DNA of 64,000 nucleotides. It comes from a virus. The stretch covers positions 1 to 64,000 of IMG/VR virus record IMGVR_UViG_3300032288_001980; one strand, given 5' to 3'. This document shows, in pieces, positions 1 to 64,000 of this stretch. Numbering within the stretch: the first letter of the stretch is position 1; each line of letters begins with the position of its first letter. The translations under genes and the position numbers were made by a program. Below the pieces are notes generated by a model. That model made no database searches, was not told the origin of the DNA, and worked only from the letters and a program-made list of their open reading frames with translations.

Positions 1-72
1 ATTCGTGAATGGGTTCTCGCGGATCTAGAAGCTAAAAAAGCTACTACTCAACTGATTATCAAAACACAGTAT
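1..72 (+). CDS. 3' end of a gene that starts upstream of the window (IREWVLADLEAKKATTTDYQNTV*)
   Basis: Frame 1 is open from base 1 to TAG at 70-72, just before the next ATG. Confidence 0.4.
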
Positions 73-87
73 AGGGCACAGCATCAT

Positions 88-525
88 ATGCCCAAAGATT
101 TACTAGATACAGTAAACAATGAATTAAACAGCATAGGTATTCCGAATGTAGCATGGATGGATAGTTATGTTCGTCGCCCAGGCTCTAAACAATATCTTCA
201 TGTTGACGGTCGTGATTTTCCTTTGTTTTGCGCTATTAACATTCCACTAAGTGGTGTTATTGGCAGTAGGTTTGAATACTATGGTGGTGATTATACTGTT
301 GAAAAGAAAGCGGAAAAAGGTCTTACATGGTTTGAACCTATATGGAATCGGCCACCTGAACTAATAGAAAACTTGGAACTGACCAGTGCTCATTTAATAA
401 AAATCGATGTTCCGCATATGGCTGTGGCCAATGATCATGAACCAAGGTCAATTGTGTCAATGAGATTTGAAGGTAATCCCAGCTATGAATATGTTAGGGA
501 CTGTATTATAAGGAATAACAGATGA
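88..525 (+). CDS. Small 2OG-Fe(II)/cupin-like protein
   Basis: HxD (LHVDG), AINIPL, distal His (VPHM) and a following Arg; same pattern as ORFs 14366 and 14934. Confidence 0.55.
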   Translation: MPKDLLDTVNNELNSIGIPNVAWMDSYVRRPGSKQYLHVDGRDFPLFCAINIPLSGVIGSRFEYYGGDYTVEKKAEKGLTWFEPIWNRPPELIENLELTSAHLIKIDVPHMAVANDHEPRSIVSMRFEGNPSYEYVRDCIIRNNR

Positions 526-797
526 TTCATATTAATTTTAATATAAGGAACCCATGGTCTAGCAGATGGGATAGAGGCCGAGTATGGTCTGGTTCTTTAA
601 CACAACACAAGTTTTGGGAATTGCAAGCAATGAAAACAGCGGACGTCATTGACTTTGTATTTGCATTTACTATTAGACAGGATCATGCAGGCCTGGACAT
701 GTCATTGGGACTATTGGGTTTTGCACTAAGATTTAATGTTTATGATCATAGGCACTGGAACACTGATGTTAATGCCTGGGAAAACCACAAGGAGTAA
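522..797 (+). CDS. Hypothetical phage protein
   Basis: ATGA overlap with the previous gene; Trp-rich 91 aa. Confidence 0.7.
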   Translation: MIHINFNIRNPWSSRWDRGRVWSGSLTQHKFWELQAMKTADVIDFVFAFTIRQDHAGLDMSLGLLGFALRFNVYDHRHWNTDVNAWENHKE

Positions 798-798
798 T

Positions 799-1020
799 AT
801 GTATAAAACAGTTTACACAGAAGTCGAAGTTGATGTTGACCTTAGCGACTTTGATACAGACGATCTAATCGAAGAATTAGAAAGCCGCGGTGCTGGTGCC
901 ACAGACTATGGCGATGGCAAAGAGATCCTGGAGGCCATCTACGAAAAGCGTAGATTGGGCCGAGACTATCAAACCGAACTTAACCAACTAATTTGGTTGG
1001 GTCTTGGCAAGGTTATCTAA
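799..1020 (+). CDS. Hypothetical acidic phage protein (MYKTVYTEVEVDVDL...)
   Basis: GGAG Shine-Dalgarno at 791-794 supports ATG 799 rather than 736. Confidence 0.75.
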   Translation: MYKTVYTEVEVDVDLSDFDTDDLIEELESRGAGATDYGDGKEILEAIYEKRRLGRDYQTELNQLIWLGLGKVI

Positions 1021-1033
1021 CATTTGAATAGTT

Positions 1034-1873
1034 ATGAAAAAATTTATCTTTTTATTACTGGCCTGTTGCGCCAATGCTTACTCTGGCCCTACTGCTAGTT
1101 ATGCTTTATACGACTATGATGCACATCAGTTTGTTATCAAAGAAGATGTAGACCGAGTTCGTAGTATGGCCAGTATTACTAAACTGTTTACTGCCATGAC
1201 TGTGATACGTAGCGGAGTTAATTTACAAGAAAAAGTAAAAGTAACAGGTCGTAGTAGAGGATTCGTGCCACGTAATTCGATGATTTCTAGATATGACTTG
1301 CTAAGAGCCATGTTAATCAGCAGTGATAACTTAGCCAGTGAAAGTCTTGCTAATGCACATCCTGGCGGATTTAATCAGTTTATAATCGATGCTAATTTTT
1401 ATGCTGATCAAGTATTAAAATTAAGAGAAACTAAAATTGTCGATTCCAGCGGTCTAATGGCCGGCAACGTCACTAACGTGAACGATTTAATAGATTTGCT
1501 TGAAGCAACTCGCAGTAATGAAATTATCAAAAAAATTGCCGCAGAGCGTAATGCTATCATTACTATGAATGTTACTCGTGGTAAGAAACAAAAAGAAATT
1601 ACAATTAATTTTAGAAACACTAATCCACAATTATGGACGTTTGATAACATTTTAGTTAGTAAAACAGGATATACCAATGCCGCGGGTCGATGCGTAGTTA
1701 TGTTGGTAGAAAAGAACAATTTGCCTTTTGCAGTAATTGTGCTAGGTACTAGAAATATATACGAAAGAAGTAAACTAGCCAAACAGCTAATTGAAATACC
1801 AATCGAACCTAGAATCGTTCCAGTAATAGAACCTGAAATAAAATTTGATTCGGTAGATTACAATTTGTACTAA
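1034..1873 (+). CDS. D-alanyl-D-alanine carboxypeptidase/endopeptidase (peptidase S11, PBP5/PBP7-like)
   Basis: Signal peptide; SxxK (ASITK), SxN (SDN) and KTG (SKTGYT) motifs all intact. Confidence 0.92.
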   Translation: MKKFIFLLLACCANAYSGPTASYALYDYDAHQFVIKEDVDRVRSMASITKLFTAMTVIRSGVNLQEKVKVTGRSRGFVPRNSMISRYDLLRAMLISSDNLASESLANAHPGGFNQFIIDANFYADQVLKLRETKIVDSSGLMAGNVTNVNDLIDLLEATRSNEIIKKIAAERNAIITMNVTRGKKQKEITINFRNTNPQLWTFDNILVSKTGYTNAAGRCVVMLVEKNNLPFAVIVLGTRNIYERSKLAKQLIEIPIEPRIVPVIEPEIKFDSVDYNLY

Positions 1874-2124
1874 TGGATTCACACGAAAAACTTTGGGCTA
1901 TTGATATTAGGCATGCCAAAAATAATGTAGTTTGGGCATTTCCTTATCATGTGCCCGAGCCCAGTTATCCGCCTTTTCCTGGTTTTGATGTTCTTGAAGG
2001 ATATTTACACGAACATTATGTTGGCTATTCTACAAATAGACTGTATAATAACGGTAGTCCAGTACTGGAAATTAAATTTGCAACAGAACAAGAAGCTATG
2101 ATGTTTGTACTGAGATGGTCATGA
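1873..2124 (+). CDS. Small F-x-L-R-W family protein, copy 1
   Basis: Ends KFATEQEAMMFVLRWS. Confidence 0.8.
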   Translation: MDSHEKLWAIDIRHAKNNVVWAFPYHVPEPSYPPFPGFDVLEGYLHEHYVGYSTNRLYNNGSPVLEIKFATEQEAMMFVLRWS

Positions 2125-2327
2125 GAGAGCTTAAAAAAGAATTATGGCCTTATCGGATCGTAATAAACAGCGACATTAAAAATGACATCACACCAGTGGA
2201 GCTCTGGTTAGGAGAACAACTGGGTACTTTTAAAGGTCGTTGGAATGTTGTTTATAGAGTTAACGAAACACATTTTTATTTTCGATTAGGCGAAGATGCT
2301 ATGTTATTTTCATTGAGGTGGTCATGA
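2121..2327 (+). CDS. Small F-x-L-R-W family protein, copy 2
   Basis: Ends FRLGEDAMLFSLRWS; ATGA overlap gives start 2121. Confidence 0.8.
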   Translation: MRELKKELWPYRIVINSDIKNDITPVELWLGEQLGTFKGRWNVVYRVNETHFYFRLGEDAMLFSLRWS

Positions 2328-2536
2328 CAGTAAAAATTTTTGCAGAGCGTGATAATTTTAAATTAATAGGCGACAGCAGAGATATAGCTGTTGATTTCAA
2401 TTATCGTAGTGCTGTATGGGATTGGTGTAACGACAATGATATTGATTTGGAATATCAAGGTTCACTAGGTAGTGTAGATCTTTGGCGTATTAGAAACGAA
2501 GAGCAAAGATTAATGTTTGTACTGAGGTGGTCATGA
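2324..2536 (+). CDS. Small F-x-L-R-W family protein, copy 3
   Basis: Ends EEQRLMFVLRWS; GAGG SD 5 nt before ATG 2324. Confidence 0.8.
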   Translation: MTVKIFAERDNFKLIGDSRDIAVDFNYRSAVWDWCNDNDIDLEYQGSLGSVDLWRIRNEEQRLMFVLRWS

Positions 2537-2784
2537 CTGTGAGAACAAGATCCCGCCAACTTGAATATAAGGTTTTCAGCGATGTTGAACCACATATAGC
2601 CAAGGTATGGTGCAATAGTACTATCGGTGATCAATGGTGTGCCTTAGATAATCGACAAGGACTATGGACTTGTTTTTGGGCAGGCCCAAGTCATCTTAGA
2701 GAACGCAACGGAGAAACTGGAAAATATGTATATAGGTTTGCCGAAGAACAAGATGCGCTTATGTTTAAGATAAGGTGGAGTTAA
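2533..2784 (+). CDS. Small F-x-L-R-W family protein, copy 4
   Basis: Ends FAEEQDALMFKIRWS. Confidence 0.8.
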   Translation: MTVRTRSRQLEYKVFSDVEPHIAKVWCNSTIGDQWCALDNRQGLWTCFWAGPSHLRERNGETGKYVYRFAEEQDALMFKIRWS

Positions 2785-2993
2785 TGTCATTACATACAGT
2801 TGTTTATCATAGACTAGAACCAGGACAGTTAGCAGGACATATTCGCAGTCTATTAGATCATAATGTAGATCGTTGGTTGGCAGAACATTGTCAGGGACGC
2901 TATTATCATAATCCTGGCTGGACAGATACTAAATTTATTCAATTTGAAGATGCATTGGAAGCATTTACCTTTTCATTAACCTGGGGAAAATAA
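2784..2993 (+). CDS. Small F-x-L-R-W family protein, copy 5
   Basis: Ends FEDALEAFTFSLTWGK; TAATG overlap. Confidence 0.8.
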   Translation: MSLHTVVYHRLEPGQLAGHIRSLLDHNVDRWLAEHCQGRYYHNPGWTDTKFIQFEDALEAFTFSLTWGK

Positions 2994-3151
2994 TGACATT
3001 AATTTATGACGATTTCGATGATGTTTATGTTTGGGTTGAAGATAACGATCATAACATTACGCTAAGTCCGGAATATGACGACGAAGAAAGTGCCCGTCAA
3101 TGGTATAGTCGAGTATATGCAATCATGCAGACTGCTAAATTGTCAGTATGA
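2993..3151 (+). CDS. Unlisted 52-aa acidic protein (MTLIYDDFDDVYVWVEDND...)
   Basis: Fills the gap exactly, with TAATG and ATGA overlaps at the two ends. Confidence 0.7.
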   Translation: MTLIYDDFDDVYVWVEDNDHNITLSPEYDDEESARQWYSRVYAIMQTAKLSV

Positions 3152-3345
3152 GTAGCACAGTAGTCACACTACCTTATAGACCACTATGGGAACCACTTGA
3201 TTGGGCCAAAAAAAATTGTCCCAGCTATATTACTAATGACGCACACAGCATCGGTAATAACTCTTATGACAATAGTAAAATAGATTATTTTTTCAATGAT
3301 GAACATGATGCTTTTAAATTTGCACTAAGATGGGGTGGGCAATGA
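3148..3345 (+). CDS. Small F-x-L-R-W family protein, copy 6
   Basis: Ends FNDEHDAFKFALRWGGQ. Confidence 0.8.
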   Translation: MSSTVVTLPYRPLWEPLDWAKKNCPSYITNDAHSIGNNSYDNSKIDYFFNDEHDAFKFALRWGGQ

Positions 3346-3626
3346 AGACAACAACAAATTTTTATTCACCGATGCTAGAAGACAAGATACTAAAAGACGC
3401 GGCCAAAGAACTACAAAAAGAAATTGATTGGCAAGTTTTAAAAGATCTATTAATTGAAACAGGCTGGGTCAAAGTTGAATTAACTAGCAAGTGGCTACCT
3501 TGCACTGGAATAGAACTTGATGACTGGCGTAAAAAGAATCTTACTGGTCGATGGTATGCCAATGATAATATATGGATTTTTGAAAAAGCCGAAGATGCTG
3601 TTCTTTTTACACTACGATGGCAGTAA
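3342..3626 (+). CDS. Small F-x-L-R-W family protein, copy 7
   Basis: Ends FEKAEDAVLFTLRWQ; ATGA overlap at 3342. Confidence 0.8.
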   Translation: MKTTTNFYSPMLEDKILKDAAKELQKEIDWQVLKDLLIETGWVKVELTSKWLPCTGIELDDWRKKNLTGRWYANDNIWIFEKAEDAVLFTLRWQ

Positions 3627-3904
3627 AAAGACGCAGATATTTTCCTAAAACTCCTGGCACAGGCGAGTATAGAATTTTGGACATTACACAGATTATCACA
3701 GACGGTGCAGACTGTTACCCATGGCAAGAAGTCTATGCTTGGTGGCCGGTTAAAACTATTAGCGGAAAAAGAGTATGGCGTGAAAAAGTGTTCAAGCGTC
3801 GAGTGTGGATCGTTTGGGGTGCAAGTTTTCATATGGAACCAGAAGTGCAATACGCTACAATGTTTGATTTAATTACTATAGACTGTAATGCTATCTACAA
3901 TTAA
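3617..3904 (+). CDS. Hypothetical Trp-rich phage protein
   Basis: WQEVYAWWPVKTISGKRVWREKV; overlaps both neighbours. Confidence 0.7.
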   Translation: MAVKRRRYFPKTPGTGEYRILDITQIITDGADCYPWQEVYAWWPVKTISGKRVWREKVFKRRVWIVWGASFHMEPEVQYATMFDLITIDCNAIYN

Positions 3905-4316
3905 AGAAAGAATAACAGAATGGCGAGATTATCGCTTTTTAAAAAAGCACGGCTGCTCGTCTTGGTACCAGTATCATAGAAAAACAGATCCAGATGTTTG
4001 CCAGTGGGCCAGTAGAGTAGATGACTTTTATCATGGCTATCCAATGAAGCATTGTTTTGAAAACTTTGATAACGAAATCTACGAATGGGACTTGGGTCGA
4101 TGTGGCCTTACTAGATGCGAAAATTGGTGTAAAGAAAATCTGTCAGGCAAATGGAGATTTGATATGTTAAGAGTCTTTATGCAAACTCCTATTGGCATAC
4201 ACGGCGTTGAAGAATCTGAATACTGGATAAATGAAATAGGCGGCAGTGACAAAATATTTTTTGTTTGTCACGATGCCGAAGATATGTTTAAATTTAAATT
4301 AAGGTGGGGTTCATGA
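3888..4316 (+). CDS. F-x-L-R-W family protein, copy 8 (N-terminally extended)
   Basis: WCKENLSGKWRF...DAEDMFKFKLRWGS. Confidence 0.78.
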   Translation: MLSTIKERITEWRDYRFLKKHGCSSWYQYHRKTDPDVCQWASRVDDFYHGYPMKHCFENFDNEIYEWDLGRCGLTRCENWCKENLSGKWRFDMLRVFMQTPIGIHGVEESEYWINEIGGSDKIFFVCHDAEDMFKFKLRWGS

Positions 4317-5077
4317 AAATAGGTATTATTGGTTATGGGGTAGTGGGCAAAGCAGTAGCTAACTCTTATGATAAAGAGCCCAAATATAAAGTTGAAATCT
4401 ATGATCCCATGCTAGGATTTAACAGTGACGTCAGTGATTGCGATGCAGTATTTGTCTGTGTGCCAAGTCCTAGTTTGCCCGACGGTGCTTGCGACAGTTC
4501 TATTTTAGAATCTGCTTTGCAAAGACTGGGAGAGTTTAAAGGAGTTATAATCAGTAAAACCACTGCTACTCCAGACGTTTATATTCGACTACAAAAACAG
4601 TATCCTAATCTAGTACATGCTCCTGAATTTTTAACGCAAAATAATGCTAGGGAAGATTATCGAAACGGACGCCTTTTAGTATTGGGAGGCAACGAGTGGT
4701 ACAGAATAGTAGCACATGGAATCATTAAACAGTCTGTATTTAAAACTGATGTCTTTTACACGGACATAGGTACTGCTAGTTTATTTAAATACATAGTTAA
4801 TAGTTTCCTAGCCACTAAAGTTATTGCTATGAATCAGTATCGAGCACTAGCTGACTCTATAGGCTTAGATTGGTCTGAGCTTGCTAAAATGTTAGCCGGA
4901 GACCCTAGAATTGGTTCAAGTCACTTGCAAGTTCCGGGTCCAGATGGCCAGTTTGGATTTGGCGGTATGTGCTTTCCCAAGGACATTGAAGCCCTTTTAA
5001 ATTATGCAGAACAGCAAAATATTAACTTGGAATTATTGTCAAAAGTAGTAAATATTAATAATACTCTAAGGAAATAA
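4313..5077 (+). CDS. UDP-glucose/GDP-mannose dehydrogenase family protein (short form)
   Basis: Rossmann IGYGVVG, FVCVPSP, ISKTT, HAPEFL, FKYIVNSFLATK, GFGGMCFPKD with catalytic Cys. Confidence 0.88.
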   Translation: MKIGIIGYGVVGKAVANSYDKEPKYKVEIYDPMLGFNSDVSDCDAVFVCVPSPSLPDGACDSSILESALQRLGEFKGVIISKTTATPDVYIRLQKQYPNLVHAPEFLTQNNAREDYRNGRLLVLGGNEWYRIVAHGIIKQSVFKTDVFYTDIGTASLFKYIVNSFLATKVIAMNQYRALADSIGLDWSELAKMLAGDPRIGSSHLQVPGPDGQFGFGGMCFPKDIEALLNYAEQQNINLELLSKVVNINNTLRK

Positions 5078-5078
5078 T

Positions 5079-5774
5079 ATGGTCGGAGTAGCTCGTTACT
5101 TACAGATTGATGCTTACCGCAAACAACTGATTAACAAGCTAAATCTTGCTGATTTTTATTTTCGTGGTTTTATAGACGATAAAGAAGTTGCTAAGATAAT
5201 ACGCAAAGTTCTTAAAGATCCTAAAATTATAATCAAGCGTCACTATAGCAATAGTGCAGAACCTGACAGGTTTATTACTAGTAGTTTTTATGATCCCGAA
5301 GAAGATTCTAAGCCCTACGAGCTTTATCTTATTTTTTACAAAAAGAACGTAGTAAGAAAATATACCAAAACATGGCGCTATATTAAAAATGAAATAGCGG
5401 ACAGTTTAACACACGAATACGTACATTACCTACAGCACCAATCTGGTGCTGATTTTACGGTTAGTCCAGGAGATGACTTAGAGTATTATAAGGACTGTCA
5501 CGAGTTAGATGCTCACGCTGTCAATGCAGCCTATGAACTTATCGATAGTTATGGTACTAATAAAATTAACTTCGATGCACTGGTGCAAGTTTATAGAACT
5601 CAACCTACTCCCTTGCAAGATTGTAGTATGACGTTATGGGATTACGCAAAACATTTTCCTGCTGGGTCAAGAACATGGAAAAGATTTTTTAAAAAAGTAT
5701 ATGTTCACTATTGCTGGTTAACCGAGGCTAGATATAAAATCATTTATGACCAAAGCAGTATCCTCGTTCATTAA
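5079..5774 (+). CDS. Putative zincin metallopeptidase
   Basis: HExxH (LTHEYVHYLQH) plus downstream HELDAHA. Confidence 0.6.
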   Translation: MVGVARYLQIDAYRKQLINKLNLADFYFRGFIDDKEVAKIIRKVLKDPKIIIKRHYSNSAEPDRFITSSFYDPEEDSKPYELYLIFYKKNVVRKYTKTWRYIKNEIADSLTHEYVHYLQHQSGADFTVSPGDDLEYYKDCHELDAHAVNAAYELIDSYGTNKINFDALVQVYRTQPTPLQDCSMTLWDYAKHFPAGSRTWKRFFKKVYVHYCWLTEARYKIIYDQSSILVH

Positions 5775-6305
5775 TATCTCGAAATGATTATATTCTAATT
5801 CTAAATATTTTATATTTTTGATATATTCTTGGCTGTTAATAGTAACTACTCCGTCGTTAGGTTGACTCATCAGTGGAACGTGACCTTTAGTAGATACAAT
5901 TTGTAACCATGGTATATAAATGTTTGCTAATATATCTTGGGTATGCTTAACTGGCTCAGCAGTAGTGGCTACATCATGTAGCATTTGATATTCAGGAAAA
6001 AATATTGCCATTTGATTGGCCTTCTCACTGCCATTAAACGGGGTGCTAATAGTAACAACTGCTTTAATATTATTTTGACCAATAGCATCAACAATATGTG
6101 CCGCATACAATCCGCCCATGCTGTGAGCTACAATAACAGAACCTTTAAATTTATCTAAGTTTTGTTTTATTAATTCTAAATTTTTGACAAAAGGAATGGC
6201 AGTATCATAGTGAATGAAATCTCTTTTTGCTTTAATTTTTGGTGCCAAATAATTCCATATGGTAGGACTACAATTGGCTCCGTGTATAAAAATAACTTTT
6301 TGCAT
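5718..6305 (-). CDS. Alpha/beta hydrolase (lipase/esterase-like)
   Basis: FIHGA oxyanion loop, AHSMGG nucleophile elbow, NDGVV Asp, NHFEI His; start re-called to MQKVIF. Confidence 0.85.
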   Translation of the reverse strand: MQKVIFIHGANCSPTIWNYLAPKIKAKRDFIHYDTAIPFVKNLELIKQNLDKFKGSVIVAHSMGGLYAAHIVDAIGQNNIKAVVTISTPFNGSEKANQMAIFFPEYQMLHDVATTAEPVKHTQDILANIYIPWLQIVSTKGHVPLMSQPNDGVVTINSQEYIKNIKYLELEYNHFEILMNEDTALVINDFISSLG

Positions 6306-6306
6306 G

Positions 6307-6343
6307 TTGACAGTAAGATAAGTATCCAGTATAATAGTATTTA
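6307..6343 (+). promoter_or_regulatory. sigma70 promoter TTGACA-17-TATAAT, with a divergent late-type TAAATA on the minus strand (6338-6343)
   Basis: TTGACA 6307-6312, TATAAT 6330-6335, TATTTA 6338-6343. Confidence 0.8.
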
Positions 6344-6348
6344 ACCTT

Positions 6349-7116
6349 ATGAAATTTCCAATTACACGCATCACACAGCTGAGAGAGATATTGAACAATC
6401 ATCCATTGTTGTCTGAAAAAATTATTAATAATCGTCAAGACCTTCAACATTTTATGGAATGCCATGTGTTTGCAGTTTTTGACTTTATGAGTTTGATCAA
6501 AACTCTACAACACCAAATTTGTCCCAGCTCTACAGTTTGGTTGCCTAGTCCTTTGCAACGCAAAGCCAGTCGATTCGTTAATGAAATTATTCTAGCCGAA
6601 GAAAGCGATACCAGTTTAGTAGATGGCGAGTACATTAGTCATTACGATTTATACATCCAGGCCATGAGAGAAGTCGGTGCTGACCCTGATGTTATTATTG
6701 GATTTGAAGAACTAGTTAGAGAGTTTGGCATCGAATGGAGTTTAGATAAAGGTGACATTCCTGAAAGTTGTTATAACTTTGTTCGCAGTACTTTTGATTT
6801 TATTAATACAGATAAACCACATGTAGTAGCGGCGGCCTTTTGTTTTGGTAGAGAAACGGTTATACCTGACATGTTCACTGGAATATTAGAGCACTTGGGT
6901 ATTACAGAGTCACAGGCGCCTGGATTCTTTTACTATCTGCGTAGACACATCGAAGTTGACGGTGGCGAACACGGCCCTGCTAGTATCAAACTAATAGAAA
7001 CCTTGTGTGATAATGATCCTATTAAACTACAAGAAGCTGAACAGGCAGCACTAGATGCTATACAAGCACGTATTCGTTTTTGGAACGAAGTACGCAATGA
7101 GATTATATACAGATGA
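6349..7116 (+). CDS. DUF3050 / heme-oxygenase-like diiron protein
   Basis: FMECHVFAVFDFMSL, NEIILAEESD, SHYDLY, GRETVIP, RHIEVDGGEHGP. Confidence 0.8.
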   Translation: MKFPITRITQLREILNNHPLLSEKIINNRQDLQHFMECHVFAVFDFMSLIKTLQHQICPSSTVWLPSPLQRKASRFVNEIILAEESDTSLVDGEYISHYDLYIQAMREVGADPDVIIGFEELVREFGIEWSLDKGDIPESCYNFVRSTFDFINTDKPHVVAAAFCFGRETVIPDMFTGILEHLGITESQAPGFFYYLRRHIEVDGGEHGPASIKLIETLCDNDPIKLQEAEQAALDAIQARIRFWNEVRNEIIYR

Positions 7117-7604
7117 AACCTAAATTTAAAAAACTATACATGGACTGGGCTACTCGTGTGGCCCAGTTAAGTTACGCAAAAAGATTACAAGTGGGTGCAG
7201 TTATTGTCAAAGACGATACTGTTATCAGTTATGGCTATAATGGTATGCCTGCGGGCTGGGATAACAACTGTGAACACGATGTAATAGTTGCCGAAATTGA
7301 TGGTGACCCAGGTAGGGTAATTAGAGAAAATAAAACTAGGCCGGAGGTTCTACATGCAGAATCAAATGCAATCGCAAAGCTCGCAAAATCTACTAATAGT
7401 GGCCTTGGTGCTGACTTGTTCATCACTCATAGCCCTTGTATGGAATGCGCTAAACTTATCTATCAGTCTGGCATTCGCCGCGTTTTTTATGCTGAGGATT
7501 ACAGAGATAATTCGGGTGTCAACTTCCTCAGACATTCAGGAGTCGCAGTGGAACAAATAGATGACAGTAGTCAAAGTATTTTGGACAACTCTAAATCCGT
7601 TTAA
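7113..7604 (+). CDS. dCMP deaminase
   Basis: HAESNAI and PCMECAK zinc motifs; GYNG. Confidence 0.93.
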   Translation: MKPKFKKLYMDWATRVAQLSYAKRLQVGAVIVKDDTVISYGYNGMPAGWDNNCEHDVIVAEIDGDPGRVIRENKTRPEVLHAESNAIAKLAKSTNSGLGADLFITHSPCMECAKLIYQSGIRRVFYAEDYRDNSGVNFLRHSGVAVEQIDDSSQSILDNSKSV

Positions 7605-7848
7605 CGGCGTAGCAGATTGGCAAGATTGGCTGGATACTCACGCCGGCAGTCAGGGACGAGATTGGGGCTGGTTTCAAAGTGATGTAGTTGCCGGCGACTA
7701 TGACGAACGCACAGTAATAGGTATATGGTTCAATAATGAAGCTATAGCAATGTTGTTTAAATTATCACACGACTGCGAGTTTTATTTAGGTGAAAAAACT
7801 GTTGACAAAGCAGACAAAGCACCGTATAATGATAGCTATGGAAAATGA
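7561..7848 (+). CDS. Hypothetical protein, distant F-x-L-R-W-like
   Basis: WLDTHAG..GRDWGW...FNNEAIAMLFKL. Confidence 0.6.
   Translation: MTVVKVFWTTLNPFNGVADWQDWLDTHAGSQGRDWGWFQSDVVAGDYDERTVIGIWFNNEAIAMLFKLSHDCEFYLGEKTVDKADKAPYNDSYGK
7802..7830 (+). promoter_or_regulatory. Consensus sigma70 promoter
   Basis: TTGACA 7802-7807, 17-nt spacer, TATAAT 7825-7830; ATG 7 nt later. Confidence 0.85.
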
Positions 7849-8017
7849 AACTAAAAGATGGGTCGTCACTGTAGAAGAGGATCCCGAAACTGGTGATTTA
7901 ATTTTACCCTTTCCCGATGGTCTATTAGATTCTATGGGATGGAAAGAGGGCGATGTTATCAATTGGAAAGAAGAAAACGGCGCATGGATTCTGACTCGAA
8001 AATCAAACGACATGTAA
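7838..8017 (+). CDS. AbrB/MazE/SpoVT-like small DNA-binding protein
   Basis: GDLILPFPDGLLDSMGWKEGDVINW swapped-hairpin pattern. Confidence 0.65.
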   Translation: MENETKRWVVTVEEDPETGDLILPFPDGLLDSMGWKEGDVINWKEENGAWILTRKSNDM

Positions 8018-8574
8018 TGATCGACTTGGAAACATTGGGAGTAACACCCGATGCTGTTATCCTAACTCTGGGTGCAATTAAGTTTGACCCCTGGGATGAT
8101 TCAAGTACATTAAACAGTCAAGAAAATATTCAAATGGATTGTTTCTATCATAGAATCGATCCTGAGAGTTTTGGACCTGACGCTAGAATAGACAACGGCA
8201 CATTGGCTTGGTGGGCCAATCAAAATGACGACGTAAGGGCAGAAGCTTTTGCTGAAGATAATCGACATCCTATTAGGACTACATTAACAGATTTTTACAA
8301 ATGGTTAGGTAAATTTGACTGTGTGTGGAGCAACGGCGCCACATTTGATATTGTAATGTTAGAATGGGCTTATAGAGCTCAGGACAAAGGAATCCCATGG
8401 AAGTATTGGCAGGCTAGAGATACTAGAACAATTTTCGGATTGGTCAAAGATCACAAAGAATTTATGCCTGAATCTGCTTCTAGTATGAAACATCATGCAC
8501 TTTGGGATTGTTGGGTCCAGTTAGTAACTGTACAAAATATTATACGCAGTCTGAATATTCCTCGCCCGGAGTAA
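8017..8574 (+). CDS. DEDDh 3'-5' exonuclease (Rv2179c/exonuclease VIII-like)
   Basis: MIDLETLG, WSNGATFD, RDTRT, HHALWD; TAATG overlap gives start 8017. Confidence 0.85.
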   Translation: MIDLETLGVTPDAVILTLGAIKFDPWDDSSTLNSQENIQMDCFYHRIDPESFGPDARIDNGTLAWWANQNDDVRAEAFAEDNRHPIRTTLTDFYKWLGKFDCVWSNGATFDIVMLEWAYRAQDKGIPWKYWQARDTRTIFGLVKDHKEFMPESASSMKHHALWDCWVQLVTVQNIIRSLNIPRPE

Positions 8575-8581
8575 ATAGCAT

Positions 8582-8620
8582 AGAGGACTTTAGGCATTCA
8601 TCCCTCTTTAAAAATTCTGC
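8582..8620 (+). promoter_or_regulatory. preQ1-I-like riboswitch candidate in the queD 5' leader
   Basis: AGAGG/CCUCU 5-bp stem, loop ending CAUC, A-rich tail; directly after TAAATA (8572-8577) and before queD-yhhQ. Confidence 0.6.
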
Positions 8621-8653
8621 ATGTCATTGCTATTCAAGTAAGGAGAATAAACA

Positions 8654-9157
8654 ATGGCAAACCAACCTATAACATACAAGTATACCAGCACTAAAGAATA
8701 TGTAGACGCATTTCCCTGTGCTTATCGTCAGTGGCGAGCTGACAGTCACTGTAACTTAATTCACGGTTACAGTTTTTCAATGAAGTTCTACTTTGGTACT
8801 AATGATCTAGACGTTCGTAACTGGGCGGCTGACTATGGTGGCTTAAAAGAACTTAAAAAAATACTCGAAGATCAATTTGACCACACACTGATTGTGGCTC
8901 AAGATGATCCCGAACTAGAAACTTATAAACTGCTCCAAGAAAAGAAAATGGCCAAAATCGTTATTTTACCACGATTAGGCTGTGAGGGTTTGGCAGATCA
9001 GCTATATAAGTTTGTTAACGGAGTATACATACCTGATTACTGGGGTCCTAGTGAAGCCGAACGTCTATGGTGCTATCGCGTAGAAGTACGCGAGACACAG
9101 GCAAATATGGCTTTCCGTGAGGGGCATCGGGAGTGGGGTGAAGATTTGTTTAATTAA
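8654..9157 (+). CDS. queD: 6-carboxy-5,6,7,8-tetrahydropterin synthase (6-pyruvoyl-tetrahydropterin synthase family)
   Basis: HCNLIHGYSF, FDHT, CEGLA, VEVRET; strong AAGGAG SD. Confidence 0.88.
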   Translation: MANQPITYKYTSTKEYVDAFPCAYRQWRADSHCNLIHGYSFSMKFYFGTNDLDVRNWAADYGGLKELKKILEDQFDHTLIVAQDDPELETYKLLQEKKMAKIVILPRLGCEGLADQLYKFVNGVYIPDYWGPSEAERLWCYRVEVRETQANMAFREGHREWGEDLFN

Positions 9158-9169
9158 AAGGAGAACATT

Positions 9170-9793
9170 ATGTTAGACAAAATTTTGGCCGGCGTTGACC
9201 GGGCACTTGCTTACAAATTAATGTTAGCGCACATCGTTATTATTGCAATTAGCAATTATATCGTTCAATTCAAGTTTGATTTCTTTGGCAATCCTATTGC
9301 ATGGGCGGCGTTTACGTTTCCATTGGTAGTTGTATTAACTGACTTAACAGTTAGACTGTTAGGTAAAGAAACAGGTCGTGCAGTAATTACCTTAGCTTTT
9401 ATTCCTGCTATTCTAGTAAGTATGGCAGTAGTTAAGTTAGGCGGTGCACCTGACTCTGTGGCTTTCCGCATCGGACTAGGATCTGGTGTTGCTTATTTTA
9501 TTAGCAATTTGTTAGATGTGTACGTTTTCCAGTACTTTAGAGAAAAATACCAAACATGGTGGATCGCCCCTACATTGAGTGCAGTAGCCAGTACATTCAT
9601 TGACACTTATGTATTCTTCTTTACAGCGTTCTACAAAGGTGCTAACGAATTCATGGCCGCTAACTGGCACATTGTTGCTACTAACAACAGTATCAGCAAA
9701 ATCCTTGTAAGTCTGTTAGTAATTTTACCCGCTTATGGCGTGTTATTAAATTACCTACAACAACGATTAAGCAAACAAGAACCCTCTAACTAA
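9170..9793 (+). CDS. yhhQ: preQ0/preQ1 (7-deazaguanine) transporter, YhhQ/VUT family
   Basis: Six hydrophobic segments; HIVIIAISNYIVQ, WAAFTFP, TDLTVRLLG, LDVYVF, IDT match the YhhQ pattern. Confidence 0.88.
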   Translation: MLDKILAGVDRALAYKLMLAHIVIIAISNYIVQFKFDFFGNPIAWAAFTFPLVVVLTDLTVRLLGKETGRAVITLAFIPAILVSMAVVKLGGAPDSVAFRIGLGSGVAYFISNLLDVYVFQYFREKYQTWWIAPTLSAVASTFIDTYVFFFTAFYKGANEFMAANWHIVATNNSISKILVSLLVILPAYGVLLNYLQQRLSKQEPSN

Positions 9794-10977
9794 TGACTAA
9801 GCGAGTATTAGTGATCGGAGCAGGCATTACGGGTGTAATGTCTGCTTATTTTGCGGCAAAAAAAGGGTACGCAGTAACAGTTGTCGACCAAGAACGATAT
9901 GCTGGTATGCGTACTAGTTTTGCCAATGGCGGACAAATTAGTGTCAGTAACAGCGAAGTATGGACTACTCACAGCAATGTCCTAAAAGGCATTAAGTGGA
10001 TGTTCAAAAAAGATGCTCCATTACTGTTTAGACTATGGCGATTAGATTGGCCGATGTGGCGCTGGATTGCAAAATTTCTTTATTACACTTATACTGGTGC
10101 TTATCGAGCAAACACAGAACAAACAATTAAATTAGGTTTAGAATCTCGTAAATTGTATGATGTAATATGTGCAGAAGAAAAAATTAAGTTTGATAGAGAC
10201 AACTGCGGCATAGTACATTTTTATAAATCAGAAAATTATTGGCAATCTGCTGTATCTGCAACCGAGTTATACGCAGACAACGGTTTAGATCGAGTTGAGA
10301 TTCCCGTTGAACAAATGACTAAGTTAGATCCTAGCTTAAGAGACATTCAAGATTGTGTGGGTGCAACCTTTACGGCCAGTGATTGGACCGGTGACATACA
10401 TAAATTTTGCTATGAGTTAATGGATATACTGGAAAAGAAATATCAGGTTGTATTTCATAACACATGTAAAGTCAATTCATTAACTGCATATTCAACAGCA
10501 TTTGATGCTGTAATTGTTTCAGCAGGAGTAGGCAGTGAACAGTTGGCCAACAGCGTGGGTGATAGATTAGACGTTTACCCTGTAAAAGGATATAGCATTA
10601 CAATTAATAATGTAAAACCTCCGGCTGTAAGTTTATTAGATGATGAAGCTAAAATTGTTACTAGCAGTTTAGGTAATAGATTTAGAGTTGCCGGCACTGC
10701 CGAATTGGCCGGCGAAAACTATGATATTAGACGAGACAGAATCGAGCCTTTGTTAAATTGGGTTCATGAAAACTTTCCTAACATGAACACACACGACTAC
10801 AGTCAATGGGCTTGTCTAAGACCAATGACACCAAACATGATGCCCGTTGTTAAAAAGAGCACCAATAATCAAAAAGTATTTTATAATACTGGTCATGGTC
10901 ACTTGGGTTGGACTTTGGCACCTGTTACAGCCAAACAAGTAGTAGAACTAATAGACGCTGATAATGAAAATAGATAA
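9793..10977 (+). CDS. dadA: D-amino acid dehydrogenase (FAD)
   Basis: VIGAGITG, TSFANGGQIS, YPVKGYS, WACLRPMTP, NTGHGHLGWT. Confidence 0.88.
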   Translation: MTKRVLVIGAGITGVMSAYFAAKKGYAVTVVDQERYAGMRTSFANGGQISVSNSEVWTTHSNVLKGIKWMFKKDAPLLFRLWRLDWPMWRWIAKFLYYTYTGAYRANTEQTIKLGLESRKLYDVICAEEKIKFDRDNCGIVHFYKSENYWQSAVSATELYADNGLDRVEIPVEQMTKLDPSLRDIQDCVGATFTASDWTGDIHKFCYELMDILEKKYQVVFHNTCKVNSLTAYSTAFDAVIVSAGVGSEQLANSVGDRLDVYPVKGYSITINNVKPPAVSLLDDEAKIVTSSLGNRFRVAGTAELAGENYDIRRDRIEPLLNWVHENFPNMNTHDYSQWACLRPMTPNMMPVVKKSTNNQKVFYNTGHGHLGWTLAPVTAKQVVELIDADNENR

Positions 10978-11260
10978 AATATATTCAAGTTCTCCTGATA
11001 TTACAAGTCCATATCAATTGCCTTTTATACATTGCTTAGAAGGTAATGGTATAAATCAAATGACATTACAGTGGTGCGAAAAACATACATTAGGCAAATG
11101 GGCTTACTGGTTTGATCGACAACATTGCCTAGACAATTGGGATATGACTGCTCAAATCGCTTATATTGGTTTTACAAATAGTATAGATCTTTTTATGTTT
11201 AGAATATCTGCACCAGACACTATAACTGACCGACAAAACCTTAGTAAAATAATAATCTAA
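10964..11260 (+). CDS. Hypothetical protein, distant F-x-L-R-W-like
   Basis: WCEKHTLGKWAYW...FTNSIDLFMFRI. Confidence 0.65.
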   Translation: MKIDKIYSSSPDITSPYQLPFIHCLEGNGINQMTLQWCEKHTLGKWAYWFDRQHCLDNWDMTAQIAYIGFTNSIDLFMFRISAPDTITDRQNLSKIII

Positions 11261-11532
11261 TGCTAATAGCAATACATTACATGAGCGAACTACCAGACGA
11301 ATTTGAAATAGTCGTGGGATTACTATTAGATAAATTTCTAGGCGAACGACTAGAGCATCTAAACGAGTGCCAACTTAGCTATCGTACTAGTACTGTACAA
11401 CATCACTACGCAGTCAAACTAGAAATATTTGCAGAGTTCCCAACAAAAAATGATGAATTTTTGTATAGATTAAAATATCCAGAACCAAAAAGAGTTGGTA
11501 TACCGCTGGGCCGGGATAACGAATATACTTAA
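11260..11532 (+). CDS. Hypothetical protein
   Basis: TAATG overlap; FPTKNDEFLYRLKY tail resembles the small family. Confidence 0.65.
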   Translation: MLIAIHYMSELPDEFEIVVGLLLDKFLGERLEHLNECQLSYRTSTVQHHYAVKLEIFAEFPTKNDEFLYRLKYPEPKRVGIPLGRDNEYT

Positions 11533-11543
11533 TAAATATTTTT

Positions 11544-11690
11544 ATGCTAAAAGTGATTCAAGGCACCAAAGCTCAAGATCAGAGCTCAAAAAGATCAAAC
11601 AAAGTATTAGATATTAATAATCGCTTACGTCGAAAAAAGCTAAAAGTTATTGAACAAAAAAACGATAACAGCTCAAATAAGGCCAAGTGA
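11544..11690 (+). CDS. Unlisted 48-aa basic protein (MLKVIQGTK...)
   Basis: Open frame filling the gap; TAAATA at 11533-11538, 5 nt before ATG. Confidence 0.5.
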   Translation: MLKVIQGTKAQDQSSKRSNKVLDINNRLRRKKLKVIEQKNDNSSNKAK

Positions 11691-11729
11691 CTACTTGATA
11701 AATAAAATACATATATAATGGAGGCAGAC

Positions 11730-12209
11730 ATGCTATCAAAATTATCAGCTTTTTTAAAAGGCATTATCAGCGGTAAAACAGAAGTTGTTGAACAACCCGC
11801 TAAACAGGTACAACAAGATCCCATGACGGGAATTATTGTTGCACCACAACCTCAGCCAGCAACTACGCCAATTCCGCTGGTCCCTGAGCAAAACAATGCT
11901 GGTTGGCCCTTCCCTAAGCCAGAAGAAAAACCAGCAGAAACTAAAACAGCAAAGAAAAAGCCAGCGGCTATGAAAGCTCCAGCTAAAAAAGCTCCAGCTA
12001 AAACGTCGGCACCTGCAAAAACTGCAACTCCAAAAAAAAAGGCAGAAGCAGTAAAGGTAACACCGATAGTAATAAAAGCCAAAGTTGATCCTGCTAGCTT
12101 AGAAGGAAAAACCAAAGTCGAACTATTGGCACTGGCTAAATCAAAAGGTATCAAAGTAAGTCCTCGTATGGGCAAGGCTGCATTGGTAAAAAGAATAGTT
12201 GGGCAATAA
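11730..12209 (+). CDS. Lys/Ala/Pro-rich (histone-H1-like) protein with a C-terminal Rho-N/HeH domain
   Basis: KKPAAMKAPAKKAPAK repeats; KTKVELLALAKSKGIKVSPRMGKAALVKRI; GGAGG SD before ATG 11730. Confidence 0.7.
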   Translation: MLSKLSAFLKGIISGKTEVVEQPAKQVQQDPMTGIIVAPQPQPATTPIPLVPEQNNAGWPFPKPEEKPAETKTAKKKPAAMKAPAKKAPAKTSAPAKTATPKKKAEAVKVTPIVIKAKVDPASLEGKTKVELLALAKSKGIKVSPRMGKAALVKRIVGQ

Positions 12210-12215
12210 GTTGCA

Positions 12216-12244
12216 TTGACAAACAGACACAAACACAGTATAAT
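12216..12244 (+). promoter_or_regulatory. Consensus sigma70 promoter
   Basis: TTGACA 12216-12221, 17 nt, TATAAT 12239-12244; ATG 6 nt later. Confidence 0.85.
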
Positions 12245-12250
12245 TTAACG

Positions 12251-12700
12251 ATGAAACAAATTGACCTTAACAAATACCAACAATTCGTAGAAGCTGTTAC
12301 TAGCAAGCCTAGCAATGACTTAACTACGTTTATAGACCAGTGCGATCGCTTGGATGCAAACTATGAACGGTTTGAAGGCGAGACAGAATCAAGACATGGA
12401 CCAGATATCAATGTGCCATTGTTGCTTACTGCCTGTTTGGGACTGGCCTCAGAATCGGGCGAGTTCATTGAAATCCCTAAAAAAATATTTTTCCAAGGCA
12501 AACCGCTGAACGAAGAAAACCTATTTCACATGAAACGGGAATTGGGTGATATCATGTGGTACTGGATTAATGCCTGTCGTGCTTTGCATCTTGACCCCAA
12601 TGACGTCATTGCCGAAAACGTAAAAAAGTTAGAAGCACGTTACCCAGGTGGTAGTTTTGATGCTTACTACAGTGAAAATCGTAAAACAGGTGACCTATGA
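12251..12700 (+). CDS. MazG-like nucleotide pyrophosphohydrolase
   Basis: GLASESGEFIEIPKK and RELGDIMWY ExxE/ExxD motifs; ENVKKLEARYP. Confidence 0.88.
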   Translation: MKQIDLNKYQQFVEAVTSKPSNDLTTFIDQCDRLDANYERFEGETESRHGPDINVPLLLTACLGLASESGEFIEIPKKIFFQGKPLNEENLFHMKRELGDIMWYWINACRALHLDPNDVIAENVKKLEARYPGGSFDAYYSENRKTGDL

Positions 12701-12897
12701 TCGATGCACGTGATCTCAGTTACAAGTTACTAGACCTGTGGAGAGAACGTGCCATGATTCATAACGATGCGGCTGCAATTGCAAAGAAAAAAATTATACA
12801 GCCTGTGTTAGTACAAACCGATTCGGGTACATTTGTAGTATCCGACGTTGAACTAACAGAACAGGGTATTGTATTAAAGTTAGGAGATAGACAATGA
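12697..12897 (+). CDS. Hypothetical protein
   Basis: ATGA overlaps on both sides. Confidence 0.7.
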   Translation: MIDARDLSYKLLDLWRERAMIHNDAAAIAKKKIIQPVLVQTDSGTFVVSDVELTEQGIVLKLGDRQ

Positions 12898-13142
12898 GTT
12901 ATGGTATGCATTTTGATGCTAGTGGTTTTTCAATAGAAGAACTAATGCAAAAAGAAATAGAATTCCGTAAAAAACTCATGACTGCTCAAAATGCTGGTGC
13001 TAATCCACATATACTGGGACAGTTTGAAATGATTCTAGAAGACATCCGTTTGGCTATGAGCGAAAAAATGATGTTGGAAAAATTTCAAAGAGAAGAATCA
13101 GGTAAAAAGGACGACTTCGATGACAGCCTTAGCATCGGTTAA
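12894..13142 (+). CDS. Hypothetical helical protein
   Basis: Part of an overlapping operon. Confidence 0.7.
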   Translation: MSYGMHFDASGFSIEELMQKEIEFRKKLMTAQNAGANPHILGQFEMILEDIRLAMSEKMMLEKFQREESGKKDDFDDSLSIG

Positions 13143-13647
13143 ACAAGACAGTGTTGGCCGCATCAGTATCGGTCATAATGAACTGTTTGAATTAGTTTAT
13201 CAAGGAAACAGTAAACAATTAACCGTTAAGCCCACTGCTGAAATAGTCGACTTTGAAAGACTGTGCAAAACATACGGAGTTTCTTTTAATTACAACTTAA
13301 AAGATACTTCAAGTATGTCAGATAAAGAATACGTAGAGTATTGCGTAAGTAATTGGAATATGCCTGACCAGTATATTCAATTAGACTTAGATAAGTATTT
13401 TGCCGCTAAAATTTCTTCTGTTGAACAAGCAGAACGTGTAAGTTTAGAACTGGCAATGTTTGAAGAACGTGGACTATTAATTGTTTTACGTTTTATAGTT
13501 TATCTAGTGGATACTATGAGAAAACACAATATAGTGTGGGGTGTAGGTCGCGGTAGTAGTATTGCTAGTTATTGCTTGTACCTAATAGGTCTGCATAAAG
13601 TAGACAGCATTAAGTACCAACTAGATATTAAGGAGTTTTTGAAATGA
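13120..13647 (+). CDS. Stand-alone fragment of a DNA polymerase III alpha subunit (split DnaE)
   Basis: ELAMFEERG...GVGRGSSIASYCLYLIGLHKVDSIKYQL is the DnaE GRGS segment; only 175 aa. Confidence 0.8.
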   Translation: MTALASVKQDSVGRISIGHNELFELVYQGNSKQLTVKPTAEIVDFERLCKTYGVSFNYNLKDTSSMSDKEYVEYCVSNWNMPDQYIQLDLDKYFAAKISSVEQAERVSLELAMFEERGLLIVLRFIVYLVDTMRKHNIVWGVGRGSSIASYCLYLIGLHKVDSIKYQLDIKEFLK

Positions 13648-14018
13648 ATAGACATAAAACAGCAAGAGGCCGTGAGTTTAACATGGCTGCATTTTCTGCA
13701 CAGCAGGGAGATACAATTGCTGTGGGTAATACTCTTCGAAATGCAAGAGGTGACGTAATTGACAAATATGGAAAAGTTATAAAGACCGCAAAAGAAATCC
13801 AAGAAGCATATTATAACCGAAATCCTAATGCTGTTAAAAAAGTCAGCATTAAAGAAGATGGCACTTTGCCCACTGTTGATGTAGAAGTTCCGCCCGAAGA
13901 TATAGTAGCAGAAGTAAAAGAATATGTTAACGAACAAGGAAACGAAGTTGTTGAACGTACTTTTGCCGACGGTAGTGTTGAGTTAGAAGAAAAACCTACT
14001 AAATCTAAAAAGAAGTAA
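13644..14018 (+). CDS. Conserved-looking phage hypothetical protein
   Basis: KTARGREFNM...NARGD; acidic C-terminus. Confidence 0.7.
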   Translation: MNRHKTARGREFNMAAFSAQQGDTIAVGNTLRNARGDVIDKYGKVIKTAKEIQEAYYNRNPNAVKKVSIKEDGTLPTVDVEVPPEDIVAEVKEYVNEQGNEVVERTFADGSVELEEKPTKSKKK

Positions 14019-14034
14019 TTAAGGATAGACACAG

Positions 14035-14379
14035 ATGACAATTAAAGATTTACATCCGTTACCGGATACAATTTTAGGCCGCGTATTATTTGGCGAAAGA
14101 ACTACCGCCAGCGGCATTGTTCTTAGAGACGACAACGGCAAAGACGAAGGAATTCGTCCTCGTTGGGCCAAAATTTGGAAAGTGGGATCTAACGTAACAG
14201 ATGTTAAGCCTGGTGACTGGGTATTAGTAGAACACGGACGTTGGAGTTTTGTTAGTAAAATAGACTTAGCGGGTGTTAGTAATGAATTTGAATTTCATAG
14301 AATCGATCCTAAGTGTATTATGATGATCCACGAAGGCGGCAAGCCTGCAGATGTAATGGAAGATATCACAGACTTTTAA
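14035..14379 (+). CDS. groES: Co-chaperonin GroES (Cpn10)
   Basis: LHPLPDTIL, TTASGIVL mobile loop, VGSNVTDVKPGDWVL. Confidence 0.85.
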   Translation: MTIKDLHPLPDTILGRVLFGERTTASGIVLRDDNGKDEGIRPRWAKIWKVGSNVTDVKPGDWVLVEHGRWSFVSKIDLAGVSNEFEFHRIDPKCIMMIHEGGKPADVMEDITDF

Positions 14380-14956
14380 CTACTTCATCTAGTAACTTAA
14401 AATCAGCAATAGTCCAAGTAACTATAACTCGCCGATCCCTAGTTTCATTAACTACACAATGAGGCAAAGTCGTTCTAAACAAACAGGCTTTGCCTTTTTC
14501 ACTGTCTAATGTATATTCAGCAATAGGCACTTTTTTGCCCATAATAGTAAAATATCCGTAATTAGCTTCACCCATAAAATTTACATAGTAAGGACCTGGT
14601 AAGTCAAACCATACAGTTGATGCGCCCGGGCCACAGTTGTTAATGGGAAAATTAAAAGAACAATTTCTAGGAGCATCAATATGCGATACTGGTATAGTAC
14701 CAGCATGGGTAATAGAAAAAGTCACTATCTCTGAAAGAAACGGATATTTTTCCCTAACTTGTATGAAAAATTCATCACTGGTATAGTGACAAGTATCGCC
14801 TAACTTATTCCACATAATATCTGAATACTTGTTGTATAACCTTGATTGTTCTTCTTGACTGATGTAAAAGTCCGGCACTTCGTAATAGTATAAGTCGTGG
14901 CGGCACTGTATGTTTTTAGTGTCTATAGTGGGATTATGTTGTTGGTTCTTGCTCAC
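14366..14956 (-). CDS. Small 2OG-Fe(II)/cupin-like protein
   Basis: SHIDAPR (HxD), SFNFPI, LPHCVVN, RRVIVTW; start uncertain. Confidence 0.6.
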   Translation of the reverse strand: MSKNQQHNPTIDTKNIQCRHDLYYYEVPDFYISQEEQSRLYNKYSDIMWNKLGDTCHYTSDEFFIQVREKYPFLSEIVTFSITHAGTIPVSHIDAPRNCSFNFPINNCGPGASTVWFDLPGPYYVNFMGEANYGYFTIMGKKVPIAEYTLDSEKGKACLFRTTLPHCVVNETRDRRVIVTWTIADFKLLDEVVKSL

Positions 14957-15518
14957 GATAATCTAACTTTTCTAATTTATTAAAAGCCGATACTGCTTGA
15001 TCAAAAGGATCCATTATGCTCCAACTCATTAACAATCGATTAGTGCTACCTTTATTTAAAACAGCATGTGGTTTTAGAACATTAAAAATGCAAGGCTGCG
15101 TAAATTGAAATCTAAACTTTTCTTTTAATGGACCCGATATTGAAACGATATTATTTTTTGGATCATAGGTATACTCGTTAACATCATCGTTGGGGTCTTC
15201 AAAGAAGATTGTATCTGTTTTATCAGTGCAATTCTGTAAAGGTACATTTAATGCACATTTCCTATCAAAACTAGTTTTACTCGAAGTATCCCAGTGAGGT
15301 GGCCAATATTTACTGGTAGTGGTCCAGAAGAAACTTACATATTTGGCCAGCCCGGGTATTCTTTCACGTAGATAAATTAAGTAAGGATCTACAATGTAAG
15401 GCAAAAGAAGAAAAGGTTGGCCTGGAGCCCTTTTACGAAAATAAATCCCTAATATTCTTTCAGTATCTAAACCAATGTCCAGTTCATGGACAAATTCGTT
15501 GTCAATTAAGTTTTTCAT
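14934..15518 (-). CDS. Small 2OG-Fe(II)/cupin-like protein
   Basis: PHWDT (HxD), CALNVPL, KPHAVLN, RLLMSW; tandem paralogue of the ORF ending at 14366. Confidence 0.65.
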   Translation of the reverse strand: MKNLIDNEFVHELDIGLDTERILGIYFRKRAPGQPFLLLPYIVDPYLIYLRERIPGLAKYVSFFWTTTSKYWPPHWDTSSKTSFDRKCALNVPLQNCTDKTDTIFFEDPNDDVNEYTYDPKNNIVSISGPLKEKFRFQFTQPCIFNVLKPHAVLNKGSTNRLLMSWSIMDPFDQAVSAFNKLEKLDYREQEPTT

Positions 15519-15570
15519 ATGATAGTTAAAACTGTATTTATTTTCTTATTTTGGTGAAATTTTTTGCTAT

Positions 15571-15599
15571 TCAAATTTTGAATAAATACAAAATATTGA
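15571..15599 (+). promoter_or_regulatory. TAAATA late-type promoter in the loop of an inverted repeat, upstream of the tail fibre gene
   Basis: TCAAATTTTG / CAAAATATTGA arms around AATAAATA (TAAATA 15583-15588). Confidence 0.55.
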
Positions 15600-15615
15600 T
15601 TGGATTCAACTGCAT

Positions 15616-18600
15616 ATGGCATATATTATTAATTTAACAGACGGTAGCGTACTTTTAACAGTACAAGACGGGGAAATTAACGAATCAACTAGTGTGGCTC
15701 TTGTAGGCAGAAATGCAACTACATACGGTGAAAAAGTAATGGAAAACACCGTACACATGCTAGAAAATTTTGCTAGTTCTACGGCTCCCACAAATCCTTT
15801 GGCTGGCCAGCTATGGTATAGAAAGGACGTTGATGATCCCAAACTAAGCGGATTAAAAGTTTACGATCAGGGTTCGTGGAGAACACTGGGCAAGATTACC
15901 GTTAGCTCAAGTTTACCACAAGATGACCCCGGCTATACGCCAGTTATCGGTGATATGTGGTTTAGTCCATCCACAGGTAATTTATATGCATGGTATACCA
16001 AAGACGGTTCTACTAATTTCCACTTAGTCACCGGCGGGGGCGGCGGTGGAGGAGGTGGGGGTGGCGGTGGAGGAGGTGGAATTGACCTTCCTACTTTGCT
16101 GACATTGTTAGATGGTGCCCTAACCGAAAATCAATTAGCAGATAGTTTTATTCAGGATTTAAATCAAAAATTTGCAGATGAAGCCCAAAACCGCATTGCG
16201 GGCCTGGCCGCAGAAGCTCAAAACAGAGTTAGTGCAATCAATGCTGAGGCCGCCGCAAGAAATACAGCATTACAGCAAGAAACCAATGCTAGAAATAATG
16301 CTATTGCTGCCGAATCACAAGCTAGAGCACTTGCACTAGCCGCTGAAGCAACTACTCGCAACCAACAAATAGTTACAGAAGCAAATGCACGTATTGCGGG
16401 TATTACTGCCGAGGCGCAAAATAGAGCAACTGCATTAGCCGCTGAAGCAACTGCTCGTAATACAGCCATTACAAATCAAGCCAGTACTTTTAACGCGGCA
16501 CTAGCAGCCGAAGCGGCAGCACGTGGTGCGGCGATTACAACCGAGCAACAACAAAGACAAACAGCTACTGACAGTCTAGCACAGCAAATTACTACACTTA
16601 CAGCTAGTGTTAATAATAGTGTTGCAGGCTTGCAAACTACACAAAATACACAAGCAACTGCGATCAGCGCACAAGCTCAACAAATCACTCAATTAACTGC
16701 TAGAACTAGCACCGCAGAAGCTAACATTATTGCAGAGACTACAGCTAGAACAACAGCCGACACTAGTTTGACTAATCAAATTAATACGTTAAGTGCCAGT
16801 GTTGGCGCTAATGCGGCTGCAATTCAAACAGAACAGACTGCTAGAGCTAATGCTGTAGAAAGTCTTGCTGAACAAATTACAACATTGAGTGCCAGCACTG
16901 ATGATAGTATTGCCCAACTCCAAGATCAAATTACTGCGGTAACTGGCGGAGACAGTAGTTTAGTACAGACAGTTCAGACACTAGTAGCTCAAACTGCGGC
17001 TAATACCAGTGCTATTACCAATGAACAAAGTGCTAGAACAAATGCTGATAGCAGTTTGACTAATCAGATTAATACTCTAAGTGCAACTACAGCAGGTAAT
17101 ACTGCGGCTATCCAAGCAGAAGCTACTGCTCGTAGCAATGGAGATGAAACCCTTACTACACAAATTAACAACCAGGCTGCACAGTTTAATACTAGTTTAG
17201 CTGGAATCCAAAGTATCCAAACTAGTCAAGCCAGTGACTTAAATGCATTGGCTACAGATATACAAACTTTAACTGCCAGCGTTGGTACAGCAAATGCGGC
17301 TATTCAAACAGAAGCCAGTACTAGAGCTAGTGCTGATACTAGTTTAGCCAATCAAATTACAACTATCAGCAGTAGTTTTGGTAATAGTATTGCTGAATTA
17401 CAAACGCAAATTAATACTATGACTGGTAGTGATACTAGTTTAGTACAGCAACTTAATACATTAACTGCGGCAGTTGGTACCAACGCCACTGCTATTACAA
17501 CAGAAGCTACTAGCAGAGCAACAGCCGACAGCGCACTGAGCACAAGAATCGATACGCTACAATCAACTGTTGATGGAAATACTGCGGCTATCACAGCGGA
17601 GGCAACAACTCGTGCTACTTCTGACAGCAGTTTAACTACTCAAATTAATGCGGCAGTAGCCAAAGCAGATAATGCACTAGCTGGTATTGTAACCGAAGCA
17701 CAAACTCGTGCCAGCGCAGATAATGCATTAAGTACACAAATTACTACACTAAGTTCTGAAGTTGATGATGCATTTGCAGCCATTCAAACTGAAGCTACTA
17801 CAAGGGCCAATGCCGACAGCAGTTTATCACAACAAATTACCACATTAACTTCTAGCACAAATACCAGCCTAGCACAAGTCAATACTAATATTCAAACAGA
17901 AACTACTGCTAGAGAAGCATTAGCAAGCCAAGTTACAACATTAAGCACCAGCGTTGCTAACGCACAAACAGCTATTCAAAACGAAGTTACTGCTAGAACA
18001 TCAGCCGACAGTGCGCTGACTCAAAGCATTAACTTACTAGGTAGTGTAGTTGACCAAAATACTGCGGCCATTCAAGCAGAACAAACAGCACGTAGCGATG
18101 CTATTAGCAGTCTTGCTACTAGTGTTAACAGTTTGGTTGCTAGCTCTGGTAGTAAAATTTATCGTCAAAGCACGAGCCCTAATACAGGAATTGCCAAAGA
18201 AGGCGATTTGTGGTTTGACACTTCCAATGGAAACAGAGCTTACTATTTTAACAGTAGTACTAACCAATGGGTAGTTACAGACGATACACGTATTGCCGCA
18301 ACAGCCGCTGGCCTAGTAACAGAACAAACTGCACGTACTACTGCTGACAGTGCATTAAGCAGTCAGATTACTACACTGACCAGTACAGTCAACGGTCACA
18401 GTACAAGTATTCAAACGTTGGCCAGCACAACTGACGGCCTAAGTGCTCAGTATGCTATTAAAGTTGACAACAACGGTTATATCAGTGGCTTCGGCCTAGC
18501 CAGCACTAGTGCCAATGGTACTCCAACTAGTGCATTCGTTATTCAAGCAGATACATTTAGTTTGTATAAAGCTGGTGCGGCCAGTCCTATTGCTCCTTTT

Positions 18601-20691
18601 ACAATTGATTTAACAACAACGCCTGCACGTATGAAGTTCAACGGTGTGTTGACCGCTGATAAGATTATTGCAGGTAACTTAGGTGATGTTATTGGTCTAG
18701 GTAGCAACAACGTTCAGCTAGATGGACCTAATAGAAAAATTGTTGTTAACGACGGAACATATGACCGTGTTGTAATTGGACAAATCAGCAGTAACGTATA
18801 CGGTATTCAAATCAAAGACAATACTGGTAAAACAATTATTACCAGTGGTGGCCAGCTAGGATCTGATATTACTGTTCAAGGCAGTACAGTACCACTAGGT
18901 ACGTTGGCTAACAATGCCGCAGTTCCAGCTATTAACTACATTGGTGCTTTTAGTAGTGCTCCTAACGTCAATCAATACAGCGTTAATGCTGTATACAAAA
19001 ACACAACCGACGGTAATAGTTATATTTTAGTAAGTAATAGCGGAGTATACAGTTGGACTGTTTATTTGACTAAAGGTACAGATGGTGCCGCAGGCGCTCA
19101 AGGACCAGCAGGACCAACGGGTGCTACAGGTGCTACAGGACCAGCTGGAGCCGCAGGCACTAACGCTAAGGCATTGTTCGTAACAAGCACAAGCCAAGTA
19201 TTCCAAGTTACCAAAACAGGTTCTAATAGTCCAGCTAGTGTGACATTCACAGCAACTCCTGCTGGTGCGCTAACTGGTACTGCAACATGGTCAGTGACTT
19301 CTGGTACAGCTACATTAACTGGTGTTGGCAATACACGTACATTGACTTATGCTAACATGAGCACAGATGCTGTTACTGTACAAGCAAGTATCACTGATGC
19401 CAGCGGTACATATACTGACAGTATAACAGTTGTTAAAGTTCGCGAAGGTACAGATGGTGCTAACGGAGCCGCTGGTCAAGCAGGCGTGACTGCATTCTTA
19501 ACTAACGAAGCCGCAACTATTGCAGCCGCGGCAGACGGTACAGTTGGATCTTTTAGTGGTGTTAACACTGACATTAAAGTATATGTCGGTTTATCAGATG
19601 ATACTTCAAACTGGACCGTTACTAGAACAAACAGTACTGGCGTTACAAGTACATTAAGTGGCTCTAACGTTGCTATTACTGCAATGACTGTCGATAGCGG
19701 TTACGTTGACATTACAGCTACTAAGAGTGGAACTACTGTAACTAAACGATTTACATTAGCTAAATCTAAGACAGGTGCCAGTGGCGCCGCAGGTGCAACA
19801 GGCGCTACAGGTGCAACAGGCGCTAGCGGAGCTCCTGCAATAACTAGTTATTTGACTAACGAAAGTGTAACTATTAGCTGTGATTCCAGTGGTAATACTT
19901 TAAGTGGTGCATTAGCCAATGCTGTTACATCCATGAAGGTAATCAACGGTACTACAGATGATACTGCAAACTGGAGTTTCAGTGCTAGCCCTGCTAGCTC
20001 GGCCAGCACAGCTCAATGGACACTAAGTGGCAGTCAGTTGACAATTAACAGTTTTAGCAATACAATTGATACACATGGTGTTACAATTACAGCTACACGC
20101 AGTGGTTATCCTTCACTGAGCAAAGTCTTTACTTTAAGTAAGAGCAAACAGGGAGCCGCAGGTGCTACTGGTGCTACTGGACCAACTGGTTCAACAGGTG
20201 CCGCAGGCGCACGTGGTACTATGCAGTTCTATATTCCAATCGCAGGAGCTACCAGCTGGAGTGATACGCAGGCTAACAGCGCCACAACAAGTTATGGTGG
20301 CAACAAAGTAAATGATACAGTTACTCAATATAACAGTAACGGCGGATGGAGTGAAACACGTTTTTGGAATGGTAGTGCATGGGTAGCACCCGGACAAGTT
20401 ATTGATGGTAACCTGTTAGTAACAGGCACCATTGGTGCTGCCAAAATTTCAGCTAATGCTATTACCGCGGAAAAGATTGCCACTGATGCAATTACTGCTG
20501 ACAAAATCTCAGCCAATGCTATTACAGCGGCCAAAATTAGTGCTGGTGCTATTACTGCTGACAAGTTAACAGTTTCCAATCTATCCGCAGTTAGTGCGGC
20601 TATGGGTACTTTAACTTCTGGTAGAATTCAAAGCCCGGACGGCAGTTTTGTAATTGATTTTACTAATAAGTATATAAACATTACAGTTTAA
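15616..20691 (+). CDS. Giant tail fibre / host-specificity protein (1691 aa)
   Basis: N-terminal ENFAS..PTNPLAGQLWY attachment module, Gly16 hinge, long Ala/Thr/Gln helical repeats, gpJ/DUF1983-like YAIKVDNNGYISGFGL, collagen G-X-Y linkers, ITAxKI C-terminal repeats. Confidence 0.88.
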   Translation: MAYIINLTDGSVLLTVQDGEINESTSVALVGRNATTYGEKVMENTVHMLENFASSTAPTNPLAGQLWYRKDVDDPKLSGLKVYDQGSWRTLGKITVSSSLPQDDPGYTPVIGDMWFSPSTGNLYAWYTKDGSTNFHLVTGGGGGGGGGGGGGGGGIDLPTLLTLLDGALTENQLADSFIQDLNQKFADEAQNRIAGLAAEAQNRVSAINAEAAARNTALQQETNARNNAIAAESQARALALAAEATTRNQQIVTEANARIAGITAEAQNRATALAAEATARNTAITNQASTFNAALAAEAAARGAAITTEQQQRQTATDSLAQQITTLTASVNNSVAGLQTTQNTQATAISAQAQQITQLTARTSTAEANIIAETTARTTADTSLTNQINTLSASVGANAAAIQTEQTARANAVESLAEQITTLSASTDDSIAQLQDQITAVTGGDSSLVQTVQTLVAQTAANTSAITNEQSARTNADSSLTNQINTLSATTAGNTAAIQAEATARSNGDETLTTQINNQAAQFNTSLAGIQSIQTSQASDLNALATDIQTLTASVGTANAAIQTEASTRASADTSLANQITTISSSFGNSIAELQTQINTMTGSDTSLVQQLNTLTAAVGTNATAITTEATSRATADSALSTRIDTLQSTVDGNTAAITAEATTRATSDSSLTTQINAAVAKADNALAGIVTEAQTRASADNALSTQITTLSSEVDDAFAAIQTEATTRANADSSLSQQITTLTSSTNTSLAQVNTNIQTETTAREALASQVTTLSTSVANAQTAIQNEVTARTSADSALTQSINLLGSVVDQNTAAIQAEQTARSDAISSLATSVNSLVASSGSKIYRQSTSPNTGIAKEGDLWFDTSNGNRAYYFNSSTNQWVVTDDTRIAATAAGLVTEQTARTTADSALSSQITTLTSTVNGHSTSIQTLASTTDGLSAQYAIKVDNNGYISGFGLASTSANGTPTSAFVIQADTFSLYKAGAASPIAPFTIDLTTTPARMKFNGVLTADKIIAGNLGDVIGLGSNNVQLDGPNRKIVVNDGTYDRVVIGQISSNVYGIQIKDNTGKTIITSGGQLGSDITVQGSTVPLGTLANNAAVPAINYIGAFSSAPNVNQYSVNAVYKNTTDGNSYILVSNSGVYSWTVYLTKGTDGAAGAQGPAGPTGATGATGPAGAAGTNAKALFVTSTSQVFQVTKTGSNSPASVTFTATPAGALTGTATWSVTSGTATLTGVGNTRTLTYANMSTDAVTVQASITDASGTYTDSITVVKVREGTDGANGAAGQAGVTAFLTNEAATIAAAADGTVGSFSGVNTDIKVYVGLSDDTSNWTVTRTNSTGVTSTLSGSNVAITAMTVDSGYVDITATKSGTTVTKRFTLAKSKTGASGAAGATGATGATGASGAPAITSYLTNESVTISCDSSGNTLSGALANAVTSMKVINGTTDDTANWSFSASPASSASTAQWTLSGSQLTINSFSNTIDTHGVTITATRSGYPSLSKVFTLSKSKQGAAGATGATGPTGSTGAAGARGTMQFYIPIAGATSWSDTQANSATTSYGGNKVNDTVTQYNSNGGWSETRFWNGSAWVAPGQVIDGNLLVTGTIGAAKISANAITAEKIATDAITADKISANAITAAKISAGAITADKLTVSNLSAVSAAMGTLTSGRIQSPDGSFVIDFTNKYINITV
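16033..16080 (+). repeat. 16 consecutive Gly codons containing a 17-bp direct repeat
   Basis: GGCGGTGGAGGAGGTGG at 16042-16058 and 16063-16079. Confidence 0.9.
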
Positions 20692-20702
20692 GGCACAGAC
20701 AA

Positions 20703-21371
20703 ATGAATATTGAATTAGTAAACGGATTAATCAACGAAGTAGCGACTCAATACTCTCAGCGAGAGAAAGTATACTTAAAAAACGTTAACGGCGATGCTGA
20801 AGTAGTTGAACTTCAACCAGCAGATGATGACTTGATAGCTACAGTATATCCAGTTGATGCGCTACATCCTGGATCAATTGTCAACGTCACCGGCGACGAA
20901 AACAAATATATAAACGGTCGTCCTTTAGTTGTATACTGTAAAGGTACAACAATGTATGATTTTAGTATTCCTTTGGAATATCAAATGAATCCTCCATATA
21001 CAGGACGTCCTTTTATACATCGTAAGTGGGACTGTTTTACACTACTTAGAGATTATTATAAAAGAGAATTAAACATTGACATGCCGCCCGTGGAATACTT
21101 TGACGAATGGTGGAACAAAGGTGAAAACTTTTATTTGAATACCAGCGGTGTAGCGGGATTCTACCCTGTTACTAGTTTACAGAAACACGATGTAATTGCT
21201 ATGCGTTTAGGTAGTCATGTTTTTAATCATAGTGCAATTTACCTAGGCGATAATAAAATTTTACATCATGTGGGTGGAAAGTTTAGTTGTATTGAAACTA
21301 TTAGACCAGCTTACATGAGAATGATGTTTGGTTATTTTAGACACAAGGATCTAGCAGTACAAAATGGCTAA
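20703..21371 (+). CDS. NlpC/P60 domain protein, lambda gpK-like tail-tip assembly protein
   Basis: GRPFIHRKWDCFTLLRDYY (Cys) and NHSAIYLGDNKILHH (His); N-terminal part lacks a clear JAB HxH motif. Confidence 0.85.
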   Translation: MNIELVNGLINEVATQYSQREKVYLKNVNGDAEVVELQPADDDLIATVYPVDALHPGSIVNVTGDENKYINGRPLVVYCKGTTMYDFSIPLEYQMNPPYTGRPFIHRKWDCFTLLRDYYKRELNIDMPPVEYFDEWWNKGENFYLNTSGVAGFYPVTSLQKHDVIAMRLGSHVFNHSAIYLGDNKILHHVGGKFSCIETIRPAYMRMMFGYFRHKDLAVQNG

Positions 21372-22812
21372 AACTCTTTTTATGGGTAGACATACTGATG
21401 GTAATGTCTACACAGTTATCTATTCAGGAACAAACGGTACTGGTACACAGGACCTTATTGCCAACCCTTTAAATCGTATCAACGAAGTATTTTTTCACAG
21501 TAGCTTTGGTTATTTAAAATCAAATACTGCGGGTACATATACAATTACTTTACCTGCTAGATCATCAACGCAGGTCAGTGGAAAGAAAAAAGGCAGAACT
21601 GTAACACAACCAAGTTTCGGATCCGCACAATATACTTTAACAACTACTAATTATACAGCCGGTGGGTTCCCTCCTAACATTATTGCTGTTGAAACTAATC
21701 TAAATAGAACAATTACCGGTACTACTGTGGTACAACAACCTGCTCCAGAAACTATTAGATATATCACTATAGGTGCTGACGCCAGCGGAGTATATTTAGA
21801 CGAACAATATTTTGCTTATACAACTGCGTTGCCTTCGATAACACTAACATTAAAAGTTTATGTTATTACTAATCCCGTTGAACAAACCGATCCTAATCGT
21901 GCTGTGCGAATTGAACCCGGCGTAGTTAAAGTCAACAACGGAGTGTTCAACAGTGATTTAGGTTATGTCAAAGTCAAGTCCGGCTACAGTCTCGGAGGAT
22001 CAGTTAGTTCTTATACTGAAACTTCTAACAGCTATTATGAAGAACAAGGCGCACTACGCAGAGTATGGAAAGTTAACTTAAAGCAAGCAGAGTTAAATAT
22101 AGGATGGGACGCCTTTGAACGTTACGATGGCATCAAAGAAGGTATTTGGTTTAAAGATACTACAACAGCCATTTCTACTTTAGAAGGACAAACATCTTGG
22201 TATAATCCTGCAGACGGTTGGACTTACTACAGGGGAACACAAGTTGAAGACACACATGACTTTGATTATACTTACGAAGTATGGGCTCTTAAGAGAAATA
22301 CTACAACGGGTGTTTACTTTGATCCTTCGGTAGAAGGTAACTGGTTTTATTCAAAAACTTACAGTAGATCAACTAAAATTGGCCCCGACGAAATCGACTG
22401 GAAAGATGCTCAAGGACAAGCATTGGCCTATGGGCCGCCCAGTAAGCTAGCATTGGCTGGGGCTACATATGGACAAAGTAACGGCAGTAGCACAAGTTTA
22501 GTTAATGGTAGACCTTTCCTTGGTATTGCTATGAGCGGTCCTAATGCTGGAAGAAATTTTAGCTGGAGACTAATCGGCATAATTGATAAAGGTACAATGA
22601 CTAGAGGATATCGAGTATATCGTAGTCGTAATGTACCGGTTAATACTGGTCGAGCAGGCGCGGCATTTGTTAACGGACCAACTGTTAACTTAGTTAATAC
22701 CCCAGGCGGAGTAAGTACAGGTGTAGCATTTTTCTATGATGGTATTCAAAATGCCTACGGTGATGTGGTTGGTTATCCAACAAACACAGTATTTGGAGCC
22801 AAATTAATATGA
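21364..22812 (+). CDS. Tail-associated beta-rich structural protein
   Basis: Thr/Gly/Tyr-rich; FFHSSFGYL and FNSDLGYV internal repeat; follows the fibre operon. Confidence 0.65.
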   Translation: MAKTLFMGRHTDGNVYTVIYSGTNGTGTQDLIANPLNRINEVFFHSSFGYLKSNTAGTYTITLPARSSTQVSGKKKGRTVTQPSFGSAQYTLTTTNYTAGGFPPNIIAVETNLNRTITGTTVVQQPAPETIRYITIGADASGVYLDEQYFAYTTALPSITLTLKVYVITNPVEQTDPNRAVRIEPGVVKVNNGVFNSDLGYVKVKSGYSLGGSVSSYTETSNSYYEEQGALRRVWKVNLKQAELNIGWDAFERYDGIKEGIWFKDTTTAISTLEGQTSWYNPADGWTYYRGTQVEDTHDFDYTYEVWALKRNTTTGVYFDPSVEGNWFYSKTYSRSTKIGPDEIDWKDAQGQALAYGPPSKLALAGATYGQSNGSSTSLVNGRPFLGIAMSGPNAGRNFSWRLIGIIDKGTMTRGYRVYRSRNVPVNTGRAGAAFVNGPTVNLVNTPGGVSTGVAFFYDGIQNAYGDVVGYPTNTVFGAKLI

Positions 22813-23363
22813 GTTTTATTACGCAATCCGATAGAATTTATATTAGCAGTGGTTCGGGTGCCAATGCGGTAGTTAAATATGATACCTACGAACCACATCC
22901 TATTGTTTATAGCAGAGTAAACGGTACTCTTAGTTATTCTAATTCTGTCAGTAGTTACACATTTACTATTCCAGGCAGAGAAGGATACGGTACAGAAACC
23001 AGATACACTGCCACTGGCATAGATACTATATCTACCATTTATACAGCACCTGCCGGAGTAACGGTTGACTTTTGTATAAGTTCTGTTAGACTAACAAGTA
23101 GCAATGCCGCTGGCACGCCTAATACTTACTATTATTGGAGGATGCCAACTAATAGGTGGTATGCGGCCAATGGCAGTATTTTAGTAGACCAAGCAGTACA
23201 GCAAAATGGTAAACTGGAACGTGCTAGTCAATTGACTATATACACAGCCGGCAATCAAGCATTTTTGAGATTTCAAAGATCTCAATACAGCGATGATGCT
23301 AATGCGGTTCATTCATATACATTTGAATACAATGTAATGGTATGCAAGGTTAAGGAAACCTAA
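22809..23363 (+). CDS. Tail-associated protein
   Basis: Ser/Thr/Tyr-rich beta composition; ATGA overlap. Confidence 0.6.
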   Translation: MSFITQSDRIYISSGSGANAVVKYDTYEPHPIVYSRVNGTLSYSNSVSSYTFTIPGREGYGTETRYTATGIDTISTIYTAPAGVTVDFCISSVRLTSSNAAGTPNTYYYWRMPTNRWYAANGSILVDQAVQQNGKLERASQLTIYTAGNQAFLRFQRSQYSDDANAVHSYTFEYNVMVCKVKET

Positions 23364-23374
23364 TAGGAGTAATT

Positions 23375-23674
23375 ATGATTGAGATTAGAAAAATCGAAAA
23401 CGATTTTATCAACAAAATAACTGTAGCTACAGTAGATATTTACGAAGTACTAAGTGGTATACAACGTTTGCGCGATACATTTGTTATCCAGTTAGACGGT
23501 GTATTAGATATCTCTGACAGCAGTCTAGTTGATTTAATTTACGGAAAATTAAGTGATATTGGTTACGAAATTGTGGTACAAACCAATGCACCTTATAACC
23601 AGCCTGCACCTACTAGTGGTAGCGGCGGTATCAGTGACCCTGTTGAAGTACCTCCAGGCGCAGATAACCCGTAA
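23375..23674 (+). CDS. Hypothetical protein, possibly a fibre chaperone
   Basis: AGGAG SD; end of the tail cluster. Confidence 0.65.
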   Translation: MIEIRKIENDFINKITVATVDIYEVLSGIQRLRDTFVIQLDGVLDISDSSLVDLIYGKLSDIGYEIVVQTNAPYNQPAPTSGSGGISDPVEVPPGADNP

Positions 23675-23685
23675 TAAGGACAGAA

Positions 23686-24606
23686 ATGAAGACTTATTAT
23701 TTGCCTTGTAGATGTCACTACGATCCTTTTTGGAAAAGCCTGTGCAATTTGTACGGCGGTAACATCCTTGACCGTACTAATACATTGACTTTTGGCGATT
23801 TTGCTTATAAGACTCTTACTCCTATTCCCGCAATGACTACTATGACTACTAGATTTTCTGATTTGTGTGATCAGCGAGCAGAAGAACTAGGAGCACTAGC
23901 AGAATTAAACAATTGCAAAATCAATTTAATGTGGAGTGGCGGCATTGATAGTACTACAGCGGCAGTTAGTTTTCTTAAAAACGAGCGAACAAGACCACGT
24001 TTAGTTATTTTATTACAAGACAAAAGTATTGGAGAATATCCAGAGTTTTACAATTTATTGCAACGAGAAAACGTAGTATGCAAATTAGTGCCAGATGCTA
24101 AAAAACTACTAAGTCTCAAAGACATTAACATTACTGGAGAAATTGGTGATCAATTATTTGGTAGTGCGGCATTCTTTGACGCTTGGAAAGTGGGCAAACT
24201 TTTTAGCAAGCCACAAGATTACTTTAGTCCCGAGCTATGGGAAGCACTACAACCACAGCTAGTTCATGCACCTTACGAACTAAAAGAAACCAAAGACGTC
24301 ATGTGGTGGATTAACTTTAGCATGAAATATCAAAACGTACAGTTAAGAATTTATCCTAGTGTAATGCTACCATGGGGAGGCATTGTACATTACTTTGATA
24401 CAGATTATTTCCAATTATGGAGTATGAATAATCCCGATAGTAAAATTCGCGACACTTTAGAAAGTTACAAGTGGCCAGCCAAAGATTATATCTACGAATA
24501 TACCAAGGATGGATTTTATAGAGACAATAAACTCAAAGTAGGCAGTTTAAAAATAGGACCAGTTAAATGTTCTATTGATGAAAATTTTAAATATGAGGTA
24601 TGCTAA
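23686..24606 (+). CDS. PP-loop ATP pyrophosphatase (asparagine-synthetase C-domain-like), paralogue 1
   Basis: MWSGGIDST PP-loop; ITGEIGDQLFG; no glutaminase domain. Confidence 0.75.
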   Translation: MKTYYLPCRCHYDPFWKSLCNLYGGNILDRTNTLTFGDFAYKTLTPIPAMTTMTTRFSDLCDQRAEELGALAELNNCKINLMWSGGIDSTTAAVSFLKNERTRPRLVILLQDKSIGEYPEFYNLLQRENVVCKLVPDAKKLLSLKDINITGEIGDQLFGSAAFFDAWKVGKLFSKPQDYFSPELWEALQPQLVHAPYELKETKDVMWWINFSMKYQNVQLRIYPSVMLPWGGIVHYFDTDYFQLWSMNNPDSKIRDTLESYKWPAKDYIYEYTKDGFYRDNKLKVGSLKIGPVKCSIDENFKYEVC

Positions 24607-25799
24607 TGGCAGTTAATGAAACTTATCAACAATTTGTTAGAAAAGTCAGCAAAGGCACCGGTTATTCTAACAATGAAGTTATCGAACAAATTAATTCTCT
24701 AGACAAAGACAGTGAAGATTATCAAGAACTGTTAACTAGAGCGTTGGTACTATTGGCTACAAAAAAGCCATTGGTTACTCCACTTGTTAAAATTGCAGGC
24801 AATACTGCTTGGATGCAGTATATGAAAAGTAATGGTATTGACACCAAAGCTAGTACAATGGCCAATACTATTAAAATGATAGATAAAAGTCCTATTAACC
24901 AGTGGATCATTAACTTGTATGAAGAAAACTGGGGCAATACAAGAATGTTTGTTAACTATATTAACGGACTAAGATCAAATAACAAAATTCCTTACCTGCA
25001 TATTTTATTAAAGAGTCTATATAAATCGGCGTATGATGAAGGTAAGTTAGAAACCGAACAACAATTAAAAGACTTGATGGCCAGAGAAGACTTGATCGAC
25101 ATTGTAGTTAGAACTAGTATGAATAGTGGCGGTCTAAAAAAGATTTCCGGTGAAACTGCAACCAATACCGGAATATATAAATGGGTTACAGAAAGTGGCG
25201 ATTTTAAGGTATTACATCATGCTATTGCTAATGCAGAAGCCGCATATGATTTAGGCGGCGGCTATGCTACTCCGGCACTGAGCATTCAATTTAATAAAGT
25301 ATTAACATCCCTGGACCTAATTGATCCTAAGTCTGCCAGGGACTTGGATGTTGTTAGTTTAAATATTGACTCTGACTTACAAATAAGTCCTAGAGAATAT
25401 CTAAACTTATTAGACAGTCAAAGATGGCAAGAATTTGATGTCTTTATCAATCACATCGATCCTAGTTATAACAGCTACTTCATTACTAGCTTTGGTTTTG
25501 CAACTAGTACAGTAGTCGGTCTCGAAGGCAAAACATGGATTGATACTACTTACAATGCTATTAAATGTATTGCTGAATTAATTGCCATGGGCAAAGACGT
25601 TTATTTTATATTGTATGGCAGACCTACTACTAGAATACATCAAAATAAAGTTATAGGCATGAGATTCTTCAACAAAGAATTAGTGGATGTTGAAATATAT
25701 CAAGATCCGTTTAGTACTGATACCAAATATGTTTTTGGTACTAATTCTACATTAGGTAATACTACGGCCCGCGGGTCAAACCTTGATTTTATTCGATAA
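24600..25799 (+). CDS. Hypothetical protein, possible C-terminal SAM-dependent methyltransferase-like fold
   Basis: AYDLGGGY followed by SLDLID resembles methyltransferase motifs I and II; weak. Confidence 0.45.
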   Translation: MLMAVNETYQQFVRKVSKGTGYSNNEVIEQINSLDKDSEDYQELLTRALVLLATKKPLVTPLVKIAGNTAWMQYMKSNGIDTKASTMANTIKMIDKSPINQWIINLYEENWGNTRMFVNYINGLRSNNKIPYLHILLKSLYKSAYDEGKLETEQQLKDLMAREDLIDIVVRTSMNSGGLKKISGETATNTGIYKWVTESGDFKVLHHAIANAEAAYDLGGGYATPALSIQFNKVLTSLDLIDPKSARDLDVVSLNIDSDLQISPREYLNLLDSQRWQEFDVFINHIDPSYNSYFITSFGFATSTVVGLEGKTWIDTTYNAIKCIAELIAMGKDVYFILYGRPTTRIHQNKVIGMRFFNKELVDVEIYQDPFSTDTKYVFGTNSTLGNTTARGSNLDFIR

Positions 25800-25807
25800 A
25801 ATAAATC
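25786..25807 (+). repeat. 22-bp direct repeat, copy 1 (internally palindromic)
   Basis: ATTTTATTCGATAAAATAAATC; identical copy at 25985-26006. Confidence 0.92.
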
Positions 25808-25812
25808 AAAAT

Positions 25813-25962
25813 TTATAAACGCTGACTATACACGCAAGCTCTCCAATCGTTGGTGTGACGGACTACACCTTGTGCAGAGCAAGTTTCTCTGGCAAGTTCC
25901 AAAGCAGTAGGACTGGTACATGCGGCAAGTAATAAAAACGAAATAAGGATAGTGAATTTCAT
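25813..25962 (-). CDS. Unlisted 49-aa lipoprotein
   Basis: MKFTILISFLLLAAC lipobox; mature part TSPTALELARETCSAQGVVRHTNDWRACVYSQRL with two further Cys. Confidence 0.8.
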   Translation of the reverse strand: MKFTILISFLLLAACTSPTALELARETCSAQGVVRHTNDWRACVYSQRL

Positions 25963-25984
25963 CCTGTACTTATGCCAAATTTCA

Positions 25985-26006
25985 ATTTTATTCGATAAAA
26001 TAAATC
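25985..26006 (+). repeat. 22-bp direct repeat, copy 2
   Basis: ATTTTATTCGATAAAATAAATC, 199 bp from copy 1. Confidence 0.92.
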
Positions 26007-26056
26007 TTGACTACTCAGTGTCTAGTGTGTATAATTTTACTACTAGACACTTTTTT
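26007..26056 (+). promoter_or_regulatory. sigma70 promoter whose -10 box lies in the loop of a 10-bp inverted repeat followed by T6
   Basis: TTGACT 26007-26012, TATAAT 26030-26035; AGTGTCTAGT 26017-26026 / ACTAGACACT 26042-26051. Confidence 0.75.
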
Positions 26057-26067
26057 ACGGGCTGACA

Positions 26068-27012
26068 ATGGATCAAACAAAAGAACTTAAACAACTATGG
26101 GTCGAAAAATATCGTCCTAAGACTATGGACGATTATGTGTGGATCGATAATAATCAAAAATCAATGATTGAAAGTTGGATCAAAGAACGTTATCTTCCGC
26201 AACTATTACTAAGCGGTGCAGCCGGTACAGGTAAAACTACTCTAGCCAAAGTACTTATTAATGCACTTAACGTTGAGCCTGCAGATGTGTTGATTATCAA
26301 TGCCAGTCGCGATAACAACGTTGATACTGTACGTAATAAAATTACTAACTTTGGTCAAACAATGCCCTTTGGCGATTTTAAGATTATTTTGTTAGACGAA
26401 GCAGACTATCTAAGTCCTAACGCACAGGCCGCACTTCGCGGTGTCATGGAACAGTATGCTAATATTGTACGTTTCATTATTACCTGTAACTATCCACAAA
26501 AGATCATTCCTGCACTACACAGTCGTTGTCAGACATTTAACTTTAGAAGTCTTAATGAAGATGACTTTTTTGTTTATGTACTTAAAATTATTGTACAAGA
26601 GCAAGTAGTAGCCGATGAAGATACTATTAAAGCCTTTATCAAAGCTCATTATCCCGACCTTCGTAAAACTATCAATGCTATCCAACAGCATAGTACTACC
26701 GGAACATTGATCCTTCCCAGTGTAGAAGAAGATTCGGGCAAAGATTATAGACTAGAAATGGTTGCATTATTTAGGCAAGGCAAACTTAAAGAAGCCAGAG
26801 CATTGATCTGTAGTCAAATCAGTTTAGACGAATATGAGGACATGTTTAAATTCTTGTATCGCAATTTAGACTTTTGGGGTAGTAGTGACGACCAGCGGGA
26901 CCTAGCTATTCTTAAAATCAGAGAAGGCCTTGTCAATCACAGTATGTGTGCCGATCCAGAAATTAATCTAAGTGCAACACTAGTTGAACTAGAAAGAATT
27001 GCACGTGGTTAA
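26068..27012 (+). CDS. Sliding-clamp loader AAA+ subunit (RFC small/T4 gp44-like)
   Basis: WVEKYRP, GAAGTGKTT Walker A, LDEAD Walker B, SRC motif. Confidence 0.93.
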   Translation: MDQTKELKQLWVEKYRPKTMDDYVWIDNNQKSMIESWIKERYLPQLLLSGAAGTGKTTLAKVLINALNVEPADVLIINASRDNNVDTVRNKITNFGQTMPFGDFKIILLDEADYLSPNAQAALRGVMEQYANIVRFIITCNYPQKIIPALHSRCQTFNFRSLNEDDFFVYVLKIIVQEQVVADEDTIKAFIKAHYPDLRKTINAIQQHSTTGTLILPSVEEDSGKDYRLEMVALFRQGKLKEARALICSQISLDEYEDMFKFLYRNLDFWGSSDDQRDLAILKIREGLVNHSMCADPEINLSATLVELERIARG

Positions 27013-27686
27013 TGTCGTATTCTATTAATCCTTTAACAGTCAATGAACTGACCGATCTTATTGGTAAAGACTTTGTGTCTAATTTCCAAAAGGAAATGGA
27101 CCCTGTTTTACAGCCTTTACGCAAACATATTGCCTTAGGTAGACCTCTTAGCTTAGGCAAAGAACTTTGGGAATATGCAGTAGCCGATGCCATCGATGGT
27201 GCCGAATGGAACGGTGCTGGACATAGCTTAATTGATGTTCGTATAGGGTCAGATATTGGCATCGATGTTAAAAGTGTTAGCAAACAAACAAGAAGCTCTA
27301 ACACTACAGAAGCCAGCATGTTTCAGAATTTTAATCAAGATGCTAAAACACATTTTACCAATAGAAACAGTCAGGGTGTATGGGATATACATGTTGCAGG
27401 TTGGCTAGAGAAAATACAAAACATAAAAGAATATTATCTGTTGGCTATTGTTAGAGACAAAGCTAGCCTAGACTGTAGCTTATGTGGTTTTAAAGCAGAA
27501 AATAATAAACTTGATTACTTGGCAGAGCGATGCACATTTAACAATGCGTCTATGAAAATCTTAGACATTGCTGATCCTGAGTTTATTAATATTAGATACT
27601 ATAACAGCAAAAGCCGTCTTGAAATAACTTTTACTAAAAAATGCTGGACTGATAAAAACTATGCCTTACCAATCTACAGATTCTAA
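27012..27686 (+). CDS. Putative PD-(D/E)xK restriction-endonuclease-like nuclease
   Basis: ELWEYAVADA...IDVRIGSDIGIDVKSV (D-x9-D-x-K). Confidence 0.55.
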   Translation: MSYSINPLTVNELTDLIGKDFVSNFQKEMDPVLQPLRKHIALGRPLSLGKELWEYAVADAIDGAEWNGAGHSLIDVRIGSDIGIDVKSVSKQTRSSNTTEASMFQNFNQDAKTHFTNRNSQGVWDIHVAGWLEKIQNIKEYYLLAIVRDKASLDCSLCGFKAENNKLDYLAERCTFNNASMKILDIADPEFINIRYYNSKSRLEITFTKKCWTDKNYALPIYRF

Positions 27687-27918
27687 AAAAGCCTATGAGT
27701 TCTTAGTTCGTGCAGGTATTATCAGACCCAACGAGCGTACATTGGAAGGCCAGGAAAAGTTAGACGTATATCTAATTCTAAGTTTATTGGAACCTAGTAG
27801 TCAAAGCAATAATCAAAGATTCTGGACTGATCATTATATCTATGCTAACAAAGAATATTCTGTAACATATTTTGATAAAGACGACTACGAAATTATAGAA
27901 GTCATCCGGGGAGCTTAA
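27661..27918 (+). CDS. Hypothetical protein
   Basis: Open frame with phage-like composition. Confidence 0.65.
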   Translation: MPYQSTDSKKAYEFLVRAGIIRPNERTLEGQEKLDVYLILSLLEPSSQSNNQRFWTDHYIYANKEYSVTYFDKDDYEIIEVIRGA

Positions 27919-28723
27919 TCATTTGATAAAATTCTTGCATATGGTTAGTATCTAAAGAATCTGTGCTGTACAATAACGATACTAACTTTATAATCAATTC
28001 TCGGTCACTGTGACAATACCTATGAATATTAATTATATTACTATGGTCAATATGGTCTAAGTTAACAGTAAAATTACCATATGCCCCACTAAGATCATAG
28101 TGTGCTTTATATGGTAGCTTTTTGTTAGTCCAATACCAGTATAGATAAAATTCTGTAATATTCCAATCTCTGATATTTAGAACATCTGTTTTTGTACACA
28201 AGTCCCTGGTTAAAGTATTATTGAACACCCATGGGGTAAGGCAATAAGGAAATATTTTAGTATCTTCGCCGCCAGCCATGTGCATACTAGTAAACACATA
28301 TTGCCATTCCCATTTAGTCAATCTAGTATCAACTATGTTTTCGTGTCCTATCACATAGATATAATCGGAGTTAATAAAATAACTGGCTGCAATATCTTTG
28401 TACAGCATATTTTTAGCATCTAGTATAATACTCCATTCGGTATCCACATAAAAAGAACTGTAGAGTTTGAACATTTGCTGTCTGTACCAACCTCTTGTTT
28501 CATGGGTTTGAGGAGCAGATTGAATCTTAACAGACCAACCAGTTGGTAATGCTTTTAATACGTAAGGCGCAGGGTCGCACCCATCTTCTGCAATTATTAA
28601 AACTTTTTTTGGACCTTTCCAATGTTTAGTTAGTGTAACCAAACTCAAATATAAATTTGGTAAGTCTTCTTGAAAAACAACGTAAACAATGGTAATATCT
28701 GATTGACTCTCTGCGGTATTCAT
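27902..28723 (-). CDS. DUF6492-like putative glycosyltransferase
   Basis: GWYRQQMFKL and IILDAKN; start re-called to MNTAESQ because the longer frame is antisense to the next gene. Confidence 0.65.
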   Translation of the reverse strand: MNTAESQSDITIVYVVFQEDLPNLYLSLVTLTKHWKGPKKVLIIAEDGCDPAPYVLKALPTGWSVKIQSAPQTHETRGWYRQQMFKLYSSFYVDTEWSIILDAKNMLYKDIAASYFINSDYIYVIGHENIVDTRLTKWEWQYVFTSMHMAGGEDTKIFPYCLTPWVFNNTLTRDLCTKTDVLNIRDWNITEFYLYWYWTNKKLPYKAHYDLSGAYGNFTVNLDHIDHSNIINIHRYCHSDRELIIKLVSLLYSTDSLDTNHMQEFYQMIKLPG

Positions 28724-28736
28724 GTTACAATTACTT

Positions 28737-29330
28737 ATGAATAAAATTATCTTAACTGACGCAGATGGCGTTTTACTAGATTGGGAATACGCATTTGATG
28801 TATGGATGCGTACACATGGTTTCAATAAAGTTGATGGCGGCAACTTAAAATATAATATTGGAACTAGATATGGTATTGATCCCGAGCAAGGAAGAAAACT
28901 AATTAAGATTTTTAACGAATCTGCTAGCATTGGCTTTTTGCCTGCACTTAGGGATAGCATGTATTACGTTAAACGACTGCATGAAGAACACGGCTATGTA
29001 TTCCACTGCATTACTAGCCTAAGCAATGATACTAGCGCACAAGAACTTCGTAAAATGAATCTTAAAAAATTGTTCGGGGAAACAGCGTTTGAAAAGTTTG
29101 TATTCTTAGACACAGGCGCAGATAAAGATGGAGCACTAGAGCCTTATAGAGGTAGTGGACTTTGGTGGATAGAAGATAAAATTGTAAATGCTCAAGTCGG
29201 CGCAAGCCTAGGATTAAATAGTTTATTGGTCGAACACGGACATAATATGAACTATGTGGACCCTGCCATTCCCCGAGTTAAAAACTGGAAACAGATCTAC
29301 GAAATCATTACAAATGATACACACAATTAA
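28737..29330 (+). CDS. HAD-superfamily 5'(3')-deoxyribonucleotidase-like protein
   Basis: ILTDADGVLLDW (DxDGV), CITSL, WIEDK. Confidence 0.85.
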   Translation: MNKIILTDADGVLLDWEYAFDVWMRTHGFNKVDGGNLKYNIGTRYGIDPEQGRKLIKIFNESASIGFLPALRDSMYYVKRLHEEHGYVFHCITSLSNDTSAQELRKMNLKKLFGETAFEKFVFLDTGADKDGALEPYRGSGLWWIEDKIVNAQVGASLGLNSLLVEHGHNMNYVDPAIPRVKNWKQIYEIITNDTHN

Positions 29331-30105
29331 TGAACAGCCTTATGCAAACTTTGATAAGTTTGTTGATATAAAAAGTCTTAATGAAGTTAAAGAAGCTACC
29401 TGTTTGGCATTTGCTAGAAACTTTAATAGATTAATGCCAGCTACAGCAGGTGACCCGGAAAACTGGCCCGACGGTAGTGAGCCTTTTGTTCCTAAAAGTC
29501 CCTATAGAGAACTAAGTGATGCACTAAAGGATCACGCAACAAACAAAGACAGTCCACTGTGGCCTAATGCTAATGCGCTAGGTAAGGAAAACTTTCCGCT
29601 AGGTTATGCGTTTATGTCCTTGGTAACTGACAGTGTTGGTATTGGTACTTGTATGATGCTACGTTATATGAAAAGTACCAAATATGCAGATAAAAGCAAA
29701 GCAGAAGGTACTGCTTGGACTCCTTGGGCTACGGAGTTCGAACCTATATTGTCCTGGGTTAATAAACAAAACATATTCAAAGAACAAGGTCGTATCATTA
29801 TTTTTTATAACGGCGAAGGGCAGGGATGTGGACTGCACAGAGATCATAGCCCTAATAAAAGGCCACAAACACCCGATCAGTTTATTTGGATTAATCTGTT
29901 TCCTGATAGAAAACAATTTTATTTGCTAGATGGGCAAACGGGTGAGAAACACTATTGCCGTAGTCAAACTGCAATGTTCGATACCAGTAACTGGCATGCT
30001 AGCGACAGCCATCCACTGCCTGCTTTTAGTCTTAGAGTGGATGGCCGCTTTACTGATGAATGGTTGGAAAAGACCAACCTTAAGTCAATTTACTCGTCGT
30101 CGTAA
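29314..30105 (+). CDS. 2OG-Fe(II)/cupin-like protein
   Basis: GLHRDH (HxD), IWINL, NWHASD, FSLRVDG. Confidence 0.6.
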   Translation: MIHTINEQPYANFDKFVDIKSLNEVKEATCLAFARNFNRLMPATAGDPENWPDGSEPFVPKSPYRELSDALKDHATNKDSPLWPNANALGKENFPLGYAFMSLVTDSVGIGTCMMLRYMKSTKYADKSKAEGTAWTPWATEFEPILSWVNKQNIFKEQGRIIIFYNGEGQGCGLHRDHSPNKRPQTPDQFIWINLFPDRKQFYLLDGQTGEKHYCRSQTAMFDTSNWHASDSHPLPAFSLRVDGRFTDEWLEKTNLKSIYSSS

Positions 30106-30809
30106 ATCCTTAAGATTTCTGCTACAGCAGGGTGACGTTCGATTTCCTTATGACCGAACTGTACACTACCAATCATTTCACTGCGATTTTGTTCCATGCG
30201 CTGAACAAAATCCCAAAGGCCGTTTTCTTCGTAACCTCTGTCGTGTTGATTTAAGTCTCCTGTAGCAATTATTTTACTTCTATCTCCTATACGGGTTAAC
30301 AACATCTTCATCTGACTTTGTGTTGCATTTTGCATTTCGTCAGCTATGATGATTGCGTCTTTAAAAGTACGACCGCGCATATATGCTAATGGGCAAATTT
30401 CTATTGTTTTTTCCTCTAACATATAAGCTATAGTCTTAATCGACCAATATTCTTCGAAAACGTCAAATATTGGACGAGTCCAAGGATCCATTTTTTGTTC
30501 CAATGTGCCTGGGAGGAAACCGTGCTGTTCGTCAACGCTAACTGCCGGGCGAGTTATAACTAGTTTTTTACAACGGCCAGCTTTTAGTTCTTGAATAGCG
30601 TACAAGCAGGCTAGTAGGGTTTTGCCCGTTCCTGCAGGACCTAGTGCGATTACTATGGGTTTTTTGCGGTTTTCTAATAGATCTACGTATTGCTCTTGCT
30701 TTAAGTTTCTTGGGAGGATTTCTACTTCTCTGTTACGCTCTCTGCGATAAACGTCTAACTCAATTACACCCTGTTGTTCGAAAACAGGTTTTCTATTACG
30801 TTTAGCCAA
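30090..30809 (-). CDS. phoH: PhoH family ATPase
   Basis: GPAGTGKT, ITRPAV, GFLPG, YMRGRTF, ADEMQN, TGDLNQHD. Confidence 0.95.
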   Translation of the reverse strand: MAKRNRKPVFEQQGVIELDVYRRERNREVEILPRNLKQEQYVDLLENRKKPIVIALGPAGTGKTLLACLYAIQELKAGRCKKLVITRPAVSVDEQHGFLPGTLEQKMDPWTRPIFDVFEEYWSIKTIAYMLEEKTIEICPLAYMRGRTFKDAIIIADEMQNATQSQMKMLLTRIGDRSKIIATGDLNQHDRGYEENGLWDFVQRMEQNRSEMIGSVQFGHKEIERHPAVAEILRIYDDE

Positions 30810-30892
30810 TGTTGACCTCCAATTAGTAAAAGATGCTTACTAAGGATGCAAGCATCCAAAAGTATTTAAGCCTAAATCGTTTTATCTAACTA

Positions 30893-30947
30893 GGCATGTT
30901 ATCAAGTAGGATAAATAGAAATGTATATTATTACGGATTAACATGCC
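30893..30947 (+). promoter_or_regulatory. Late-type TAAATA inside a hairpin whose right arm contains the start codon
   Basis: GGCATGTTA 30893-30901 / TAACATGCC 30939-30947; TAAATA 30912-30917; ATG 30943. Confidence 0.7.
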
Positions 30948-31545
30948 CCATCAAAAAGAAATTGATAAAAATTTAGACTACATTCTTGGTAGCAAAACAG
31001 TATTAGATGTTCTTATGGAATTTGAGAATATGCTAGATACTGTTAATTTGTACGGTTTTAAGAACTGGAAATACGGAGAAATTGTAGAAGGCCCTAAACT
31101 AAGCAGATATTGGGTCACTGTTACATTAATGTATCCTTATAAATTAATGCCCGATCCCAGTGGCGCAGACCGCTTGACCAAGTACGACTGCCATGTAGAA
31201 TATGAAAAGGCTCATTACCTTGTTCCTAGAAAAATCCGTACCCCCGAAGATTTAGAACAAAACGAAGAAGGTAAACGTTTACCTAAAGTAGATAAAAAAG
31301 AAATTTGGTTAGTTACTATTGAAATGCCACGTAGATTTATCGACGAAGAAACGTTTAATACTGGCGCCGTTGACACAGATGAAATCGACTCCGATGCAGT
31401 AGATGATGCTTACGACGAAGGTCTAGACGGCGAGGAAGCAGTCAAGGGTAATGCCGAACAACAAGCACCGGGTCAGCAACAACCACAAGGTGAAGGCTCC
31501 GCTACACAAGCTGGCGCAGAGCAACCATTACAACCACAACAATAA
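30943..31545 (+). CDS. Conserved large-phage hypothetical protein with an acidic/Gln-rich tail
   Basis: NWKYGEIVEGP..SRYWV..MPDP; low-complexity C-terminus. Confidence 0.75.
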   Translation: MPHQKEIDKNLDYILGSKTVLDVLMEFENMLDTVNLYGFKNWKYGEIVEGPKLSRYWVTVTLMYPYKLMPDPSGADRLTKYDCHVEYEKAHYLVPRKIRTPEDLEQNEEGKRLPKVDKKEIWLVTIEMPRRFIDEETFNTGAVDTDEIDSDAVDDAYDEGLDGEEAVKGNAEQQAPGQQQPQGEGSATQAGAEQPLQPQQ

Positions 31546-31547
31546 TT

Positions 31548-32069
31548 ATGAGCAACAGTTTACTTTATAAATTACGTGACAAAATCAAACAACTTAATGA
31601 AAGTCTTTTTGAAGGTGACCTGCATAGAATGATTTTTCCTATAATTTTAGTTGATGCTTATCAACCAAAGTTTGGGGACGAAAAACGTACTGTAGTTGTT
31701 AGCTTAACTGCTAAAGAAGAAGGTGCTGCCAGCGACTTAGTTGATTTTATTGATAAGGGCAATTACGGAATTCATGACTGTGACTTTAGTCCAGCACCAG
31801 ATGAAACAGGAAATTTTATTGTATTCATCGAACTAAAACGTAATCGAAAAATGTTTGATATATTGGATACTATTCTTAAAGACGCTAGTAACATTACTAA
31901 CATCGAAGAGTGGGAGTTTATCCCTTACACACATAGTAAAAAATATAAGTGGGAACGTGAGCAGTTTGAATCTACTGTTCCACAGATGCCGCATTTATAT
32001 GGACACAATTTAGATGAAGCAGAGAGAGAAAAACTTAGAAAGAGAATTAAGTTTTTGCTTAATTATTAA
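31548..32069 (+). CDS. Hypothetical protein
   Basis: Co-directional, tightly packed. Confidence 0.75.
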
Positions 32070-32287
32070 TGAGTAAAGAAGATTTAATACAGTCAGACGG
32101 ACAAGTAATAGAAGTTTTACCAAATGCAATGTTTAGAGTAAAACTGGACAACGGCCATATACTGCTTGCTACAATTAATGGCCGTATGCGTAAGAATAAT
32201 ATTAACGTCAGTCTTAATGACAAGGTTAGCGTTGAAATTAGTCCTTACGATTTAACAAAGGGTCGTATTACATACAGACGAAGATAA
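32069..32287 (+). CDS. infA: Translation initiation factor IF-1
   Basis: [27 protein letters not shown]...GRMRKNNI...[16 protein letters not shown]. Confidence 0.95.
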
Positions 32288-32288
32288 T

Positions 32289-32789
32289 ATGTGGCAAGTT
32301 CAATGGATGCTAAGTCTTATTCCAGCTGAAATACTAAGTTTAATATACTGGATTATTATAGCTGTTGGTATTACCGGTATTGCTGCCGGGTGGCTAGGCC
32401 GTTGGATTCCGTTTTATGGAAAGTATGTTCAACTCTTAAAACCTATAGGTGTTTTATTAGTTGTTTTAGGTGTTTGGCTCCGTGGCGGCTATGACGTTGA
32501 AATGGCTTGGAGAGCCAAAGTAAAAGATATGGAAAACAAAGTTGCTATAGCAGAAGAACAAGCCAAGACTGCTACTGCTAAAGTAGAAACAAAAGTTGTA
32601 ACCCAAACTAAAATTGTTAGAGAAAAAGGTGAAACTATCGTTCGATATGTTGACAAAGTAGTTACACAAGATAAAGAAGTTATTAAATTTGTAGAGCATT
32701 GCCCTATCCCACCAGCAGTAGTTAATACTATAAATGCTGCCGCTAAAAATCAACCGATAGAAGAAAAGAAGCAGGAGGCTAAAAAATGA
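32289..32789 (+). CDS. Inner-membrane spanin (Rz-like)
   Basis: N-terminal TM helices followed by a coiled coil; paired with the downstream lipoprotein. Confidence 0.7.
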   Translation: MWQVQWMLSLIPAEILSLIYWIIIAVGITGIAAGWLGRWIPFYGKYVQLLKPIGVLLVVLGVWLRGGYDVEMAWRAKVKDMENKVAIAEEQAKTATAKVETKVVTQTKIVREKGETIVRYVDKVVTQDKEVIKFVEHCPIPPAVVNTINAAAKNQPIEEKKQEAKK

Positions 32790-33076
32790 AAAAGGGTTTA
32801 ATCATTTTATTAGTGTCCTTTGCTACTGCACTTTTGTTAACTGGCTGTAGCACAACTGTTCCTGTCAAAATGAAATTTCCTGACGCACCATCTGTGCTTA
32901 TGGAAAAATGTCCTCCGTTGCAAACTATAGATAAAGCCGAAGGAGTTAGCATAATTGATATTACAAAAAATGTAACAATCAATTATACTGCATACTACGA
33001 GTGCGGAATCAAAGTAGAAAACTGGATAGAGTGGTACGACCAACAAAAGAAAATATTCGATAGCATCAAAAATTGA
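32786..33076 (+). CDS. Outer-membrane lipoprotein spanin (Rz1-like)
   Basis: LLLTGC lipobox; Pro-rich FPDAPSVLMEKCPPL; YYEC. Confidence 0.72.
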   Translation: MKKGLIILLVSFATALLLTGCSTTVPVKMKFPDAPSVLMEKCPPLQTIDKAEGVSIIDITKNVTINYTAYYECGIKVENWIEWYDQQKKIFDSIKN

Positions 33077-33101
33077 CATTCACTATAATAAGTAGTAGAA
33101 T
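33073..33101 (+). promoter_or_regulatory. sigma70 promoter for dnaJ-clpA
   Basis: TTGACA 33073-33078, 17 nt, TAGAAT 33096-33101; ATG 8 nt later. Confidence 0.75.
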
Positions 33102-33109
33102 ATGCAAGT

Positions 33110-33937
33110 ATGGACTACTACAAGGTATTGGGTTTAAATTCAGGCGCTTCCGAAGAGGAAATTAAAAAAGCCTATCGGAAACTAGCCAGCAAACATCATC
33201 CTGACAAAGGTGGAGACACGGCTAAGTTTCAAGAAATCCAAACGGCCTACGACGCACTAACTAACCCAAATAGTCGTCACAGTCAACAAACAAATCAACA
33301 GTGGTCCGGGGAAAGTCCTTTCAATTGGGAAGACTTGGCCAGTGTATTTTCACAACATCGCGCTCAATCGGGATTTGATCCATTTGAACAAATATTCAAA
33401 CACCCTAATGGCCCCCGCAATCAAGATTATCATGTAGACATTACAGTAGATCTCGAACAACTGTTTAGAAGCGATACTATATTAGTTGGTCTTAGATTGC
33501 CGTCGATGACTACACAAGATCTCGAAATAAAATTATCTCACGATTATAAAACTGGAACAAAAATTAGATATGCAGGATTAGGTAGTCGTGCAATTGGAAG
33601 AGCCAATCCCGGAGACTTGTATGTAACTATTATACAACGACCGCACATAAAGTACGAACGTGCTGGAGTTGATTTAACAGTTACCGAAAACATATCAGTT
33701 TGGCAAGCAATGACTGGCGGAGACTTGCAAATTAACACAATAGATAATAAAATACTAGAAATTAAGATTCATCCCGGAACACAAAACGGAACAGTTATGC
33801 GATTAAAAGGATATGGCATGCCATATGGCGCTAACGGTTTGCGGGGAGATTTGCTGGTTCGTTTAAATATTAGTATACCAGCACTTTCCGAGGAAGAAGC
33901 TAATAAAACAATTAACCAACTTAAAGGAACGGTATGA
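33110..33937 (+). CDS. DnaJ class B (CbpA-like) co-chaperone
   Basis: J domain with HPD, G/F region and C-terminal domain; no zinc finger. Confidence 0.92.
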
Positions 33938-36186
33938 GCGATCAGGATAAGATCCATGACATGATTAGTAAGGCATTTAACTTAGCCTTGGACAATAAAC
34001 ACGAATATGTTACTTTAGAGCATCTGTTGTTTGCTATCTTAGAAGATGATAGTAATAAAGAACTGCTGGTGAAATTAGGATGCAATCCAGACGCACTAAA
34101 TGCAGATCTTATGACTTTTCTTGCAGAACAAGAAAAATTAGATTCCGAGTCGGTTAAGCCCAGAAAAACTAATACACTAGAGCGTAGTTTCAATCGTGCC
34201 TTTACCCAAGCCTTGTTTAACGGCAGAAATTTTATTGCTATAACAGATATCCTGTTAAGCATTCTTAGCGAAAAGCAAAGTCACGCGGCCTATTATCTTG
34301 CAATTCAAGGTGTTAATAAAGATACAATTATTGAATATATTAAAAGCCAACACGAAGCAGAAGAGACAACCACTAAACGATCTACTAAATCTAATAGAAA
34401 AGACGAAGACAAGTATCTTGCTAAGTTTTGTAAAAATCTTTGCGATGATGCAATCGAAGGCAAAGTTGATGCAGTAATTGGCCGCGATGAAATTATTGAA
34501 AATCTTGTACAAGTTATTGCTAGACGTAAGAAAAACAATGTTGTACTAGTAGGAGATCCCGGTGTTGGTAAAACTGCTATTGCAGAAGGCCTAGCTTATA
34601 AAATTGTACACGATCAAGTGCCCGACCTACTTAAAAATAACGAATTATACAGCTTGGATGTCGGAGCATTATTAGCAGGGACAAAATATCGCGGCGACTT
34701 TGAAGAGCGTTTGAAAAACATCTTAGACATTTTAGAAACTAGGGACAATGCTATATTGTTTATCGACGAAATTCATATGATCATGGGTGCTGGCGGTGGT
34801 GGCAACAGTTCGGCTGACATGGCTAACTTAATCAAGCCTGCACTAAACAGTGGTAAGATTCGTTGCATTGGTAGTACTACTCATGAAGAATATCGCAAGA
34901 TTTTTGAAAAAGATCGTGCAATGAATCGTCGATTTTACAAGTTAGATGTTTCTGAACCTACTGTAGCTCAATGTAAAGAAATCCTTCGCGGACTAATTGG
35001 TAGTTACGAAAAGTTCCATAACATTAAATTTACAACAGCAGCCTTAGATGCGGCAGTTGAATTATCTAGTAAGTTTATGTTGGATAAGCAGTTGCCCGAC
35101 AAAGCCATTGACGTTATTGATGCTAGTGCGGCCCGTCAACGTATCAAGCCGGAATCCGATCGTAAATTAGTTATTGATGTTCCTGAAATTCAATTTGAAA
35201 TCAGCAGTATTACACGAATCCCCTTGGATCGATTAACCACTGTTAACGACAAGGAAGTAGGCAAAATTGATTACGAAGGTAAGCTCAAGGCAGGAGTATA
35301 CGGTCAAGATCATGCTATCGAAGAATTGCTAAATGCATTGTATATTGCACAAGCAGGCCTTAAGGATCCTAATAAACCATTGGGCAGTTTCTTGTTTTTA
35401 GGTCCAACTGGTACAGGCAAAACAGAACTAGCAACTCAGCTGGCACAAGCCATGGGCCAAGCCCTTGTACGTTTTGATATGAGCGAATATCAAGAACAGC
35501 ACAAAGTTGCCAGTTTGATTGGTAGTCCTCCAGGCTACGTTGGATACAGTGATGGGCAAGCTGGCTCGGGGAAACTTATTAACGAAATTGAAAAGAATCC
35601 CAATTGTGTGCTATTGCTTGATGAAATCGAAAAAGCTCATCCTAGTGTCATTAATGTGTTTTTACAGTTAATGGATGCAGGCATTGTTAGTGGCAGTGAC
35701 GGTAAAACAGTCAACGGTCGTAACATTGTGTTGATTATGACCAGTAACTTGGGCGCCGCTGATGCAGAAAAAAATGCCATTGGATTTGCCGCAGGTAAAG
35801 TGCAGGGCGCAGAAGATGCGGCTGTGAAAAAGTTTTTCACTCCAGAATTCCGTAATAGATTAGATGCAATTATCAAATTTAATAAACTGGACAAATCTAT
35901 TATCATTAATATCGTTAATAAGTTTATTAATGAAATGAACTCGCAACTGGCCGAGCGTAACTTGTTTATTACTTTGGAGACTTCTGCTATTGACTGGCTG
36001 ATAGAAAACGGTTATAATGAGACTATGGGTGCGAGACCTATGAAGAGATTAATTTCTACAGAAATCAAACAGCCTTTAAGTAAGAAAATTCTATTCAGCC
36101 AAAACTACAAAAACCTTACTGTCAAACTAAGTCGCACCAAAACGGGATGGAAGTTCAATGAGTCAAAACGAAAATCAGCCAATTAA
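33934..36186 (+). CDS. clpA: ATP-dependent Clp protease ATP-binding subunit ClpA
   Basis: [11 protein letters not shown]-domain, GDPGVGKT and GPTGTGKT Walker A motifs, no ClpB M-domain, IGF ClpP-docking loop (NAIGFA). Confidence 0.92.
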
Positions 36187-36898
36187 TCTAGGACTAAACC
36201 TTAGACACAAATATAGCCAAAAGCCTTATTTTGGCACAATGTTTTTTAAAATAGTTTATGATATCAGAGATCCTAAGGAACATAAGCGACCTGCTAAGGT
36301 ATGGAACCTAACTCCAACGACTAGAAGAGACTGGTTTAGTAAAGCAAAGATATTGGCCAGCGCGATTAGTAGGTTTTGTGTCAGAGAACTAAAAGCCAAT
36401 TATAGACAGCGTACAGAAAGTAACAGGGTCACGTTCTTTTTAGAAAAAGAAGAACATGCTAGAGCGTTGGTTAAACAATTTGATAAAAATATTGTAGAAG
36501 TGTATGTTCCTTATAACAACATGCAAATCCAAATTGGTTCCAGCGATATGATGGCTACGCCTTTGTTTAGATCTAAACTATTTGAGCAATCTAACTACTG
36601 TAACGGATTTAGGTATAAAGTTCAAGTAAATGCTACCAACGAAATAAAAGCGATGAAAAGTAACTTAAACTCTTTTTTTGCTAATATTAGCAGACAGGAT
36701 TATAGTCTTAGTTACAATGCACAACTTATGCTAGATTCTGACCCTAAAAGAGGAGAAAGACTAGCTCGCTGGAATAAATTAAGTATGTACTTTAATGATG
36801 AACAGGATCTGTTGATGCTTAAATTAATGATGGGACTAACTGAGATGGAAGTTTATAAAGTTATTTTGCACAAAGAACTGATCTTCCAGGATAAATAA
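36158..36898 (+). CDS. Hypothetical protein
   Basis: Ends MYFNDEQDLLMLKLMMG, echoing the small-family tail. Confidence 0.7.
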   Translation: MSQNENQPINLGLNLRHKYSQKPYFGTMFFKIVYDIRDPKEHKRPAKVWNLTPTTRRDWFSKAKILASAISRFCVRELKANYRQRTESNRVTFFLEKEEHARALVKQFDKNIVEVYVPYNNMQIQIGSSDMMATPLFRSKLFEQSNYCNGFRYKVQVNATNEIKAMKSNLNSFFANISRQDYSLSYNAQLMLDSDPKRGERLARWNKLSMYFNDEQDLLMLKLMMGLTEMEVYKVILHKELIFQDK

Positions 36899-36929
36899 AT
36901 GCATCTAGTTATCCTTTAAGGAGATTTAT

Positions 36930-37220
36930 ATGGCTATTACAGTAACCGAAAGAACAGTAAAACCCGCAGACAAAGCATGGTGGAGTGCCAGCAATGCCGC
37001 CGCGCTTGCTCAATTAAAAGAGTGGCACAAAGCATTTCCTGGCGTTGTATCCGTTAGAGGTTCTACTATTGATGCTAACACCGTTCAAAGCGTGTTAACA
37101 TTTAACCAAATGTCTGATTATAATGCTTATAAAGCAGCCGTTGATTCTAATGCTATTTACAGAGCAAGAAGAACGTACAATGAGAACAATGGAATTGTAA
37201 CAACAGTTACAGTTGCTTAA
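36930..37220 (+). CDS. Small late protein (96 aa), probably a virion component
   Basis: TAAATA at 36892-36897 and strong AAGGAG SD; followed by a terminator. Confidence 0.78.
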   Translation: MAITVTERTVKPADKAWWSASNAAALAQLKEWHKAFPGVVSVRGSTIDANTVQSVLTFNQMSDYNAYKAAVDSNAIYRARRTYNENNGIVTTVTVA

Positions 37221-37237
37221 TTACTCGATTATACAAT

Positions 37238-37259
37238 AAAGCCCCTTAAGGGGCTTTTT
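37238..37259. terminator. Bidirectional intrinsic terminator
   Basis: AAAGCCCC-TTAA-GGGGCTTTTT between convergent genes. Confidence 0.88.
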
Positions 37260-38352
37260 GTTTGAACAAATTTTCAGGATTATAATAATCTTGTGGATTA
37301 AATTTTTCTAGGATTTCAAAGTCTTCGGTAACTGCTTCGTTTAGTATTCTGTGATTGAACACAGTAGTCAAGCTGGGACGTTTAATTTTATTTTTGAAAT
37401 AATCAAAATCTTTGTTGAAGTTATAGATGCTTTGTTTAGCTTCTAGCTTGTAATTTTTCCAATCATCAATGTATCTAACCTGCGGATTGTTTATGCTCCA
37501 CAGTTGGAATTCTTCTGTTTGATAAAAATGATAAAGATATGTAGAGTCCCACTGCTTAGTGATATTGGGTATTTGACTAGGGAATGTTAGGGCGTATATT
37601 CTAAAGTGTACTGTTTGCCATTTAAAGCAGAAGTTATACCACCAAAAGAAATCGCTGTTTTTTTCTAATTTAACTCCGTAGTTATTACTAGAAGCTACTA
37701 CTGCATCTATTAATATGTTAGATACTTGGTCATCTTTTATATAGTGATTTATATGATTAAAAATACTGGATCTAGTAAATTTAGAATTTAATTCATCTGC
37801 TCCCTGATGTGTTAGATAAAATTTTATTAAATCACTACCAAACAATTGATCATTGAATTCACCAGTTACTAATATAATAGATCCGTTAAACATCCATGGT
37901 GTGTGTTCACTGTTTAAAAATTCAAAATTAGGCAGTATGTGTTCTTTATAAAACTTGGGATTTTCAAATGTGGCTTCTGTACTGAGAATAATTTTTATTC
38001 TACCTTTAAGATCTGCTAGGCTGTAGTTTCTCATAAACCCTACTACAACCATCGTACTGTCTATACCGCCACTCCACATTATACCAATGGGCTTATTAAG
38101 ATCCACACTGGCCTGATAAATTTCTTTTACCCGAAGATCAACAGCATCATCATAACTTAAAGATTGACTAGACAACTCAGGCAATCGACAAGCATCATGC
38201 ATAGCCAGGTTAATGGGCTGTACTAGTGTGCCTGATCTATCATTCATTCCCACTGCATGACCTATTAGATTGTATATCTTGCGCCATGCGGCAACATCTT
38301 CAGTTTTTAAGCTATTGATAGTCAAGGGATTAAAGTAATAAAGGGATTTCAT
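37246..38352 (-). CDS. PP-loop ATP pyrophosphatase (asparagine-synthetase C-domain-like), paralogue 2
   Basis: IMWSGGIDST, LVTGEFNDQLFG, FFWWYNFCFKWQ, FQLWS, all alignable by eye with ORF 23686. Confidence 0.78.
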   Translation of the reverse strand: MKSLYYFNPLTINSLKTEDVAAWRKIYNLIGHAVGMNDRSGTLVQPINLAMHDACRLPELSSQSLSYDDAVDLRVKEIYQASVDLNKPIGIMWSGGIDSTMVVVGFMRNYSLADLKGRIKIILSTEATFENPKFYKEHILPNFEFLNSEHTPWMFNGSIILVTGEFNDQLFGSDLIKFYLTHQGADELNSKFTRSSIFNHINHYIKDDQVSNILIDAVVASSNNYGVKLEKNSDFFWWYNFCFKWQTVHFRIYALTFPSQIPNITKQWDSTYLYHFYQTEEFQLWSINNPQVRYIDDWKNYKLEAKQSIYNFNKDFDYFKNKIKRPSLTTVFNHRILNEAVTEDFEILEKFNPQDYYNPENLFKQKAP

Positions 38353-38984
38353 ATTAAACTGTTAAGCCAAAACTCTCTGACCATTTCACGTCTTGCGGCT
38401 TCGATATCTTCAGCAGTATTGCACTCGTTGATTTTATTGCGCCATTTCTCACCTAAAGTTTCTATTCTAAATTTAGTAATGTTGTCTGACTCGATCCTAA
38501 GTTTTAGTTCCTTGACTGCTTGATGTACCGGTACTTCTAGTGTACGTGCATATTCTTCTAATATGTAAGTATACCTATTATTAGCTATATCGCACTTGGC
38601 TATCTCTGCTTCGGCTACTACATCAAAGTGATCCCACGAATGCCTAGTAACTCTGGCCATAGTATTGTGTAAATGCGTTTCCCAATTAAAAAATGCTTCC
38701 TGTCTTAGCCTTAAAATCTTTTGCTTTTGTTTCCAGCTTTCACTAACATTAGCCGGGTCTATTTCTGTAAATGAATTTATAGTAGGATTTATTACATATA
38801 ATTTCTTAAAGAAAAAGTCTCTGTCAGTGGGCTTAAAGTAATCAACAGAATTGCTGATTGTAATACCTCTGACCATACTGTCACCATCGCCGGCGGCTAA
38901 CGCATTAGCAGTCAATACCCTGGGAGTCATAGTATAGACACAGTAATTTTCTGTGCTCCATACTATGTATTTCATGTCTTGCAT
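38349..38984 (-). CDS. Hypothetical protein coupled to the PP-loop enzyme
   Basis: ATGA overlap with the gene at 37246-38352; helical C-terminus. Confidence 0.72.
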   Translation of the reverse strand: MQDMKYIVWSTENYCVYTMTPRVLTANALAAGDGDSMVRGITISNSVDYFKPTDRDFFFKKLYVINPTINSFTEIDPANVSESWKQKQKILRLRQEAFFNWETHLHNTMARVTRHSWDHFDVVAEAEIAKCDIANNRYTYILEEYARTLEVPVHQAVKELKLRIESDNITKFRIETLGEKWRNKINECNTAEDIEAARREMVREFWLNSLI

Positions 38985-39007
38985 AACCGTTCCCTATAAT
39001 TATGTAC

Positions 39008-39026
39008 GTATTTATTGAATAAATAC
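39008..39026. promoter_or_regulatory. Back-to-back divergent TAAATA late-type promoters forming a perfect palindrome
   Basis: GTATTTATT-G-AATAAATAC between divergent genes. Confidence 0.7.
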
Positions 39027-39076
39027 AACAGCATCACTACGATGTTATCCAAATAAATACTATATTGGAGAGAGAT

Positions 39077-39244
39077 ATGGCAAAAATACACGAAGAACTA
39101 ATCGTTATTAAACTAAGCAGGCTAACAAAAGACAGCGAAGAAACAGTTGTACCCACAGTGGATGCTAACATTGTTGCTAATTTGGAAGTGCTTGTACAAG
39201 AGTTAGTTGGTAATGGAGTAGTTGTGGAAATTATTAAAGATTAA
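39077..39244 (+). CDS. Unlisted 55-aa protein (MAKIHEELIVIKLSRL...)
   Basis: GGAGAG SD, TAAATA at 39054-39059, stop 2 nt before the next ATG. Confidence 0.8.
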   Translation: MAKIHEELIVIKLSRLTKDSEETVVPTVDANIVANLEVLVQELVGNGVVVEIIKD

Positions 39245-39246
39245 AC

Positions 39247-40806
39247 ATGACAACAATTATAAAATCTAGGGGCGATTTACAATTAGACCCTTCGGGCCGA
39301 CTTGTAGTTCACCAGGTAGAAACTTCGGATCCACCACAAAGCGAAAACAGTAACGTTGTTGCTACTACTCGCTGGGTTCGTACTGCCGTTACCGAGTTAA
39401 TTAATGGCGCACCAGGAGTGTTAGATACTCTGGGAGAAATTTCTACTGCTATCGGTAATGACCCTAATTTTGTAAACAATATAACCACATTAGCTAACAA
39501 TGCTGTAATACGTGCCGGTGACACAATGACTGGTCCGCTGATTATGAGTCGTAATCCGCAGTTACCGTTAGAAGCAACAACCAAGCAATGGGTAGAATAT
39601 AAACTCGACGAACAAACTACTGATTTTATTGAAGAAGGTACTAATAACTTATATTTTTTAACTAGCAGAGCACGAAATAGTATCAGTGTTGTTGACAACG
39701 ATATACAGTCTACTTTTTTAAGTTACGATAGCACTAGTGGTCAAGTAAGATATAACCCTAGAACCGATAGACTAATTGAAGTGCCTAGTGCTCGTTTCTT
39801 TACAGAAGCAAGAGCTCAGGCTAGTTTAAGTTATACAACGGGCGTAGCTAACTACAATTCCGGTACTGGTTTAATTACTATACCAAGAAATACTACACAT
39901 ATTGATGAAGGCATAAACAGATACTTTACTGAAATTCGTGCTAGAGAAAGTATTAGTGTACAAGGACCATTACTGTACAACAATCAATCTGGTTTAATTG
40001 ATGTGCCTGCCAGCGGAGTAGTTGCAGGTGTGTATGCTTATGCTAACGTTACTGTTGATCAATACGGTCGTGTCACACACATCGAAGATGGCACTGGATC
40101 GGGGCCTATTAGCACTAATACAAATGGTGGCAATACCAGTATTAGTCTTATCACTGAAGGTAATGGTAGTGTTAATATCCAAGGTGACACTAGCATTGGT
40201 GGCGGGAACTTAAATGTTGCAGGTAATATTCATGCTACAGGCAATATCACAGCAGACGGTAACATTCAATTGGGTAATGCCGCATCTGATACCGTTACAT
40301 TTGCCGCTGAAATTAACAGCGATATTGTACCGCTATCAACCGACACTTATAACATTGGCAGCGTTACAAATCGCTGGCTAACAACTTATAGCAAGACTAC
40401 TGTAAACAACAAACAAATCATTATCAGTGATGCTGATCCTACAGTTAATACCAGTAATTATGTTTTAACTTGCACTACTAGTAATGATGCACCAACCGAA
40501 CTAACTATTGTTGGTACTAATAAAATTCAAATTCCTGCAGGATCCAGTGCTAGCTTTGAAATCAAGTTTGTGGGTGCCAACGGTCTACAGCGTTATGCTA
40601 GTATTGTAAAAGGACTAGTAATTAATAATGGGGGAGTAACATCATTAGTTGGTCCTATTGTTAAAGAAACTTTAGCCAGTACTGGTGCTACATTAAATTC
40701 TAACGTAAGCATATCGGGAAATATACTAAGTATCTCTGCTACTGGCTTGGCAGGAGAAACTATTAAATGGACAGCTTTTGCCAGCGTAACAACGGTAACA
40801 TTCTAA
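39247..40806 (+). CDS. Virion structural / fibre-like protein
   Basis: GAPGVLDTLGEI..AIGNDPNF, repeated TxxIxEGxxxYFTxxRAR units, beta-helix-like GNIxAxGNI repeats. Confidence 0.75.
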   Translation: MTTIIKSRGDLQLDPSGRLVVHQVETSDPPQSENSNVVATTRWVRTAVTELINGAPGVLDTLGEISTAIGNDPNFVNNITTLANNAVIRAGDTMTGPLIMSRNPQLPLEATTKQWVEYKLDEQTTDFIEEGTNNLYFLTSRARNSISVVDNDIQSTFLSYDSTSGQVRYNPRTDRLIEVPSARFFTEARAQASLSYTTGVANYNSGTGLITIPRNTTHIDEGINRYFTEIRARESISVQGPLLYNNQSGLIDVPASGVVAGVYAYANVTVDQYGRVTHIEDGTGSGPISTNTNGGNTSISLITEGNGSVNIQGDTSIGGGNLNVAGNIHATGNITADGNIQLGNAASDTVTFAAEINSDIVPLSTDTYNIGSVTNRWLTTYSKTTVNNKQIIISDADPTVNTSNYVLTCTTSNDAPTELTIVGTNKIQIPAGSSASFEIKFVGANGLQRYASIVKGLVINNGGVTSLVGPIVKETLASTGATLNSNVSISGNILSISATGLAGETIKWTAFASVTTVTF

Positions 40807-40807
40807 A

Positions 40808-41338
40808 ATGAGATTAAGAGAATTATTTGAACAAGCAGTTTCCGAAGCACTATTAGTTACCGATGTACCCAACGAAGATTGGTTAGATGGTAAAGTAGAG
40901 TATGCTAGAAAAAAAGGCTATGACAGTTACAACAGCCCATATATGGGCAGTACAACCGGTTATGTTAGACAGCCTAGCCGCGTAGAAATACCTATAGAGA
41001 TACTTAAAAGAATTCCTGGTGCTAGAAAAGAACAGGAAAATGTTCGCAGAGCAGATCTCGAAGCTATTATGAAAATAATGGACGAAACAGGCAAACTGCC
41101 AATGCATGACGGGAAAGAATATGCACCTTTTATTGGAGTTGCATGGAACGGTGATGCTAGAGTTTTAGAAGGTAATCATAGAATTATGGCCGCGGCTAAA
41201 TTGGGCTGGAAGTCTTTGCCAGTAGAATTAAAATACTTTGATGGCGGCGAACGAGTGGAGTCGGGCATGTTATACCCAGGTAAAATTGGATTAAAAGAAC
41301 CTGAACCCGGAACGACTATTGTTATGAATCAGGATTAA
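40808..41338 (+). CDS. MRLxEL-tagged protein with a ParB/Srx-like domain
   Basis: MRLRELFE; VLEGNHRIMAAAKLGWKSLPV. Confidence 0.72.
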   Translation: MRLRELFEQAVSEALLVTDVPNEDWLDGKVEYARKKGYDSYNSPYMGSTTGYVRQPSRVEIPIEILKRIPGARKEQENVRRADLEAIMKIMDETGKLPMHDGKEYAPFIGVAWNGDARVLEGNHRIMAAAKLGWKSLPVELKYFDGGERVESGMLYPGKIGLKEPEPGTTIVMNQD

Positions 41339-41339
41339 T

Positions 41340-41627
41340 ATGCAAGCTCAAGAATTTGATCATTTTGTTAGGTTAGTCAGCGACCAAGAATTAGACAAAG
41401 ATACTATTAAAGATTTTTTTAGAATAGTATTTGATAGTCCTGTTGGAGCATTAATTGATCAGCAATCTGATGGCGCAGTTATGATATATCATGCCAGAGA
41501 CCAAGAGCATTGCTATGATATTCCTTTAGTTGATGATCTTAGTAAATTGGATGGTGACATAATTTCCAAACGTCTATTGGATAAGTTTCCTTTTGATTTC
41601 AGCATCGAAGCCAGTACTAGTGTTTGA
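41340..41627 (+). CDS. Hypothetical acidic protein
   Basis: Open frame in operon. Confidence 0.7.
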   Translation: MQAQEFDHFVRLVSDQELDKDTIKDFFRIVFDSPVGALIDQQSDGAVMIYHARDQEHCYDIPLVDDLSKLDGDIISKRLLDKFPFDFSIEASTSV

Positions 41628-41652
41628 CAACTAAATTAAATTTAGTTATACT
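41624..41652 (+). promoter_or_regulatory. sigma70 promoter with a palindromic spacer (possible operator)
   Basis: TTGACA 41624-41629, TATACT 41647-41652; AACTAAAT-TAA-ATTTAGTT 41629-41647; ATG 5 nt later. Confidence 0.78.
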
Positions 41653-41657
41653 AGTAC

Positions 41658-42020
41658 ATGATTAAAAACATCACTTCTAACTCCTCATTACTAAATGTAA
41701 GTTGCTATCAAGGCAATACTCCATATATCAGTCCAGGTGCCCAAAGTGCCGGTATGCTTAGATATAACACCAACATGAACTATTTAGAAGTCTATGATGG
41801 TGTCAGTTGGCAACAGTTTGGTGGTGGCAATGCTACTATTGATGTAGCACCTCACGTACAGGCTGCTATTGCGTGGGTACAATGTAAAATGGCCGAAGAA
41901 GCCGAAATGAAGGCTATGGCCGCAAAACATGCCAGCGTGGCCCATGCACTAGCTAACGTAGAGCAAGCAAAGAAAGAACTAGATTTAATTTTCCAACTAG
42001 CCAAGGACCACACAGAATGA
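41658..42020 (+). CDS. Hypothetical phage protein
   Basis: AGMLRYNTNMNYLEVYDGVSWQ; C-terminal coiled coil. Confidence 0.75.
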   Translation: MIKNITSNSSLLNVSCYQGNTPYISPGAQSAGMLRYNTNMNYLEVYDGVSWQQFGGGNATIDVAPHVQAAIAWVQCKMAEEAEMKAMAAKHASVAHALANVEQAKKELDLIFQLAKDHTE

Positions 42021-42295
42021 TTACAGTAGAATTTACCACAGACGACACACTAGAGCAACGCACAGAAACTATCGGCGATTTGCTACATCAGCACCATTGC
42101 GAAGTTACTTTTACCAAAGTAGACGGTTCGGTTAGGGTAATGCCCTGTACTCTCAAAGAAGGTAGCTTTCCCATCGTAGAAAGCAAAGGAACCAAAGCCA
42201 AAAATCCAAATGTCTACAGCGTTTGGTGTACTGACAAGTCAGAATGGCGTAGCTTCAAAATTATGAATGTTACCCAAATTACCGTTCTTGACTAA
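42017..42295 (+). CDS. SH3/WYL-like fold phage protein
   Basis: VTFTKVDGSVRVMPCTL...VWCTDKSEWRSF. Confidence 0.7.
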   Translation: MITVEFTTDDTLEQRTETIGDLLHQHHCEVTFTKVDGSVRVMPCTLKEGSFPIVESKGTKAKNPNVYSVWCTDKSEWRSFKIMNVTQITVLD

Positions 42296-42316
42296 TATTT
42301 TCATTTAATGTATAAT
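42288..42316 (+). promoter_or_regulatory. sigma70 promoter
   Basis: TTGACT 42288-42293, 17 nt, TATAAT 42311-42316; ATG 42323. Confidence 0.8.
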
Positions 42317-42322
42317 AGTAGC

Positions 42323-42697
42323 ATGACTACATTTGTCGCCACGGATTCGTTTACACTAGAACAAGTGCAAGACTTTGCACGTATTAGTGGCGACGACCAA
42401 GAAATTCATGTAGTACACGGTATTGTGCAAGGCGGATTCATTATCAGCAAACTGCCTCAATGGCTAGTATGGAGTAAGTTTACCGAACAGGAATATTTCA
42501 AAGACTGTAAGTATGCGCTCAGTGCAAAAATGGATTTGAAGTTTAGTAAACCTGTTAGAGTTGATACTCCTTTGACAATAGAATTTACTTGCGATAATAT
42601 TAAGTCAGCAATCGTCACTATCGACTGGATTGTTAAAAGTGAAAATACTCGGCATTGCTGGGGATCATGGAAAGTTGTTACAAGAAATGGCACATAA
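42323..42697 (+). CDS. MaoC-like hotdog-fold dehydratase
   Basis: VQDFARISGDDQEIHV, IVQGGF, KFSKPVRV; start moved downstream of the promoter. Confidence 0.75.
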   Translation: MTTFVATDSFTLEQVQDFARISGDDQEIHVVHGIVQGGFIISKLPQWLVWSKFTEQEYFKDCKYALSAKMDLKFSKPVRVDTPLTIEFTCDNIKSAIVTIDWIVKSENTRHCWGSWKVVTRNGT

Positions 42698-43691
42698 ACG
42701 AATTGGCTTTGCTTGCAAGTGGATTGACTTTCCGCATCAGACTGACGGTATCAAACCCAAAGATGACTGCAAGAAATACAATACTGGCACTACTACTATC
42801 AGTTGGTTAAATAGACAAACTAGATCTGTAGCCGAACAAAAGCTCTGGGACCTGATGGTTCAAAACTTAGAAGCTACTAAGTTGCTGGTAGAAAGAGTTG
42901 GCAATCTTGAACCGAAATTTCGTATGGTCCGCCTTAGCAGTGATTTGTTGCCTGCTTATACCGAGCCTAGCTGGCGCTATTTTTGGCATCAGCCTGGGAC
43001 TGTTAGCTATCTTGAGCAACATTTTTCTATCATTGGCCAGCTGGCTAGGCAACTGGGTGTACGTCTTAGTTTTCATCCCGGCCAATATTGCGTACTGGCT
43101 AGTGAATCAGCTGACGTAGTTGATCGTAGTGTAGAGGAGTTTGAATATCATGTGGACATGGCCCGTTACATGGGATACGGTAAAGAATTTCAGGATTTTA
43201 AAATCAATGTCCACATCGCGGGTCGACGCGGTCCCCAAGGTATCATCGACATTATTCCACGACTCACTCCAGAAGCCCGTAACACACTTACCATCGAAAA
43301 CGACGAAATGTCGTGGGGCGTCGAAGACAGCATCAAGCTCGTTGACCATTGTGCCCTTGTACTCGATATACACCATCACTGGATCCGTACAGGAGAGTAC
43401 ATTCAGCCCTCCGACGATAGAGTATTACGTATAATTGATAGCTGGCGCGGCGTTCGGCCCGTTATCCATTACTCTGTTAGTCGCGAAGATATTTTAGTGG
43501 GGCATTGCGTTGATACTCTGCCCGACATGCACAGTTTGCTAGCACAGGGCTACAAAAAAGCCAAACTTAGAGCACACAGTGACTTTTATTGGAATACCGC
43601 AGTTAACCAATGGGCTATTACCTTTAACGATCAATTTGATATTATGTGCGAAAGCAAGGGTAAGAATTTGGCCAGTTTTCAATTAAATTAG
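42687..43691 (+). CDS. uvsE: UV-damage endonuclease (UvsE/UVDE)
   Basis: RIGFACK, RLSSDL, RLSFHPGQY, IENDE, LDIHHH, HYS, AHSD, MCESKGK. Confidence 0.92.
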   Translation: MAHKRIGFACKWIDFPHQTDGIKPKDDCKKYNTGTTTISWLNRQTRSVAEQKLWDLMVQNLEATKLLVERVGNLEPKFRMVRLSSDLLPAYTEPSWRYFWHQPGTVSYLEQHFSIIGQLARQLGVRLSFHPGQYCVLASESADVVDRSVEEFEYHVDMARYMGYGKEFQDFKINVHIAGRRGPQGIIDIIPRLTPEARNTLTIENDEMSWGVEDSIKLVDHCALVLDIHHHWIRTGEYIQPSDDRVLRIIDSWRGVRPVIHYSVSREDILVGHCVDTLPDMHSLLAQGYKKAKLRAHSDFYWNTAVNQWAITFNDQFDIMCESKGKNLASFQLN

Positions 43692-43721
43692 TATTCATTC
43701 ACTAGAAAAAAGATGTGGAAA

Positions 43722-43753
43722 ATGTTGCTCTGCAACATAAATAATGTTATACT
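43722..43753 (+). promoter_or_regulatory. Promoter with a TGC/GCA palindromic operator over the -35 box
   Basis: ATGTTGC-TCT-GCAACAT 43722-43738; TTGCTC 43725-43730, TGnTATACT 43745-43753; TAAATA 43738-43743. Confidence 0.65.
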
Positions 43754-43829
43754 ACAGAATGTACTGTAGTACAAGAGAAACGCCTAATGATAGGGTTTCA
43801 AATTTAACCTCGCTTTTAAGGAGAAAATT

Positions 43830-44048
43830 ATGCAAGAACTAATCAAAGAAACAACAACTGCTTTTGTTACTGATATCAACAAAGCCGCTTTAGAGTTTAC
43901 AAAAACCATTGTAGAAGCTCAAACCCAAGTTGTTAAGACCATGACAAAAGAGTTTTCCAAGCACTATGACCAAGAAAAAGTAAATGCTTTTTACAAGCCT
44001 TGGCAAGACCTAGCTTTACAAACTGCTCGTTCTGTATTCGTTAAGTAA
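43830..44048 (+). CDS. Small amphipathic helical protein, phasin-like
   Basis: 72 aa, all-helical, Cys-free, Ala/Thr/Lys/Gln-rich; strong AAGGAG SD; upstream palindrome. Confidence 0.5.
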   Translation: MQELIKETTTAFVTDINKAALEFTKTIVEAQTQVVKTMTKEFSKHYDQEKVNAFYKPWQDLALQTARSVFVK

Positions 44049-44065
44049 TTTAGAATACTATTCAC

Positions 44066-44108
44066 AAACCCCGCTAAATATAAGATTAAAACTTATATAG
44101 CGGGGTTT
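44066..44108 (+). terminator. Long hairpin acting as terminator and/or gate; contains TAAATA
   Basis: AAACCCCGCT/AGCGGGGTTT plus ATATAAG/CTTATAT; TAAATA 44075-44080; next ATG 44112. Confidence 0.7.
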
Positions 44109-44111
44109 TCC

Positions 44112-45098
44112 ATGAGATTTGAAGAATTTATTAGTCAGCCAGCAATAGGCGACATCATTGAAATTGAACTAGGCGAAGAAATAGTAGAAGCGGTTATCAC
44201 TGCCGTTAACGGTGACGAAATTGTTGCTGAAACTGATAGTATATCCGGTGCCAACTTACTAGTTGAGTCTTATGGAAAATACTGGTGCAGTACAGATAAA
44301 AAGTGGAAGGAACGTCAGGGTCCTAAGCAAACACGCAGTAGTGAAAGCATTGAAGAAGTCAAGCAAAGACTAGATCCTAAATGCTGGGACGGTTATAAAA
44401 AACAGGGCACCAAAATCAAAGGTGGTGTTAGAGTTAATAACTGTGTTAAAGAATCAGCAGATGTTAACAGTCTAGCTAAAATCAGCGATGAAGCACTAGA
44501 CAAAGCCTACGGGTACGGTCGCAGTAGTCCTGGTAACACATTTGGCTGGCAAGCCAATGTTATGAGTGCCACTTATGCTAAAAAACTAATTGATGCTGGA
44601 GAAACAGATATTGAAAAAATCTCTGATGCTATCCACAAAGGTTGGAATGTTACTGCACAAAAGTTTGTACAAGATCCCAATCAGTTTGATGATACAGAAA
44701 AACTACGCCAAGCAGGTAAACTAGATGCTAAGTTAGAGCAAAGAGCCAAGTTAATGAAAATTAACTATGCTCAGTTGTCCGAAGACGAAAAAGAAAAAGA
44801 CCGCGTTGTTGCTCGTGCTTTGTTACAAGCTATTAACGGTGAGCAAGGTGTGGCGGAAGCTGAATATCAAGGACGCAATGTTCCCTTAGGCAAGCCAATG
44901 CAAGGCGATGTTAAGAAGTTTAAGGTTTATGTACGTGATCCAAGCACAGGTAATGTGAAAAAAGTAAACTTTGGCGATCCTAACATGCGTATTAAAAAGT
45001 CCAACCCTAAACGCCGTAAGAGTTTCCGTGCAAGACACAATTGCAGTAACCCAGGACCACGTACAAAGGCACGTTACTGGTCATGCAGAAAGTGGTAA
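44112..45098 (+). CDS. MRFxEF-tagged modular protein (Cys/Lys mini-modules, RyR-repeat-like domain, basic C-terminal module)
   Basis: MRFEEFIS; IHKGW...YAQLSEDEKEKDR; EQGVAE linker; AEYQGRNVPLGKP...RYWSCRKW. Confidence 0.75.
   Translation: MRFEEFISQPAIGDIIEIELGEEIVEAVITAVNGDEIVAETDSISGANLLVESYGKYWCSTDKKWKERQGPKQTRSSESIEEVKQRLDPKCWDGYKKQGTKIKGGVRVNNCVKESADVNSLAKISDEALDKAYGYGRSSPGNTFGWQANVMSATYAKKLIDAGETDIEKISDAIHKGWNVTAQKFVQDPNQFDDTEKLRQAGKLDAKLEQRAKLMKINYAQLSEDEKEKDRVVARALLQAINGEQGVAEAEYQGRNVPLGKPMQGDVKKFKVYVRDPSTGNVKKVNFGDPNMRIKKSNPKRRKSFRARHNCSNPGPRTKARYWSCRKW
44845..44858 (+). repeat. 14-bp linker repeat AAGGTGTGGCGGAA, copy 1
   Basis: Identical at 46694-46707 and 47003-47016; encodes GVAE. 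Confidence 0.92.
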
Positions 45099-45101
45099 GC
45101 T

Positions 45102-45500
45102 GTGCGTAAACATATCAACATTGTAGAAGCTGTTAGTAAAGGTTGTCCCATTGCCACACATGATTTGGAAGTTAATGTAAAGAATCGACAAGTGGGTATA
45201 GACCAACATCACTATGGGCCAGCTAATCCAGACAAGCCCGGCGACTACTGGAAAGTAGCTGCCAAGCAATGGAAGATAGATGAAAAGACTGCCAAGACTA
45301 TGCAATGTGCAAACTGTGCGGCATTTAATATAACAGATGCTATGTACAAATGCATACATGATGGTATGGGCAAAGAAGCGTTTGAATCCGAAAAGACACG
45401 CGAAGCCGCAGACTTAGGTTACTGTAACTTATTGCATTTTAAATGTGCAGGTTCACGCAGTTGTGAGTTATGGATAACCGGCGGACCTATAGTAAAATAA
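45102..45500 (+). CDS. Cys/His-rich hypothetical protein (MRKHINIVE N-terminus)
   Basis: GCP..THD, CANCAAF, CIHDG, YCNLLHFKCAGSRSC. Confidence 0.72.
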   Translation: MRKHINIVEAVSKGCPIATHDLEVNVKNRQVGIDQHHYGPANPDKPGDYWKVAAKQWKIDEKTAKTMQCANCAAFNITDAMYKCIHDGMGKEAFESEKTREAADLGYCNLLHFKCAGSRSCELWITGGPIVK

Positions 45501-45501
45501 T

Positions 45502-47187
45502 ATGCGATTTACTGAATTCATTAAAGGTCCTGCACCTAAACAAACCAAAACACAATTCACAGAAATGGAATTGGCAATAATGGAGGGCGGCGGCAGTTTA
45601 GAACCCGCAGTCGAGTTGCCAGTTGTCAAACGTCAAAGTGCATTATCGCAGGCCATGGGCGAAGCAGAAATGGGTACTGCTTATGCTCGTAACATATCAC
45701 AAGAGTTTCGAAAACTAGGTTACAAAAAGATTGGCAGCGGTGCAGACAGTACTGTGTTTGCCAAAGAAGCAGGTTATGTAATTAAAATTCTTATGCCCGA
45801 AGATCCAGGTAGTCGTGCTGTAGAAGTGTTTAAAAAATTCTACGAATTTTGCCTGCAACATCAAGATCTTAAATGTTTGCCAGTAATCAACGAATATAAT
45901 ACTATCGATGTACTAGATAAAGAATACATTCAGATTGACATGGAACGACTTTTTCCTATTAGGAAAAATACGTTTTCCGAAGCAATGGTTTGGTATCTAA
46001 GTGATTATGTAAGCAATGACATTGCATGGCCTGCGGTTAAAGCGGAATTATCTAACCCTGATAAATGGGAAGAATCGCATTGGCCTAGGCAAGCTGATAA
46101 AATAGCTAACAAAGTAAAAAATCTCACAGCTGATCAAGAACAAACATGGAGTGAATTATATTCTGTAATGTCCATGTTATTTAAAACTGGACGTATCAAT
46201 AAACTAGGTTGGGACTTGCATACTGAAAATGTCATGCAACGTAAAAACGGCGATCTAGTTATTATCGATCCGTGGTTTGCCGACAATACTTTGTTAGAAT
46301 CTAATTTAGAAGAAAAGTGGAGTCAAAAGTACAAGAAGTCTATTAACTGTAGTAATCCCAAAGGATTTAGCCAACGTGCTCATTGCCAGGGTCGAAAGAA
46401 AAATGAAGGCGTTGAAGCCAATTTGAATACCAAGTATAGTCTAAAAAACATGTTCGGTGATGTAAAATCATTGGACAATTTAAGTCTTGAACAGTTGAAC
46501 AAGGCCATGGACGGCCGTGTTCGACTTGTGGGAAGAAAATTTCGCAGTCAAGAAGGACGCAGTTTTAGATACGATGTTAAACTGGCCAATGGTGAATGGT
46601 ATATCATGCATGTAGTTTATGTGCATGGCTTAATTGATGCTTGGCTCACCGATGAAGAAAACAATAAGATACCGTTGAGCAAATTTAAGGCAAAAGGTGT
46701 GGCGGAAGGTATTGATATTGGTCAGGAGTGGATGAGCGATACTGAACTCGACGACTATGTACCAATACAACTTCAAGACGAGTGGCGTGAGCTGTTGGGA
46801 TTTGATGAAGAAGGAAATCCACATCCATTATGGGTTAACATGACTGGGGACTACGAGCCTAACTCAAACGATCCACAACATCGTGCATGGATGGTCAAAG
46901 TAGCTAACAAATGGTTTGCTATGAAAAAGATTCCTAATGTCAAATTCTATGATGTTAGGGACATAGATGACGAATTAGAATGGTTGGTTCAGATTGGTCA
47001 GCAAGGTGTGGCGGAAAACTTTGCTGACGGCAAAGTCAAAGGCAAAAGCCGGCCCGGTCGTGTAAAACGTGCAGGTGCTAGTTGTGATGGTTCAGTCACT
47101 GACTTACGTGCTAAAGCAAAAAATGCCAGCGGCGAGAAAAGTAAAATGTATCACTGGTGTGCTAATATGAAGTCGGGTAAAAAGTAA
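45502..47187 (+). CDS. MRFxEF-tagged modular protein containing a protein-kinase-like domain
   Basis: GSGADSTV, VIK, DLHTEN, IIDP; then KWSQKYKKSINC module, two GVAE linkers and a basic NFADGK module. Confidence 0.78.
   Translation: MRFTEFIKGPAPKQTKTQFTEMELAIMEGGGSLEPAVELPVVKRQSALSQAMGEAEMGTAYARNISQEFRKLGYKKIGSGADSTVFAKEAGYVIKILMPEDPGSRAVEVFKKFYEFCLQHQDLKCLPVINEYNTIDVLDKEYIQIDMERLFPIRKNTFSEAMVWYLSDYVSNDIAWPAVKAELSNPDKWEESHWPRQADKIANKVKNLTADQEQTWSELYSVMSMLFKTGRINKLGWDLHTENVMQRKNGDLVIIDPWFADNTLLESNLEEKWSQKYKKSINCSNPKGFSQRAHCQGRKKNEGVEANLNTKYSLKNMFGDVKSLDNLSLEQLNKAMDGRVRLVGRKFRSQEGRSFRYDVKLANGEWYIMHVVYVHGLIDAWLTDEENNKIPLSKFKAKGVAEGIDIGQEWMSDTELDDYVPIQLQDEWRELLGFDEEGNPHPLWVNMTGDYEPNSNDPQHRAWMVKVANKWFAMKKIPNVKFYDVRDIDDELEWLVQIGQQGVAENFADGKVKGKSRPGRVKRAGASCDGSVTDLRAKAKNASGEKSKMYHWCANMKSGKK
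46694..46707 (+). repeat. 14-bp linker repeat, copy 2
   Basis: AAGGTGTGGCGGAA. Confidence 0.92.
47003..47016 (+). repeat. 14-bp linker repeat, copy 3
   Basis: AAGGTGTGGCGGAA; 17-bp identity with copy 1 (AGCAAGGTGTGGCGGAA). Confidence 0.92.
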
Positions 47188-47195
47188 AACTAATA

Positions 47196-47828
47196 ATGGT
47201 TACGTTAGAAAAAACTCATGAACAATTAAATCCGCAGGCTACATGGTCAAGACCTATAGACAAGATAATAGTGTCACATGACTGCATGACTAACTTTGAT
47301 CAAAACGGCTACGACCTTACTCCCTTAGAGGAGCGTTATGCAGAAGCCAATGGAGCCAGTGTGCGTAATGTTAGATGGCGTAAAGCAATATTCAAAGATT
47401 GGTTTAGTTGCAGTTCTATAAAAGGTGTACATTTAAATCATGCTTGTTTATTTGAGCGTAAAGGCTTTAGCGGTACGGCTCTAAAACAAATACATCAGTT
47501 TGCTGAGCAGTTTACACCTGTATATAAACTAGTTCATATGAGACCTAAGTGGGGCATAGATATCAGTATAGACTATGCAGATGCTGACAAGGCATTTGAA
47601 GTATTTCACTACGAGTGGGATGATTTTAATTACGATTCAGTGGTTGAAAAACAATATCAAATAGAAAAAGTTATTACTAATGTTGATTGGCAGGACTTAG
47701 CTGATAAGTTTTGGCAAATGCGAGACCAGTGGTTGCATTTAGATTTTTACGGACAAACTAAGTTTAAAACAGATTATCTAAACCTAGAGCCCGAGCGTTT
47801 TAAATTAGTTACATGGACATTAAGTTAA
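47196..47828 (+). CDS. Hypothetical protein
   Basis: FDQNGYDLTPLE, KWGIDISIDY; aromatic-rich. Confidence 0.75.
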   Translation: MVTLEKTHEQLNPQATWSRPIDKIIVSHDCMTNFDQNGYDLTPLEERYAEANGASVRNVRWRKAIFKDWFSCSSIKGVHLNHACLFERKGFSGTALKQIHQFAEQFTPVYKLVHMRPKWGIDISIDYADADKAFEVFHYEWDDFNYDSVVEKQYQIEKVITNVDWQDLADKFWQMRDQWLHLDFYGQTKFKTDYLNLEPERFKLVTWTLS

Positions 47829-47835
47829 ATACTGT

Positions 47836-48462
47836 ATGCGTTTAAAAGAAATTTCACAGCAATATCTTTGGCACGGATCCAGGAACAAAATTCCTGTTCT
47901 AGAGCCAAGACAATCACTAGACACTGGTGGCGCACCAGGTAGTAACCAAAACGCTATCTATGCTACCAGCGACCCAAAAGTTGCAATTGCCATGGGACTT
48001 ACAACAGCTGGTTCTGACACTGGTATGTTTCCTAATGACCCTCAAATGGTTTTATTCAGTGGAAAAATTAGAAAAGGCGAAAATGTTTATTTGCACAAAG
48101 TACCTATGAACGGTCCTGATGGCAAGCCACAGTTTGTGCCCGGCGGTAACAGTAGAGAATTTCATTCCGTTCCTGGAGTTAAAGAAATTAAACCAGTAGA
48201 AATAAAAGAAGTTCCTGTGGACCAGTATCTTCATTTAATCAGAGAAGCTACTCCTGAAGACTGGGAACTACGCAAAAAGTACATGAAGCAAAGTGTAGAC
48301 GAAGCACGTTATCACGGCCGTGAAGTAACACTGGGTATTCCAGTTAAACAGGGCGAACATTATTTTGTTTATCAACGAGATCCTATTACTCAAAAAATAA
48401 AAAAGGTAATACACAAAGAGCCGGCAAAGAAAGTTAAAAAAGTCAAAACTATACGTAAGTGA
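47836..48462 (+). CDS. MRLxE-tagged protein: putative ADP-ribosyltransferase-like domain plus a C-terminal module shared with ORF 44112
   Basis: LWHGS...LEPR...IYATSD (Arr-like H-Y pattern); QSVDE then ARYHGREVTLGIP. Confidence 0.6.
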   Translation: MRLKEISQQYLWHGSRNKIPVLEPRQSLDTGGAPGSNQNAIYATSDPKVAIAMGLTTAGSDTGMFPNDPQMVLFSGKIRKGENVYLHKVPMNGPDGKPQFVPGGNSREFHSVPGVKEIKPVEIKEVPVDQYLHLIREATPEDWELRKKYMKQSVDEARYHGREVTLGIPVKQGEHYFVYQRDPITQKIKKVIHKEPAKKVKKVKTIRK

Positions 48463-48487
48463 TTATAGTGATATATAATGTGTCACT

Positions 48488-50512
48488 ATGAAAAAACTTT
48501 TTGAGATTCGAAACTTAAATCCCGTTAAACGAATTGAGCAGGACTACGATGAAAAGCATAGACTGGCCATGGAAGCCATTAAGCCCTATGCTAGATCCGT
48601 ACCACAAAGTAATTTAACTCCTGTTAGTATAGACTATATTAGTAGAAAAACTAGTATAGTATTTTTACTATTGCCAGAGTGGGCACATAATTTTCCTCCT
48701 TATAACGTGGCCCGCTTGGCCGCAGTGACTAAAGCAGCCGGCTACGAAACACATGCATTTGATCTTAACGCCAAAGCATATCAAAATCATACCAATTGGA
48801 AGTTAGACTATAATCCATGGGCCGGCAATAGAGATTGGAAGTGGCGCAGTCCGCACTATGAACAAGAACTCAGTCCACATGTCGAAAAATTTCTAAGTCC
48901 TTACATAGAAAAAATAGTAAAACTTAATCCTACGGTTGTAGGACTTACACTATATTACTGCAACGAAGAAGCCAGCAAATGGATGGCTCGAGAATTAAAA
49001 AAGCGTATGCCCAATTTAATAGTAATGGTTGGCGGGCCTAGTTGTCATCAAAGCTACTGGGAGCCTCCCAAAGAATATGACTATATTGTATCTGGCGAAG
49101 GCGAAAAAATGTTATTAGAAGCCATGGAAGAAATAGAACAAGGTATTGTCAAACCCAAGCCTGTATGGTTTAGACAGCAAGATGGACAGCGTTTAGACTT
49201 AGACAGTATTCCTAGTCCAGACTACAGTCATTTTCCTGCCAGCGACTATTCTGTACCTAATGGTATTAATGCAGAACTTAGCAGAGGTTGTATAGCCAAA
49301 TGTGTATTTTGCAGTGAAACACATTACTGGAAATATCGCGGCAGAATGGCACGTAACATTATTGACGAACTAGCAGACTTGTATTATAATCGCGGAGTAG
49401 ATGTAGTATGGTTCATTGACAGTTTAGTTAATGGCAATCTTAAAGAATTACGTGCATTTGCTCTAGGAGTAGTAGCACGTGGTATGAAATTACATTGGAC
49501 CGGGTATGCTAGATGTGATGGGCGCATGGACTTGGACTATTATAAGGACCTTGCTGCCAGCGGCTGCTTTAGTTTAAGTTATGGTATTGAATCTGGGTCA
49601 AACAAAGTTCTCGCTGACATGGACAAAGGCGTAACTGTTGAAGAAATAGAACAGAATTTTAGAGACGGTGCCGAAGTTGGAGTCGAAGCATTTACTAACT
49701 GGATAGTTGGATTTCCTACTGAACAGCCGCAGGACTTGTATGACAGTATGCAGTTGATATGGCGTAATAGAAATAATAATATCAGCAGTATTGCCGCTGG
49801 TATGGGTTTTATTATTCCACCCGACACTATTATTGCACAGGCTGTGGAAAAATTTAACATAGCAAAAAACTACTTTGAAAATAACTGGATAACCAATGAC
49901 TATCGCAACAGTAAAGTTCACAGACTTATAAGGTTAAAGATTTTTAACATATTGTTGATTAATTTAATTAACAAACAAGGACATGATTATACCAATAGAC
50001 CAAACCTTAAACACAGCTATAAATTAAAGGCCAGTTCGTTAAAAGAAATTGAATTTGAGCAATTTGACTTTAATATATGCAAGCCTAACATCAGCAGTTT
50101 TGCAGACAGTGTTGTTAATGAAGTATGGCCTTTACTAAGACTGCTTTGGAGAACAAGGGGTGCATTTAGTATAGACTTGCAGTTTAATCCCGAACAAGAC
50201 AGTCAAGAGTTTGGATGGAATTTAAGCAGTGATTTTACTGCACAAATTAAATTTGAAATCAACGAGCAAGGGCGATGGACTGCGGATTTTTACTATAAGT
50301 TCAAGCAAGCAGAAAATGCTTGGAATTTCAATGACTATTCAACAGCGACCAGCGTGGCTGCTAGCAGAGCTCGCAAATTAGCAGTACCAGGAAGCACAGG
50401 ACAAGTAGTCTACGACGATGAAGAAAGAGACCGACATTTGGCTTTATTAGAACAGCGCAAACAACTGGATTTCAGTTTCGAATACACATACAAAGATATT
50501 GGACAATGGTAA
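48488..50512 (+). CDS. Cobalamin-binding radical SAM enzyme (class B methyltransferase-like)
   Basis: PTVVGLT and VMVGGP B12-binding domain; SRGCIAKCVFC CxxxCxxC; FIDS, GIESGS, WIVGFPTE. Confidence 0.9.
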   Translation: MKKLFEIRNLNPVKRIEQDYDEKHRLAMEAIKPYARSVPQSNLTPVSIDYISRKTSIVFLLLPEWAHNFPPYNVARLAAVTKAAGYETHAFDLNAKAYQNHTNWKLDYNPWAGNRDWKWRSPHYEQELSPHVEKFLSPYIEKIVKLNPTVVGLTLYYCNEEASKWMARELKKRMPNLIVMVGGPSCHQSYWEPPKEYDYIVSGEGEKMLLEAMEEIEQGIVKPKPVWFRQQDGQRLDLDSIPSPDYSHFPASDYSVPNGINAELSRGCIAKCVFCSETHYWKYRGRMARNIIDELADLYYNRGVDVVWFIDSLVNGNLKELRAFALGVVARGMKLHWTGYARCDGRMDLDYYKDLAASGCFSLSYGIESGSNKVLADMDKGVTVEEIEQNFRDGAEVGVEAFTNWIVGFPTEQPQDLYDSMQLIWRNRNNNISSIAAGMGFIIPPDTIIAQAVEKFNIAKNYFENNWITNDYRNSKVHRLIRLKIFNILLINLINKQGHDYTNRPNLKHSYKLKASSLKEIEFEQFDFNICKPNISSFADSVVNEVWPLLRLLWRTRGAFSIDLQFNPEQDSQEFGWNLSSDFTAQIKFEINEQGRWTADFYYKFKQAENAWNFNDYSTATSVAASRARKLAVPGSTGQVVYDDEERDRHLALLEQRKQLDFSFEYTYKDIGQW

Positions 50513-50525
50513 GTTAAATATAGAT

Positions 50526-50828
50526 ATGAAACAATATAAAATTACCAGTGAAACTTTTAGAACTCAGGGCGATGATCCTAGTATTCCTGACGCTTATGTG
50601 GATCCCGCACAGCTAGCAGAACTTAAAAAACTAGCGGGTATAGACAGTTTGGGAATTATGGAACGACATCGTGCCCGTGACTCTCAAAGCCCTATCACTG
50701 GTGAAATTGGCACGGATAAAGCAGAATATCAGCGTAAGCATAATATTAGACCCGGATCAGACGAGTGGTTTAAGTTGTGGTTTGCAAGGCCCACGCTAAC
50801 TGGAGAAAACCCCATGCCCAAGGCTTGA
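50526..50828 (+). CDS. Hypothetical late protein
   Basis: TAAATA 50515-50520, 5 nt before ATG; IRPGSDEWFKLWF. Confidence 0.75.
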   Translation: MKQYKITSETFRTQGDDPSIPDAYVDPAQLAELKKLAGIDSLGIMERHRARDSQSPITGEIGTDKAEYQRKHNIRPGSDEWFKLWFARPTLTGENPMPKA

Positions 50829-50858
50829 CCCCAACAGGTAAATACTATATAATGGGGT
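50825..50858 (+). promoter_or_regulatory. Nested sigma70 and TAAATA promoters inside a 6-bp inverted repeat
   Basis: TTGACC 50825-50830, TATAAT 50848-50853, TAAATA 50839-50844; ACCCCA/TGGGGT. Confidence 0.7.
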
Positions 50859-50864
50859 TTTATT

Positions 50865-51491
50865 ATGAGTGAGTATTACAAAAGATTACAACTAAACAAT
50901 TTAGAACAGTTTCAAACAACAATCAGTGACTTATATGTTACTGATCCTATTGTTTCTAATGTTACCGGGCCTATCCCTTTATTTAAATCCGGTCAACCAG
51001 AACCCGAGTACAAGTATAGCTTGTTAGCATGGGCGCCTATTCAAATTTTAACTGGATCTAATAGTATTAGTCCTGCATATTTTAGAGTGTTTGGATTACC
51101 ACAACAAACTTATCCAATAGTAGAACAGGGACATGACATTAAAGTTCACCATCGACAAGCACGAGACTCAAAAGAAGTATTAACGGCCCATTTATTACAA
51201 CTAATAATGTATATTCCCATTTTAAATGGGGCCGATCACACTATAGAATTATATGATCCCGACTCTGAGGAGTTACTAGATAGTTTTGCACTAACTACGC
51301 CTGTATTGGTTGACAGCAACCTTAAAATGAAATCTGTAATTAATAATCCCAATGGTTGTTGGCATGTACAAATACAATTTGTAACTAAACATGCGTATGC
51401 AATGACAGGAAATATGCTACTTCAAACTATTGGTACTCCAATGGCTCCGGGAGCCTTATCTTTCCCTGCATCCCAAATTTTACCTGACTAA
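50865..51491 (+). CDS. Hypothetical protein, possibly cupin-like
   Basis: KVHHR, IMYIPI, GCWHVQIQF. Confidence 0.65.
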   Translation: MSEYYKRLQLNNLEQFQTTISDLYVTDPIVSNVTGPIPLFKSGQPEPEYKYSLLAWAPIQILTGSNSISPAYFRVFGLPQQTYPIVEQGHDIKVHHRQARDSKEVLTAHLLQLIMYIPILNGADHTIELYDPDSEELLDSFALTTPVLVDSNLKMKSVINNPNGCWHVQIQFVTKHAYAMTGNMLLQTIGTPMAPGALSFPASQILPD

Positions 51492-51494
51492 ACC

Positions 51495-52595
51495 ATGGAA
51501 AGAAAGCACCCGCTAGGACCAGCGACTACACAAAGTCAATTGCCCGAAGGCTACCAAATGAACTGGGCTGTAGCTAACGGCTGTCCCACTACATTCAGCT
51601 GGGAATACAACGACCATCGTAAAGAATTGTTGTCCTTGTACGAAAAGGGCAAGGCCGGCCAATGGGACGCACAAACAAGAATCGACTGGACTATAGAAAC
51701 AGACCCAACTAACCCAATGGGCATTGACGAAACTATTATTCCTTTATACGGTACAGATCTGTGGTCAAAACTTAGTGCTAAAACCAAAGACGATATCGTC
51801 TACGATTATAATGCTTACCTAATAGGTGCGTTCTTACATGGAGAACAGGGTGCGTTAATCAGCGCGGCTAAGATTATTGAAAGTGCTCCTGATCACGATG
51901 CCAAATGGCTAGCTACTACACAGGCCATTGACGAAAGTCGCCACATCGAAGCCTTTGGTAAGTTTGCACATAGAATTAACATGATACGCCCAGTGCAACG
52001 CAGTTTGATGAAAATGTACGAAGTTGCTTTTAAAAGCGACAAGTGGGACTTGGTATTTCTAAACAGTCACGTAGTAGCCGAGGGGTGGGGAATAGGAAGT
52101 ATGCAGTTGATGCGTGATAACGCTACTAATCCATTAGCTAAAAGTATGCTGGCCTACATTATGCAGGACGAAGCAAGACATATTGCGTTTGGACGTTATA
52201 TTCTTAAAGATTATTATAAAGGTCTAACTGCACAAGAACTAATGGACCGCGAGGACTATTTAATTGCTTGTGTAATGTGGCTATATGCCCGCTTGGATTT
52301 TAACGAAATCTTAGATCATCACTTGGATATGAAAGACGTAGGGCGCCAAATCAAAGAAAACGTCAGCTACCACAAAGTTAAAAAACACATGATGAGCAGA
52401 ATCGTTCCTATTATCAAGGATATTGGACTGCTGACCCCTAGACTGCAAAAGACGTTTGTAAAACTGGGTATCATTGAAAACGTTGACTTAAACTTTGATG
52501 ATATGTGGCGCGAAGATGATGCTATTGCTACCAGCATGGAAGAAACCATACGCAATAGACTACAGCAAGTAGGTGTCAATACTAATAATCTCTAA
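51495..52595 (+). CDS. Ferritin-like diiron oxygenase (AurF-like)
   Basis: FLHGEQGAL, DESRH, VAEGWG, DEARH paired ExxH motifs. Confidence 0.82.
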   Translation: MERKHPLGPATTQSQLPEGYQMNWAVANGCPTTFSWEYNDHRKELLSLYEKGKAGQWDAQTRIDWTIETDPTNPMGIDETIIPLYGTDLWSKLSAKTKDDIVYDYNAYLIGAFLHGEQGALISAAKIIESAPDHDAKWLATTQAIDESRHIEAFGKFAHRINMIRPVQRSLMKMYEVAFKSDKWDLVFLNSHVVAEGWGIGSMQLMRDNATNPLAKSMLAYIMQDEARHIAFGRYILKDYYKGLTAQELMDREDYLIACVMWLYARLDFNEILDHHLDMKDVGRQIKENVSYHKVKKHMMSRIVPIIKDIGLLTPRLQKTFVKLGIIENVDLNFDDMWREDDAIATSMEETIRNRLQQVGVNTNNL

Positions 52596-52600
52596 GCAAA

Positions 52601-52646
52601 AATAAATGGTATAAATTCAATAAATACATGAATTGAGCCATTTATT
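52601..52646 (+). promoter_or_regulatory. TAAATA in the loop of a hairpin that abuts the start codon
   Basis: AATAAATGG/CCATTTATT plus AATTCA/TGAATT; TAAATA 52621-52626; ATG 52647. Confidence 0.7.
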
Positions 52647-53873
52647 ATGCGATTACAAGAACTTCTAGCTGAAAATATCACATTACTCGAGTACAATCGA
52701 GATATCACCGCCCAAAACTATGGCAGGAAAATCGTCCCTATTGCTAGGAGAGATCGTAGTATACCCGCACAATTCAGAGATCCAGATCAAGTATCCGACG
52801 ACCAATTATTAGATTTAGTCATGGACCAAATCGAAAAGTCGGATCCCACACAAAATAAAGAATACGCACAGGCCCTAGCAAAAATATACGGACAAGGACA
52901 AACAAAGTTCGAAGACATGGGCAGTACATTATCAGATTATCTTATTAAATTTGATAAACTTAAACGCAAAAAAGTTATTCCTAGTCCTCGTAATGATTTT
53001 ATGCGCTATACTAATATTGGCGATTTTTTAAGTGTAGTTGACGAATATCCCGATGTAGACGAAAGCCCCGAAGCCAAAGGCAAATCCCACGAAATTTATA
53101 AAGATTCTGTTCTAAGAGTAATTCAACCTATTAACAAAGAAGCCGCTTGCTATTACGGACGTGGTACACGTTGGTGTACTGCGGCTAATACTAATAACAT
53201 GTTTGACACTTATGCCGGCAAGGGCGAATTGTTTATTCTTATACCTCAAAAGCCTGCATATAAAGATGAGAAATATCAACTGCATTTCGAAACTAGGCAG
53301 TTTATGAATGAAAAAGATCATCCTGTACCAATGATAGATCTTGTAAAAAGATTCCCGCAATTAAAACAAATATTCTACGATCAAGCACATAATCTTAATA
53401 TCAAAGCCTTGATACTTGACACAGAAGAATATGAAAAATTACTTAGAAAATTCCCAGAAGAAATAAGAAATCGTTTATTAGCATTTGTAAATGAAGACAC
53501 TGGTACTGTTATTAAAAATATGCTGGTACAATTACTTCACGACGCAAAAATTCTAAAAGAGTTAGTTGATCCAGACGAATTCAAAGAACTAGCATGGGAA
53601 GCCTTTAATGACGAAGGTTATGATTTAGTTAATAAAATTACTAGAACCATTCGTGATATTGATACATGGCAAGAGTTTGAAGCAAGATATGATATAGTCA
53701 GTGATGCAATAGCAGACTGGACGCAGGAAAAAGATTTTTATCAGTTAATCATGGACGAATTAGAAAGCATCGATGAGCTAGACCTACAGATGGACTGTGC
53801 AATAGGCATGAACGGTGAAATACTAAACTGGCTAGATGCGGCCATTGAACATAACGTAAGGGAACTAATATGA
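52647..53873 (+). CDS. MRLxEL-tagged protein with a PcfJ-like domain
   Basis: MRLQELLAE; AACYYGRGTRWCTA...KYQLHF. Confidence 0.68.
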   Translation: MRLQELLAENITLLEYNRDITAQNYGRKIVPIARRDRSIPAQFRDPDQVSDDQLLDLVMDQIEKSDPTQNKEYAQALAKIYGQGQTKFEDMGSTLSDYLIKFDKLKRKKVIPSPRNDFMRYTNIGDFLSVVDEYPDVDESPEAKGKSHEIYKDSVLRVIQPINKEAACYYGRGTRWCTAANTNNMFDTYAGKGELFILIPQKPAYKDEKYQLHFETRQFMNEKDHPVPMIDLVKRFPQLKQIFYDQAHNLNIKALILDTEEYEKLLRKFPEEIRNRLLAFVNEDTGTVIKNMLVQLLHDAKILKELVDPDEFKELAWEAFNDEGYDLVNKITRTIRDIDTWQEFEARYDIVSDAIADWTQEKDFYQLIMDELESIDELDLQMDCAIGMNGEILNWLDAAIEHNVRELI

Positions 53874-55354
53874 GAGCCAGTGAGCTTTTTGAATCAAAAC
53901 AGAAAAAATTAAATGGCCTTACGGTTATGAGCTTGGATCAATTTGTTGATCATGAACAACAGGACGTAGAAGAATCCGCAGGAGACAGTCAATGGCTGGA
54001 TCGAGCAGATGTCTTAATTAAAAAACTAGGTAGACTTGGCCAAGCAGTTGTGACAAATCCTATGCATTGGAGACGTTACGAGTCTGCTGTTGAAAATAAT
54101 GATACTGATTGGCTTTACAACTTTATTGCATATCACTTAAAGTCTAACACAAAAGAAATGCTAAAGCTCGATAACCTTATTGGTGACATAGGCGGCGGCC
54201 TAGGCAGGCTTACTGATTTTGCTTGGTCTGTTAAAGAAGGAAAATGGAAAGAAGATTTCTTAGAACCATGGGAAGAATACAAATCCAGCATGACTAGTGA
54301 AAGTCTGTCAGAAGCTCCATTTGGTCTAGGATCCAAGTATAGGGCAATGGACGACGATGAAATGCAGGATTTTTTAGGCCGCGTTAAAACTAAGACCAAA
54401 ACTAAAAGAGACAAGTTCGACTATCCTTACGTGCATGGCAGTAACGTTGAAATCAAGGACGAAAAAGGACACAAGTACGACTTGGATGCACTTAAGGCCA
54501 TGATCACTGCTAGACCAAAAAGTATATTAGGCCAAAACGCTAAAATGCAACACAGCGAAACCGGCAGTCAAGCAATCTATGACATTGGCTTACCAGCACT
54601 TAAAGGACTGGCAGTCAATGAAGAAACAGGTGAGTTTGTAGTAGTAGATACTTGCCCGGGCGCCGGCGCTTGTAAAACTTACTGTTATGCAATGCAGGGC
54701 GGCTATGTTATGTTTAAAGCTTCTAGTATGAGCAGTACTAGATTGTTAAACTTCTTATTAAACGATCCTGAAGGCTTTGCAAGTATGCTTAACACAGAAA
54801 TAGAAAAATCTAAAGCCAAGCTGGGTAAAAAGAATGTTAAGATGGTAGTTCGTTGGCACGATGCCGGAGACTTTTTTAGTCCTGAATATCTAGATGTTGC
54901 TTATCAAATTGCTAATGATAATCCTGACGTAGAGTTTTATGCTTATACCAAGATAGCTGACGTAGCTACTGCAAGTCGTCCTAAGAATTTCCGTATGAAC
55001 TTTAGCGGAGGCGCACATACCAGTCAGGAAAAGAAAGTAGACTTTCAAAGAGTCAAGCACAGCAAGGTTGTGCCGCAAGAAATGTTTTGGGACTTGATTG
55101 CACGTGATGGTAACAAGCTAATTAAAGATGCCAAAGACCGTATGCAATTTAAGTCCGGTGCAGAGTTAGAAGAATTTAAACAGCGCATGGCTAAAAAGTA
55201 TGCATTAGATACCAGCAGTATCATTACATATGATGAAATGATGCGTACTCCCGAAGGTGATAAAAACAAATGGAATGTTATTGTAATGCCTGGCGACGGT
55301 GACAACGCAGCCAATAGAGATGATGTTTTAGGTAGCTATTTGCTATTCCATTGA
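53870..55354 (+). CDS. MRAxEL-tagged modular protein with a C-terminal GP88-like Cys domain
   Basis: MRASELFE; TCPGAGACKTYCYA, VRWHDAGDF, YAYTK. Confidence 0.72.
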   Translation: MRASELFESKQKKLNGLTVMSLDQFVDHEQQDVEESAGDSQWLDRADVLIKKLGRLGQAVVTNPMHWRRYESAVENNDTDWLYNFIAYHLKSNTKEMLKLDNLIGDIGGGLGRLTDFAWSVKEGKWKEDFLEPWEEYKSSMTSESLSEAPFGLGSKYRAMDDDEMQDFLGRVKTKTKTKRDKFDYPYVHGSNVEIKDEKGHKYDLDALKAMITARPKSILGQNAKMQHSETGSQAIYDIGLPALKGLAVNEETGEFVVVDTCPGAGACKTYCYAMQGGYVMFKASSMSSTRLLNFLLNDPEGFASMLNTEIEKSKAKLGKKNVKMVVRWHDAGDFFSPEYLDVAYQIANDNPDVEFYAYTKIADVATASRPKNFRMNFSGGAHTSQEKKVDFQRVKHSKVVPQEMFWDLIARDGNKLIKDAKDRMQFKSGAELEEFKQRMAKKYALDTSSIITYDEMMRTPEGDKNKWNVIVMPGDGDNAANRDDVLGSYLLFH

Positions 55355-55355
55355 T

Positions 55356-56195
55356 ATGAGACTACAAGAATTATTAAATGAAGCACCTCTAGTAGATTAT
55401 GAACCTTTTGGTGACTTTAATAAGCCGGGCCCGTTTAGGGGACCTGACAAAAAACTAGTGCCTCATCCTGTTAACAAAGTTAAGGCCATAAAGTTTTTTG
55501 AAAAGACACCTTTTGATTTTAGATTGTTTTTTAGTAATGTATCGGGTACCGGGCGCTACAGTGAATACGGACCGATGACTCCAAGTAATGTGGAAATCAT
55601 ATTTGGTGATGAAGGTAAAGAAATTGTCAAAGGTCACGAAGATGCAATTACAGTAGTATTTGTGGGCAACAAAGGTGATGCTAAACGTATGCTGACTCCA
55701 TGGGTTATGGCACATAGATTCGGCCATGCTATTGTAGCTGGTGGTAGGGGTAGCAGTGGAGATCCTGCTTGGCAAGAAGCAGAAAGTCACTTCTTTAGAA
55801 CTATCAATCAAATTCTTCAGGATTTTTATGGCAACAGAGGTAACCCAGGTGGACAATTAAAGTTTGAACTCAGTAAAGAATACAATGCTTTATTCAATGC
55901 TATTGGCACACAACGCAGTAGTAGGGAAGGTGATATTAAAAGACCCTACGAGTTTTTATATGAACTATTTGCACAGTACTTGGGCACTGGCAACGTAACA
56001 CTAAATCCGTTGCCAGTTAGTATCGGCTATGGACGGCAAGCATGGGGCAACCCTAGTCGTCAGTTAACTATACGTTCAGAAGAACTAAGAGACGAACAAG
56101 AAAGACGTCAAACAACAGAAGTTTTAGCTAGGGATATGGAACTGTTGTTTAATGACGTTTTGGGTAATTCTGTGGGAAAAATATATGTTATGTGA
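55356..56195 (+). CDS. MRLxEL-tagged protein, zincin-like
   Basis: MRLQELLNE; TPWVMAHRFGHAI; YEFLYELFAQY. Confidence 0.65.
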   Translation: MRLQELLNEAPLVDYEPFGDFNKPGPFRGPDKKLVPHPVNKVKAIKFFEKTPFDFRLFFSNVSGTGRYSEYGPMTPSNVEIIFGDEGKEIVKGHEDAITVVFVGNKGDAKRMLTPWVMAHRFGHAIVAGGRGSSGDPAWQEAESHFFRTINQILQDFYGNRGNPGGQLKFELSKEYNALFNAIGTQRSSREGDIKRPYEFLYELFAQYLGTGNVTLNPLPVSIGYGRQAWGNPSRQLTIRSEELRDEQERRQTTEVLARDMELLFNDVLGNSVGKIYVM

Positions 56196-56210
56196 ACGAA
56201 ATAATGAATA

Positions 56211-56245
56211 TCCTGTGTATCCTCCACAGGAAGGCGAGTGGGATA
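56211..56245 (+). ncRNA. Candidate H-type pseudoknot in an intergenic spacer
   Basis: UCCUGUG/CACAGGA stem; loop UAUCCU pairs with GGGAUA at 56240-56245. Confidence 0.35.
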
Positions 56246-56282
56246 GACCCTTAAACCCATATAGTCCAGTATAAATATAATT

Positions 56283-56630
56283 ATGAGATTAACTGAGCTT
56301 AAATCTGGTATTAATACACTTGGACGTACTGGCGCGGGCGATGTCGAAATCGCACGACTAGCCCGTAGAGCTCGTAGTATGTACCCCAATTTAGGTCATG
56401 ACGATTTAGAAGCTGTACTAAAATACTTGGAGCTTGGCTTAGAAAAAGACCAAAGCGACATAGACGATGTAGAGCGCAATGATGCAGAGCAAGAGCATGA
56501 GCTGAATAAAATGGACAAAGAAATTGATCAACTTGACAAAGAAGTTGACGATTTAGAATCCAGAGAAGAAACGGATAGGGAACTGATCGCCAATCTCCGT
56601 GACACCATAAGAATATTACAATCAAGATGA
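56283..56630 (+). CDS. MRLxEL-tagged acidic coiled-coil protein
   Basis: MRLTELKS; TATAAATA at 56270-56277. Confidence 0.75.
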   Translation: MRLTELKSGINTLGRTGAGDVEIARLARRARSMYPNLGHDDLEAVLKYLELGLEKDQSDIDDVERNDAEQEHELNKMDKEIDQLDKEVDDLESREETDRELIANLRDTIRILQSR

Positions 56631-57736
56631 GATTACAAGAATTAGTTGAAAACACATCCGGTGCTTTTGCTGCCGTTAGCGCACCAATCGGCTCTATGCA
56701 ACGTAGAGTGAAAAAAGTAAAAGAAGATAGCGACAGCAGAGAAGCAGTATCTAATGCTATTTCACGTCGCATCCTAACTCGCCACCCAGAATTACTACAA
56801 AAATATGGCCCTGTACAGGTTATGGACGCTATTGACTCTGTGGCTGATTTTGTGGGAGATGTAGATGAAATTGGAACTAGCGATGTATCTGGATGGGTCA
56901 TGCAGGTAGCTGATATGCTTGAAGAACACGGTGATTCAAGTCGATTAGGAGAAACTAACAAATATCGCCTTAAACCTCCCCCAGGTTACGGAGATTACTC
57001 CAAAGGCGCCCACAATTCAGATGGCACTGCTTCTAAACAACGTGAAATAGACAGAGAGTTTGACAAACAAGAATACGAGTATAGCCGTAGAAGAGAAGAG
57101 GAAGAAGAACGTAAGAGTCGTACAGTGGGCGAATCAACAGAAGAAGATATTATAAATTCAGGTATGCCTTTAAAACACATCGAACGAGAACTGCAACACT
57201 CTGGTCTTGAACTCGACATTCGTCGTTTTCTAAGATGGGCCATTGACAATGGTAGTTCTCACATAGAAGATGCTATAGAACTTGCCGACAAAGCTATAGC
57301 AAAGTATCCACAAGAAACCAAAGAAATAGTTTATCCTTTGCATCGTCTAAAAAAACTACTAAACAATGGTGTCGACGAAGCCGCGCCGTTCCCAGTTAAG
57401 ATGGCAGCTGGTTTAGGCATGGGCGCACTAAGTGGTACTGGTGGTGTTATTATAGGCAGTATGTTGGGTGGTATTTTTGCTCCTATCATAGGAGGTTACA
57501 CCGGTTATCAAGGCGCTAAATTAGGCATGAAAGCCGCAGATGACATTTGGGATTGGGCCAGTAGAAAGCTAGGCGGTAAAGAAGAAGATGCGGCTTTTGC
57601 ACATATCAGAGCTGCCGCCGCTGGTAAAGATACCTTTGAATTCAACGGCAAAGAATACGAAGTTACATTACCTAAAACCGATGTTAATAAAGCTATTCAG
57701 GCTGTTAAGCAAGTTGCTGAAGCTAGATTAGCTTAA
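56627..57736 (+). CDS. MRLxEL-tagged modular protein with a glycine-zipper hydrophobic segment
   Basis: MRLQELVE; VKE, LGE, VGE and GVDE junctions; GLGMGALSGTGGVIIGSMLGG. Confidence 0.75.
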   Translation: MRLQELVENTSGAFAAVSAPIGSMQRRVKKVKEDSDSREAVSNAISRRILTRHPELLQKYGPVQVMDAIDSVADFVGDVDEIGTSDVSGWVMQVADMLEEHGDSSRLGETNKYRLKPPPGYGDYSKGAHNSDGTASKQREIDREFDKQEYEYSRRREEEEERKSRTVGESTEEDIINSGMPLKHIERELQHSGLELDIRRFLRWAIDNGSSHIEDAIELADKAIAKYPQETKEIVYPLHRLKKLLNNGVDEAAPFPVKMAAGLGMGALSGTGGVIIGSMLGGIFAPIIGGYTGYQGAKLGMKAADDIWDWASRKLGGKEEDAAFAHIRAAAAGKDTFEFNGKEYEVTLPKTDVNKAIQAVKQVAEARLA

Positions 57737-57809
57737 TCATTTAATTTCATTTTCGGATAAATAATACTGAAAATCCCATTTATTGGGTAAGAATTCTGCG
57801 AGCCAATTT

Positions 57810-58904
57810 ATGAGTAAAAAATCAATCCAAGAACAGTTAGTCGAAAGCGTTTTAGACGACAGCGACGATGCTGGCTTCATGGCAAAAAGCAATTTATATA
57901 ATGCTATCAAAAATGCAATTCAATTGCATAGAATCATTAAAGATACAGATAACTTAGAACCATGGGTTTTAGAAAAAATTGCTATTGCCGCAGACTATAT
58001 CGATACTGTTAAGGATTATGTAGAATACAAAAGCATTCACGATAACGAATTCCAGTTGGACGGTACTTATGCTCAGGGGCACGGGCACCATGAATATGAA
58101 GAAAGTGCGATAAGCGAAGCCTACGATAAGAGTTTCTTTGTTGTTGCTGATATAGGCCAGGGCAAACAGACTTTTAGAGCGCAAGGTCAAAACGAAGAAG
58201 ATGCTCGCAAAAAGTTTTTAAGTCAACACCCTGGTGCTAAAGTTCTTCATGTAGTATTGAATACCTTTGAAAATGTTAACGAGGCCGGCGAACAGCAAGA
58301 TCCCAATGCGGCTGCTGACCCAACACAAAACCAAGCCGCACCTGCACAAGAGCCTGCTCCAGCACCGCAAGCAGGCGCACTAGCAACAGAACCTGCCGAT
58401 CCGCAAACTCAAGCAGACATCGGTAAGATCCTAGATGGCATCAAAGCTATTCAAAAATATGCTAAGAGCAGAGATGACTTAGATCCCGAATTTGACAAAG
58501 ACAAGTTAGTTAAACTAGTAAGCAAAAAGATTCAAGGCACACAGCCTGAAGATGCAGAAAAAATTGCTAACTTTATTTTAGATACAGTTTCCGAAAGTGC
58601 TGTAATGGAAAAGGCCAAAAGCAAAGCACAACAGCGTTTCATGGGCATGGTACATGCCGCACAAAAAGGCGAAAAGCCTGCTAGTAAAGAAGTTGCTAAA
58701 GTAGCCAAAGACATGCCTAAAAAAGCAGCCAAAGACTTTGCCAAAACCAAACATAAAGGCCTTCCTGAAAAAGTTAAAGAAACAGCAAACTTAATGGATG
58801 AGTGGAATCAATATAAATTAGCTACTACTCGTTCCACAAGTAATGAATCTGTAGAAGCAGAAGCAATGGCACGTATGGCCAGAATGTTTGCAGGTAAAAA
58901 ATAA
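57810..58904 (+). CDS. Modular probable internal head protein with a DUF3008-like basic module
   Basis: VME-KAKSKAQQRFMGMVHAAQKG...DFAKTKHKGLPEKV-KE; start re-called to the first ATG. Confidence 0.72.
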   Translation: MSKKSIQEQLVESVLDDSDDAGFMAKSNLYNAIKNAIQLHRIIKDTDNLEPWVLEKIAIAADYIDTVKDYVEYKSIHDNEFQLDGTYAQGHGHHEYEESAISEAYDKSFFVVADIGQGKQTFRAQGQNEEDARKKFLSQHPGAKVLHVVLNTFENVNEAGEQQDPNAAADPTQNQAAPAQEPAPAPQAGALATEPADPQTQADIGKILDGIKAIQKYAKSRDDLDPEFDKDKLVKLVSKKIQGTQPEDAEKIANFILDTVSESAVMEKAKSKAQQRFMGMVHAAQKGEKPASKEVAKVAKDMPKKAAKDFAKTKHKGLPEKVKETANLMDEWNQYKLATTRSTSNESVEAEAMARMARMFAGKK

Positions 58905-60151
58905 TGCCAACACCTACTCCGATGACTCCTGCTAAACCTATTGCTCCTGGTGCAACTAAACCACAAGGAACAACAGCGCCAGGAGCGCCTAATCAGCAAA
59001 ATGCTAACACACCTGGTCAAAATTCAGACGAGGTTGTTCGTAATCCGGGTGAAAAGATTTACAGTTTAAAAACACAAAAAGATCCAAACGGATCAATGAC
59101 TGTTTTTGCTAAAAACGAAATGGAAGCAAAAGCAAAATATCAGCAAATGGGCGCACCAATGGGCACAGTTGCACAAGCTATCGAAGTTAAAGAGGATAAA
59201 GCTATGACATATCAAGAACGTGTAGCACAATTTCATGAATCATCATTTCCTACATTAGAAGATGCAATCGTAGGAACACTACATGATCACTTATTAGAAA
59301 ATGGTGTTGATTTTTATGTTGACGGTGCTATTAAAACACGCAGTCAACAGACTGCATTAGACATTGTAGAAACTCTACAACAGTTCAGCACTGATTTTAT
59401 TCCTTTCGTTGTTGAAAGTGATGGCGAGTATATTATCAAAGTAGGTACTTTAGAAGAGGATACGTTATTAGAGGACGAGGTTAACTTACCTGACCCTACA
59501 CGTATTTCTGTAAAACAAAATGCCGCTGGTGCTTTTAAAGTATATGTAGGTGAAGATGTTGCAGACACATTTGATAGCATAAAAAGTGCTTCAAAGTATA
59601 TCCAAACACTTGTGTCTGAGACACGAGCACAATTTGATGAACTGGATGAAATGTTCCAGTACACTATCGGAGTAAGTATGGTTAATGAAGGCAAAAAGAA
59701 AATGGCTAAAGAAGGCAATGCCTTCGACTGGAAAAACAAAGAAGACGACGATAAGCCAAAAGTCGGCGATAAAAAGCGTACTAGCAAGGGCGAAGTAGAA
59801 TATACTAAAACTGGATTAATCCACAGAGCACGTCAGAACTATGGCGGTGCTGATTCCGAAGAGGATACAGCAGACGGAAAAGATCCAGCAACAGGCGAAA
59901 AGCGTGGCCGTGGTCGTCCACGTACTCGTCCACTACCTGATCCTGACGCTCCTAAGCGTGGTCGTGGTCGCCCAAAGAAAGTTAAAGAAGCACAAGCCAG
60001 CTTGTCTAATCTTAAAAAGCAAGTTAAAGAAACACTACGTAAGATCGAAAGCCTAAGTGAAAGCCAGCGCAGTAATCCTAAGGTAGCCGAAGTAGTACAA
60101 AGACTACACGAATCAGTCACTAAGGCAGTTGCCGCGGCACGTATGCTATGA
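58904..60151 (+). CDS. Modular probable internal head protein with two AT-hooks
   Basis: KRGRGRPRTRP and KRGRGRPKK; Pro/Gln-rich N-terminus. Confidence 0.75.
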   Translation: MPTPTPMTPAKPIAPGATKPQGTTAPGAPNQQNANTPGQNSDEVVRNPGEKIYSLKTQKDPNGSMTVFAKNEMEAKAKYQQMGAPMGTVAQAIEVKEDKAMTYQERVAQFHESSFPTLEDAIVGTLHDHLLENGVDFYVDGAIKTRSQQTALDIVETLQQFSTDFIPFVVESDGEYIIKVGTLEEDTLLEDEVNLPDPTRISVKQNAAGAFKVYVGEDVADTFDSIKSASKYIQTLVSETRAQFDELDEMFQYTIGVSMVNEGKKKMAKEGNAFDWKNKEDDDKPKVGDKKRTSKGEVEYTKTGLIHRARQNYGGADSEEDTADGKDPATGEKRGRGRPRTRPLPDPDAPKRGRGRPKKVKEAQASLSNLKKQVKETLRKIESLSESQRSNPKVAEVVQRLHESVTKAVAAARML

Positions 60152-60318
60152 GATTACACGAGCTAGTAGAATCAAAAAGCAAACTTGGTACCGATTACAC
60201 TACAGACAAAGTGTTTTCAGACCAAGTCAAAGCCACCGACAAAGCCACGAAAATGCCTGTTGCCCAATGGGGTACTAAGCATCCGTTTAACGGCAAGCTA
60301 GTAGGCGGCGGAGTATAA
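60148..60318 (+). CDS. Unlisted 56-aa MRLxEL-tagged protein
   Basis: MRLHELVESKSK...HPFNGKLVGGGV; ATGA overlap; stop 1 nt before dps. Confidence 0.8.
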   Translation: MRLHELVESKSKLGTDYTTDKVFSDQVKATDKATKMPVAQWGTKHPFNGKLVGGGV

Positions 60319-60319
60319 C

Positions 60320-60760
60320 ATGGAACAACTAGTACAAGAAATGAAAGTGCTACATGCTAGCACATTTTCTTTATATTTAAAGGCACACAACTATCACTGG
60401 AACGTAGAAGGTATTCACTTTCCGCAGTTTCATGCATTTTTTGAAGACTTATACAACGAATTATGGACAGCAGTAGATCCTATTGCAGAAAATATTCGTA
60501 AGCTAGGCTCGTTTACGCCTGGCAGTTTATCTAGATTTAATGAATTAACTATTGTTGAAGATGAATTAAAAATTCCTACTGCTATGGATATGGTAGCCAA
60601 GTTACACGACGACAACGAAAGAGTAATTGGACTATTATACAGAGTGTACGAACTAGCAGAAGGTGCCAAGGAGCTTGGATTAAGCAATTTTATCCAAGAC
60701 AGAATTGACGTACACAAAAAACATGCGTGGATGTTAAGAAGTATTCTACGTAGAAACTAA
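60320..60760 (+). CDS. dps: Dps / DNA-binding ferritin-like protein
   Basis: LYLKAHNYHWNVEG, FHAFFEDLY, DPIAENIR, HKKHAWMLRS. Confidence 0.92.
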   Translation: MEQLVQEMKVLHASTFSLYLKAHNYHWNVEGIHFPQFHAFFEDLYNELWTAVDPIAENIRKLGSFTPGSLSRFNELTIVEDELKIPTAMDMVAKLHDDNERVIGLLYRVYELAEGAKELGLSNFIQDRIDVHKKHAWMLRSILRRN

Positions 60761-60771
60761 TCAGTTTCCCC

Positions 60772-60792
60772 GGGCTACTAAGTAGCCCTTTT
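60772..60792 (+). terminator. Intrinsic terminator after dps
   Basis: GGGCTAC-TAA-GTAGCCC-TTTT. Confidence 0.82.
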
Positions 60793-60804
60793 CATTTTAT
60801 CGAT

Positions 60805-61098
60805 ATGCAGAATTTAAAAAAACAACGGTATCGGCCGGCTCGGAAGCCGCACGATCATATACCTACTAACGAAGCTCAGTTACTCAGTAAACAATTTACA
60901 GAACAAGAACTAGACATTATAAAACAACTAGCTAGTAATCAATTAGACTATAATAGTTCTCAAGTAACAGATGAGTTGCAAGACAAGCTATATGATTTTT
61001 ATCATTCCAAAATGCCTAGTATAACTAAAAGCGTTCACGGTAGTCCAGGTCTTTGGATTACGGCCAGATTAAATACAATATATAAGAATTCGCTCTAA
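60805..61098 (+). CDS. Hypothetical protein
   Basis: LYDFYHSKMP...PGLWI. Confidence 0.65.
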   Translation: MQNLKKQRYRPARKPHDHIPTNEAQLLSKQFTEQELDIIKQLASNQLDYNSSQVTDELQDKLYDFYHSKMPSITKSVHGSPGLWITARLNTIYKNSL

Positions 61099-61100
61099 GA

Positions 61101-61200
61101 GCAACCAGCCCCACCTTAGGGCCGTTAGTCGTCAACGGTATTAGGCGTCCGGACAATTGGACTGTACCCCGTTAGTGTACGCTGGATAAAGTAACCAGCA
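61101..61200 (+). ncRNA. GC-rich structured RNA candidate, family not recognised
   Basis: Four hairpins in an intergenic island; TAAATA at 61070-61075. Confidence 0.5.
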
Positions 61201-61203
61201 TCT

Positions 61204-61232
61204 TTGACTTTAGACACTGACTCTTGTACAAT
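61204..61232 (+). promoter_or_regulatory. sigma70 promoter
   Basis: TTGACT 61204-61209, 17 nt, TACAAT 61227-61232; ATG 5 nt later. Confidence 0.72.
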
Positions 61233-61237
61233 AAAAT

Positions 61238-61864
61238 ATGAATGTTACCAACATAATCGACTCTCCTGCTATTATTGATGTTGAGTTTCCAGAATTCGAA
61301 AGATTTGATGTTGATCGTATGTTTGAGGCACCAGCGGGCAGAGTTGACTATGGGTCGTTAGATGTAGAGCCACAACGATTTACAATATTTCCACGTGATG
61401 ATACCAACGACGAGTTTAGTAAATTTAGTAAAGAGCTCTATGAGCCGCTAAGGTTAATAACTAAACAATTAGTATCTCTAGATCCGTTACGGTACCCTAT
61501 GTTCGATAGTCCTAACTTCGACATTTGGTTTACTAAACGTTATGCTAGTAGAACAAAAATAGCATTTAGTAGAGTAATCGATCAGCCTGGGTTCAATCAA
61601 GGCTGGCATTTAGATAATAGATTTGTATTGTTATCGGGTGTAATCAATGTACAAGATAACAATACGCAAACACATTTTTCTCATGAGAGAATTATGCGTT
61701 GGGTACCCGAACAAGTAGAACATGAATTTCCTGAAAAAATAATTCATCAGGGACAAAATAAAAAGTGGACCGGCACGTTTTGGCTTAATACTGAAATTAC
61801 TTGGCACTGTGTGCCTTTAGTTGAAACTACAAGAAAGATTATTTTATGCAATTTGTTTCTTTAA
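61238..61864 (+). CDS. 2OG-Fe(II) oxygenase-like protein
   Basis: GWHLDN (HxD), TWHCVP, TRKII. Confidence 0.65.
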   Translation: MNVTNIIDSPAIIDVEFPEFERFDVDRMFEAPAGRVDYGSLDVEPQRFTIFPRDDTNDEFSKFSKELYEPLRLITKQLVSLDPLRYPMFDSPNFDIWFTKRYASRTKIAFSRVIDQPGFNQGWHLDNRFVLLSGVINVQDNNTQTHFSHERIMRWVPEQVEHEFPEKIIHQGQNKKWTGTFWLNTEITWHCVPLVETTRKIILCNLFL

Positions 61865-62604
61865 AGAAATATACAACAACTAGCTGGAAAGTTCTTTATA
61901 TACAAATTGCCGCACATCTTGGCCTTTTGTATCAAATATTTTATGGAGAAGCATGGTGGTGGTTAGTTAGTTTATTTGTTTTCGTAGCCAGCGGTTGTTT
62001 TGGTCTTGTAATGACTTATCACAGACTGTTAGCGCATAACAGCTGGCCTGCTAGCAGTAGATATAGAAAAATAGGTAGTCTGCTTGGTGCTTATGCGGGA
62101 ATCGGTAGTCCCATGGTATGGACTGCGGTACATAGGGCGCATCATAAGTTTGTTGACACAGCTCGAGACCCACATGGACCCGAGCACTTAGGACTAGCCC
62201 GTGTACAGTTTCTAGGTATGTTTGGCCAAGCAGGCGGCGAGCATATTATTGACATGCTCAAAGACAAGTTTCAAACTAATCTAAATAGATACTATTTTAA
62301 GCTACATATAGCAATAGCAGTAACTTGGTTGATAATCAGTCCAACTCTATTTGTCTGTGCTTACCTTGCACCCATGGCATTATTATGGGAAATTGGCGGT
62401 AGCGTAAACACTATTAATCACTGGTTCGGCTACAAAAACCGAGATAACCACAAACATCATGCTTACAATAATCCCATTACAGCTATTTTATTCTTTGGTG
62501 AAGGCTGGCATGCTAACCATCATGATAATCCTATCAGCTATACAACCAAAGAAAAATGGTGGGAATTTGACTTTGCTGGTTTAATGATCAAATTGGTTAA
62601 ATAA
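61846..62604 (+). CDS. Membrane fatty-acid (delta-9-type) desaturase
   Basis: Three His boxes YHRLLAH, HRAHH, WHANHH; TM segments; VNTINH; WWEFD. Confidence 0.92.
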   Translation: MQFVSLKKYTTTSWKVLYIQIAAHLGLLYQIFYGEAWWWLVSLFVFVASGCFGLVMTYHRLLAHNSWPASSRYRKIGSLLGAYAGIGSPMVWTAVHRAHHKFVDTARDPHGPEHLGLARVQFLGMFGQAGGEHIIDMLKDKFQTNLNRYYFKLHIAIAVTWLIISPTLFVCAYLAPMALLWEIGGSVNTINHWFGYKNRDNHKHHAYNNPITAILFFGEGWHANHHDNPISYTTKEKWWEFDFAGLMIKLVK

Positions 62605-62608
62605 TACT

Positions 62609-62977
62609 ATGAGAGCTCACGAATTTATACAAGAACAAACAGCCATGGATATCGAACGTGCTAGAATCGATATTATTGGCCTAGGACATTTAGTACTATT
62701 TGGTACTTTGCCAGTGGGCAAGGATGCTAATTCCAGTATTAAACAGCTTAGTCAAGTTGGCATAACTTATCCTGACTTACATCAAAAACTCTTGGACTTT
62801 TACAATAAGGAAAAAGATCCACACGCAGATTGCATCCCCGTAATCAAAAAATGGCTAGTAGCACATAAACCAAATATTGCCAGTGAACTACACAGCGAAC
62901 ACTGGGAACATCACCCCAAGAGCTCTAACATGATGAGTTCTACTAAGAAGCAAAAGCCGCCTGAAATAACTTCTTGA
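62609..62977 (+). CDS. MRAxEF-tagged protein
   Basis: MRAHEFIQE; TAAATA 62598-62603. Confidence 0.72.
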   Translation: MRAHEFIQEQTAMDIERARIDIIGLGHLVLFGTLPVGKDANSSIKQLSQVGITYPDLHQKLLDFYNKEKDPHADCIPVIKKWLVAHKPNIASELHSEHWEHHPKSSNMMSSTKKQKPPEITS

Positions 62978-63023
62978 CATTGGTTGCAAATTAGCGTAGA
63001 ATAAATAATCTACGCAGTTAATT
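62974..63023 (+). promoter_or_regulatory. sigma70 promoter plus TAAATA in a hairpin loop
   Basis: TTGACA 62974-62979, TAGAAT 62997-63002; GCGTAGA/TCTACGC arms; TAAATA 63002-63007. Confidence 0.72.
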
Positions 63024-64000
63024 ATGCGACCATACGTACACACAAATCCACTTACAGCTACTGAAGTAGTTAAACTCAGAGAATCCAGCACCGAATGGCT
63101 TAACAGTCAAAGTGCCAGCATGTGTTTAGCTAAATGGTATCATGTCAGCTTACATTTAACAAATGGTAGAACACACAGTTGTTACCATCCGCCTACTCAC
63201 GCTATCAGTATAGATCAAATACAACGTAGACCCAGTGCTTTGCACAATACTGATCAAAAAATAAACGAACGCAAACAAATGCTACGTGGTGAAAAACCCG
63301 AAGGCTGTAAGTACTGCTGGAGTCTAGAAGCACAGGGCAATGTCAGCGACCGTCATTACCGCAGTAGCGAACATTGGGCATTACCCTATCGTGACAGTAT
63401 CAGTAATTTAGAACCTAATCCTACGTATGTAGAAGTTAATTTTAATCAAAGTTGTAATTTTAAATGTGCTTATTGCAGTCCACATCTAAGCACCGCATGG
63501 GAAGAAGAAATCAAAGAGTATGGTCCTTATCCAACTAGTACTCCGCATAACGCTATTTCTGCACTAGAGGCCAATGGACTAATGCCGTTAAAGGTTGCTA
63601 ATCGAGACAATCCTTATGTAGAAGCCTTTTGGAAGTGGTGGCCAGAATTATATGAAACATTATTGGTATTCCGCATGACGGGCGGCGAACCATTAATGGA
63701 TAAAAATACTTTTAGGGTATTAGATTATGTTGCTAACAATCCTAAGGGGGATTTAGAAATTGGTATTACCACTAATATGTGTCCTCCTACCCAGGATCTG
63801 TTAGACAAATTTGTTGCTAGTGTTCAAGCTATTGAAAATTACAGCGCCAGTGCAACTATTGTAGCAGTTAACAATGGCAAGAAAAGTCATACTAAATGGC
63901 CACGTCATGTTTTAAACAAAAATAAAGTTAATATCGACACACTACACAGATTACAAGTTAATGGTTTACCTAATATAGATAGTGTACCTGCTGATGGTAG
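63024..64000 (+). CDS. Radical SAM enzyme with an N-terminal SPASM/twitch-like Cys domain (runs off the window end; not in the ORF track)
   Basis: CLAKW, SCYHP, GCKYCW; QSCNFKCAYCSP CxxxCxxC at about 63453; MTGGEP. Confidence 0.9.
   Translation, partial: MRPYVHTNPLTATEVVKLRESSTEWLNSQSASMCLAKWYHVSLHLTNGRTHSCYHPPTHAISIDQIQRRPSALHNTDQKINERKQMLRGEKPEGCKYCWSLEAQGNVSDRHYRSSEHWALPYRDSISNLEPNPTYVEVNFNQSCNFKCAYCSPHLSTAWEEEIKEYGPYPTSTPHNAISALEANGLMPLKVANRDNPYVEAFWKWWPELYETLLVFRMTGGEPLMDKNTFRVLDYVANNPKGDLEIGITTNMCPPTQDLLDKFVASVQAIENYSASATIVAVNNGKKSHTKWPRHVLNKNKVNIDTLHRLQVNGLPNIDSVPADG

Follow-up and report, generated by a model that had tools for sequence, protein, structure and literature searches.

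A preQ1-I-like pseudoknot in the leader of a phage QueD-like gene: a candidate riboswitch, probably of ON logic, in uncultured phages

What is the function of the 80-base leader that precedes a QueD-like gene in an uncultured phage, and to what kind of signal might its RNA respond? The leader lies within a stretch of 64,000 nucleotides (the window) that encodes tail-fibre and other phage proteins. The stretch is part of a 183.9-kb virus contig, about 52% complete, in which the pseudoknot motif described below occurs exactly once. To our knowledge, nearly all validated riboswitch classes are bacterial, and those known from viruses alone are very few. A previous reading of this DNA, made from the sequence alone (the sequence-only reading), had proposed a preQ1-I-like riboswitch wired as an ON switch for a queD-yhhQ unit. 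It had named stem covariation across phage queD leaders and a search with the Rfam model RF00522 as ways of checking the proposal. The account favoured here, to which we give a probability of about 0.6, is that positions 8582-8625 of the leader are the aptamer of a phage-specific riboswitch candidate with a preQ1-I-like core, which would exert ON control over the QueD-like gene. The general features of a riboswitch are present, namely a 5'-leader aptamer that is conserved, an expression platform whose alternative helix excludes the aptamer fold, and a link with the genes of one pathway.

The ORF upstream of the leader encodes an Rv2179c-like exonuclease (7939-8574), and its TAA stop is overlapped by TAAATA (8572-8577, + strand), a late-promoter-like -10 element of putative promoter function that lies 4 nt before the first helix, P1. 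On the same strand follow AGAGG (8582-8586), a loop ending in C, CCUCU and, directly 3' of the latter, the tail UUAAAAAUUCUGC (8608-8620), then the Shine-Dalgarno (SD) sequence AAGGAG (8640-8645) and the start codon ATG of the QueD-like gene (8654-8656). The elements on which the sequence-only reading was built (TAAATA, AGAGG, the loop ending in C, CCUCU and the SD) are all present as it described them. Of 162 distinct relatives, 128 have a promoter-like -10, either of the late-like form TA[AT][AG]TA or sigma-70-like, no more than 25 nt upstream of P1; its distance to P1 is 4-9 nt in most relatives and most commonly 7-8 nt. Since this element stands just before P1, the RNA would open the transcript, at its 5' end. 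A sigma-70 scan detects no + strand site at the window leader.

Positions 8582-8625 form an H-type pseudoknot made of two helices, P1 and P2. In P1, AGAGG pairs with CCUCU (8603-8607) across an intervening loop of 16 nt (8587-8602), the last base of which is C. The loop begins with L1 (ACUUUA, 8587-8592), whose first base is variable among relatives (A, C or U), whose second base, C8588, is invariant in the alignment A1 described below and is followed by U, and whose length ranges from 5 to 12 nt. The second helix, absent from the sequence-only reading, pairs 8593-8600 with 8618-8625. Its 5' strand consists of GGCAU, the mismatched U8598 and CA; its 3' strand reads UG-C-AUGUC. In the inner register GGCAU (8593-8597) pairs with AUGUC (8621-8625), and beyond the conserved U8598.C8620 mismatch follow C8599-G8619 and A8600-U8618. 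In three relatives a change of A8600 to G coincides exactly with a change of U8618 to C, converting the last P2 pair from A-U to G-C. P2 therefore extends past the mismatch, and the invariant UGC of the tail thus belongs to P2. L2 is reduced to UC (8601-8602), and its C8602, directly 5' of the P1 3' strand, is invariant in A1. L3 (UUAAAAAUUC, 8608-8617) is an A-rich linker that runs across P1, with A8610, A8614, U8616 and C8617 invariant in A1. All these strands lie on the + strand. Altogether thirteen columns of A1 are invariant, including the unpaired C8588, C8602, A8610, A8614, U8616 and C8617; it must be noted that the invariance of GG, CC and the C.GC of UCUGC is partly imposed by the pattern with which the sequences were collected. 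The helix energies are estimated at about -3.9 kcal/mol for P1 and -3.5 kcal/mol for P2. The predicted fold of 8575-8665 (91 nt, -14.8 kcal/mol) is not significant relative to dinucleotide shuffles (z = -0.37), so that the single sequence is not above chance, whereas the comparison with relatives clearly is.

At least 584 relatives of the QueD-like protein are present in IMG/VR, and 80 of their loci were fetched. According to a simple stem/tail rule, the same element lies just 5' of the gene in 72 of 81 loci (these 80 and the window). Locus L040 also carries the element, with its outer P1 pair mismatched, L006 holds a copy that is cut off at the contig end, and in the seven remaining loci the covariance model finds no element. 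Alignment A1 comprises 51 distinct leaders. A second set, A2, holds 92 distinct sequences from the IMG/VR DNA-pattern matches listed, aligned to the model with no use of protein homology. In A1, 94.8% of the cells of the 12-pair structure are paired as against 85.5% in column shuffles, and the covariation score is 0.276 versus 0.104 for shuffled columns, a value that 0 of 500 shuffles reached. Compensatory changes on both sides occur at 8 of the 12 pairs. When the partners are slid by 1-3 columns as a control, 31-52% are paired. A2 gives 94.6% pairing and, again, 8 covarying pairs out of 12. P1 is paired in 100% of the 51 sequences and 98.9% of the 92; its exchanges in A1 are A-U/U-A, G-C/C-G and C-G/A-U/U-A, and compensatory changes affect 3-4 of the 5 pairs. 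P2 is paired to about 91%, with 4-5 covarying pairs and exchanges in A1 that include G-C/G.U/A-U, A-U/G-C/G.U/U-A/C-G and U-A/C-G. Covariation across phage queD leaders is thus found, in P1 and P2 alike, and the notion of a conserved, structured, riboswitch-like leader RNA in phage is borne out by both sets of leaders. It appears from these comparisons that the pseudoknot is kept by hundreds of uncultured phages through compensating base changes.

In the IMG/VR DNA-pattern search, P1 is present in 115 of 120 among the matches listed, hence in at least 115. Among the 120 matches listed for bacterial and archaeal genomes, five are real motifs; the other 115 lack the motif (113 have no P1 and two have neither L1 nor P2). 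The five are found in bacterial or archaeal metagenome bins, on contigs of 4-8 kb, and are probably mis-binned phage.

Does the element belong to the preQ1-I riboswitches? The preQ1-I aptamer, which has a high affinity for preQ1 and also for preQ0, is the smallest known natural aptamer scaffold and occurs as types I-III, examples being those of Bacillus subtilis queC, Thermoanaerobacter tengcongensis and E. coli yhhQ. Rfam 15 at gathering thresholds yields no match in the whole window. RF00522, with a gathering score of 39 bits and scores of 42-53 bits for genuine examples, gives no match even at E<=10, either on 8500-8720 or on five other motif-bearing loci; the element is not a catalogued preQ1-I riboswitch. 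preQ1-II (RF01054), preQ1-III (RF02680) and all other Rfam 15 families likewise fail to match; what is obtained are microRNA or sRNA matches of chance level, misplaced or on the opposite strand. In a reverse test, a model of the phage motif (R1) was run with all filters off against five genuine Bacillota preQ1-I riboswitches (42-53 bits with RF00522). R1 matches four of the five exactly in place, with weak scores (5.6-13.4 bits), the match being limited to model positions 3-34, that is, P1, CAUC before the P1 3' strand, CCNCU and WUANAAA. Four co-located matches in 15 kb cannot be due to chance, and the pocket-forming core is therefore recognisably preQ1-I-like. The resemblance in the AGNGG/CCNCU stem, the C before the 3' strand and the A-rich tail, from which the original proposal had started, is backed by this test.

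The likeness to preQ1-I comprises a small H-type pseudoknot with a 5-bp P1 (AGNGG/CCNCU) topped by two G-C pairs, a cytidine directly 5' of the P1 3' strand (C8602, which R1 aligns to CAUC), an A-rich L3 (WUANAAA, to which the first 7 nt of the phage L3 align) and a link with queuosine-precursor genes (the QueD family, sometimes yhhQ). In preQ1-I a highly conserved specificity cytidine occupies the end of L2, beside the P1 3' strand (PMC10622847); C8602, at that position, is a putative ligand contact. On the other hand, the phage aptamer measures 44-52 nt as against about 34. The preQ1-I L1 is 1-3 nt long and the conserved uridine directly after P1, with which it starts, reads the ligand edge (PMC10622847), whereas the phage L1 has 5-12 nt and starts N-C-U. 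The phage P2 comprises 7 bp and includes a conserved U.C mismatch. In preQ1-I the A-rich L3 leads straight into the P2 3' strand; in the phage RNA the A-tract is followed by six conserved bases, YUC and the UGC of the extended P2, before the outer P2 strand is reached. In translational preQ1-I members the first SD bases lie inside P2, which results in OFF logic (PMC10622847); the phage SD lies 15-35 nt 3' of P2, not inside it, and the phage logic is read as ON. Furthermore, the phage motif is known only from uncultured phages. Because L1, P2, the 3' part of L3, the SD position and the logic all differ, the RNA is filed as a variant and not as a member: as judged from its sequence, it is a new variant of the preQ1-I-like kind, in no catalogued RNA family. 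The motif was not found described in the literature on preQ1, 7-deazaguanine, ON-switch and orphan riboswitch candidates. Variants of the guanine class with specificity for xanthine, 2'-dG and 8-oxoguanine are known (PMC9295807, PMC10556655), and a guanidine-IV variant has been described (PMC9788692). Like the phage motif, these keep the core recognisable while positions in the periphery or the pocket are altered, and they stand before genes that fit the parent ligand poorly. However, they still score with the parent model, which the phage motif does not.

The expression platform was compared in 161 unique leaders. In 87 of them, the window included, the AUG is buried (anti-start design): a stretch made up of the final four bases of the P2 3' strand and the three or four that follow them pairs with the start-codon region. 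In the minimum-free-energy fold of the window, UGUCAUUG (8622-8629, + strand) pairs with CAAUGGCA (8652-8659, + strand), which contains the ATG and is sequestered in the predicted ligand-free fold; the SD lies in the loop of this hairpin, its last G being paired in an inner helix. Anchored on the AUG, the anti-start helix has 7 bp, each position of which is 79-100% paired in the 87 leaders, with exchanges at three positions (C-G/U-A/A-U, U.G/C-G/U-A and A-U/G.U); shifted registers give 27-65% pairing. The other 74 leaders are of anti-SD design, in which a CCUAUG/CAUAGG hairpin, beginning with the last two P2 bases, hides the first SD bases. This helix is 93-100% paired and shows almost no covariation. 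In both designs the P2 3' strand shares 2-4 bases with the occluding helix, and the folding ensemble predicts at least 2 bp between this strand and the SD/AUG region in 156 of the 161 leaders. The start context is AUGGCA in 96 of them.

If the P2 3' strand is blocked, the platform loses 4.8 kcal/mol on average and 5.6 kcal/mol in the window, where the start-codon hairpin amounts to -10.4 kcal/mol and to -4.8 kcal/mol with the P2 strand unavailable. Because P1 and P2 are weak next to the -10.4 kcal/mol hairpin, the default state should be OFF, and turning ON would need extra energy from tertiary contacts and the ligand. The best structure left in the window with the strand blocked is a shifted 8-bp helix, UUGCUAUU/AAUGGCAA (-4.8 kcal/mol), which touches the AUG and may go on occluding it once P2 has formed; release is predicted to be partial in the window. 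It must also be noted that a simple folding model of the anti-SD class makes the AUG less accessible when the strand is blocked, contrary to the ON model. We infer ON as the direction of the switch, probably the best reading for this leader. Terminator-based control was considered and rejected, no terminator-like site having been found at the leader.

The sequence-only reading had also arrived at ON logic, by way of a different strand. According to that reading, CUCUUUA of the P1 3' strand (8604-8610) would pair in the unfolded aptamer with UAAGGAG (8639-8645), which holds the SD, and ligand binding would free the latter. ON logic is retained here as the best reading, but the alternative helix that is conserved sets the P2 3' strand against the AUG or SD, not the P1 strand against the SD. 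The pairing does exist in the window, where the two strands are complementary over 7 positions, one of them G.U, and runs of up to 7 are found in other AGAGG-type leaders. However, it is not conserved and is possible only with AGAGG-type stems. The longest complementary run between the P1 3' strand and the SD has a mean of 4.9 (maximum 7) in these, versus means of 2.3-4.1 in the four other stem types (AGCGG, AGUGG, ACCGG and UGCGG), which make up 129 of the 161 leaders. The pairing is moreover unused in the minimum-free-energy fold, and the anti-SD likeness of CCUCU is explained by its pyrimidine richness. A switch of this kind is thus very improbable.

The gene under control (8654-9157, + strand) encodes a QueD/PTPS-like protein of 167 amino acids and of phage type (PF01242, 1e-13; phrog_2389 'QueD-like', 3e-35). 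Its score of 31.9 bits is below the 89-bit NCBIfam cut-off for QueD. The Cys and the Asp-His of QueD are kept, while of the three histidines that bind zinc two are replaced by Tyr or Phe (HGH to HGY), and a PDB sequence search returns only weak QueD matches. The HGY signature recurs in Dinoroseobacter phage R5C and Acidovorax phage ACP17, in QueD-like proteins whose genes adjoin those of FolE, QueC, QueE, QueF or TGT; in both records the QueD-like gene directly adjoins the gene upstream, with no leader between them. A protein search of cultured phages yields QueD-like homologues of at most 52% identity, and a nucleotide search of cultured phage genomes yields no match. Downstream, in this lineage only, lie genes for a YhhQ-type 7-deazaguanine precursor transporter (9170-9793, + strand) and a DadA-like FAD oxidoreductase (9793-10977, + strand). 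The QueD-like gene follows the motif at all of the 121 distinct loci whose downstream sequence extends to 2.5 kb or more; yhhQ is found at 7 of these and the DadA-like gene at 10. The QueD/PTPS-like gene is the only constant downstream gene, and the regulated unit has to be narrowed from queD-yhhQ, as first proposed, to this gene.

FolE is encoded by all five near-complete jumbo relatives (303-382 kb, 86-100% complete), in which no TGT or DpdA was found and QueC-family matches are weak and partial only. Similarly, FolE is present in the window's own genome, where TGT was not found and a QueC-like fragment is weak. It is therefore unlikely that phages of this group modify their DNA with 7-deazaguanines; the regulated enzyme would act on the product of FolE.

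In the mechanism that we propose, the last bases of the P2 3' strand would be engaged, without ligand, in the stable hairpin formed by 8622-8629 with 8652-8659; the start codon of the QueD-like gene would be buried and translation off. A small molecule, once bound, would keep P2 in place and so draw the shared strand away; the occluding hairpin would be weakened and translation would be turned on. The Vibrio vulnificus add adenine riboswitch is comparable in that the bound aptamer captures a strand that otherwise helps to bury the ribosome-binding site or start codon. It differs in being bacterial, not phage, and in its unrelated fold, a purine-class three-way junction. Both the conserved C and the surrounding genes suggest a ligand with a guanine-like face. 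Candidates are a 7-deazaguanine (preQ0 or preQ1) or a pterin intermediate derived from the phage FolE product. The invariant C suits any 2-amino-4-oxo face, be it that of preQ0, preQ1 or guanine, and equally that of pterins. An ON switch on a biosynthetic gene would be unusual if the ligand were the end product of the pathway. A further-reaching proposal, which we put forward tentatively, is that of a new class of riboswitch, restricted to uncultured jumbo phages, in which the preQ1-I pocket scaffold would bind another ligand (e.g. dihydroneopterin triphosphate, or a pterin or 7-deazapurine intermediate) and turn ON the QueD-like enzyme. On that proposal the phage would read the precursor pool of its host, or its own, and not the end product.

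Alternatively, the RNA could be a divergent but true member of preQ1-I, a 'type IV' that binds preQ1 or preQ0 and in which only the expression platform is inverted. The shared P1 sequence, the CAUC-CCNCU junction with its specificity C and the WUANAAA tail are in keeping with such membership, as are the in-place matches of R1 to four of five genuine examples (5.6-13.4 bits) and a regulated gene of the QueD family that yhhQ follows in some lineages. Yet RF00522 finds nothing at E<=10, and the peripheral parts depart from the class (an L1 of 5-12 nt starting N-C-U, a 7-bp P2 with its U.C mismatch, six bases between the A-tract and the outer P2). Positive feedback by an end product makes little regulatory sense, and the five near-complete relatives have neither DpdA/TGT nor a clear QueC. 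We regard this alternative as possible, though rather unlikely.

A different kind of explanation dispenses with a small-molecule ligand. In phage T4, the gene 32 leader forms an H-type pseudoknot that is recognised by gp32, which thereby autoregulates its translation. By analogy, the leader might serve as an operator, bound by a protein of the phage or of its host (perhaps the QueD-like protein) that would set translation. In both leaders the 5' end of a phage mRNA forms an H-type pseudoknot with a part, known or proposed, in translational control, the element studied here lying just upstream of the translation start. The T4 case differs in that control is autoregulation by a protein (gp32), in lacking comparable invariant loop bases and in concerning a different gene, and the likeness is not one of sequence. 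Against an operator speak the many invariant unpaired bases that the RNA has in common with the preQ1-I ligand pocket region, the combination of one aptamer with two interchangeable platforms, which is typical of riboswitches, and the lack of any conserved partner gene besides the QueD-like one; it seems improbable. Much the same standing, that of an improbable explanation, is given to a ligand-independent element, be it a thermosensor, a structure that protects the 5' end from RNases or a folding device that acts constitutively to tune translation. P1 and P2 are weak as compared with the -10.4 kcal/mol hairpin, and temperature or co-transcriptional kinetics alone could set the balance between them. 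For a thermometer or stabiliser, however, a covarying pseudoknot and 13 invariant loop positions are superfluous, and the linkage to a single enzyme family in widely differing gene neighbourhoods suggests a metabolite signal, as in the ligand-responsive ON switch preferred here.

If that reading is true, the preQ1-I scaffold can be rebuilt with a longer second helix and attached to two different ON platforms. The motif is tied to a QueD-like enzyme with replaced zinc-ligand histidines, in phages that have FolE and no DNA transglycosylase, and the ligand would also reveal the use that these abundant lake phages make of the pterin/7-deazaguanine pathway. The RNA is only about 45 nt long and has hundreds of natural variants, which makes it directly amenable to in-line probing, ITC and reporter assays.

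The other neighbours of the QueD-like gene are variable and include genes for glycosyltransferase-like and KdsA/DAHP-synthase-like proteins, a methyltransferase, an epimerase, a B12-radical-SAM protein, UvdE and a cupin. At one locus the leader is followed first by a canonical PTPS (HGH) and then by the QueD-like gene, and at another the motif is followed by a PTPS-related protein of 306 amino acids.

The QueD-like protein regulated by the leader (167 aa, window 8654-9157) retains the catalytic Cys and the Asp-His pair, and two of its three zinc-ligand histidines are replaced by Tyr/Phe, giving the signature AYRQW...HCNLIHGYS. It is common to the QueD-like proteins of the cultured phages R5C (Dinoroseobacter) and ACP17 (Acidovorax) (loci compared: L085:6007-6450 and L086:5001-5477), whose genes are housed in 7-deazaguanine gene clusters. 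The regulated protein may be a phage-type QueD with a different metal chemistry. In one relative (L080:2488-3495), the motif is followed by a canonical PTPS/QueD gene (141 aa, HGH intact) and immediately thereafter by a QueD-like paralogue (171 aa), so that a single leader heads two PTPS-family genes.

Pathway gene content was examined in five near-complete jumbo phage genomes that carry the motif (the records behind L258, L325, L251, L024 and L292). FolE is encoded in all five, and in two of them only a few kb separate it from the motif; the window's own record, which likewise has FolE, was considered at 83578-84114. None of the five encodes TGT/DpdA and no clear QueC was found among them. 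It seems that 7-deazaguanine DNA modification is not the purpose of the pathway in these phages.

The type of promoter that precedes the same aptamer differs among relatives, as judged from the 25 nt upstream of the first helix, P1. Most carry a late-like TAAATA/TAAGTA, exemplified by window 8572-8577, whereas others have a near-consensus TTGAC-N17-TATAAT ahead of P1 (the regions compared with that of the window include those of L049, L057 and L061). Expression timing may therefore vary from lineage to lineage.

One phage contig bears two motif copies (L225:6-54 and L225:1000-1049): a strong one (64.6 bits) and, ~950 nt upstream of it, a weak degenerate one (34.6 bits) with P1 mismatched and the second helix, P2, not evident. 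Five motif-bearing contigs of 4-8 kb (L117, L154, L184, L202 and L217) are assigned to metagenome bins named Bacteroidetes (one bin, two contigs), Crocinitomicaceae, Chitinophagales and Nitrospira. These are probably phage fragments binned alongside bacteria, and the Bacteroidota bias of the bins might point, weakly, to the host.

Elsewhere in the window, genes for a DUF3050/haem-oxygenase-like protein (6349-7116) and a dCMP-deaminase-family protein (7113-7604) are translationally coupled, the pair (6349-7604) lying upstream of an exonuclease gene. The radical-SAM set of the 184-kb own record is unusually large for a phage: eleven ORFs match, 8 of them above the Pfam cut-off, in regions at about 63.5-72 kb and 108-116 kb (loci L090-L097). 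Seven of the eight lie in a run (~63.6-71.8 kb), immediately beyond the window end.

Follow-up and report, generated by a model that had tools for sequence, protein, structure and literature searches.

An N-terminal tag resembling the T4 capsid-targeting sequence on eleven proteins of an uncultured jumbo phage

Eleven ORFs of an uncultured jumbo phage begin with a common peptide of 8-9 residues, M-R-(L/F/A)-x-E-(L/F/I)-(x)-x-E, which is likely to be a T4-type capsid-targeting sequence: late cargo proteins would be loaded into the prohead, the tag would be cut after Glu, and the cargo would enter the host with the DNA. Because the shared start closely matches the head-loading signal of T4, the head of this phage probably carries a set of enzymes for delivery into the host with the DNA. 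The loading principle is known from T4, and the new elements are this phage group and this scale. The window comprises positions 1 to 64,000 (64,000 nucleotides) of IMG/VR record IMGVR_UViG_3300032288_001980. The complete contig of 183,898 bp represents approximately half of the genome (CheckV, 52%), and the phage was placed in the T4-related RaK2/PA5oct/GAP32 jumbo clade.

Occurrence of the N-terminal tag

The tagged ORFs and the accompanying boxes are located as follows:

40808..41338, + strand: ORF 1, 176 aa, MRLRELFE, ParB-like lead (phrog_8071, 6.7e-5; LEGNHR motif)
41340..41627, + strand: possible 12th cargo, 95 aa, MQAQEF, only residue 2 departing from the tag
44112..45098, + strand: ORF 2, 328 aa, MRFEEFIS, multi-module
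45502..47187, + strand: ORF 3, 561 aa, MRFTEFIK, kinase-like (phrog_15752, 1e-12)
47826..47831, + strand: TAAATA, T4-type late promoter core, 4 nt before the ATG of ORF 4
47836..48462, + strand: ORF 4, 208 aa, MRLKEIS, ART-fold module (YLWHGSR...)
52647..53873, + strand: ORF 5, 408 aa, MRLQELLAE, homologue of PA5oct gp205 (tblastn, 9e-23)
53870..55354, + strand: ORF 6, 494 aa, MRASELFE, GP88 domain (PF17338, 2.9e-32)
55356..56195, + strand: ORF 7, 279 aa, MRLQELLNE, widespread family (623 homologues)
56283..56630, + strand: ORF 8, 115 aa, MRLTELKS, acidic coiled coil
56627..57736, + strand: ORF 9, 369 aa, MRLQELVE
60148..60318, + strand: ORF 10, 56 aa, basic, MRLHELVE
62609..62977, + strand: ORF 11, 122 aa, MRAHEFIQE
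44075-44080, 52621-52626, 56272-56277, and 62598-62603: TAAATA-like boxes upstream of ORFs 2, 5, 8, and 11, respectively

A six-frame scan of the whole contig with MR[LFAIVM]xE[LFIVM] returned 11 matches, all of which also fit MR[LFA]xE[LFI]. Every match was a + strand ORF start lying at 40808 to 62609, with none elsewhere in the six frames, and the tag always began at Met1, the first start codon past the in-frame stop. These are the same eleven ORFs, at the same starts, that the initial annotation had listed. Order-2 Markov simulations of the genome (n = 60) yielded 0.7 matches on average and never more than 3, and column shuffles of the ORF N-termini gave an expectation of 0.25. With the relaxed motif M[RK]xxE[LFIVM], only the 11 tagged ORFs and the ORF at the gp67 position of the head module were recovered among 228 ORFs.

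The bodies of the 11 proteins, described earlier as otherwise unrelated, shared no similarity in all-against-all BLASTP, except for a C-terminal module of about 55 aa common to 44112 and 47836. As the carriers are otherwise unrelated, the tag can be regarded as portable. In both AF2 models (47836 and 55356), the tag is disordered and not part of the predicted fold. Furthermore, the tag codons differ among the copies (AGA/CGA/CGT; TTA/CTA; GAA/GAG; TTA/CTT/CTA), indicating that the conservation is at the peptide level. We therefore give almost no credence to the explanation that the motif is an RNA- or DNA-level 5' signal (for instance, a translation enhancer or recombination cassette) encoding a peptide without function. 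Such a signal would fit the absence of an obvious Shine-Dalgarno sequence from most tagged genes, and recombination at tag-coding DNA has been discussed for T-even phages, but the chemical class of the residues is kept despite free variation of the codons, both within the genome and in hundreds of homologues.

The observation that several of the ORFs follow TAAATA holds for five of the eleven (44112, 47836, 52647, 56283, and 62609, each with the box at most 45 nt upstream), although the enrichment is modest, given that 36 of the 228 ORFs genome-wide carry TAAATA. The same box precedes the portal and other structural genes.

Similarity to the T4 capsid-targeting sequence

The capsid targeting sequence of T4 was reportedly described by Mullaney and Black in 1996. 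As the criterion for such a sequence, we used a length of about 10 residues, with hydrophobic residues at T4 positions 4 and 7 (targeting) and at position 8 together with Glu10 (processing). In T4, the sequence occurs on the internal proteins IPI, IPII, and IPIII, and like N-termini are found on Alt and gp24 (PMC9026906, PMC3012670). The tags MRAHEFIQE, MRLQELLAE, and MRASELFE were set beside the T4 N-termini (AF158101), namely MKTYQEFIAE of IPII and IPIII, MKTFKEFTS of IPI, MAKINELLRE of gp24, and MELITELFDE of Alt. Allowing for a one-residue deletion, the tags MRLQELLAE and MRAHEFIQE agree with MKTYQEFIAE at Y4 (L/A), E6, F7 (L/F), I8 (L/I), and E10.

Both systems have a short peptide at Met1 in which hydrophobic residues flank a Glu, followed by hydrophobic-x-Glu before a small residue. 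In both, the carriers are unrelated, a gp21-type protease accompanies a head module in T4 order, and the cargo sets vary among relatives while the tag remains constant. In contrast to T4, the tag of this phage is one residue shorter (M-R-h-x-E-h... versus M-K-T-Y-Q-E-F...), at least 11 carriers are present in 22 kb rather than three to four, and the carriers are for the most part large predicted enzymes or multi-module proteins that are not basic. Besides the modest enrichment of TAAATA and the coverage of only about half of the genome by the contig, the following findings weigh against a capsid-targeting function: the second Glu, present in 7 of the 11 tags, is absent from MRFEEFIS, MRFTEFIK, MRLKEIS, and MRLTELKS, and the cargo has a median pI of 6.6 and is not generally basic, unlike the internal proteins of T4. 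We counted in favor of capsid targeting that the untagged genes within the array encode ordinary enzymes (UvdE, a B12 radical SAM protein, an AurF-like oxygenase, and a desaturase).

The head genes are arranged in the T4 order of portal, 75-aa ORF, 287-aa acidic ORF, protease, scaffold, and major capsid protein (MCP). The protease is of the gp21 type (Peptidase_S77, PF03420, 88.5 bits; G000:165696-166142, G000 being the contig under study), and the MCP shares 65-69% identity with its counterparts in Phosso, PA5oct, and GAP32. The small core protein at the gp67 position, between portal and protease, starts with MKFLELRE and thus shares the start of the tag, whereas T4 gp67 starts with MEGLIEAIK. 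Across 48 related IMG/VR loci, the ORF at this position nearly always starts with M[KR][LFYI]xE[LFVI]. In addition, the cleavage site of T4 gp23 (FLTE/A, cut at the slash) aligns with YLSE/S in the MCP of this phage and FLVE/N in that of PA5oct, which suggests that the hydrophobic-x-Glu specificity of the prohead protease has probably been retained.

Many head-internal proteins of phiKZ, 201phi2-1, and SPN3US are cut after Glu by a gp21-related prohead protease, several cleavage sites can occur per protein, and the proteins make up a large internal mass (PMC5694885, PMC9026906), features that the proposed cargo of this phage would share. Unlike the tag described here, however, the N-terminal propeptides of the ejection and inner-body proteins of these phiKZ-like phages are mostly longer than 100 residues and have no common short N-terminal word, and the phiKZ-like clade, which carries a virion RNA polymerase, is distinct from the present one. 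Within the present clade, a bubblegram inner body has been reported for 121Q and phAPEC6 (PMC7247149).

Tagged proteins in related phages

In the cultured phage PA5oct, nine annotated CDSs start with the motif, and seven of them (0150, 0175, 0205, 0230, 0238, 0380, and 0381) carry an ESI-MS/MS virion note, compared with 93 of 461 CDSs (20%) overall (PMC7318152). The binomial estimate for this enrichment was p ~3e-4, the motif having been chosen after the data were seen. These mass spectrometry data represent virion association only and are silent on head location, cleavage, and ejection. ORF 52647 matches PA5oct positions 130479-131132 by tblastn, corresponding to gp205 (EST35_0205), which is annotated as 'structural protein, ESI-MS/MS'.

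The tag was found at the start of 108 of 120 homologues in the 52647 family and of 105 of the 120 listed homologues in the 55356 family, 96 of these 105 having Glu at position 9. The consensus over the two cargo families is M-[RK]-[AILY]-x-[ED]-[FIL]-[IL]-x-E-[ASV]. In GP88 orthologues of other phages, a conserved KKLNGL..MSLDQF stretch is preceded by other short N-terminal tags, which end in E (MKTFKQHLSE, MDIRNILNIITE). Related contigs each contained 4-10 tagged ORFs by the strict motif, in clusters, and the bodies of these ORFs were mostly not common to different genomes. This corresponds to the pattern in T4, in which the internal proteins are diverse and the tag alone is conserved (PMC3012670).

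The tag might instead dock proteins on other parts of the virion, such as an outer decoration or the appendages of tail or neck, and the carriers would then be structural add-ons rather than injected cargo. The PA5oct data, which place motif-bearing proteins in virions and nothing finer, and the elaborate appendages of RaK2-like phages agree with such docking. Nevertheless, we consider it unlikely, because the small core protein between portal and protease has the same start, the tag matches the head-internal tags of T4 including their hydrophobic-x-Glu cleavage pattern, and there would be little reason for kinase-like and ART-fold enzymes to sit outside the capsid.

Bacteria have N-terminal degrons, and genes for a DnaJ-like protein (33110) and a ClpA-like protein (33934-36186) are located just upstream of the array, syntenic with DnaJ/ClpA of PA5oct. 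The tag could accordingly serve as a signal for the AAA+ chaperone/protease set of the phage (ClpA-like and DnaJ-like; ClpX/ClpS/ClpP in PA5oct), being a degron or a handle for unfolding by which the activity of these proteins is timed. However, the motif-bearing proteins of PA5oct accumulate in virions rather than being degraded, and the motif is common to the head-core protein and resembles the T4 capsid tags, making this role very unlikely.

A modification handle is hardly plausible either. The shared start would then be a leader recognized by phage radical-SAM enzymes in a RiPP-like manner, not a sorting signal, in keeping with the B12 radical-SAM gene (48488) inside the array and seven more from 63024 onward; yet PA5oct has tagged virion proteins and no Radical_SAM match, and the tagged clusters of the related contigs G001 and G003 are tens of kb away from the radical-SAM arrays.

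The initial annotation had proposed that a portable tag of the T4 type targets proteins to the capsid and is cut off behind Glu by the prohead protease, and this is the best-supported reading in view of the head module with Peptidase_S77, the match with the T4 N-termini, the motif of the core protein, and the virion proteins of PA5oct. Core binding, cleavage, head retention, and injection are the parts that we infer. Under capsid targeting, the tagged proteins would be made late and bind the prohead scaffolding core through the tag, and formation of the shell would enclose them. The gp21-type prohead protease would then remove the tag after Glu5 and/or Glu8/9, at a hydrophobic-x-Glu site, and the mature cargo would remain in the head beside the DNA, with which it would pass into the host upon infection.

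Domain content of the putative cargo

The domain labels of the initial annotation could be substantiated only in part. The kinase label of 45502 is borne out by phrog_15752, and the GP88 label of 53870 by PF17338. The ParB-like label of 40808 can be kept as a lead only, from the phrog_8071 match and the GNHR motif. By contrast, the zincin label of 55356 is not supported, as this protein has no HExxH, and structure comparison of its AF2 model (pLDDT 86, residues 1-8 disordered) gave no clear fold match. The PcfJ-like label is not supported either, with no Pfam match at E<=5.

The ART-like label of 47836 agrees with both Foldseek and VIA-align, and residues ~10-150 of this protein are predicted to be an ART-superfamily fold. 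Its AF2 model has a pLDDT of ~90 over residues 10-150 and below 50 in the tag (1-6) and linker (154-164). The top Foldseek match was Arr (prob 0.99, E 2e-3), and ART-superfamily chains made up almost all of the best 50 VIA-align rows (Z up to 8.0), including Tpt1/KptA-type (8.0), pertussis S1 (6.4), Arr (6.3), and diphtheria toxin (6.2). Among 32 homologues of the module, Y42 is invariant, and H13 and E108 are nearly invariant.

Linkers between modules of the putative cargo

Four linkers were located in ORFs 2, 3, and 4:

44847..44858, + strand: GGTGTGGCGGAA (G-V-A-E), ORF 2, candidate internal protease site
46696..46707, + strand: GGTGTGGCGGAA (G-V-A-E), ORF 3, first
47005..47016, + strand: GGTGTGGCGGAA (G-V-A-E), ORF 3, second
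48292..48303, + strand: variant S-V-D-E, ORF 4; homologues have (Q)GV[A/T/E/D]E there

GVAE occurs three times in the genome, each time within a tagged ORF at a module border. ORF 2 has a Cys-rich basic motif and, after GVAE at aa 246, a phrog_7595 module. ORF 3 consists of a kinase-like domain (aa 62-261) and two modules delimited by GVAE linkers at aa 399 and 502, and ORF 4 of the ADP-ribosyltransferase-fold module, the SVDE linker, and the small C-terminal module common with ORF 2. Seven of the 11 tagged ORFs are single-domain or have no assigned make-up. Among homologues, the ART module is bounded by the GVAE linker in dozens of architectures and is fused to parts named NUDIX, ParB, GNAT, and VapD. 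The tag is 5.3 times commoner on linker-bearing ORFs (p = 3e-7).

The (Q)GVAE linker looks like a protease site. In 44112, 45502, and 47836, which are chains of modules, the prohead protease may cut the linkers after Glu, so that one tag would load several effectors. Nonetheless, the linker is also conserved at synonymous sites, that is, at the nucleotide level, for which a protease site does not account by itself and which weighs against this reading. More tentatively, and with some doubt on our part, the mostly uncultured T4-related jumbo clade might use a modular head cargo composed of one N-terminal address, interchangeable effector modules, and a fixed (K/E/Q)-Q-G-V-A-E linker cut by the prohead protease inside the capsid, with the tagged proteins as components of the inner body of 121Q and phAPEC6. 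The linker would be DNA-identical (CAAGGTGTGGCGGAA) because it would also be the joint for module swaps between genes and phages.

Polyvalent proteins (Iyer, Burroughs, Anand, de Souza, Aravind 2017, PMC5512222) draw on ART, kinase, and ParB-type domains presumed to enter the host together with the DNA, much as the putative cargo would. They also combine several unrelated modules per polypeptide and shuffle them between elements, as the multi-module cargo appears to do. In this phage, by contrast, most effectors are separate, each with its own short tag, and the multi-module cargo is joined by a fixed linker resembling a prohead-protease site, whereas polyvalent proteins carry their own peptidase domain; the match of ORF 3 to Pfam Kinase-PolyVal was also below the cut-off (E 0.052).

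The module at aa 392-509 of ORF 3 recurs with 75% identity within a different protein of G001. ORF 9 contains, around aa 260-300, a hydrophobic stretch that resembles a glycine zipper, and its residues 31-94 share 64% identity with a segment of a G001 cargo protein.

Identification of the N-terminal tag

All eleven ORFs grouped in the initial annotation by the N-terminal tag MR(L/F/A)xE(L/F) were present, each opening at the start codon nearest to the preceding in-frame stop (ORFs are named here by their start in the window). When all six frames of the contig were scanned, the motif MR[LFAIVM]xE[LFIVM] was found 11 times, always at an ORF start on the plus strand between 40808 and 62609, against a chance count of 0.7 on average (maximum, 3) in 60 order-2 Markov simulations and of 0.25 in column shuffles of ORF N-termini. 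The eleven proteins lacked mutual similarity by BLASTP, except for a C-terminal module of about 55 aa common to 44112 and 47836, and the shared tag residues were encoded by differing codons from copy to copy. Therefore, the tag is real, non-random, and conserved at the peptide level; the variation of its codons also contradicts the alternative that it reflects an RNA-level signal.

Genome setting and head module

The contig (183,898 bp, 39% G+C, about 52% complete by CheckV, with the window as its first 64 kb) harbored a head module with the T4 gene order at 160-169 kb, arranged as follows:

Portal
75-aa ORF (the gp67 position, i.e., the small ORF between portal and protease)
287-aa acidic ORF
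Peptidase_S77 (T4 gp21-type) prohead protease, contig 165639-166277, gp152 in PA5oct
Scaffold
Major capsid protein

The capsid protein shared 65-69% identity with those of Sinorhizobium phage Phosso, Vibrio phage 2.275.O, Pseudomonas phage PA5oct, and Cronobacter phage GAP32. Judged by this identity, the phage is a member of the RaK2/PA5oct-type clade of T4-related jumbo phages. In addition, the PhoH, DnaJ-like, and ClpA-like genes (window 30-36 kb) were syntenic with 190.6-195.8 kb of PA5oct, a cultured relative with virion mass spectrometry data. The DnaJ-like and ClpA-like genes (33110-36186; counterparts of PA5oct gp297 and gp298) lay directly upstream of the tagged array; ClpX, ClpS, and ClpP are encoded by PA5oct as well, making up a chaperone and protease set that is phage-borne.

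Untagged genes within the array encoded ordinary enzymes, including a UvdE endonuclease. The others, a B12-binding radical SAM protein, an AurF-like di-iron oxygenase, and a fatty-acid desaturase, were scattered among the cargo genes at 48488-52595 and 61846-62604; a desaturase paralogue and a weak relative of the radical SAM protein were located at about 107 kb and 107.8 kb of the contig, respectively. When 20 kb of the array was compared by megablast with 50,697 phage records, no match was obtained, and the number of sites in a sigma-70 promoter scan was not above that in shuffles.

Similarity to the T4 capsid-targeting sequence

The capsid-targeting principle is textbook T4 biology: the classic capsid-targeting sequence, a short N-terminal peptide of the T4 internal proteins that is cut off after Glu by the prohead protease, is in use for packaging foreign proteins. 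To our knowledge, studies of it have been almost confined to T-even phages. N-termini were taken from the GenBank record of T4 (IPII and IPIII, MKTYQEFIAE; IPI, MKTFKEFTS; gp24, MAKINELLRE; Alt, MELITELFDE), and the tags MRAHEFIQE, MRLQELLAE, MRASELFE, and MRLRELFE matched such sequences after a one-residue deletion behind Met-Lys/Arg. The positions of agreement were those given as important in a review of Black's work (PMC9026906), namely residues 4 and 7 for targeting and residues 8 and 10 for processing.

The maturation site of T4 gp23 (FLTE/A, cut at the slash) aligned with YLSE/S in the capsid protein of this phage and FLVE/N in that of PA5oct, indicating that the hydrophobic-x-Glu specificity of the prohead protease is probably kept. 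A site of this kind was located at residues 3-5 in 11 of 11 tags, and a second, ending at residue 8 or 9, in seven of them. In contrast to the basic internal proteins of T4, the cargo set of this phage, taken whole, was not basic.

Conservation and portability of the tag

Among the homologues listed from a protein database, the tag was found at the start of 108 of 120 for ORF 52647 and 105 of 120 for ORF 55356, with the consensus M-[RK]-[AILY]-x-[ED]-[FIL]-[IL]-x-E-[ASV] (e.g., MRAQEFITEA beside MKTYQEFIAEA of T4). Orthologues of the GP88 protein (53870) in other phage lineages carried different short tags ending in Glu (MKTFKQHLSE, MDIRNILNIITE, and others) ahead of a conserved KKLNGL..MSLDQF stretch. 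By the strict motif, 4 to 10 tagged ORFs were identified in each of three long related contigs, including one complete contig of 328 kb, and six in PA5oct. The tagged ORFs of the related contigs were clustered and their bodies were mostly not common to different genomes, the same pattern of varied bodies and constant tag as in T-even phages, whose internal proteins are diverse with the tag alone conserved (PMC3012670). The tag was disordered and outside the fold in both AlphaFold models (47836 and 55356).

Searches of cultured phages by tblastn gave no match for ORF 55356 and distant GP88 matches in actinophages only for ORF 53870; therefore, most of the cargo is without close cultured relatives. 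A role of the tag as a leader for radical SAM enzymes is unlikely, given that PA5oct has tags yet no Radical_SAM match and that tagged clusters and radical SAM arrays were not adjacent in relatives.

Tagged proteins in PA5oct virions and the link to the head core

In purified PA5oct virions analyzed by ESI-MS/MS, 93 of 461 coding regions are marked as detected (GenBank record; PMC7318152). Nine annotated PA5oct CDSs opened with [M/V][RK]-hydrophobic-x-[ED]-hydrophobic, and seven of them were marked:

Marked in virions: gp150 (the gp67-position protein), gp175, gp205, gp230, gp238, gp380, gp381
Without virion mark: gp75 and gp382, both small

At a base rate of 20%, the binomial probability of this count is about 3e-4, with a motif that was chosen after seeing the data. 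Among the marked proteins, gp205 was homologous to ORF 52647 (tblastn, 9e-23). The mass spectrometry is evidence of presence in the virion only, not of head location, cleavage, or injection, and the paper (PMC7318152) contains no text on propeptides or cleavage. The accumulation of tagged proteins in virions contradicts the idea that the tag is a degron for the phage Clp/DnaJ set.

A relaxed motif, M[RK]xxE[LFIVM], had a single extra match among 228 ORFs of the contig, the 75-aa ORF at the gp67 position (MKFLELRE). In 48 related IMG/VR loci, those fetched with the protease, the ORF at this position nearly always started with M[KR][LFYI]xE[LFVI]. On this sequence evidence, the cargo tag is seen as a copy of the N-terminus of a head-core protein that is conserved across the clade. 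No clear lineage-specific co-variation between this start and the cargo tags was found in five genomes, which had one general motif throughout. Docking of the tagged proteins to another part of the virion would be compatible with the mass spectrometry taken alone; nevertheless, it fits poorly, being at odds with both the core-protein link and the enzyme cargo.

We therefore regard capsid targeting, proposed in the initial annotation, as the likely function of the tag. A recognizable version of nine residues appears to label the proteins loaded into the head in RaK2/PA5oct-type jumbo phages and in hundreds of uncultured relatives. The injected protein sets of this clade could then be read straight from sequence, and they would include candidate enzymes for host takeover or counter-defence, such as the ADP-ribosyltransferase (ART)-fold and kinase-like proteins. 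An inner body has been reported for phages phAPEC6 and 121Q, its proteins being unknown in those papers (PMC7247149), and the tagged proteins are named candidates for such proteins in the clade. In our literature search, neither such tags in any RaK2/PA5oct-type phage nor the QGVAE linker discussed below turned out to have been described.

Putative cargo proteins

Several functional labels of the initial annotation agreed with our searches. ORF 45502 contained a kinase-like domain (phrog_15752, T7 0.7-type, 1e-12) and ORF 53870 matched GP88 (PF17338, 2.9e-32). The ART-like label of 47836 was borne out by a predicted ART fold at residues 10-150: the top Foldseek match of the model was Arr (probability 0.99), ART-superfamily chains made up almost all of the top 50 rows in VIA-align (Z up to 8.0), and in the family Y42 was invariant and H13 and E108 nearly invariant. 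This predicted fold makes 47836 a candidate functional parallel to T4 Alt. No ART family was matched by Pfam at E<=5 in any tagged ORF, and phmmer searches of 47836 and 45502 against PDB sequences gave nothing usable. For 40808, the ParB-like label is kept as a lead, from a profile match and a GNHR motif. The PcfJ-like label found no support, with no PcfJ match by Pfam at E<=5 in any tagged ORF, and the zincin label of 55356, still a candidate, was likewise not supported: no tagged ORF had HExxH or a Pfam zincin at E<=5. The model of 55356 was confident (pLDDT 86) and without a clear structural neighbor; anthrax-LF-type zincins were matched by Foldseek at probability 0.11, the best VIA-align Z was 4.2, and a PPEP-3 row (Z 3.4) spanned the greater part of the model.

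Further cargo features (window coordinates unless stated) were as follows:

56283, plus strand: acidic coiled coil
56627, plus strand: glycine-zipper-like hydrophobic stretch, aa ~260-300 (57400-57530)
44112, plus strand: Cys-containing basic mini-module, aa 85-122 (44350-44470)
45502, plus strand: mini-module, aa 283-310 (46380-46500)
Related phage contig G001, ORF 146515-148380: mini-module

The hydrophobic stretch of 56627 could insert into a membrane after ejection; gp47 of phage SPN3US is an ejection protein with a predicted transmembrane segment (PMC5694885). The mini-modules recurred in several cargo proteins and in G001, with motifs such as KCWxGY...K(I/G)KGG..VNNCV and (S/H)(I/N)NCSNP...C and PHROG matches of unknown function (phrog_4359 and phrog_22379).

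GVAE linkers between cargo modules

Across all ORFs of the contig, three copies of the word GVAE were present, each at a module border inside tagged 44112 or 45502:

44847-44858, plus strand: GVAE linker
46696-46707, plus strand: GVAE linker
47005-47016, plus strand: GVAE linker

Three further copies were found in G001, likewise within its tagged cluster. Homologues of the ART module had many architectures, some fused to parts named NUDIX, ParB, GNAT, VapD, or Zn-ribbon, and the module was flanked on either side by (Q)GV[A/S/T/E/D]E. The GVAE frequency in three cargo families was about 90 times the background, complete ORFs holding the linker were tagged 5.3 times more often than their neighbors (p = 3e-7), and the linker region was disordered in the structure model. 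Valine-x-Glu with Gly or Ala as the next residue agrees with the hydrophobic-x-Glu cleavage pattern, from which we infer that the linkers are putative internal protease sites; the prohead protease would cut them after packaging and thereby free separate modules. This reading of the tagged cargo as modular, linker-cut polyproteins is tentative, and we hold it to be somewhat improbable. Tag and linker together would offer a testable rule for loading several proteins under one address, with PA5oct as a cultured model.

At the nucleotide level, the six copies in this contig and G001 were all coded GGT GTG GCG GA(A/G), including GTG and GCG, which are rare codons here (11% and 8%). An IMG/VR scan for CAAGGTGTGGCGGAA yielded at least 120 stretches, and many loci held 2-4 copies at spacings of a few hundred bases. 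Among the matches listed, 102 of 110 copies were read as QGVAE in the frame of the longest ORF, and the sequences flanking them were unrelated. Identical twelve bases were used by 122 of the 168 GVAE motifs in the loci listed, the remainder being one-step synonymous variants, and chance GVAE motifs of head-module loci had ordinary codons. The conserved stretch was about 18 bases long, and the contigs had G+C contents of 30-59%. This synonymous-site conservation is more than a protease site by itself would account for, and the obvious idea is that the linker word is a putative recombination joint for module swapping. Modules common to different proteins of this contig and G001 shared 64-78% identity. 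The linker word GGTGTGGCGGAA, which sits between unrelated protein modules, usually has CAA before it.

Other observations

Five tandem short ORFs of 70-85 aa were found at window 1873-2993. Those at 2115, 2318, 2527, and 2775 overlapped the preceding stop and had nearly identical words ahead (..ATGTTTGTACTGAG..), an arrangement suggestive of a small family of tandem genes. Additionally, a 284,024-bp contig on record encoded a protein identical to that of ORF 52647 (P0001), indicating that a longer version of the genome exists in public data.

Follow-up and report, generated by a model that had tools for sequence, protein, structure and literature searches.

The 14-mer AAGGTGTGGCGGAA occurs three times in the window, that is, in the whole 64,000-nucleotide stretch of viral DNA that was analysed, and we consider it moderately probable that it is the core of a dual-coded junction between modules of polyvalent-type proteins in a clade of T4-like phages of about 350 kb. 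Such a junction would combine a DNA crossover point with a predicted head-protease site. According to this explanation, the element would join independently folding modules in multi-module ('polyvalent') proteins of uncultured T4-like phages. At the DNA level, comparison of relatives shows the element to be the crossover point where whole modules are gained, lost and replaced in frame. Its silent positions are kept, which would follow if recombination required intact copies or if the copies underwent repeated homogenisation. At the protein level, we infer that the V-A-E of the linker matches the hydrophobic-x-Glu rule of the T4 gp21-type (S77) protease encoded by the same genome. The multi-module proteins would be loaded into the prohead via T4-like leaders, and cutting at the junctions would release small basic peptides as well as enzymes, in this case a protein kinase, as separate products that would travel with the DNA. 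Against this explanation, a match of 12-18 bp is short for homologous recombination, and selection 'for recombinability' is a second-order argument.

AAGGTGTGGCGGAA is found in three exact copies on the + strand, at 44845, 46694 and 47003, although shuffled sequences gave an expectation of 0.21 copies and none of 100 shuffles reached three. All three copies read GGT GTG GCG GAA, i.e., G-V-A-E, in the ORFs 44112-45098 and 45502-47187. With 1 mismatch allowed, no fourth copy was detected in the whole 183,898-bp record, and the 14-mer is confined to two adjacent genes. The record also contains no antisense copy of the linker element. Copies 1 and 3 have 17 bp in common, AGCAAGGTGTGGCGGAA, which at copy 1 (44842..44858) encodes (E)Q-G-V-A-E. 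The 14-mer itself is the core of an 18-nt element, (C/G)AA GGT GTG GCG GAA G(G/C)N, encoding (Q/E/K)-G-V-A-E-(G/A/E). Both of its central codons are rare in the long ORFs of this genome, GTG representing 9.9% of Val codons and GCG 7.2% of Ala codons. A previous sequence-only reading of this DNA had described the repeat, its 17-bp extension, its constant frame, its rare codons and its placement between modules, and on all these points the description proved accurate.

The module boundaries were defined as follows, all features of the two genes and of their neighbour being on the + strand. In gene 1 (44112..45098; P0001, 328 aa), the leader MRFEEFI is followed by two Cys mini-modules and a middle module of 124 aa; after the linker comes a basic module at the C-terminus. 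Copy 1 is located directly 5' of this last module (AEYQGR..RKSFRARHNC..YWSC, 79 aa, pI 11.1; 44859..45095), which is a free-standing gene in other phages. Gene 2 (45502..47187; P0002, 561 aa) encodes a leader MRFTEFI followed by a T7 gp0.7-like protein kinase (residues ~59-268; 45676..46305), which has a high-confidence predicted fold and matches PHROG 15752 over residues 62-261. Then come the Cys mini-module WSQKYKKSINCSNPKGFSQRAHC (46306..46416), ending in a degenerate junction EGVE (46404), and a beta-rich module (46417..46707; pLDDT 86-94 over residues 330-370), which ends in linker copy 2 (46694-46707). A 309-bp cassette (46708..47016) follows, made of a 103-aa acidic module (GIDIGQEW..QIGQQ) and linker copy 3 (47003-47016), with the 14-bp direct repeat at both bounds; the presence of this 103-aa module, bracketed by copies 2 and 3, varies between strains. 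Copy 3 is directly 5' of a basic C-terminal module of 56 aa (NFADGK..YHWCANMKSGKK, pI 10.3; 47017..47184). Elsewhere, the sequences upstream of the NFADGK module are of about 100 different kinds, or the module stands by itself after a short leader MRAxEF(V/I)xE; nothing matching it was detected in cultured phages. In the AlphaFold model, the linkers are low-confidence stretches between confident domains. A neighbouring leader-bearing gene (MRLKEI; 47836..48462) carries a second, diverged AEYQGR-type module behind the junction SVDE (48291). Neither Pfam nor NCBIfam has a family for P0001 or P0002, and their PHROG matches comprise the kinase and families of unknown function, nothing else.

The 18-nt element recurs in at least 120 IMG/VR stretches with unrelated flanks. 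At 80 loci from these matches, 115 of 116 copies are in the GVAE frame within long multi-module ORFs; the matches were to the bare 15-mer. When loci were selected by protein instead, all 43 distinct exact sites were in-frame GVAE. Nearly all the contigs bearing the element are rated fragments of T4-like genomes of about 350 kb, with 1-4 copies per genome in one orientation and clustered in one region. Among the cultured relatives searched, no phage carries the canonical linker: exact copies were absent from the capsid-protein relatives Vibrio phage 2.275.O, Phosso, PA5oct, GAP32 and CBB as well as from the marine Kyanoviridae HTVC008M, C48C1 and Melnitz.

The sequence-only reading had also supposed that the linker is conserved as DNA, and the relatives support it, since synonymous variants are rarer at the linker than elsewhere in the same ORFs and its silent sites are fixed across a clade of uncultured giant T4-like phages. 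In two protein-ascertained sets, the linker Val codon is GTG in 76% and 100% of cases against 23-29% elsewhere in the same ORFs, and the linker Ala codon is GCG in 70% and 96% against 6-7% (binomial P 1e-13 to 1e-42). Four-fold sites within conserved modules are randomised. Where flanks are homologous, four-fold codon identity is 0.88 in the linker and 0.43 in the flank (only 22 pairs, which are not independent). Conservation is limited to about 18 nt, with nothing conserved outside, and we found no other 12-mer comparably common to linker-bearing loci. At these module borders, the nucleotide sequence is conserved beyond what the peptide needs.

Close relatives differ by whole modules exactly at the linker copies. 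Three near-identical alleles of gene 2 differ only between copies 2 and 3, where they hold nothing, the 103-aa module or about 600 aa. P0007, 97% identical to the gene 2 product, lacks exactly the 103 aa between the two copies. P0249 matches at 99% identity as far as copy 2 and completely beyond its last linker, but the intervening stretch of about 600 aa is unrelated. For gene 1, the sister allele P0126 shares 99% identity with P0001 and carries 78 additional aa immediately behind copy 1; the right border of this insert is HVSE and not a canonical linker. P0007 and P0126 are encoded on one JGI/ENA contig of 15,108 bp, and P0249 on a Logan contig of 7,931 bp. The crossovers in P0007, P0249 and P0126 were mapped at the protein level. 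In blastn comparisons, the ends of similarity blocks fell within 12 nt of linkers 365 times against 70 expected, a 5-fold enrichment. The predicted deletion junction had no match in the IMG/VR scan, and a metagenome scan with P0007 returned no near-identical contig, both scans possibly not covering very close records. With gene 2 alleles and the P0126 insert placed at linkers, the reading of the element as a recombination joint is strongly supported by these sequence comparisons. The sequence-only reading had proposed such a joint for swapping domains between genes, and the proposal holds more broadly than it was made, with module gain, loss and replacement between close relatives and protein-level breakpoints at the three copies.

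The silent positions could instead serve at the RNA or translation level, either as a ribosome pause for stepwise folding of the modules or as the binding site of a regulator, with swapping as a by-product of the shared sequence. The AGGTG of the element (Shine-Dalgarno-like AGGUG) and its two rare codons (GUG, GCG) lie exactly between folding units and would fit such a role, as would linker silent sites that outlast those of homologous flanks. However, no start codon lies at a useful distance downstream, and for this reason internal translation initiation at AGGTG was rejected; there is no antisense partner in 184 kb, nothing is conserved beyond ~18 nt, and three alleles at one site between 97-99% identical strains would be left unexplained. 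We regard this role as improbable. Less probable still is that cassette exchange is driven by a dedicated enzyme of these phages recognising the 14-18 bp element, such as a homing-type endonuclease or a site-specific recombinase. A core strictly conserved at a defined length, in one orientation per genome and clustered in one region, speaks for it, but no candidate enzyme is linked to the element, which is asymmetric, has no inverted repeat and is present in few copies per genome. Finally, the three copies being the only ones and all within 2.2 kb could point to a local coincidence or a recent local duplication, a view that has next to no probability once the same 12-18 nt are seen in so many other viral stretches, in frame and with unrelated flanks, and once shuffling never yields three copies. 

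A wider form of the dual-coded junction, which we put forward tentatively and with some doubt, is that GVAE is a selected cassette junction, at once a predicted cut site and a crossover signal, which would give intron-less in-frame 'exon shuffling' across the giant-phage clade with a shared library of small injected effectors. The silent sites would then be maintained by selection on recombinability as such, or by the requirement of a dedicated enzyme that reads the element.

We then considered the linker as a protease site. This genome encodes a T4 gp21-type prohead protease (Peptidase_S77, 165696-166142; PF03420, 88.5 bits) and a Gp23-type capsid protein (167571-168527; PF07068). Of the 25 related contigs searched, 6 encode the S77 protease, among them 4 of the 5 near-complete genomes; the remainder are mostly small fragments. 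In 238 database homologues, the junctions before three different modules have Glu at P1 in 100% of cases and L/I/V/M at P3 in 97-100%, with a variable P2. The capsid protein propeptide of this phage contains ALLE, AVME and YLSE, and the published T4 cleavage sites are ITE, LTE and LIE (PMC5694885, PMC9026906). In T4, Asp instead of Glu at P1 prevents processing (PMC9026906). The degenerate junctions listed by the sequence-only reading do exist, and SVDE (48291) and GVDE (57363) fit hydrophobic-x-Glu, whereas EGVE (46404) does not strictly fit, having Gly at P3. Hydrophobic-x-Glu is a short motif that is also present inside folded modules. The AEYQGR module is fused behind this motif in the five S77-bearing phages checked (5/5), and in the four phages checked that lack S77 it is a free gene starting MA.Y.GR (4/4). 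The generic junction is present in the cultured S77-bearing phages Melnitz, HTVC008M and Flavobacterium phage immuto, where the predicted N-termini after cutting are SEYQGKD, AEFQGKK and GEYRGKD.

The leaders are similar to the 10-aa targeting sequence of T4, in which residues 8 and 10 decide processing (PMC5694885, PMC9026906). By eye, M-x-x-x-(E/D/Q/N)-(L/F/I)-x-x-E was recognised in over half of the linker-bearing ORFs with a complete N-terminus, the strict M-[RK] form accounting for 24 of 85, and 11 genes in the window have a leader of this kind. Neighbouring genes have leaders that fit the targeting pattern fully (MRLQELLAE, MRAHEFIQE), as do those of many linker-bearing ORFs elsewhere, whereas P0001 (MRFEEFISQ) and P0002 (MRFTEFIKG) start with leader-like sequences without Glu at about position 9, their first hydrophobic-x-Glu coming later. 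Since V-A-E fits the protease rule and the leaders resemble the T4 targeting sequence, linker proteins probably enter the prohead and undergo cutting at their junctions. The GVAE linker is a plausible prohead-protease cut site, as the sequence-only reading had proposed, judging indirectly from the motifs, the leaders, the presence of the protease and the module fusion that correlates with it.

The linker might nevertheless be a recombination joint and nothing more, that is, a flexible spacer and crossover point in proteins that act uncut, as do some polyvalent proteins such as the N4 virion RNA polymerase, with hydrophobic-x-Glu as a structural end-cap. All direct evidence indeed concerns DNA exchange, polyvalent proteins packaged unprocessed were noted by Iyer et al. 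2017 (PMC5512222), and the leaders of P0001 and P0002 depart from the T4 pattern. On the other hand, a spacer would not account for a P1 Glu without exception, an aliphatic P3 and a variable P2 before several unrelated modules, for module starts that coincide exactly with the residue at which free-standing homologues start after Met, or for a fusion that tracks the S77 protease (5/5 vs 0/4). We consider an uncut spacer unlikely and retain the dual-coded junction.

If both halves of this junction are true, a single 18-nt element would carry the message 'recombine here' as DNA and 'cut here' as protein, and protein modules would be shuffled naturally with preservation of the frame and without introns. 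This would explain how giant T4-like phages diversify the proteins that accompany their DNA, likely anti-defence tools, and by which route very small proteins, which are widespread among aquatic viruses, archaeal spindle viruses included, become capsid cargo. In practice, the element is a defined sequence tag with which metagenomes can be searched for candidate cargo proteins, and modular payloads for capsid delivery by T4-type vectors might be designed after the same rule.

No paper describing the GVAE linker was found in the literature searched, and to that extent the claim of an undescribed system holds; its ingredients, however, are of known kinds, namely T4 internal proteins, polyvalent proteins and recombination at conserved motifs. 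With regard to the last, the interdomain 'recer' sequences of Gram-positive surface proteins, attributed to de Chateau and Bjorck in 1996, are reportedly short stretches of conserved nucleotides between modules which, besides encoding a spacer peptide, promote the shuffling of modules in frame and without introns. They come from different organisms, have an unrelated sequence and are not known to have been given a second role as a protease site. Within the T4-type phages, recombination takes place at conserved motifs of two kinds, the glycine-rich motifs of gp38 adhesins (PMC3157838) and the PeSL promoter-terminator cassettes (PMC2839356, PMC4122927); these short motifs border variable segments, and the exchanges are located within or close to them. 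As here, close strains of the same phage superfamily differ by insertion, deletion and replacement at the motifs. However, the gp38 motifs are structural core elements within one domain and PeSLs are intergenic and regulatory, whereas the GVAE element, with its rare codons, is intragenic and separates whole folding units. The GVAE element works like the recer, glycine-rich and PeSL motifs, and no homology is claimed.

In T4, IPI, IPII, IPIII and Alt carry a capsid-targeting sequence that the gp21 prohead protease cleaves off (Mullaney and Black 1996; PMC9026906, PMC3012670, PMC5694885). As with these internal proteins, the phage is of the T4 type, with Gp23 as capsid protein and an S77 protease; the N-termini have a short leader similar in form, the junctions follow hydrophobic-x-Glu, the predicted products are small, basic and variable and include enzymes (Alt in T4, the kinase here), and the genes form a variable arms-race set. 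The system described here differs from the internal proteins in having many modules per gene with internal sites, instead of one protein per gene, in a junction also fixed at the DNA level, in targeting and cleavage that are predicted from sequence, and in the P0001 and P0002 leaders, which have no terminal Glu.

Phages and conjugative elements encode polyvalent proteins, for which packaging and co-delivery with DNA are presumed; they are extremely mosaic, recombinational variability was suggested for them, and embedded metallopeptidases were proposed to process them, the word 'linker' being absent from the paper (Iyer, Burroughs, Anand, de Souza, Aravind 2017, PMC5512222). Here, the head protease encoded by the phage itself is the candidate processor, and the swaps are marked by a junction conserved at the nucleotide level. 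The likeness lies in multi-domain mixes of kinases, GNATs, deaminases, ParB and ART-type domains. GNAT and deaminase domains are present in linker-bearing ORFs, and in homologues the kinase found in P0002 occurs alongside ParB, PF18760, deaminase, GNAT and Zeta-toxin-type domains. As in polyvalent proteins, unrelated effector-type domains are found in one polypeptide, with mosaic architectures among relatives.

The window contains exactly three copies of the linker, a 14-mer coding G-V-A-E (AAGGTGTGGCGGAA), at 44845, 46694 and 47003, as the sequence-only reading had claimed; copies 1 and 3 have 17 bp in common, also as it stated. Every copy lies on the + strand. Dinucleotide shuffles gave 0.21 expected copies and three copies in 0 of 100 shuffles, and no further copy with at most one mismatch was found in the whole 183,898-bp virus record. 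All three copies read GGT GTG GCG GAA, in the claimed frame, within two adjacent + strand ORFs, P0001 (44112-45098, 328 aa) and P0002 (45502-47187, 561 aa). In the long ORFs of the phage genome, GTG makes up 9.9% of Val codons and GCG 7.2% of Ala codons, and therefore the impression that these codons are rare was right. The record encodes a Peptidase_S77 (T4 gp21-type prohead protease, 88.5 bits) and a Gp23-type major capsid protein; it was rated 52% complete by CheckV, so the genome would be about 350 kb. The nearest cultured capsid proteins (65-69% identity) are all from giant phages, namely Vibrio phage 2.275.O, Sinorhizobium phage Phosso, PA5oct, GAP32 and CBB.

Both ORFs are modular. P0001 starts with a leader (MRFEEFI), after which come two Cys mini-modules, one module of 124 aa and a basic one of 79 aa (AEYQGR...RKSFRARHNC...). 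In P0002 a leader (MRFTEFI) and a T7 gp0.7-like kinase (PHROG 15752) are followed by a Cys mini-module (WSQKYKKSINC...), a module rich in beta structure, an acidic module of 103 aa and a basic one of 56 aa (NFADGK...YHWCANMKSGKK). In the AlphaFold model of P0002, confident folds were obtained for the kinase (~60-258), the beta module (~320-395) and the C-terminal module (520-558), while confidence was low at 301-317, 398-424 and 478-517, the sites of EGVE, linker copy 2 and linker copy 3.

To look at silent sites, we compared the linker codons with the remainder of the same ORFs in two data sets, both protein-ascertained. GGT was used at the linker in 94% and 100% of cases versus 34-41% elsewhere, GTG in 76% and 100% versus 23-29%, and GCG in 70% and 96% versus 6-7% (P for the excess from 1e-11 to 1e-42). 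In 22 junction pairs, not independent of one another, with a homologous flank of 50-95% amino-acid identity, four-fold codon identity was 0.88 in the linker versus 0.43 in the flank. These results indicate that the silent sites of the linker are fixed, in agreement with the proposed conservation at the DNA level. Four-fold sites within conserved modules were randomised (commonest codon, 0.32-0.79), and no other 12-mer among the linker-bearing loci behaved like the linker.

The linker is found well beyond this phage. Across 160 loci fetched by protein similarity only, the GVAE peptide occurred about 80 times in long ORFs and was encoded by exactly GGTGTGGCGGAA in 48; all 43 distinct exact copies in these loci, and 11 of 11 copies with one mismatch, were in the G-V-A-E frame. 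The consensus was A.(C/G)AA GGT GTG GCG GAA G(G/C/A)(C), conservation ending about 6 nt out on both sides. In an unbiased scan, the 15-mer AAGGTGTGGCGGAAG was detected in at least 120 IMG/VR stretches, and of the 116 copies in 80 of these loci, 115 were placed in frame 0 within long ORFs. Open frames at these loci had a median length of 548 codons, with up to seven GVAE linkers per ORF. Nineteen of the 20 linker-carrying contigs checked were rated fragments of ~350-kb genomes, and five near-complete relatives contained one to four copies each, on a single strand and, when several, within a stretch of about 10 kb. Peptidase_S77 was present in four of these five relatives and in two of the 20 fragments. 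No exact copy was found in the cultured relatives or marine Kyanoviridae examined.

Alleles of the two window genes, whose breakpoints were mapped at the protein level, change at the linker. P0007 (458 aa, from JGI and ENA), 97% identical to P0002, lacks exactly the 103 residues separating copies 2 and 3, and its junction reads ...KFKAKGVAE|NFADGK.... P0249, a Logan protein of 1063 aa, matches P0002 at 99% identity over residues 1-403 and perfectly from its last QGVAE onward; between them lie about 600 unrelated residues with more VAEG-type junctions (AAEG, SVAEG, QGVAE) and no Pfam match. P0126 (406 aa), 99% identical to P0001, carries a 78-aa insert immediately after copy 1 (...GEQGVAE|SDAGH...NSHVSE|AEYQGR...); its longest contig, of 15,108 bp, is also that of P0007. 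Between strains of 97-99% identity, the window genes show one site with three alleles and, elsewhere, another indel. The 103-aa module was found again in another locus (L014), in a different context with GVAE at both sides. In all-against-all blastn, 365 similarity-block ends fell within 12 nt of the linker versus 70 expected. The breakpoint test that the sequence-only reading had proposed thus gave a positive result, and its interpretation of the linker as a recombination joint is strongly supported.

The C-terminal modules of P0001 and P0002 are promiscuous. For each, over 600 IMG/VR stretches gave matches of 80-96% identity, which begin at the linker behind many upstream sequences unrelated to each other. 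The NFADGK module was also found solo behind a leader MRAxEF(V/I)xE. As a gene of its own, with the start MA(K/I/T)Y(K/R/Q)G(R/K), the AEYQGR module occurs in four viruses that lack S77 (Pelagibacter phages HTVC202P and Kolga, Roseobacter phage CRP-901 and a Nitrosopumilaceae spindle-shaped virus).

This basic Cys module of about 80 aa (AEYQGR..RKSFRARHNC..YWSC; window 44859-45095) is a tiny protein spread across domains: it stands free in SAR11 and Roseobacter podo- and siphoviruses and in archaeal, Nitrosopumilaceae spindle-shaped viruses (L167, L168, L169, L171), once annotated as 'HVA1 family protein'.

T4 gp21 is known to cut Alt at ITE-6 and LTE-619 and gp21 itself at LIE-9; for IPIII, whose targeting sequence is 10 aa long, processing depends on residues 8 and 10 of that sequence and is prevented by Asp at position 10 (PMC5694885, PMC9026906). 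Among 238 database homologues, junction P1 was Glu in 76/76, 15/15 and 15/15 cases before three different modules, P3 was L/I/V/M in 97-100% and P2 was variable, and GVAE occurred 169 times versus 2.4 expected. The AEYQGR module was fused behind hydrophobic-x-Glu in HTVC008M (LEE|AEF), C48C1 (LTE|AEY), Melnitz (MME|SEY), Flavobacterium phage immuto (LDE|GEY) and the window phage (VAE|AEY), and S77 is present in all five. A cut after Glu would leave an N-terminus equal to that of the free AEYQGR-type protein after Met removal. Among linker-bearing ORFs whose N-terminus is complete, over half begin, judged by eye, with M-x-x-x-(E/D/Q/N)-(L/F/I)-x-x-E, the strict M-[RK] form accounting for only 24 of 85. 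Eleven genes in window 40808-62977 start M-R-x-x-E-(L/F)-x-x-(E), such as MRLQELLAE, MRASELFE and MRAHEFIQE; these leaders resemble the T4 capsid-targeting sequence, although its terminal Glu is absent from those of P0001 and P0002. The capsid protein propeptide of the window phage contains ALLE, AVME and YLSE. The linker may plausibly be a head-protease site and the proteins capsid cargo.

On its recombination side, the GVAE system is like 'recer', the interdomain sequences of Gram-positive surface proteins. It also resembles there the glycine-rich motifs of gp38 adhesins (PMC3157838) and PeSL cassettes (PMC2839356). It would work like T4 internal proteins and Alt, with their targeting leader and gp21 processing, and like polyvalent proteins (Iyer et al. 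2017), whose kinase, GNAT, deaminase, ParB and PF18760 domain types recur in homologues here; that paper nowhere mentions linkers. We found no description of an intragenic element with silent sites fixed with rare codons that is both a swap point and a protease-type site, and no phage paper with GVAEG turned up in a full-text literature search.

Around the two genes, positions 44069-44110, immediately before the start codon at 44112, form a GC-rich hairpin (CCCCGCTA...TAGCGGGG) with TTTT after it; this is a putative terminator, and its loop region contains TAAATATAAG. Sandwiched between P0001 and P0002 is a Cys-rich ORF of 132 aa that starts with GTG (45102-45500), without a match in Pfam, PHROG or NCBIfam. 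Two enzyme genes, at 42630-43691 and 48488-50512, lie amid the leader-bearing ones: a UvdE UV-damage endonuclease (PF03851, 124 bits) and a B12-binding radical SAM enzyme.
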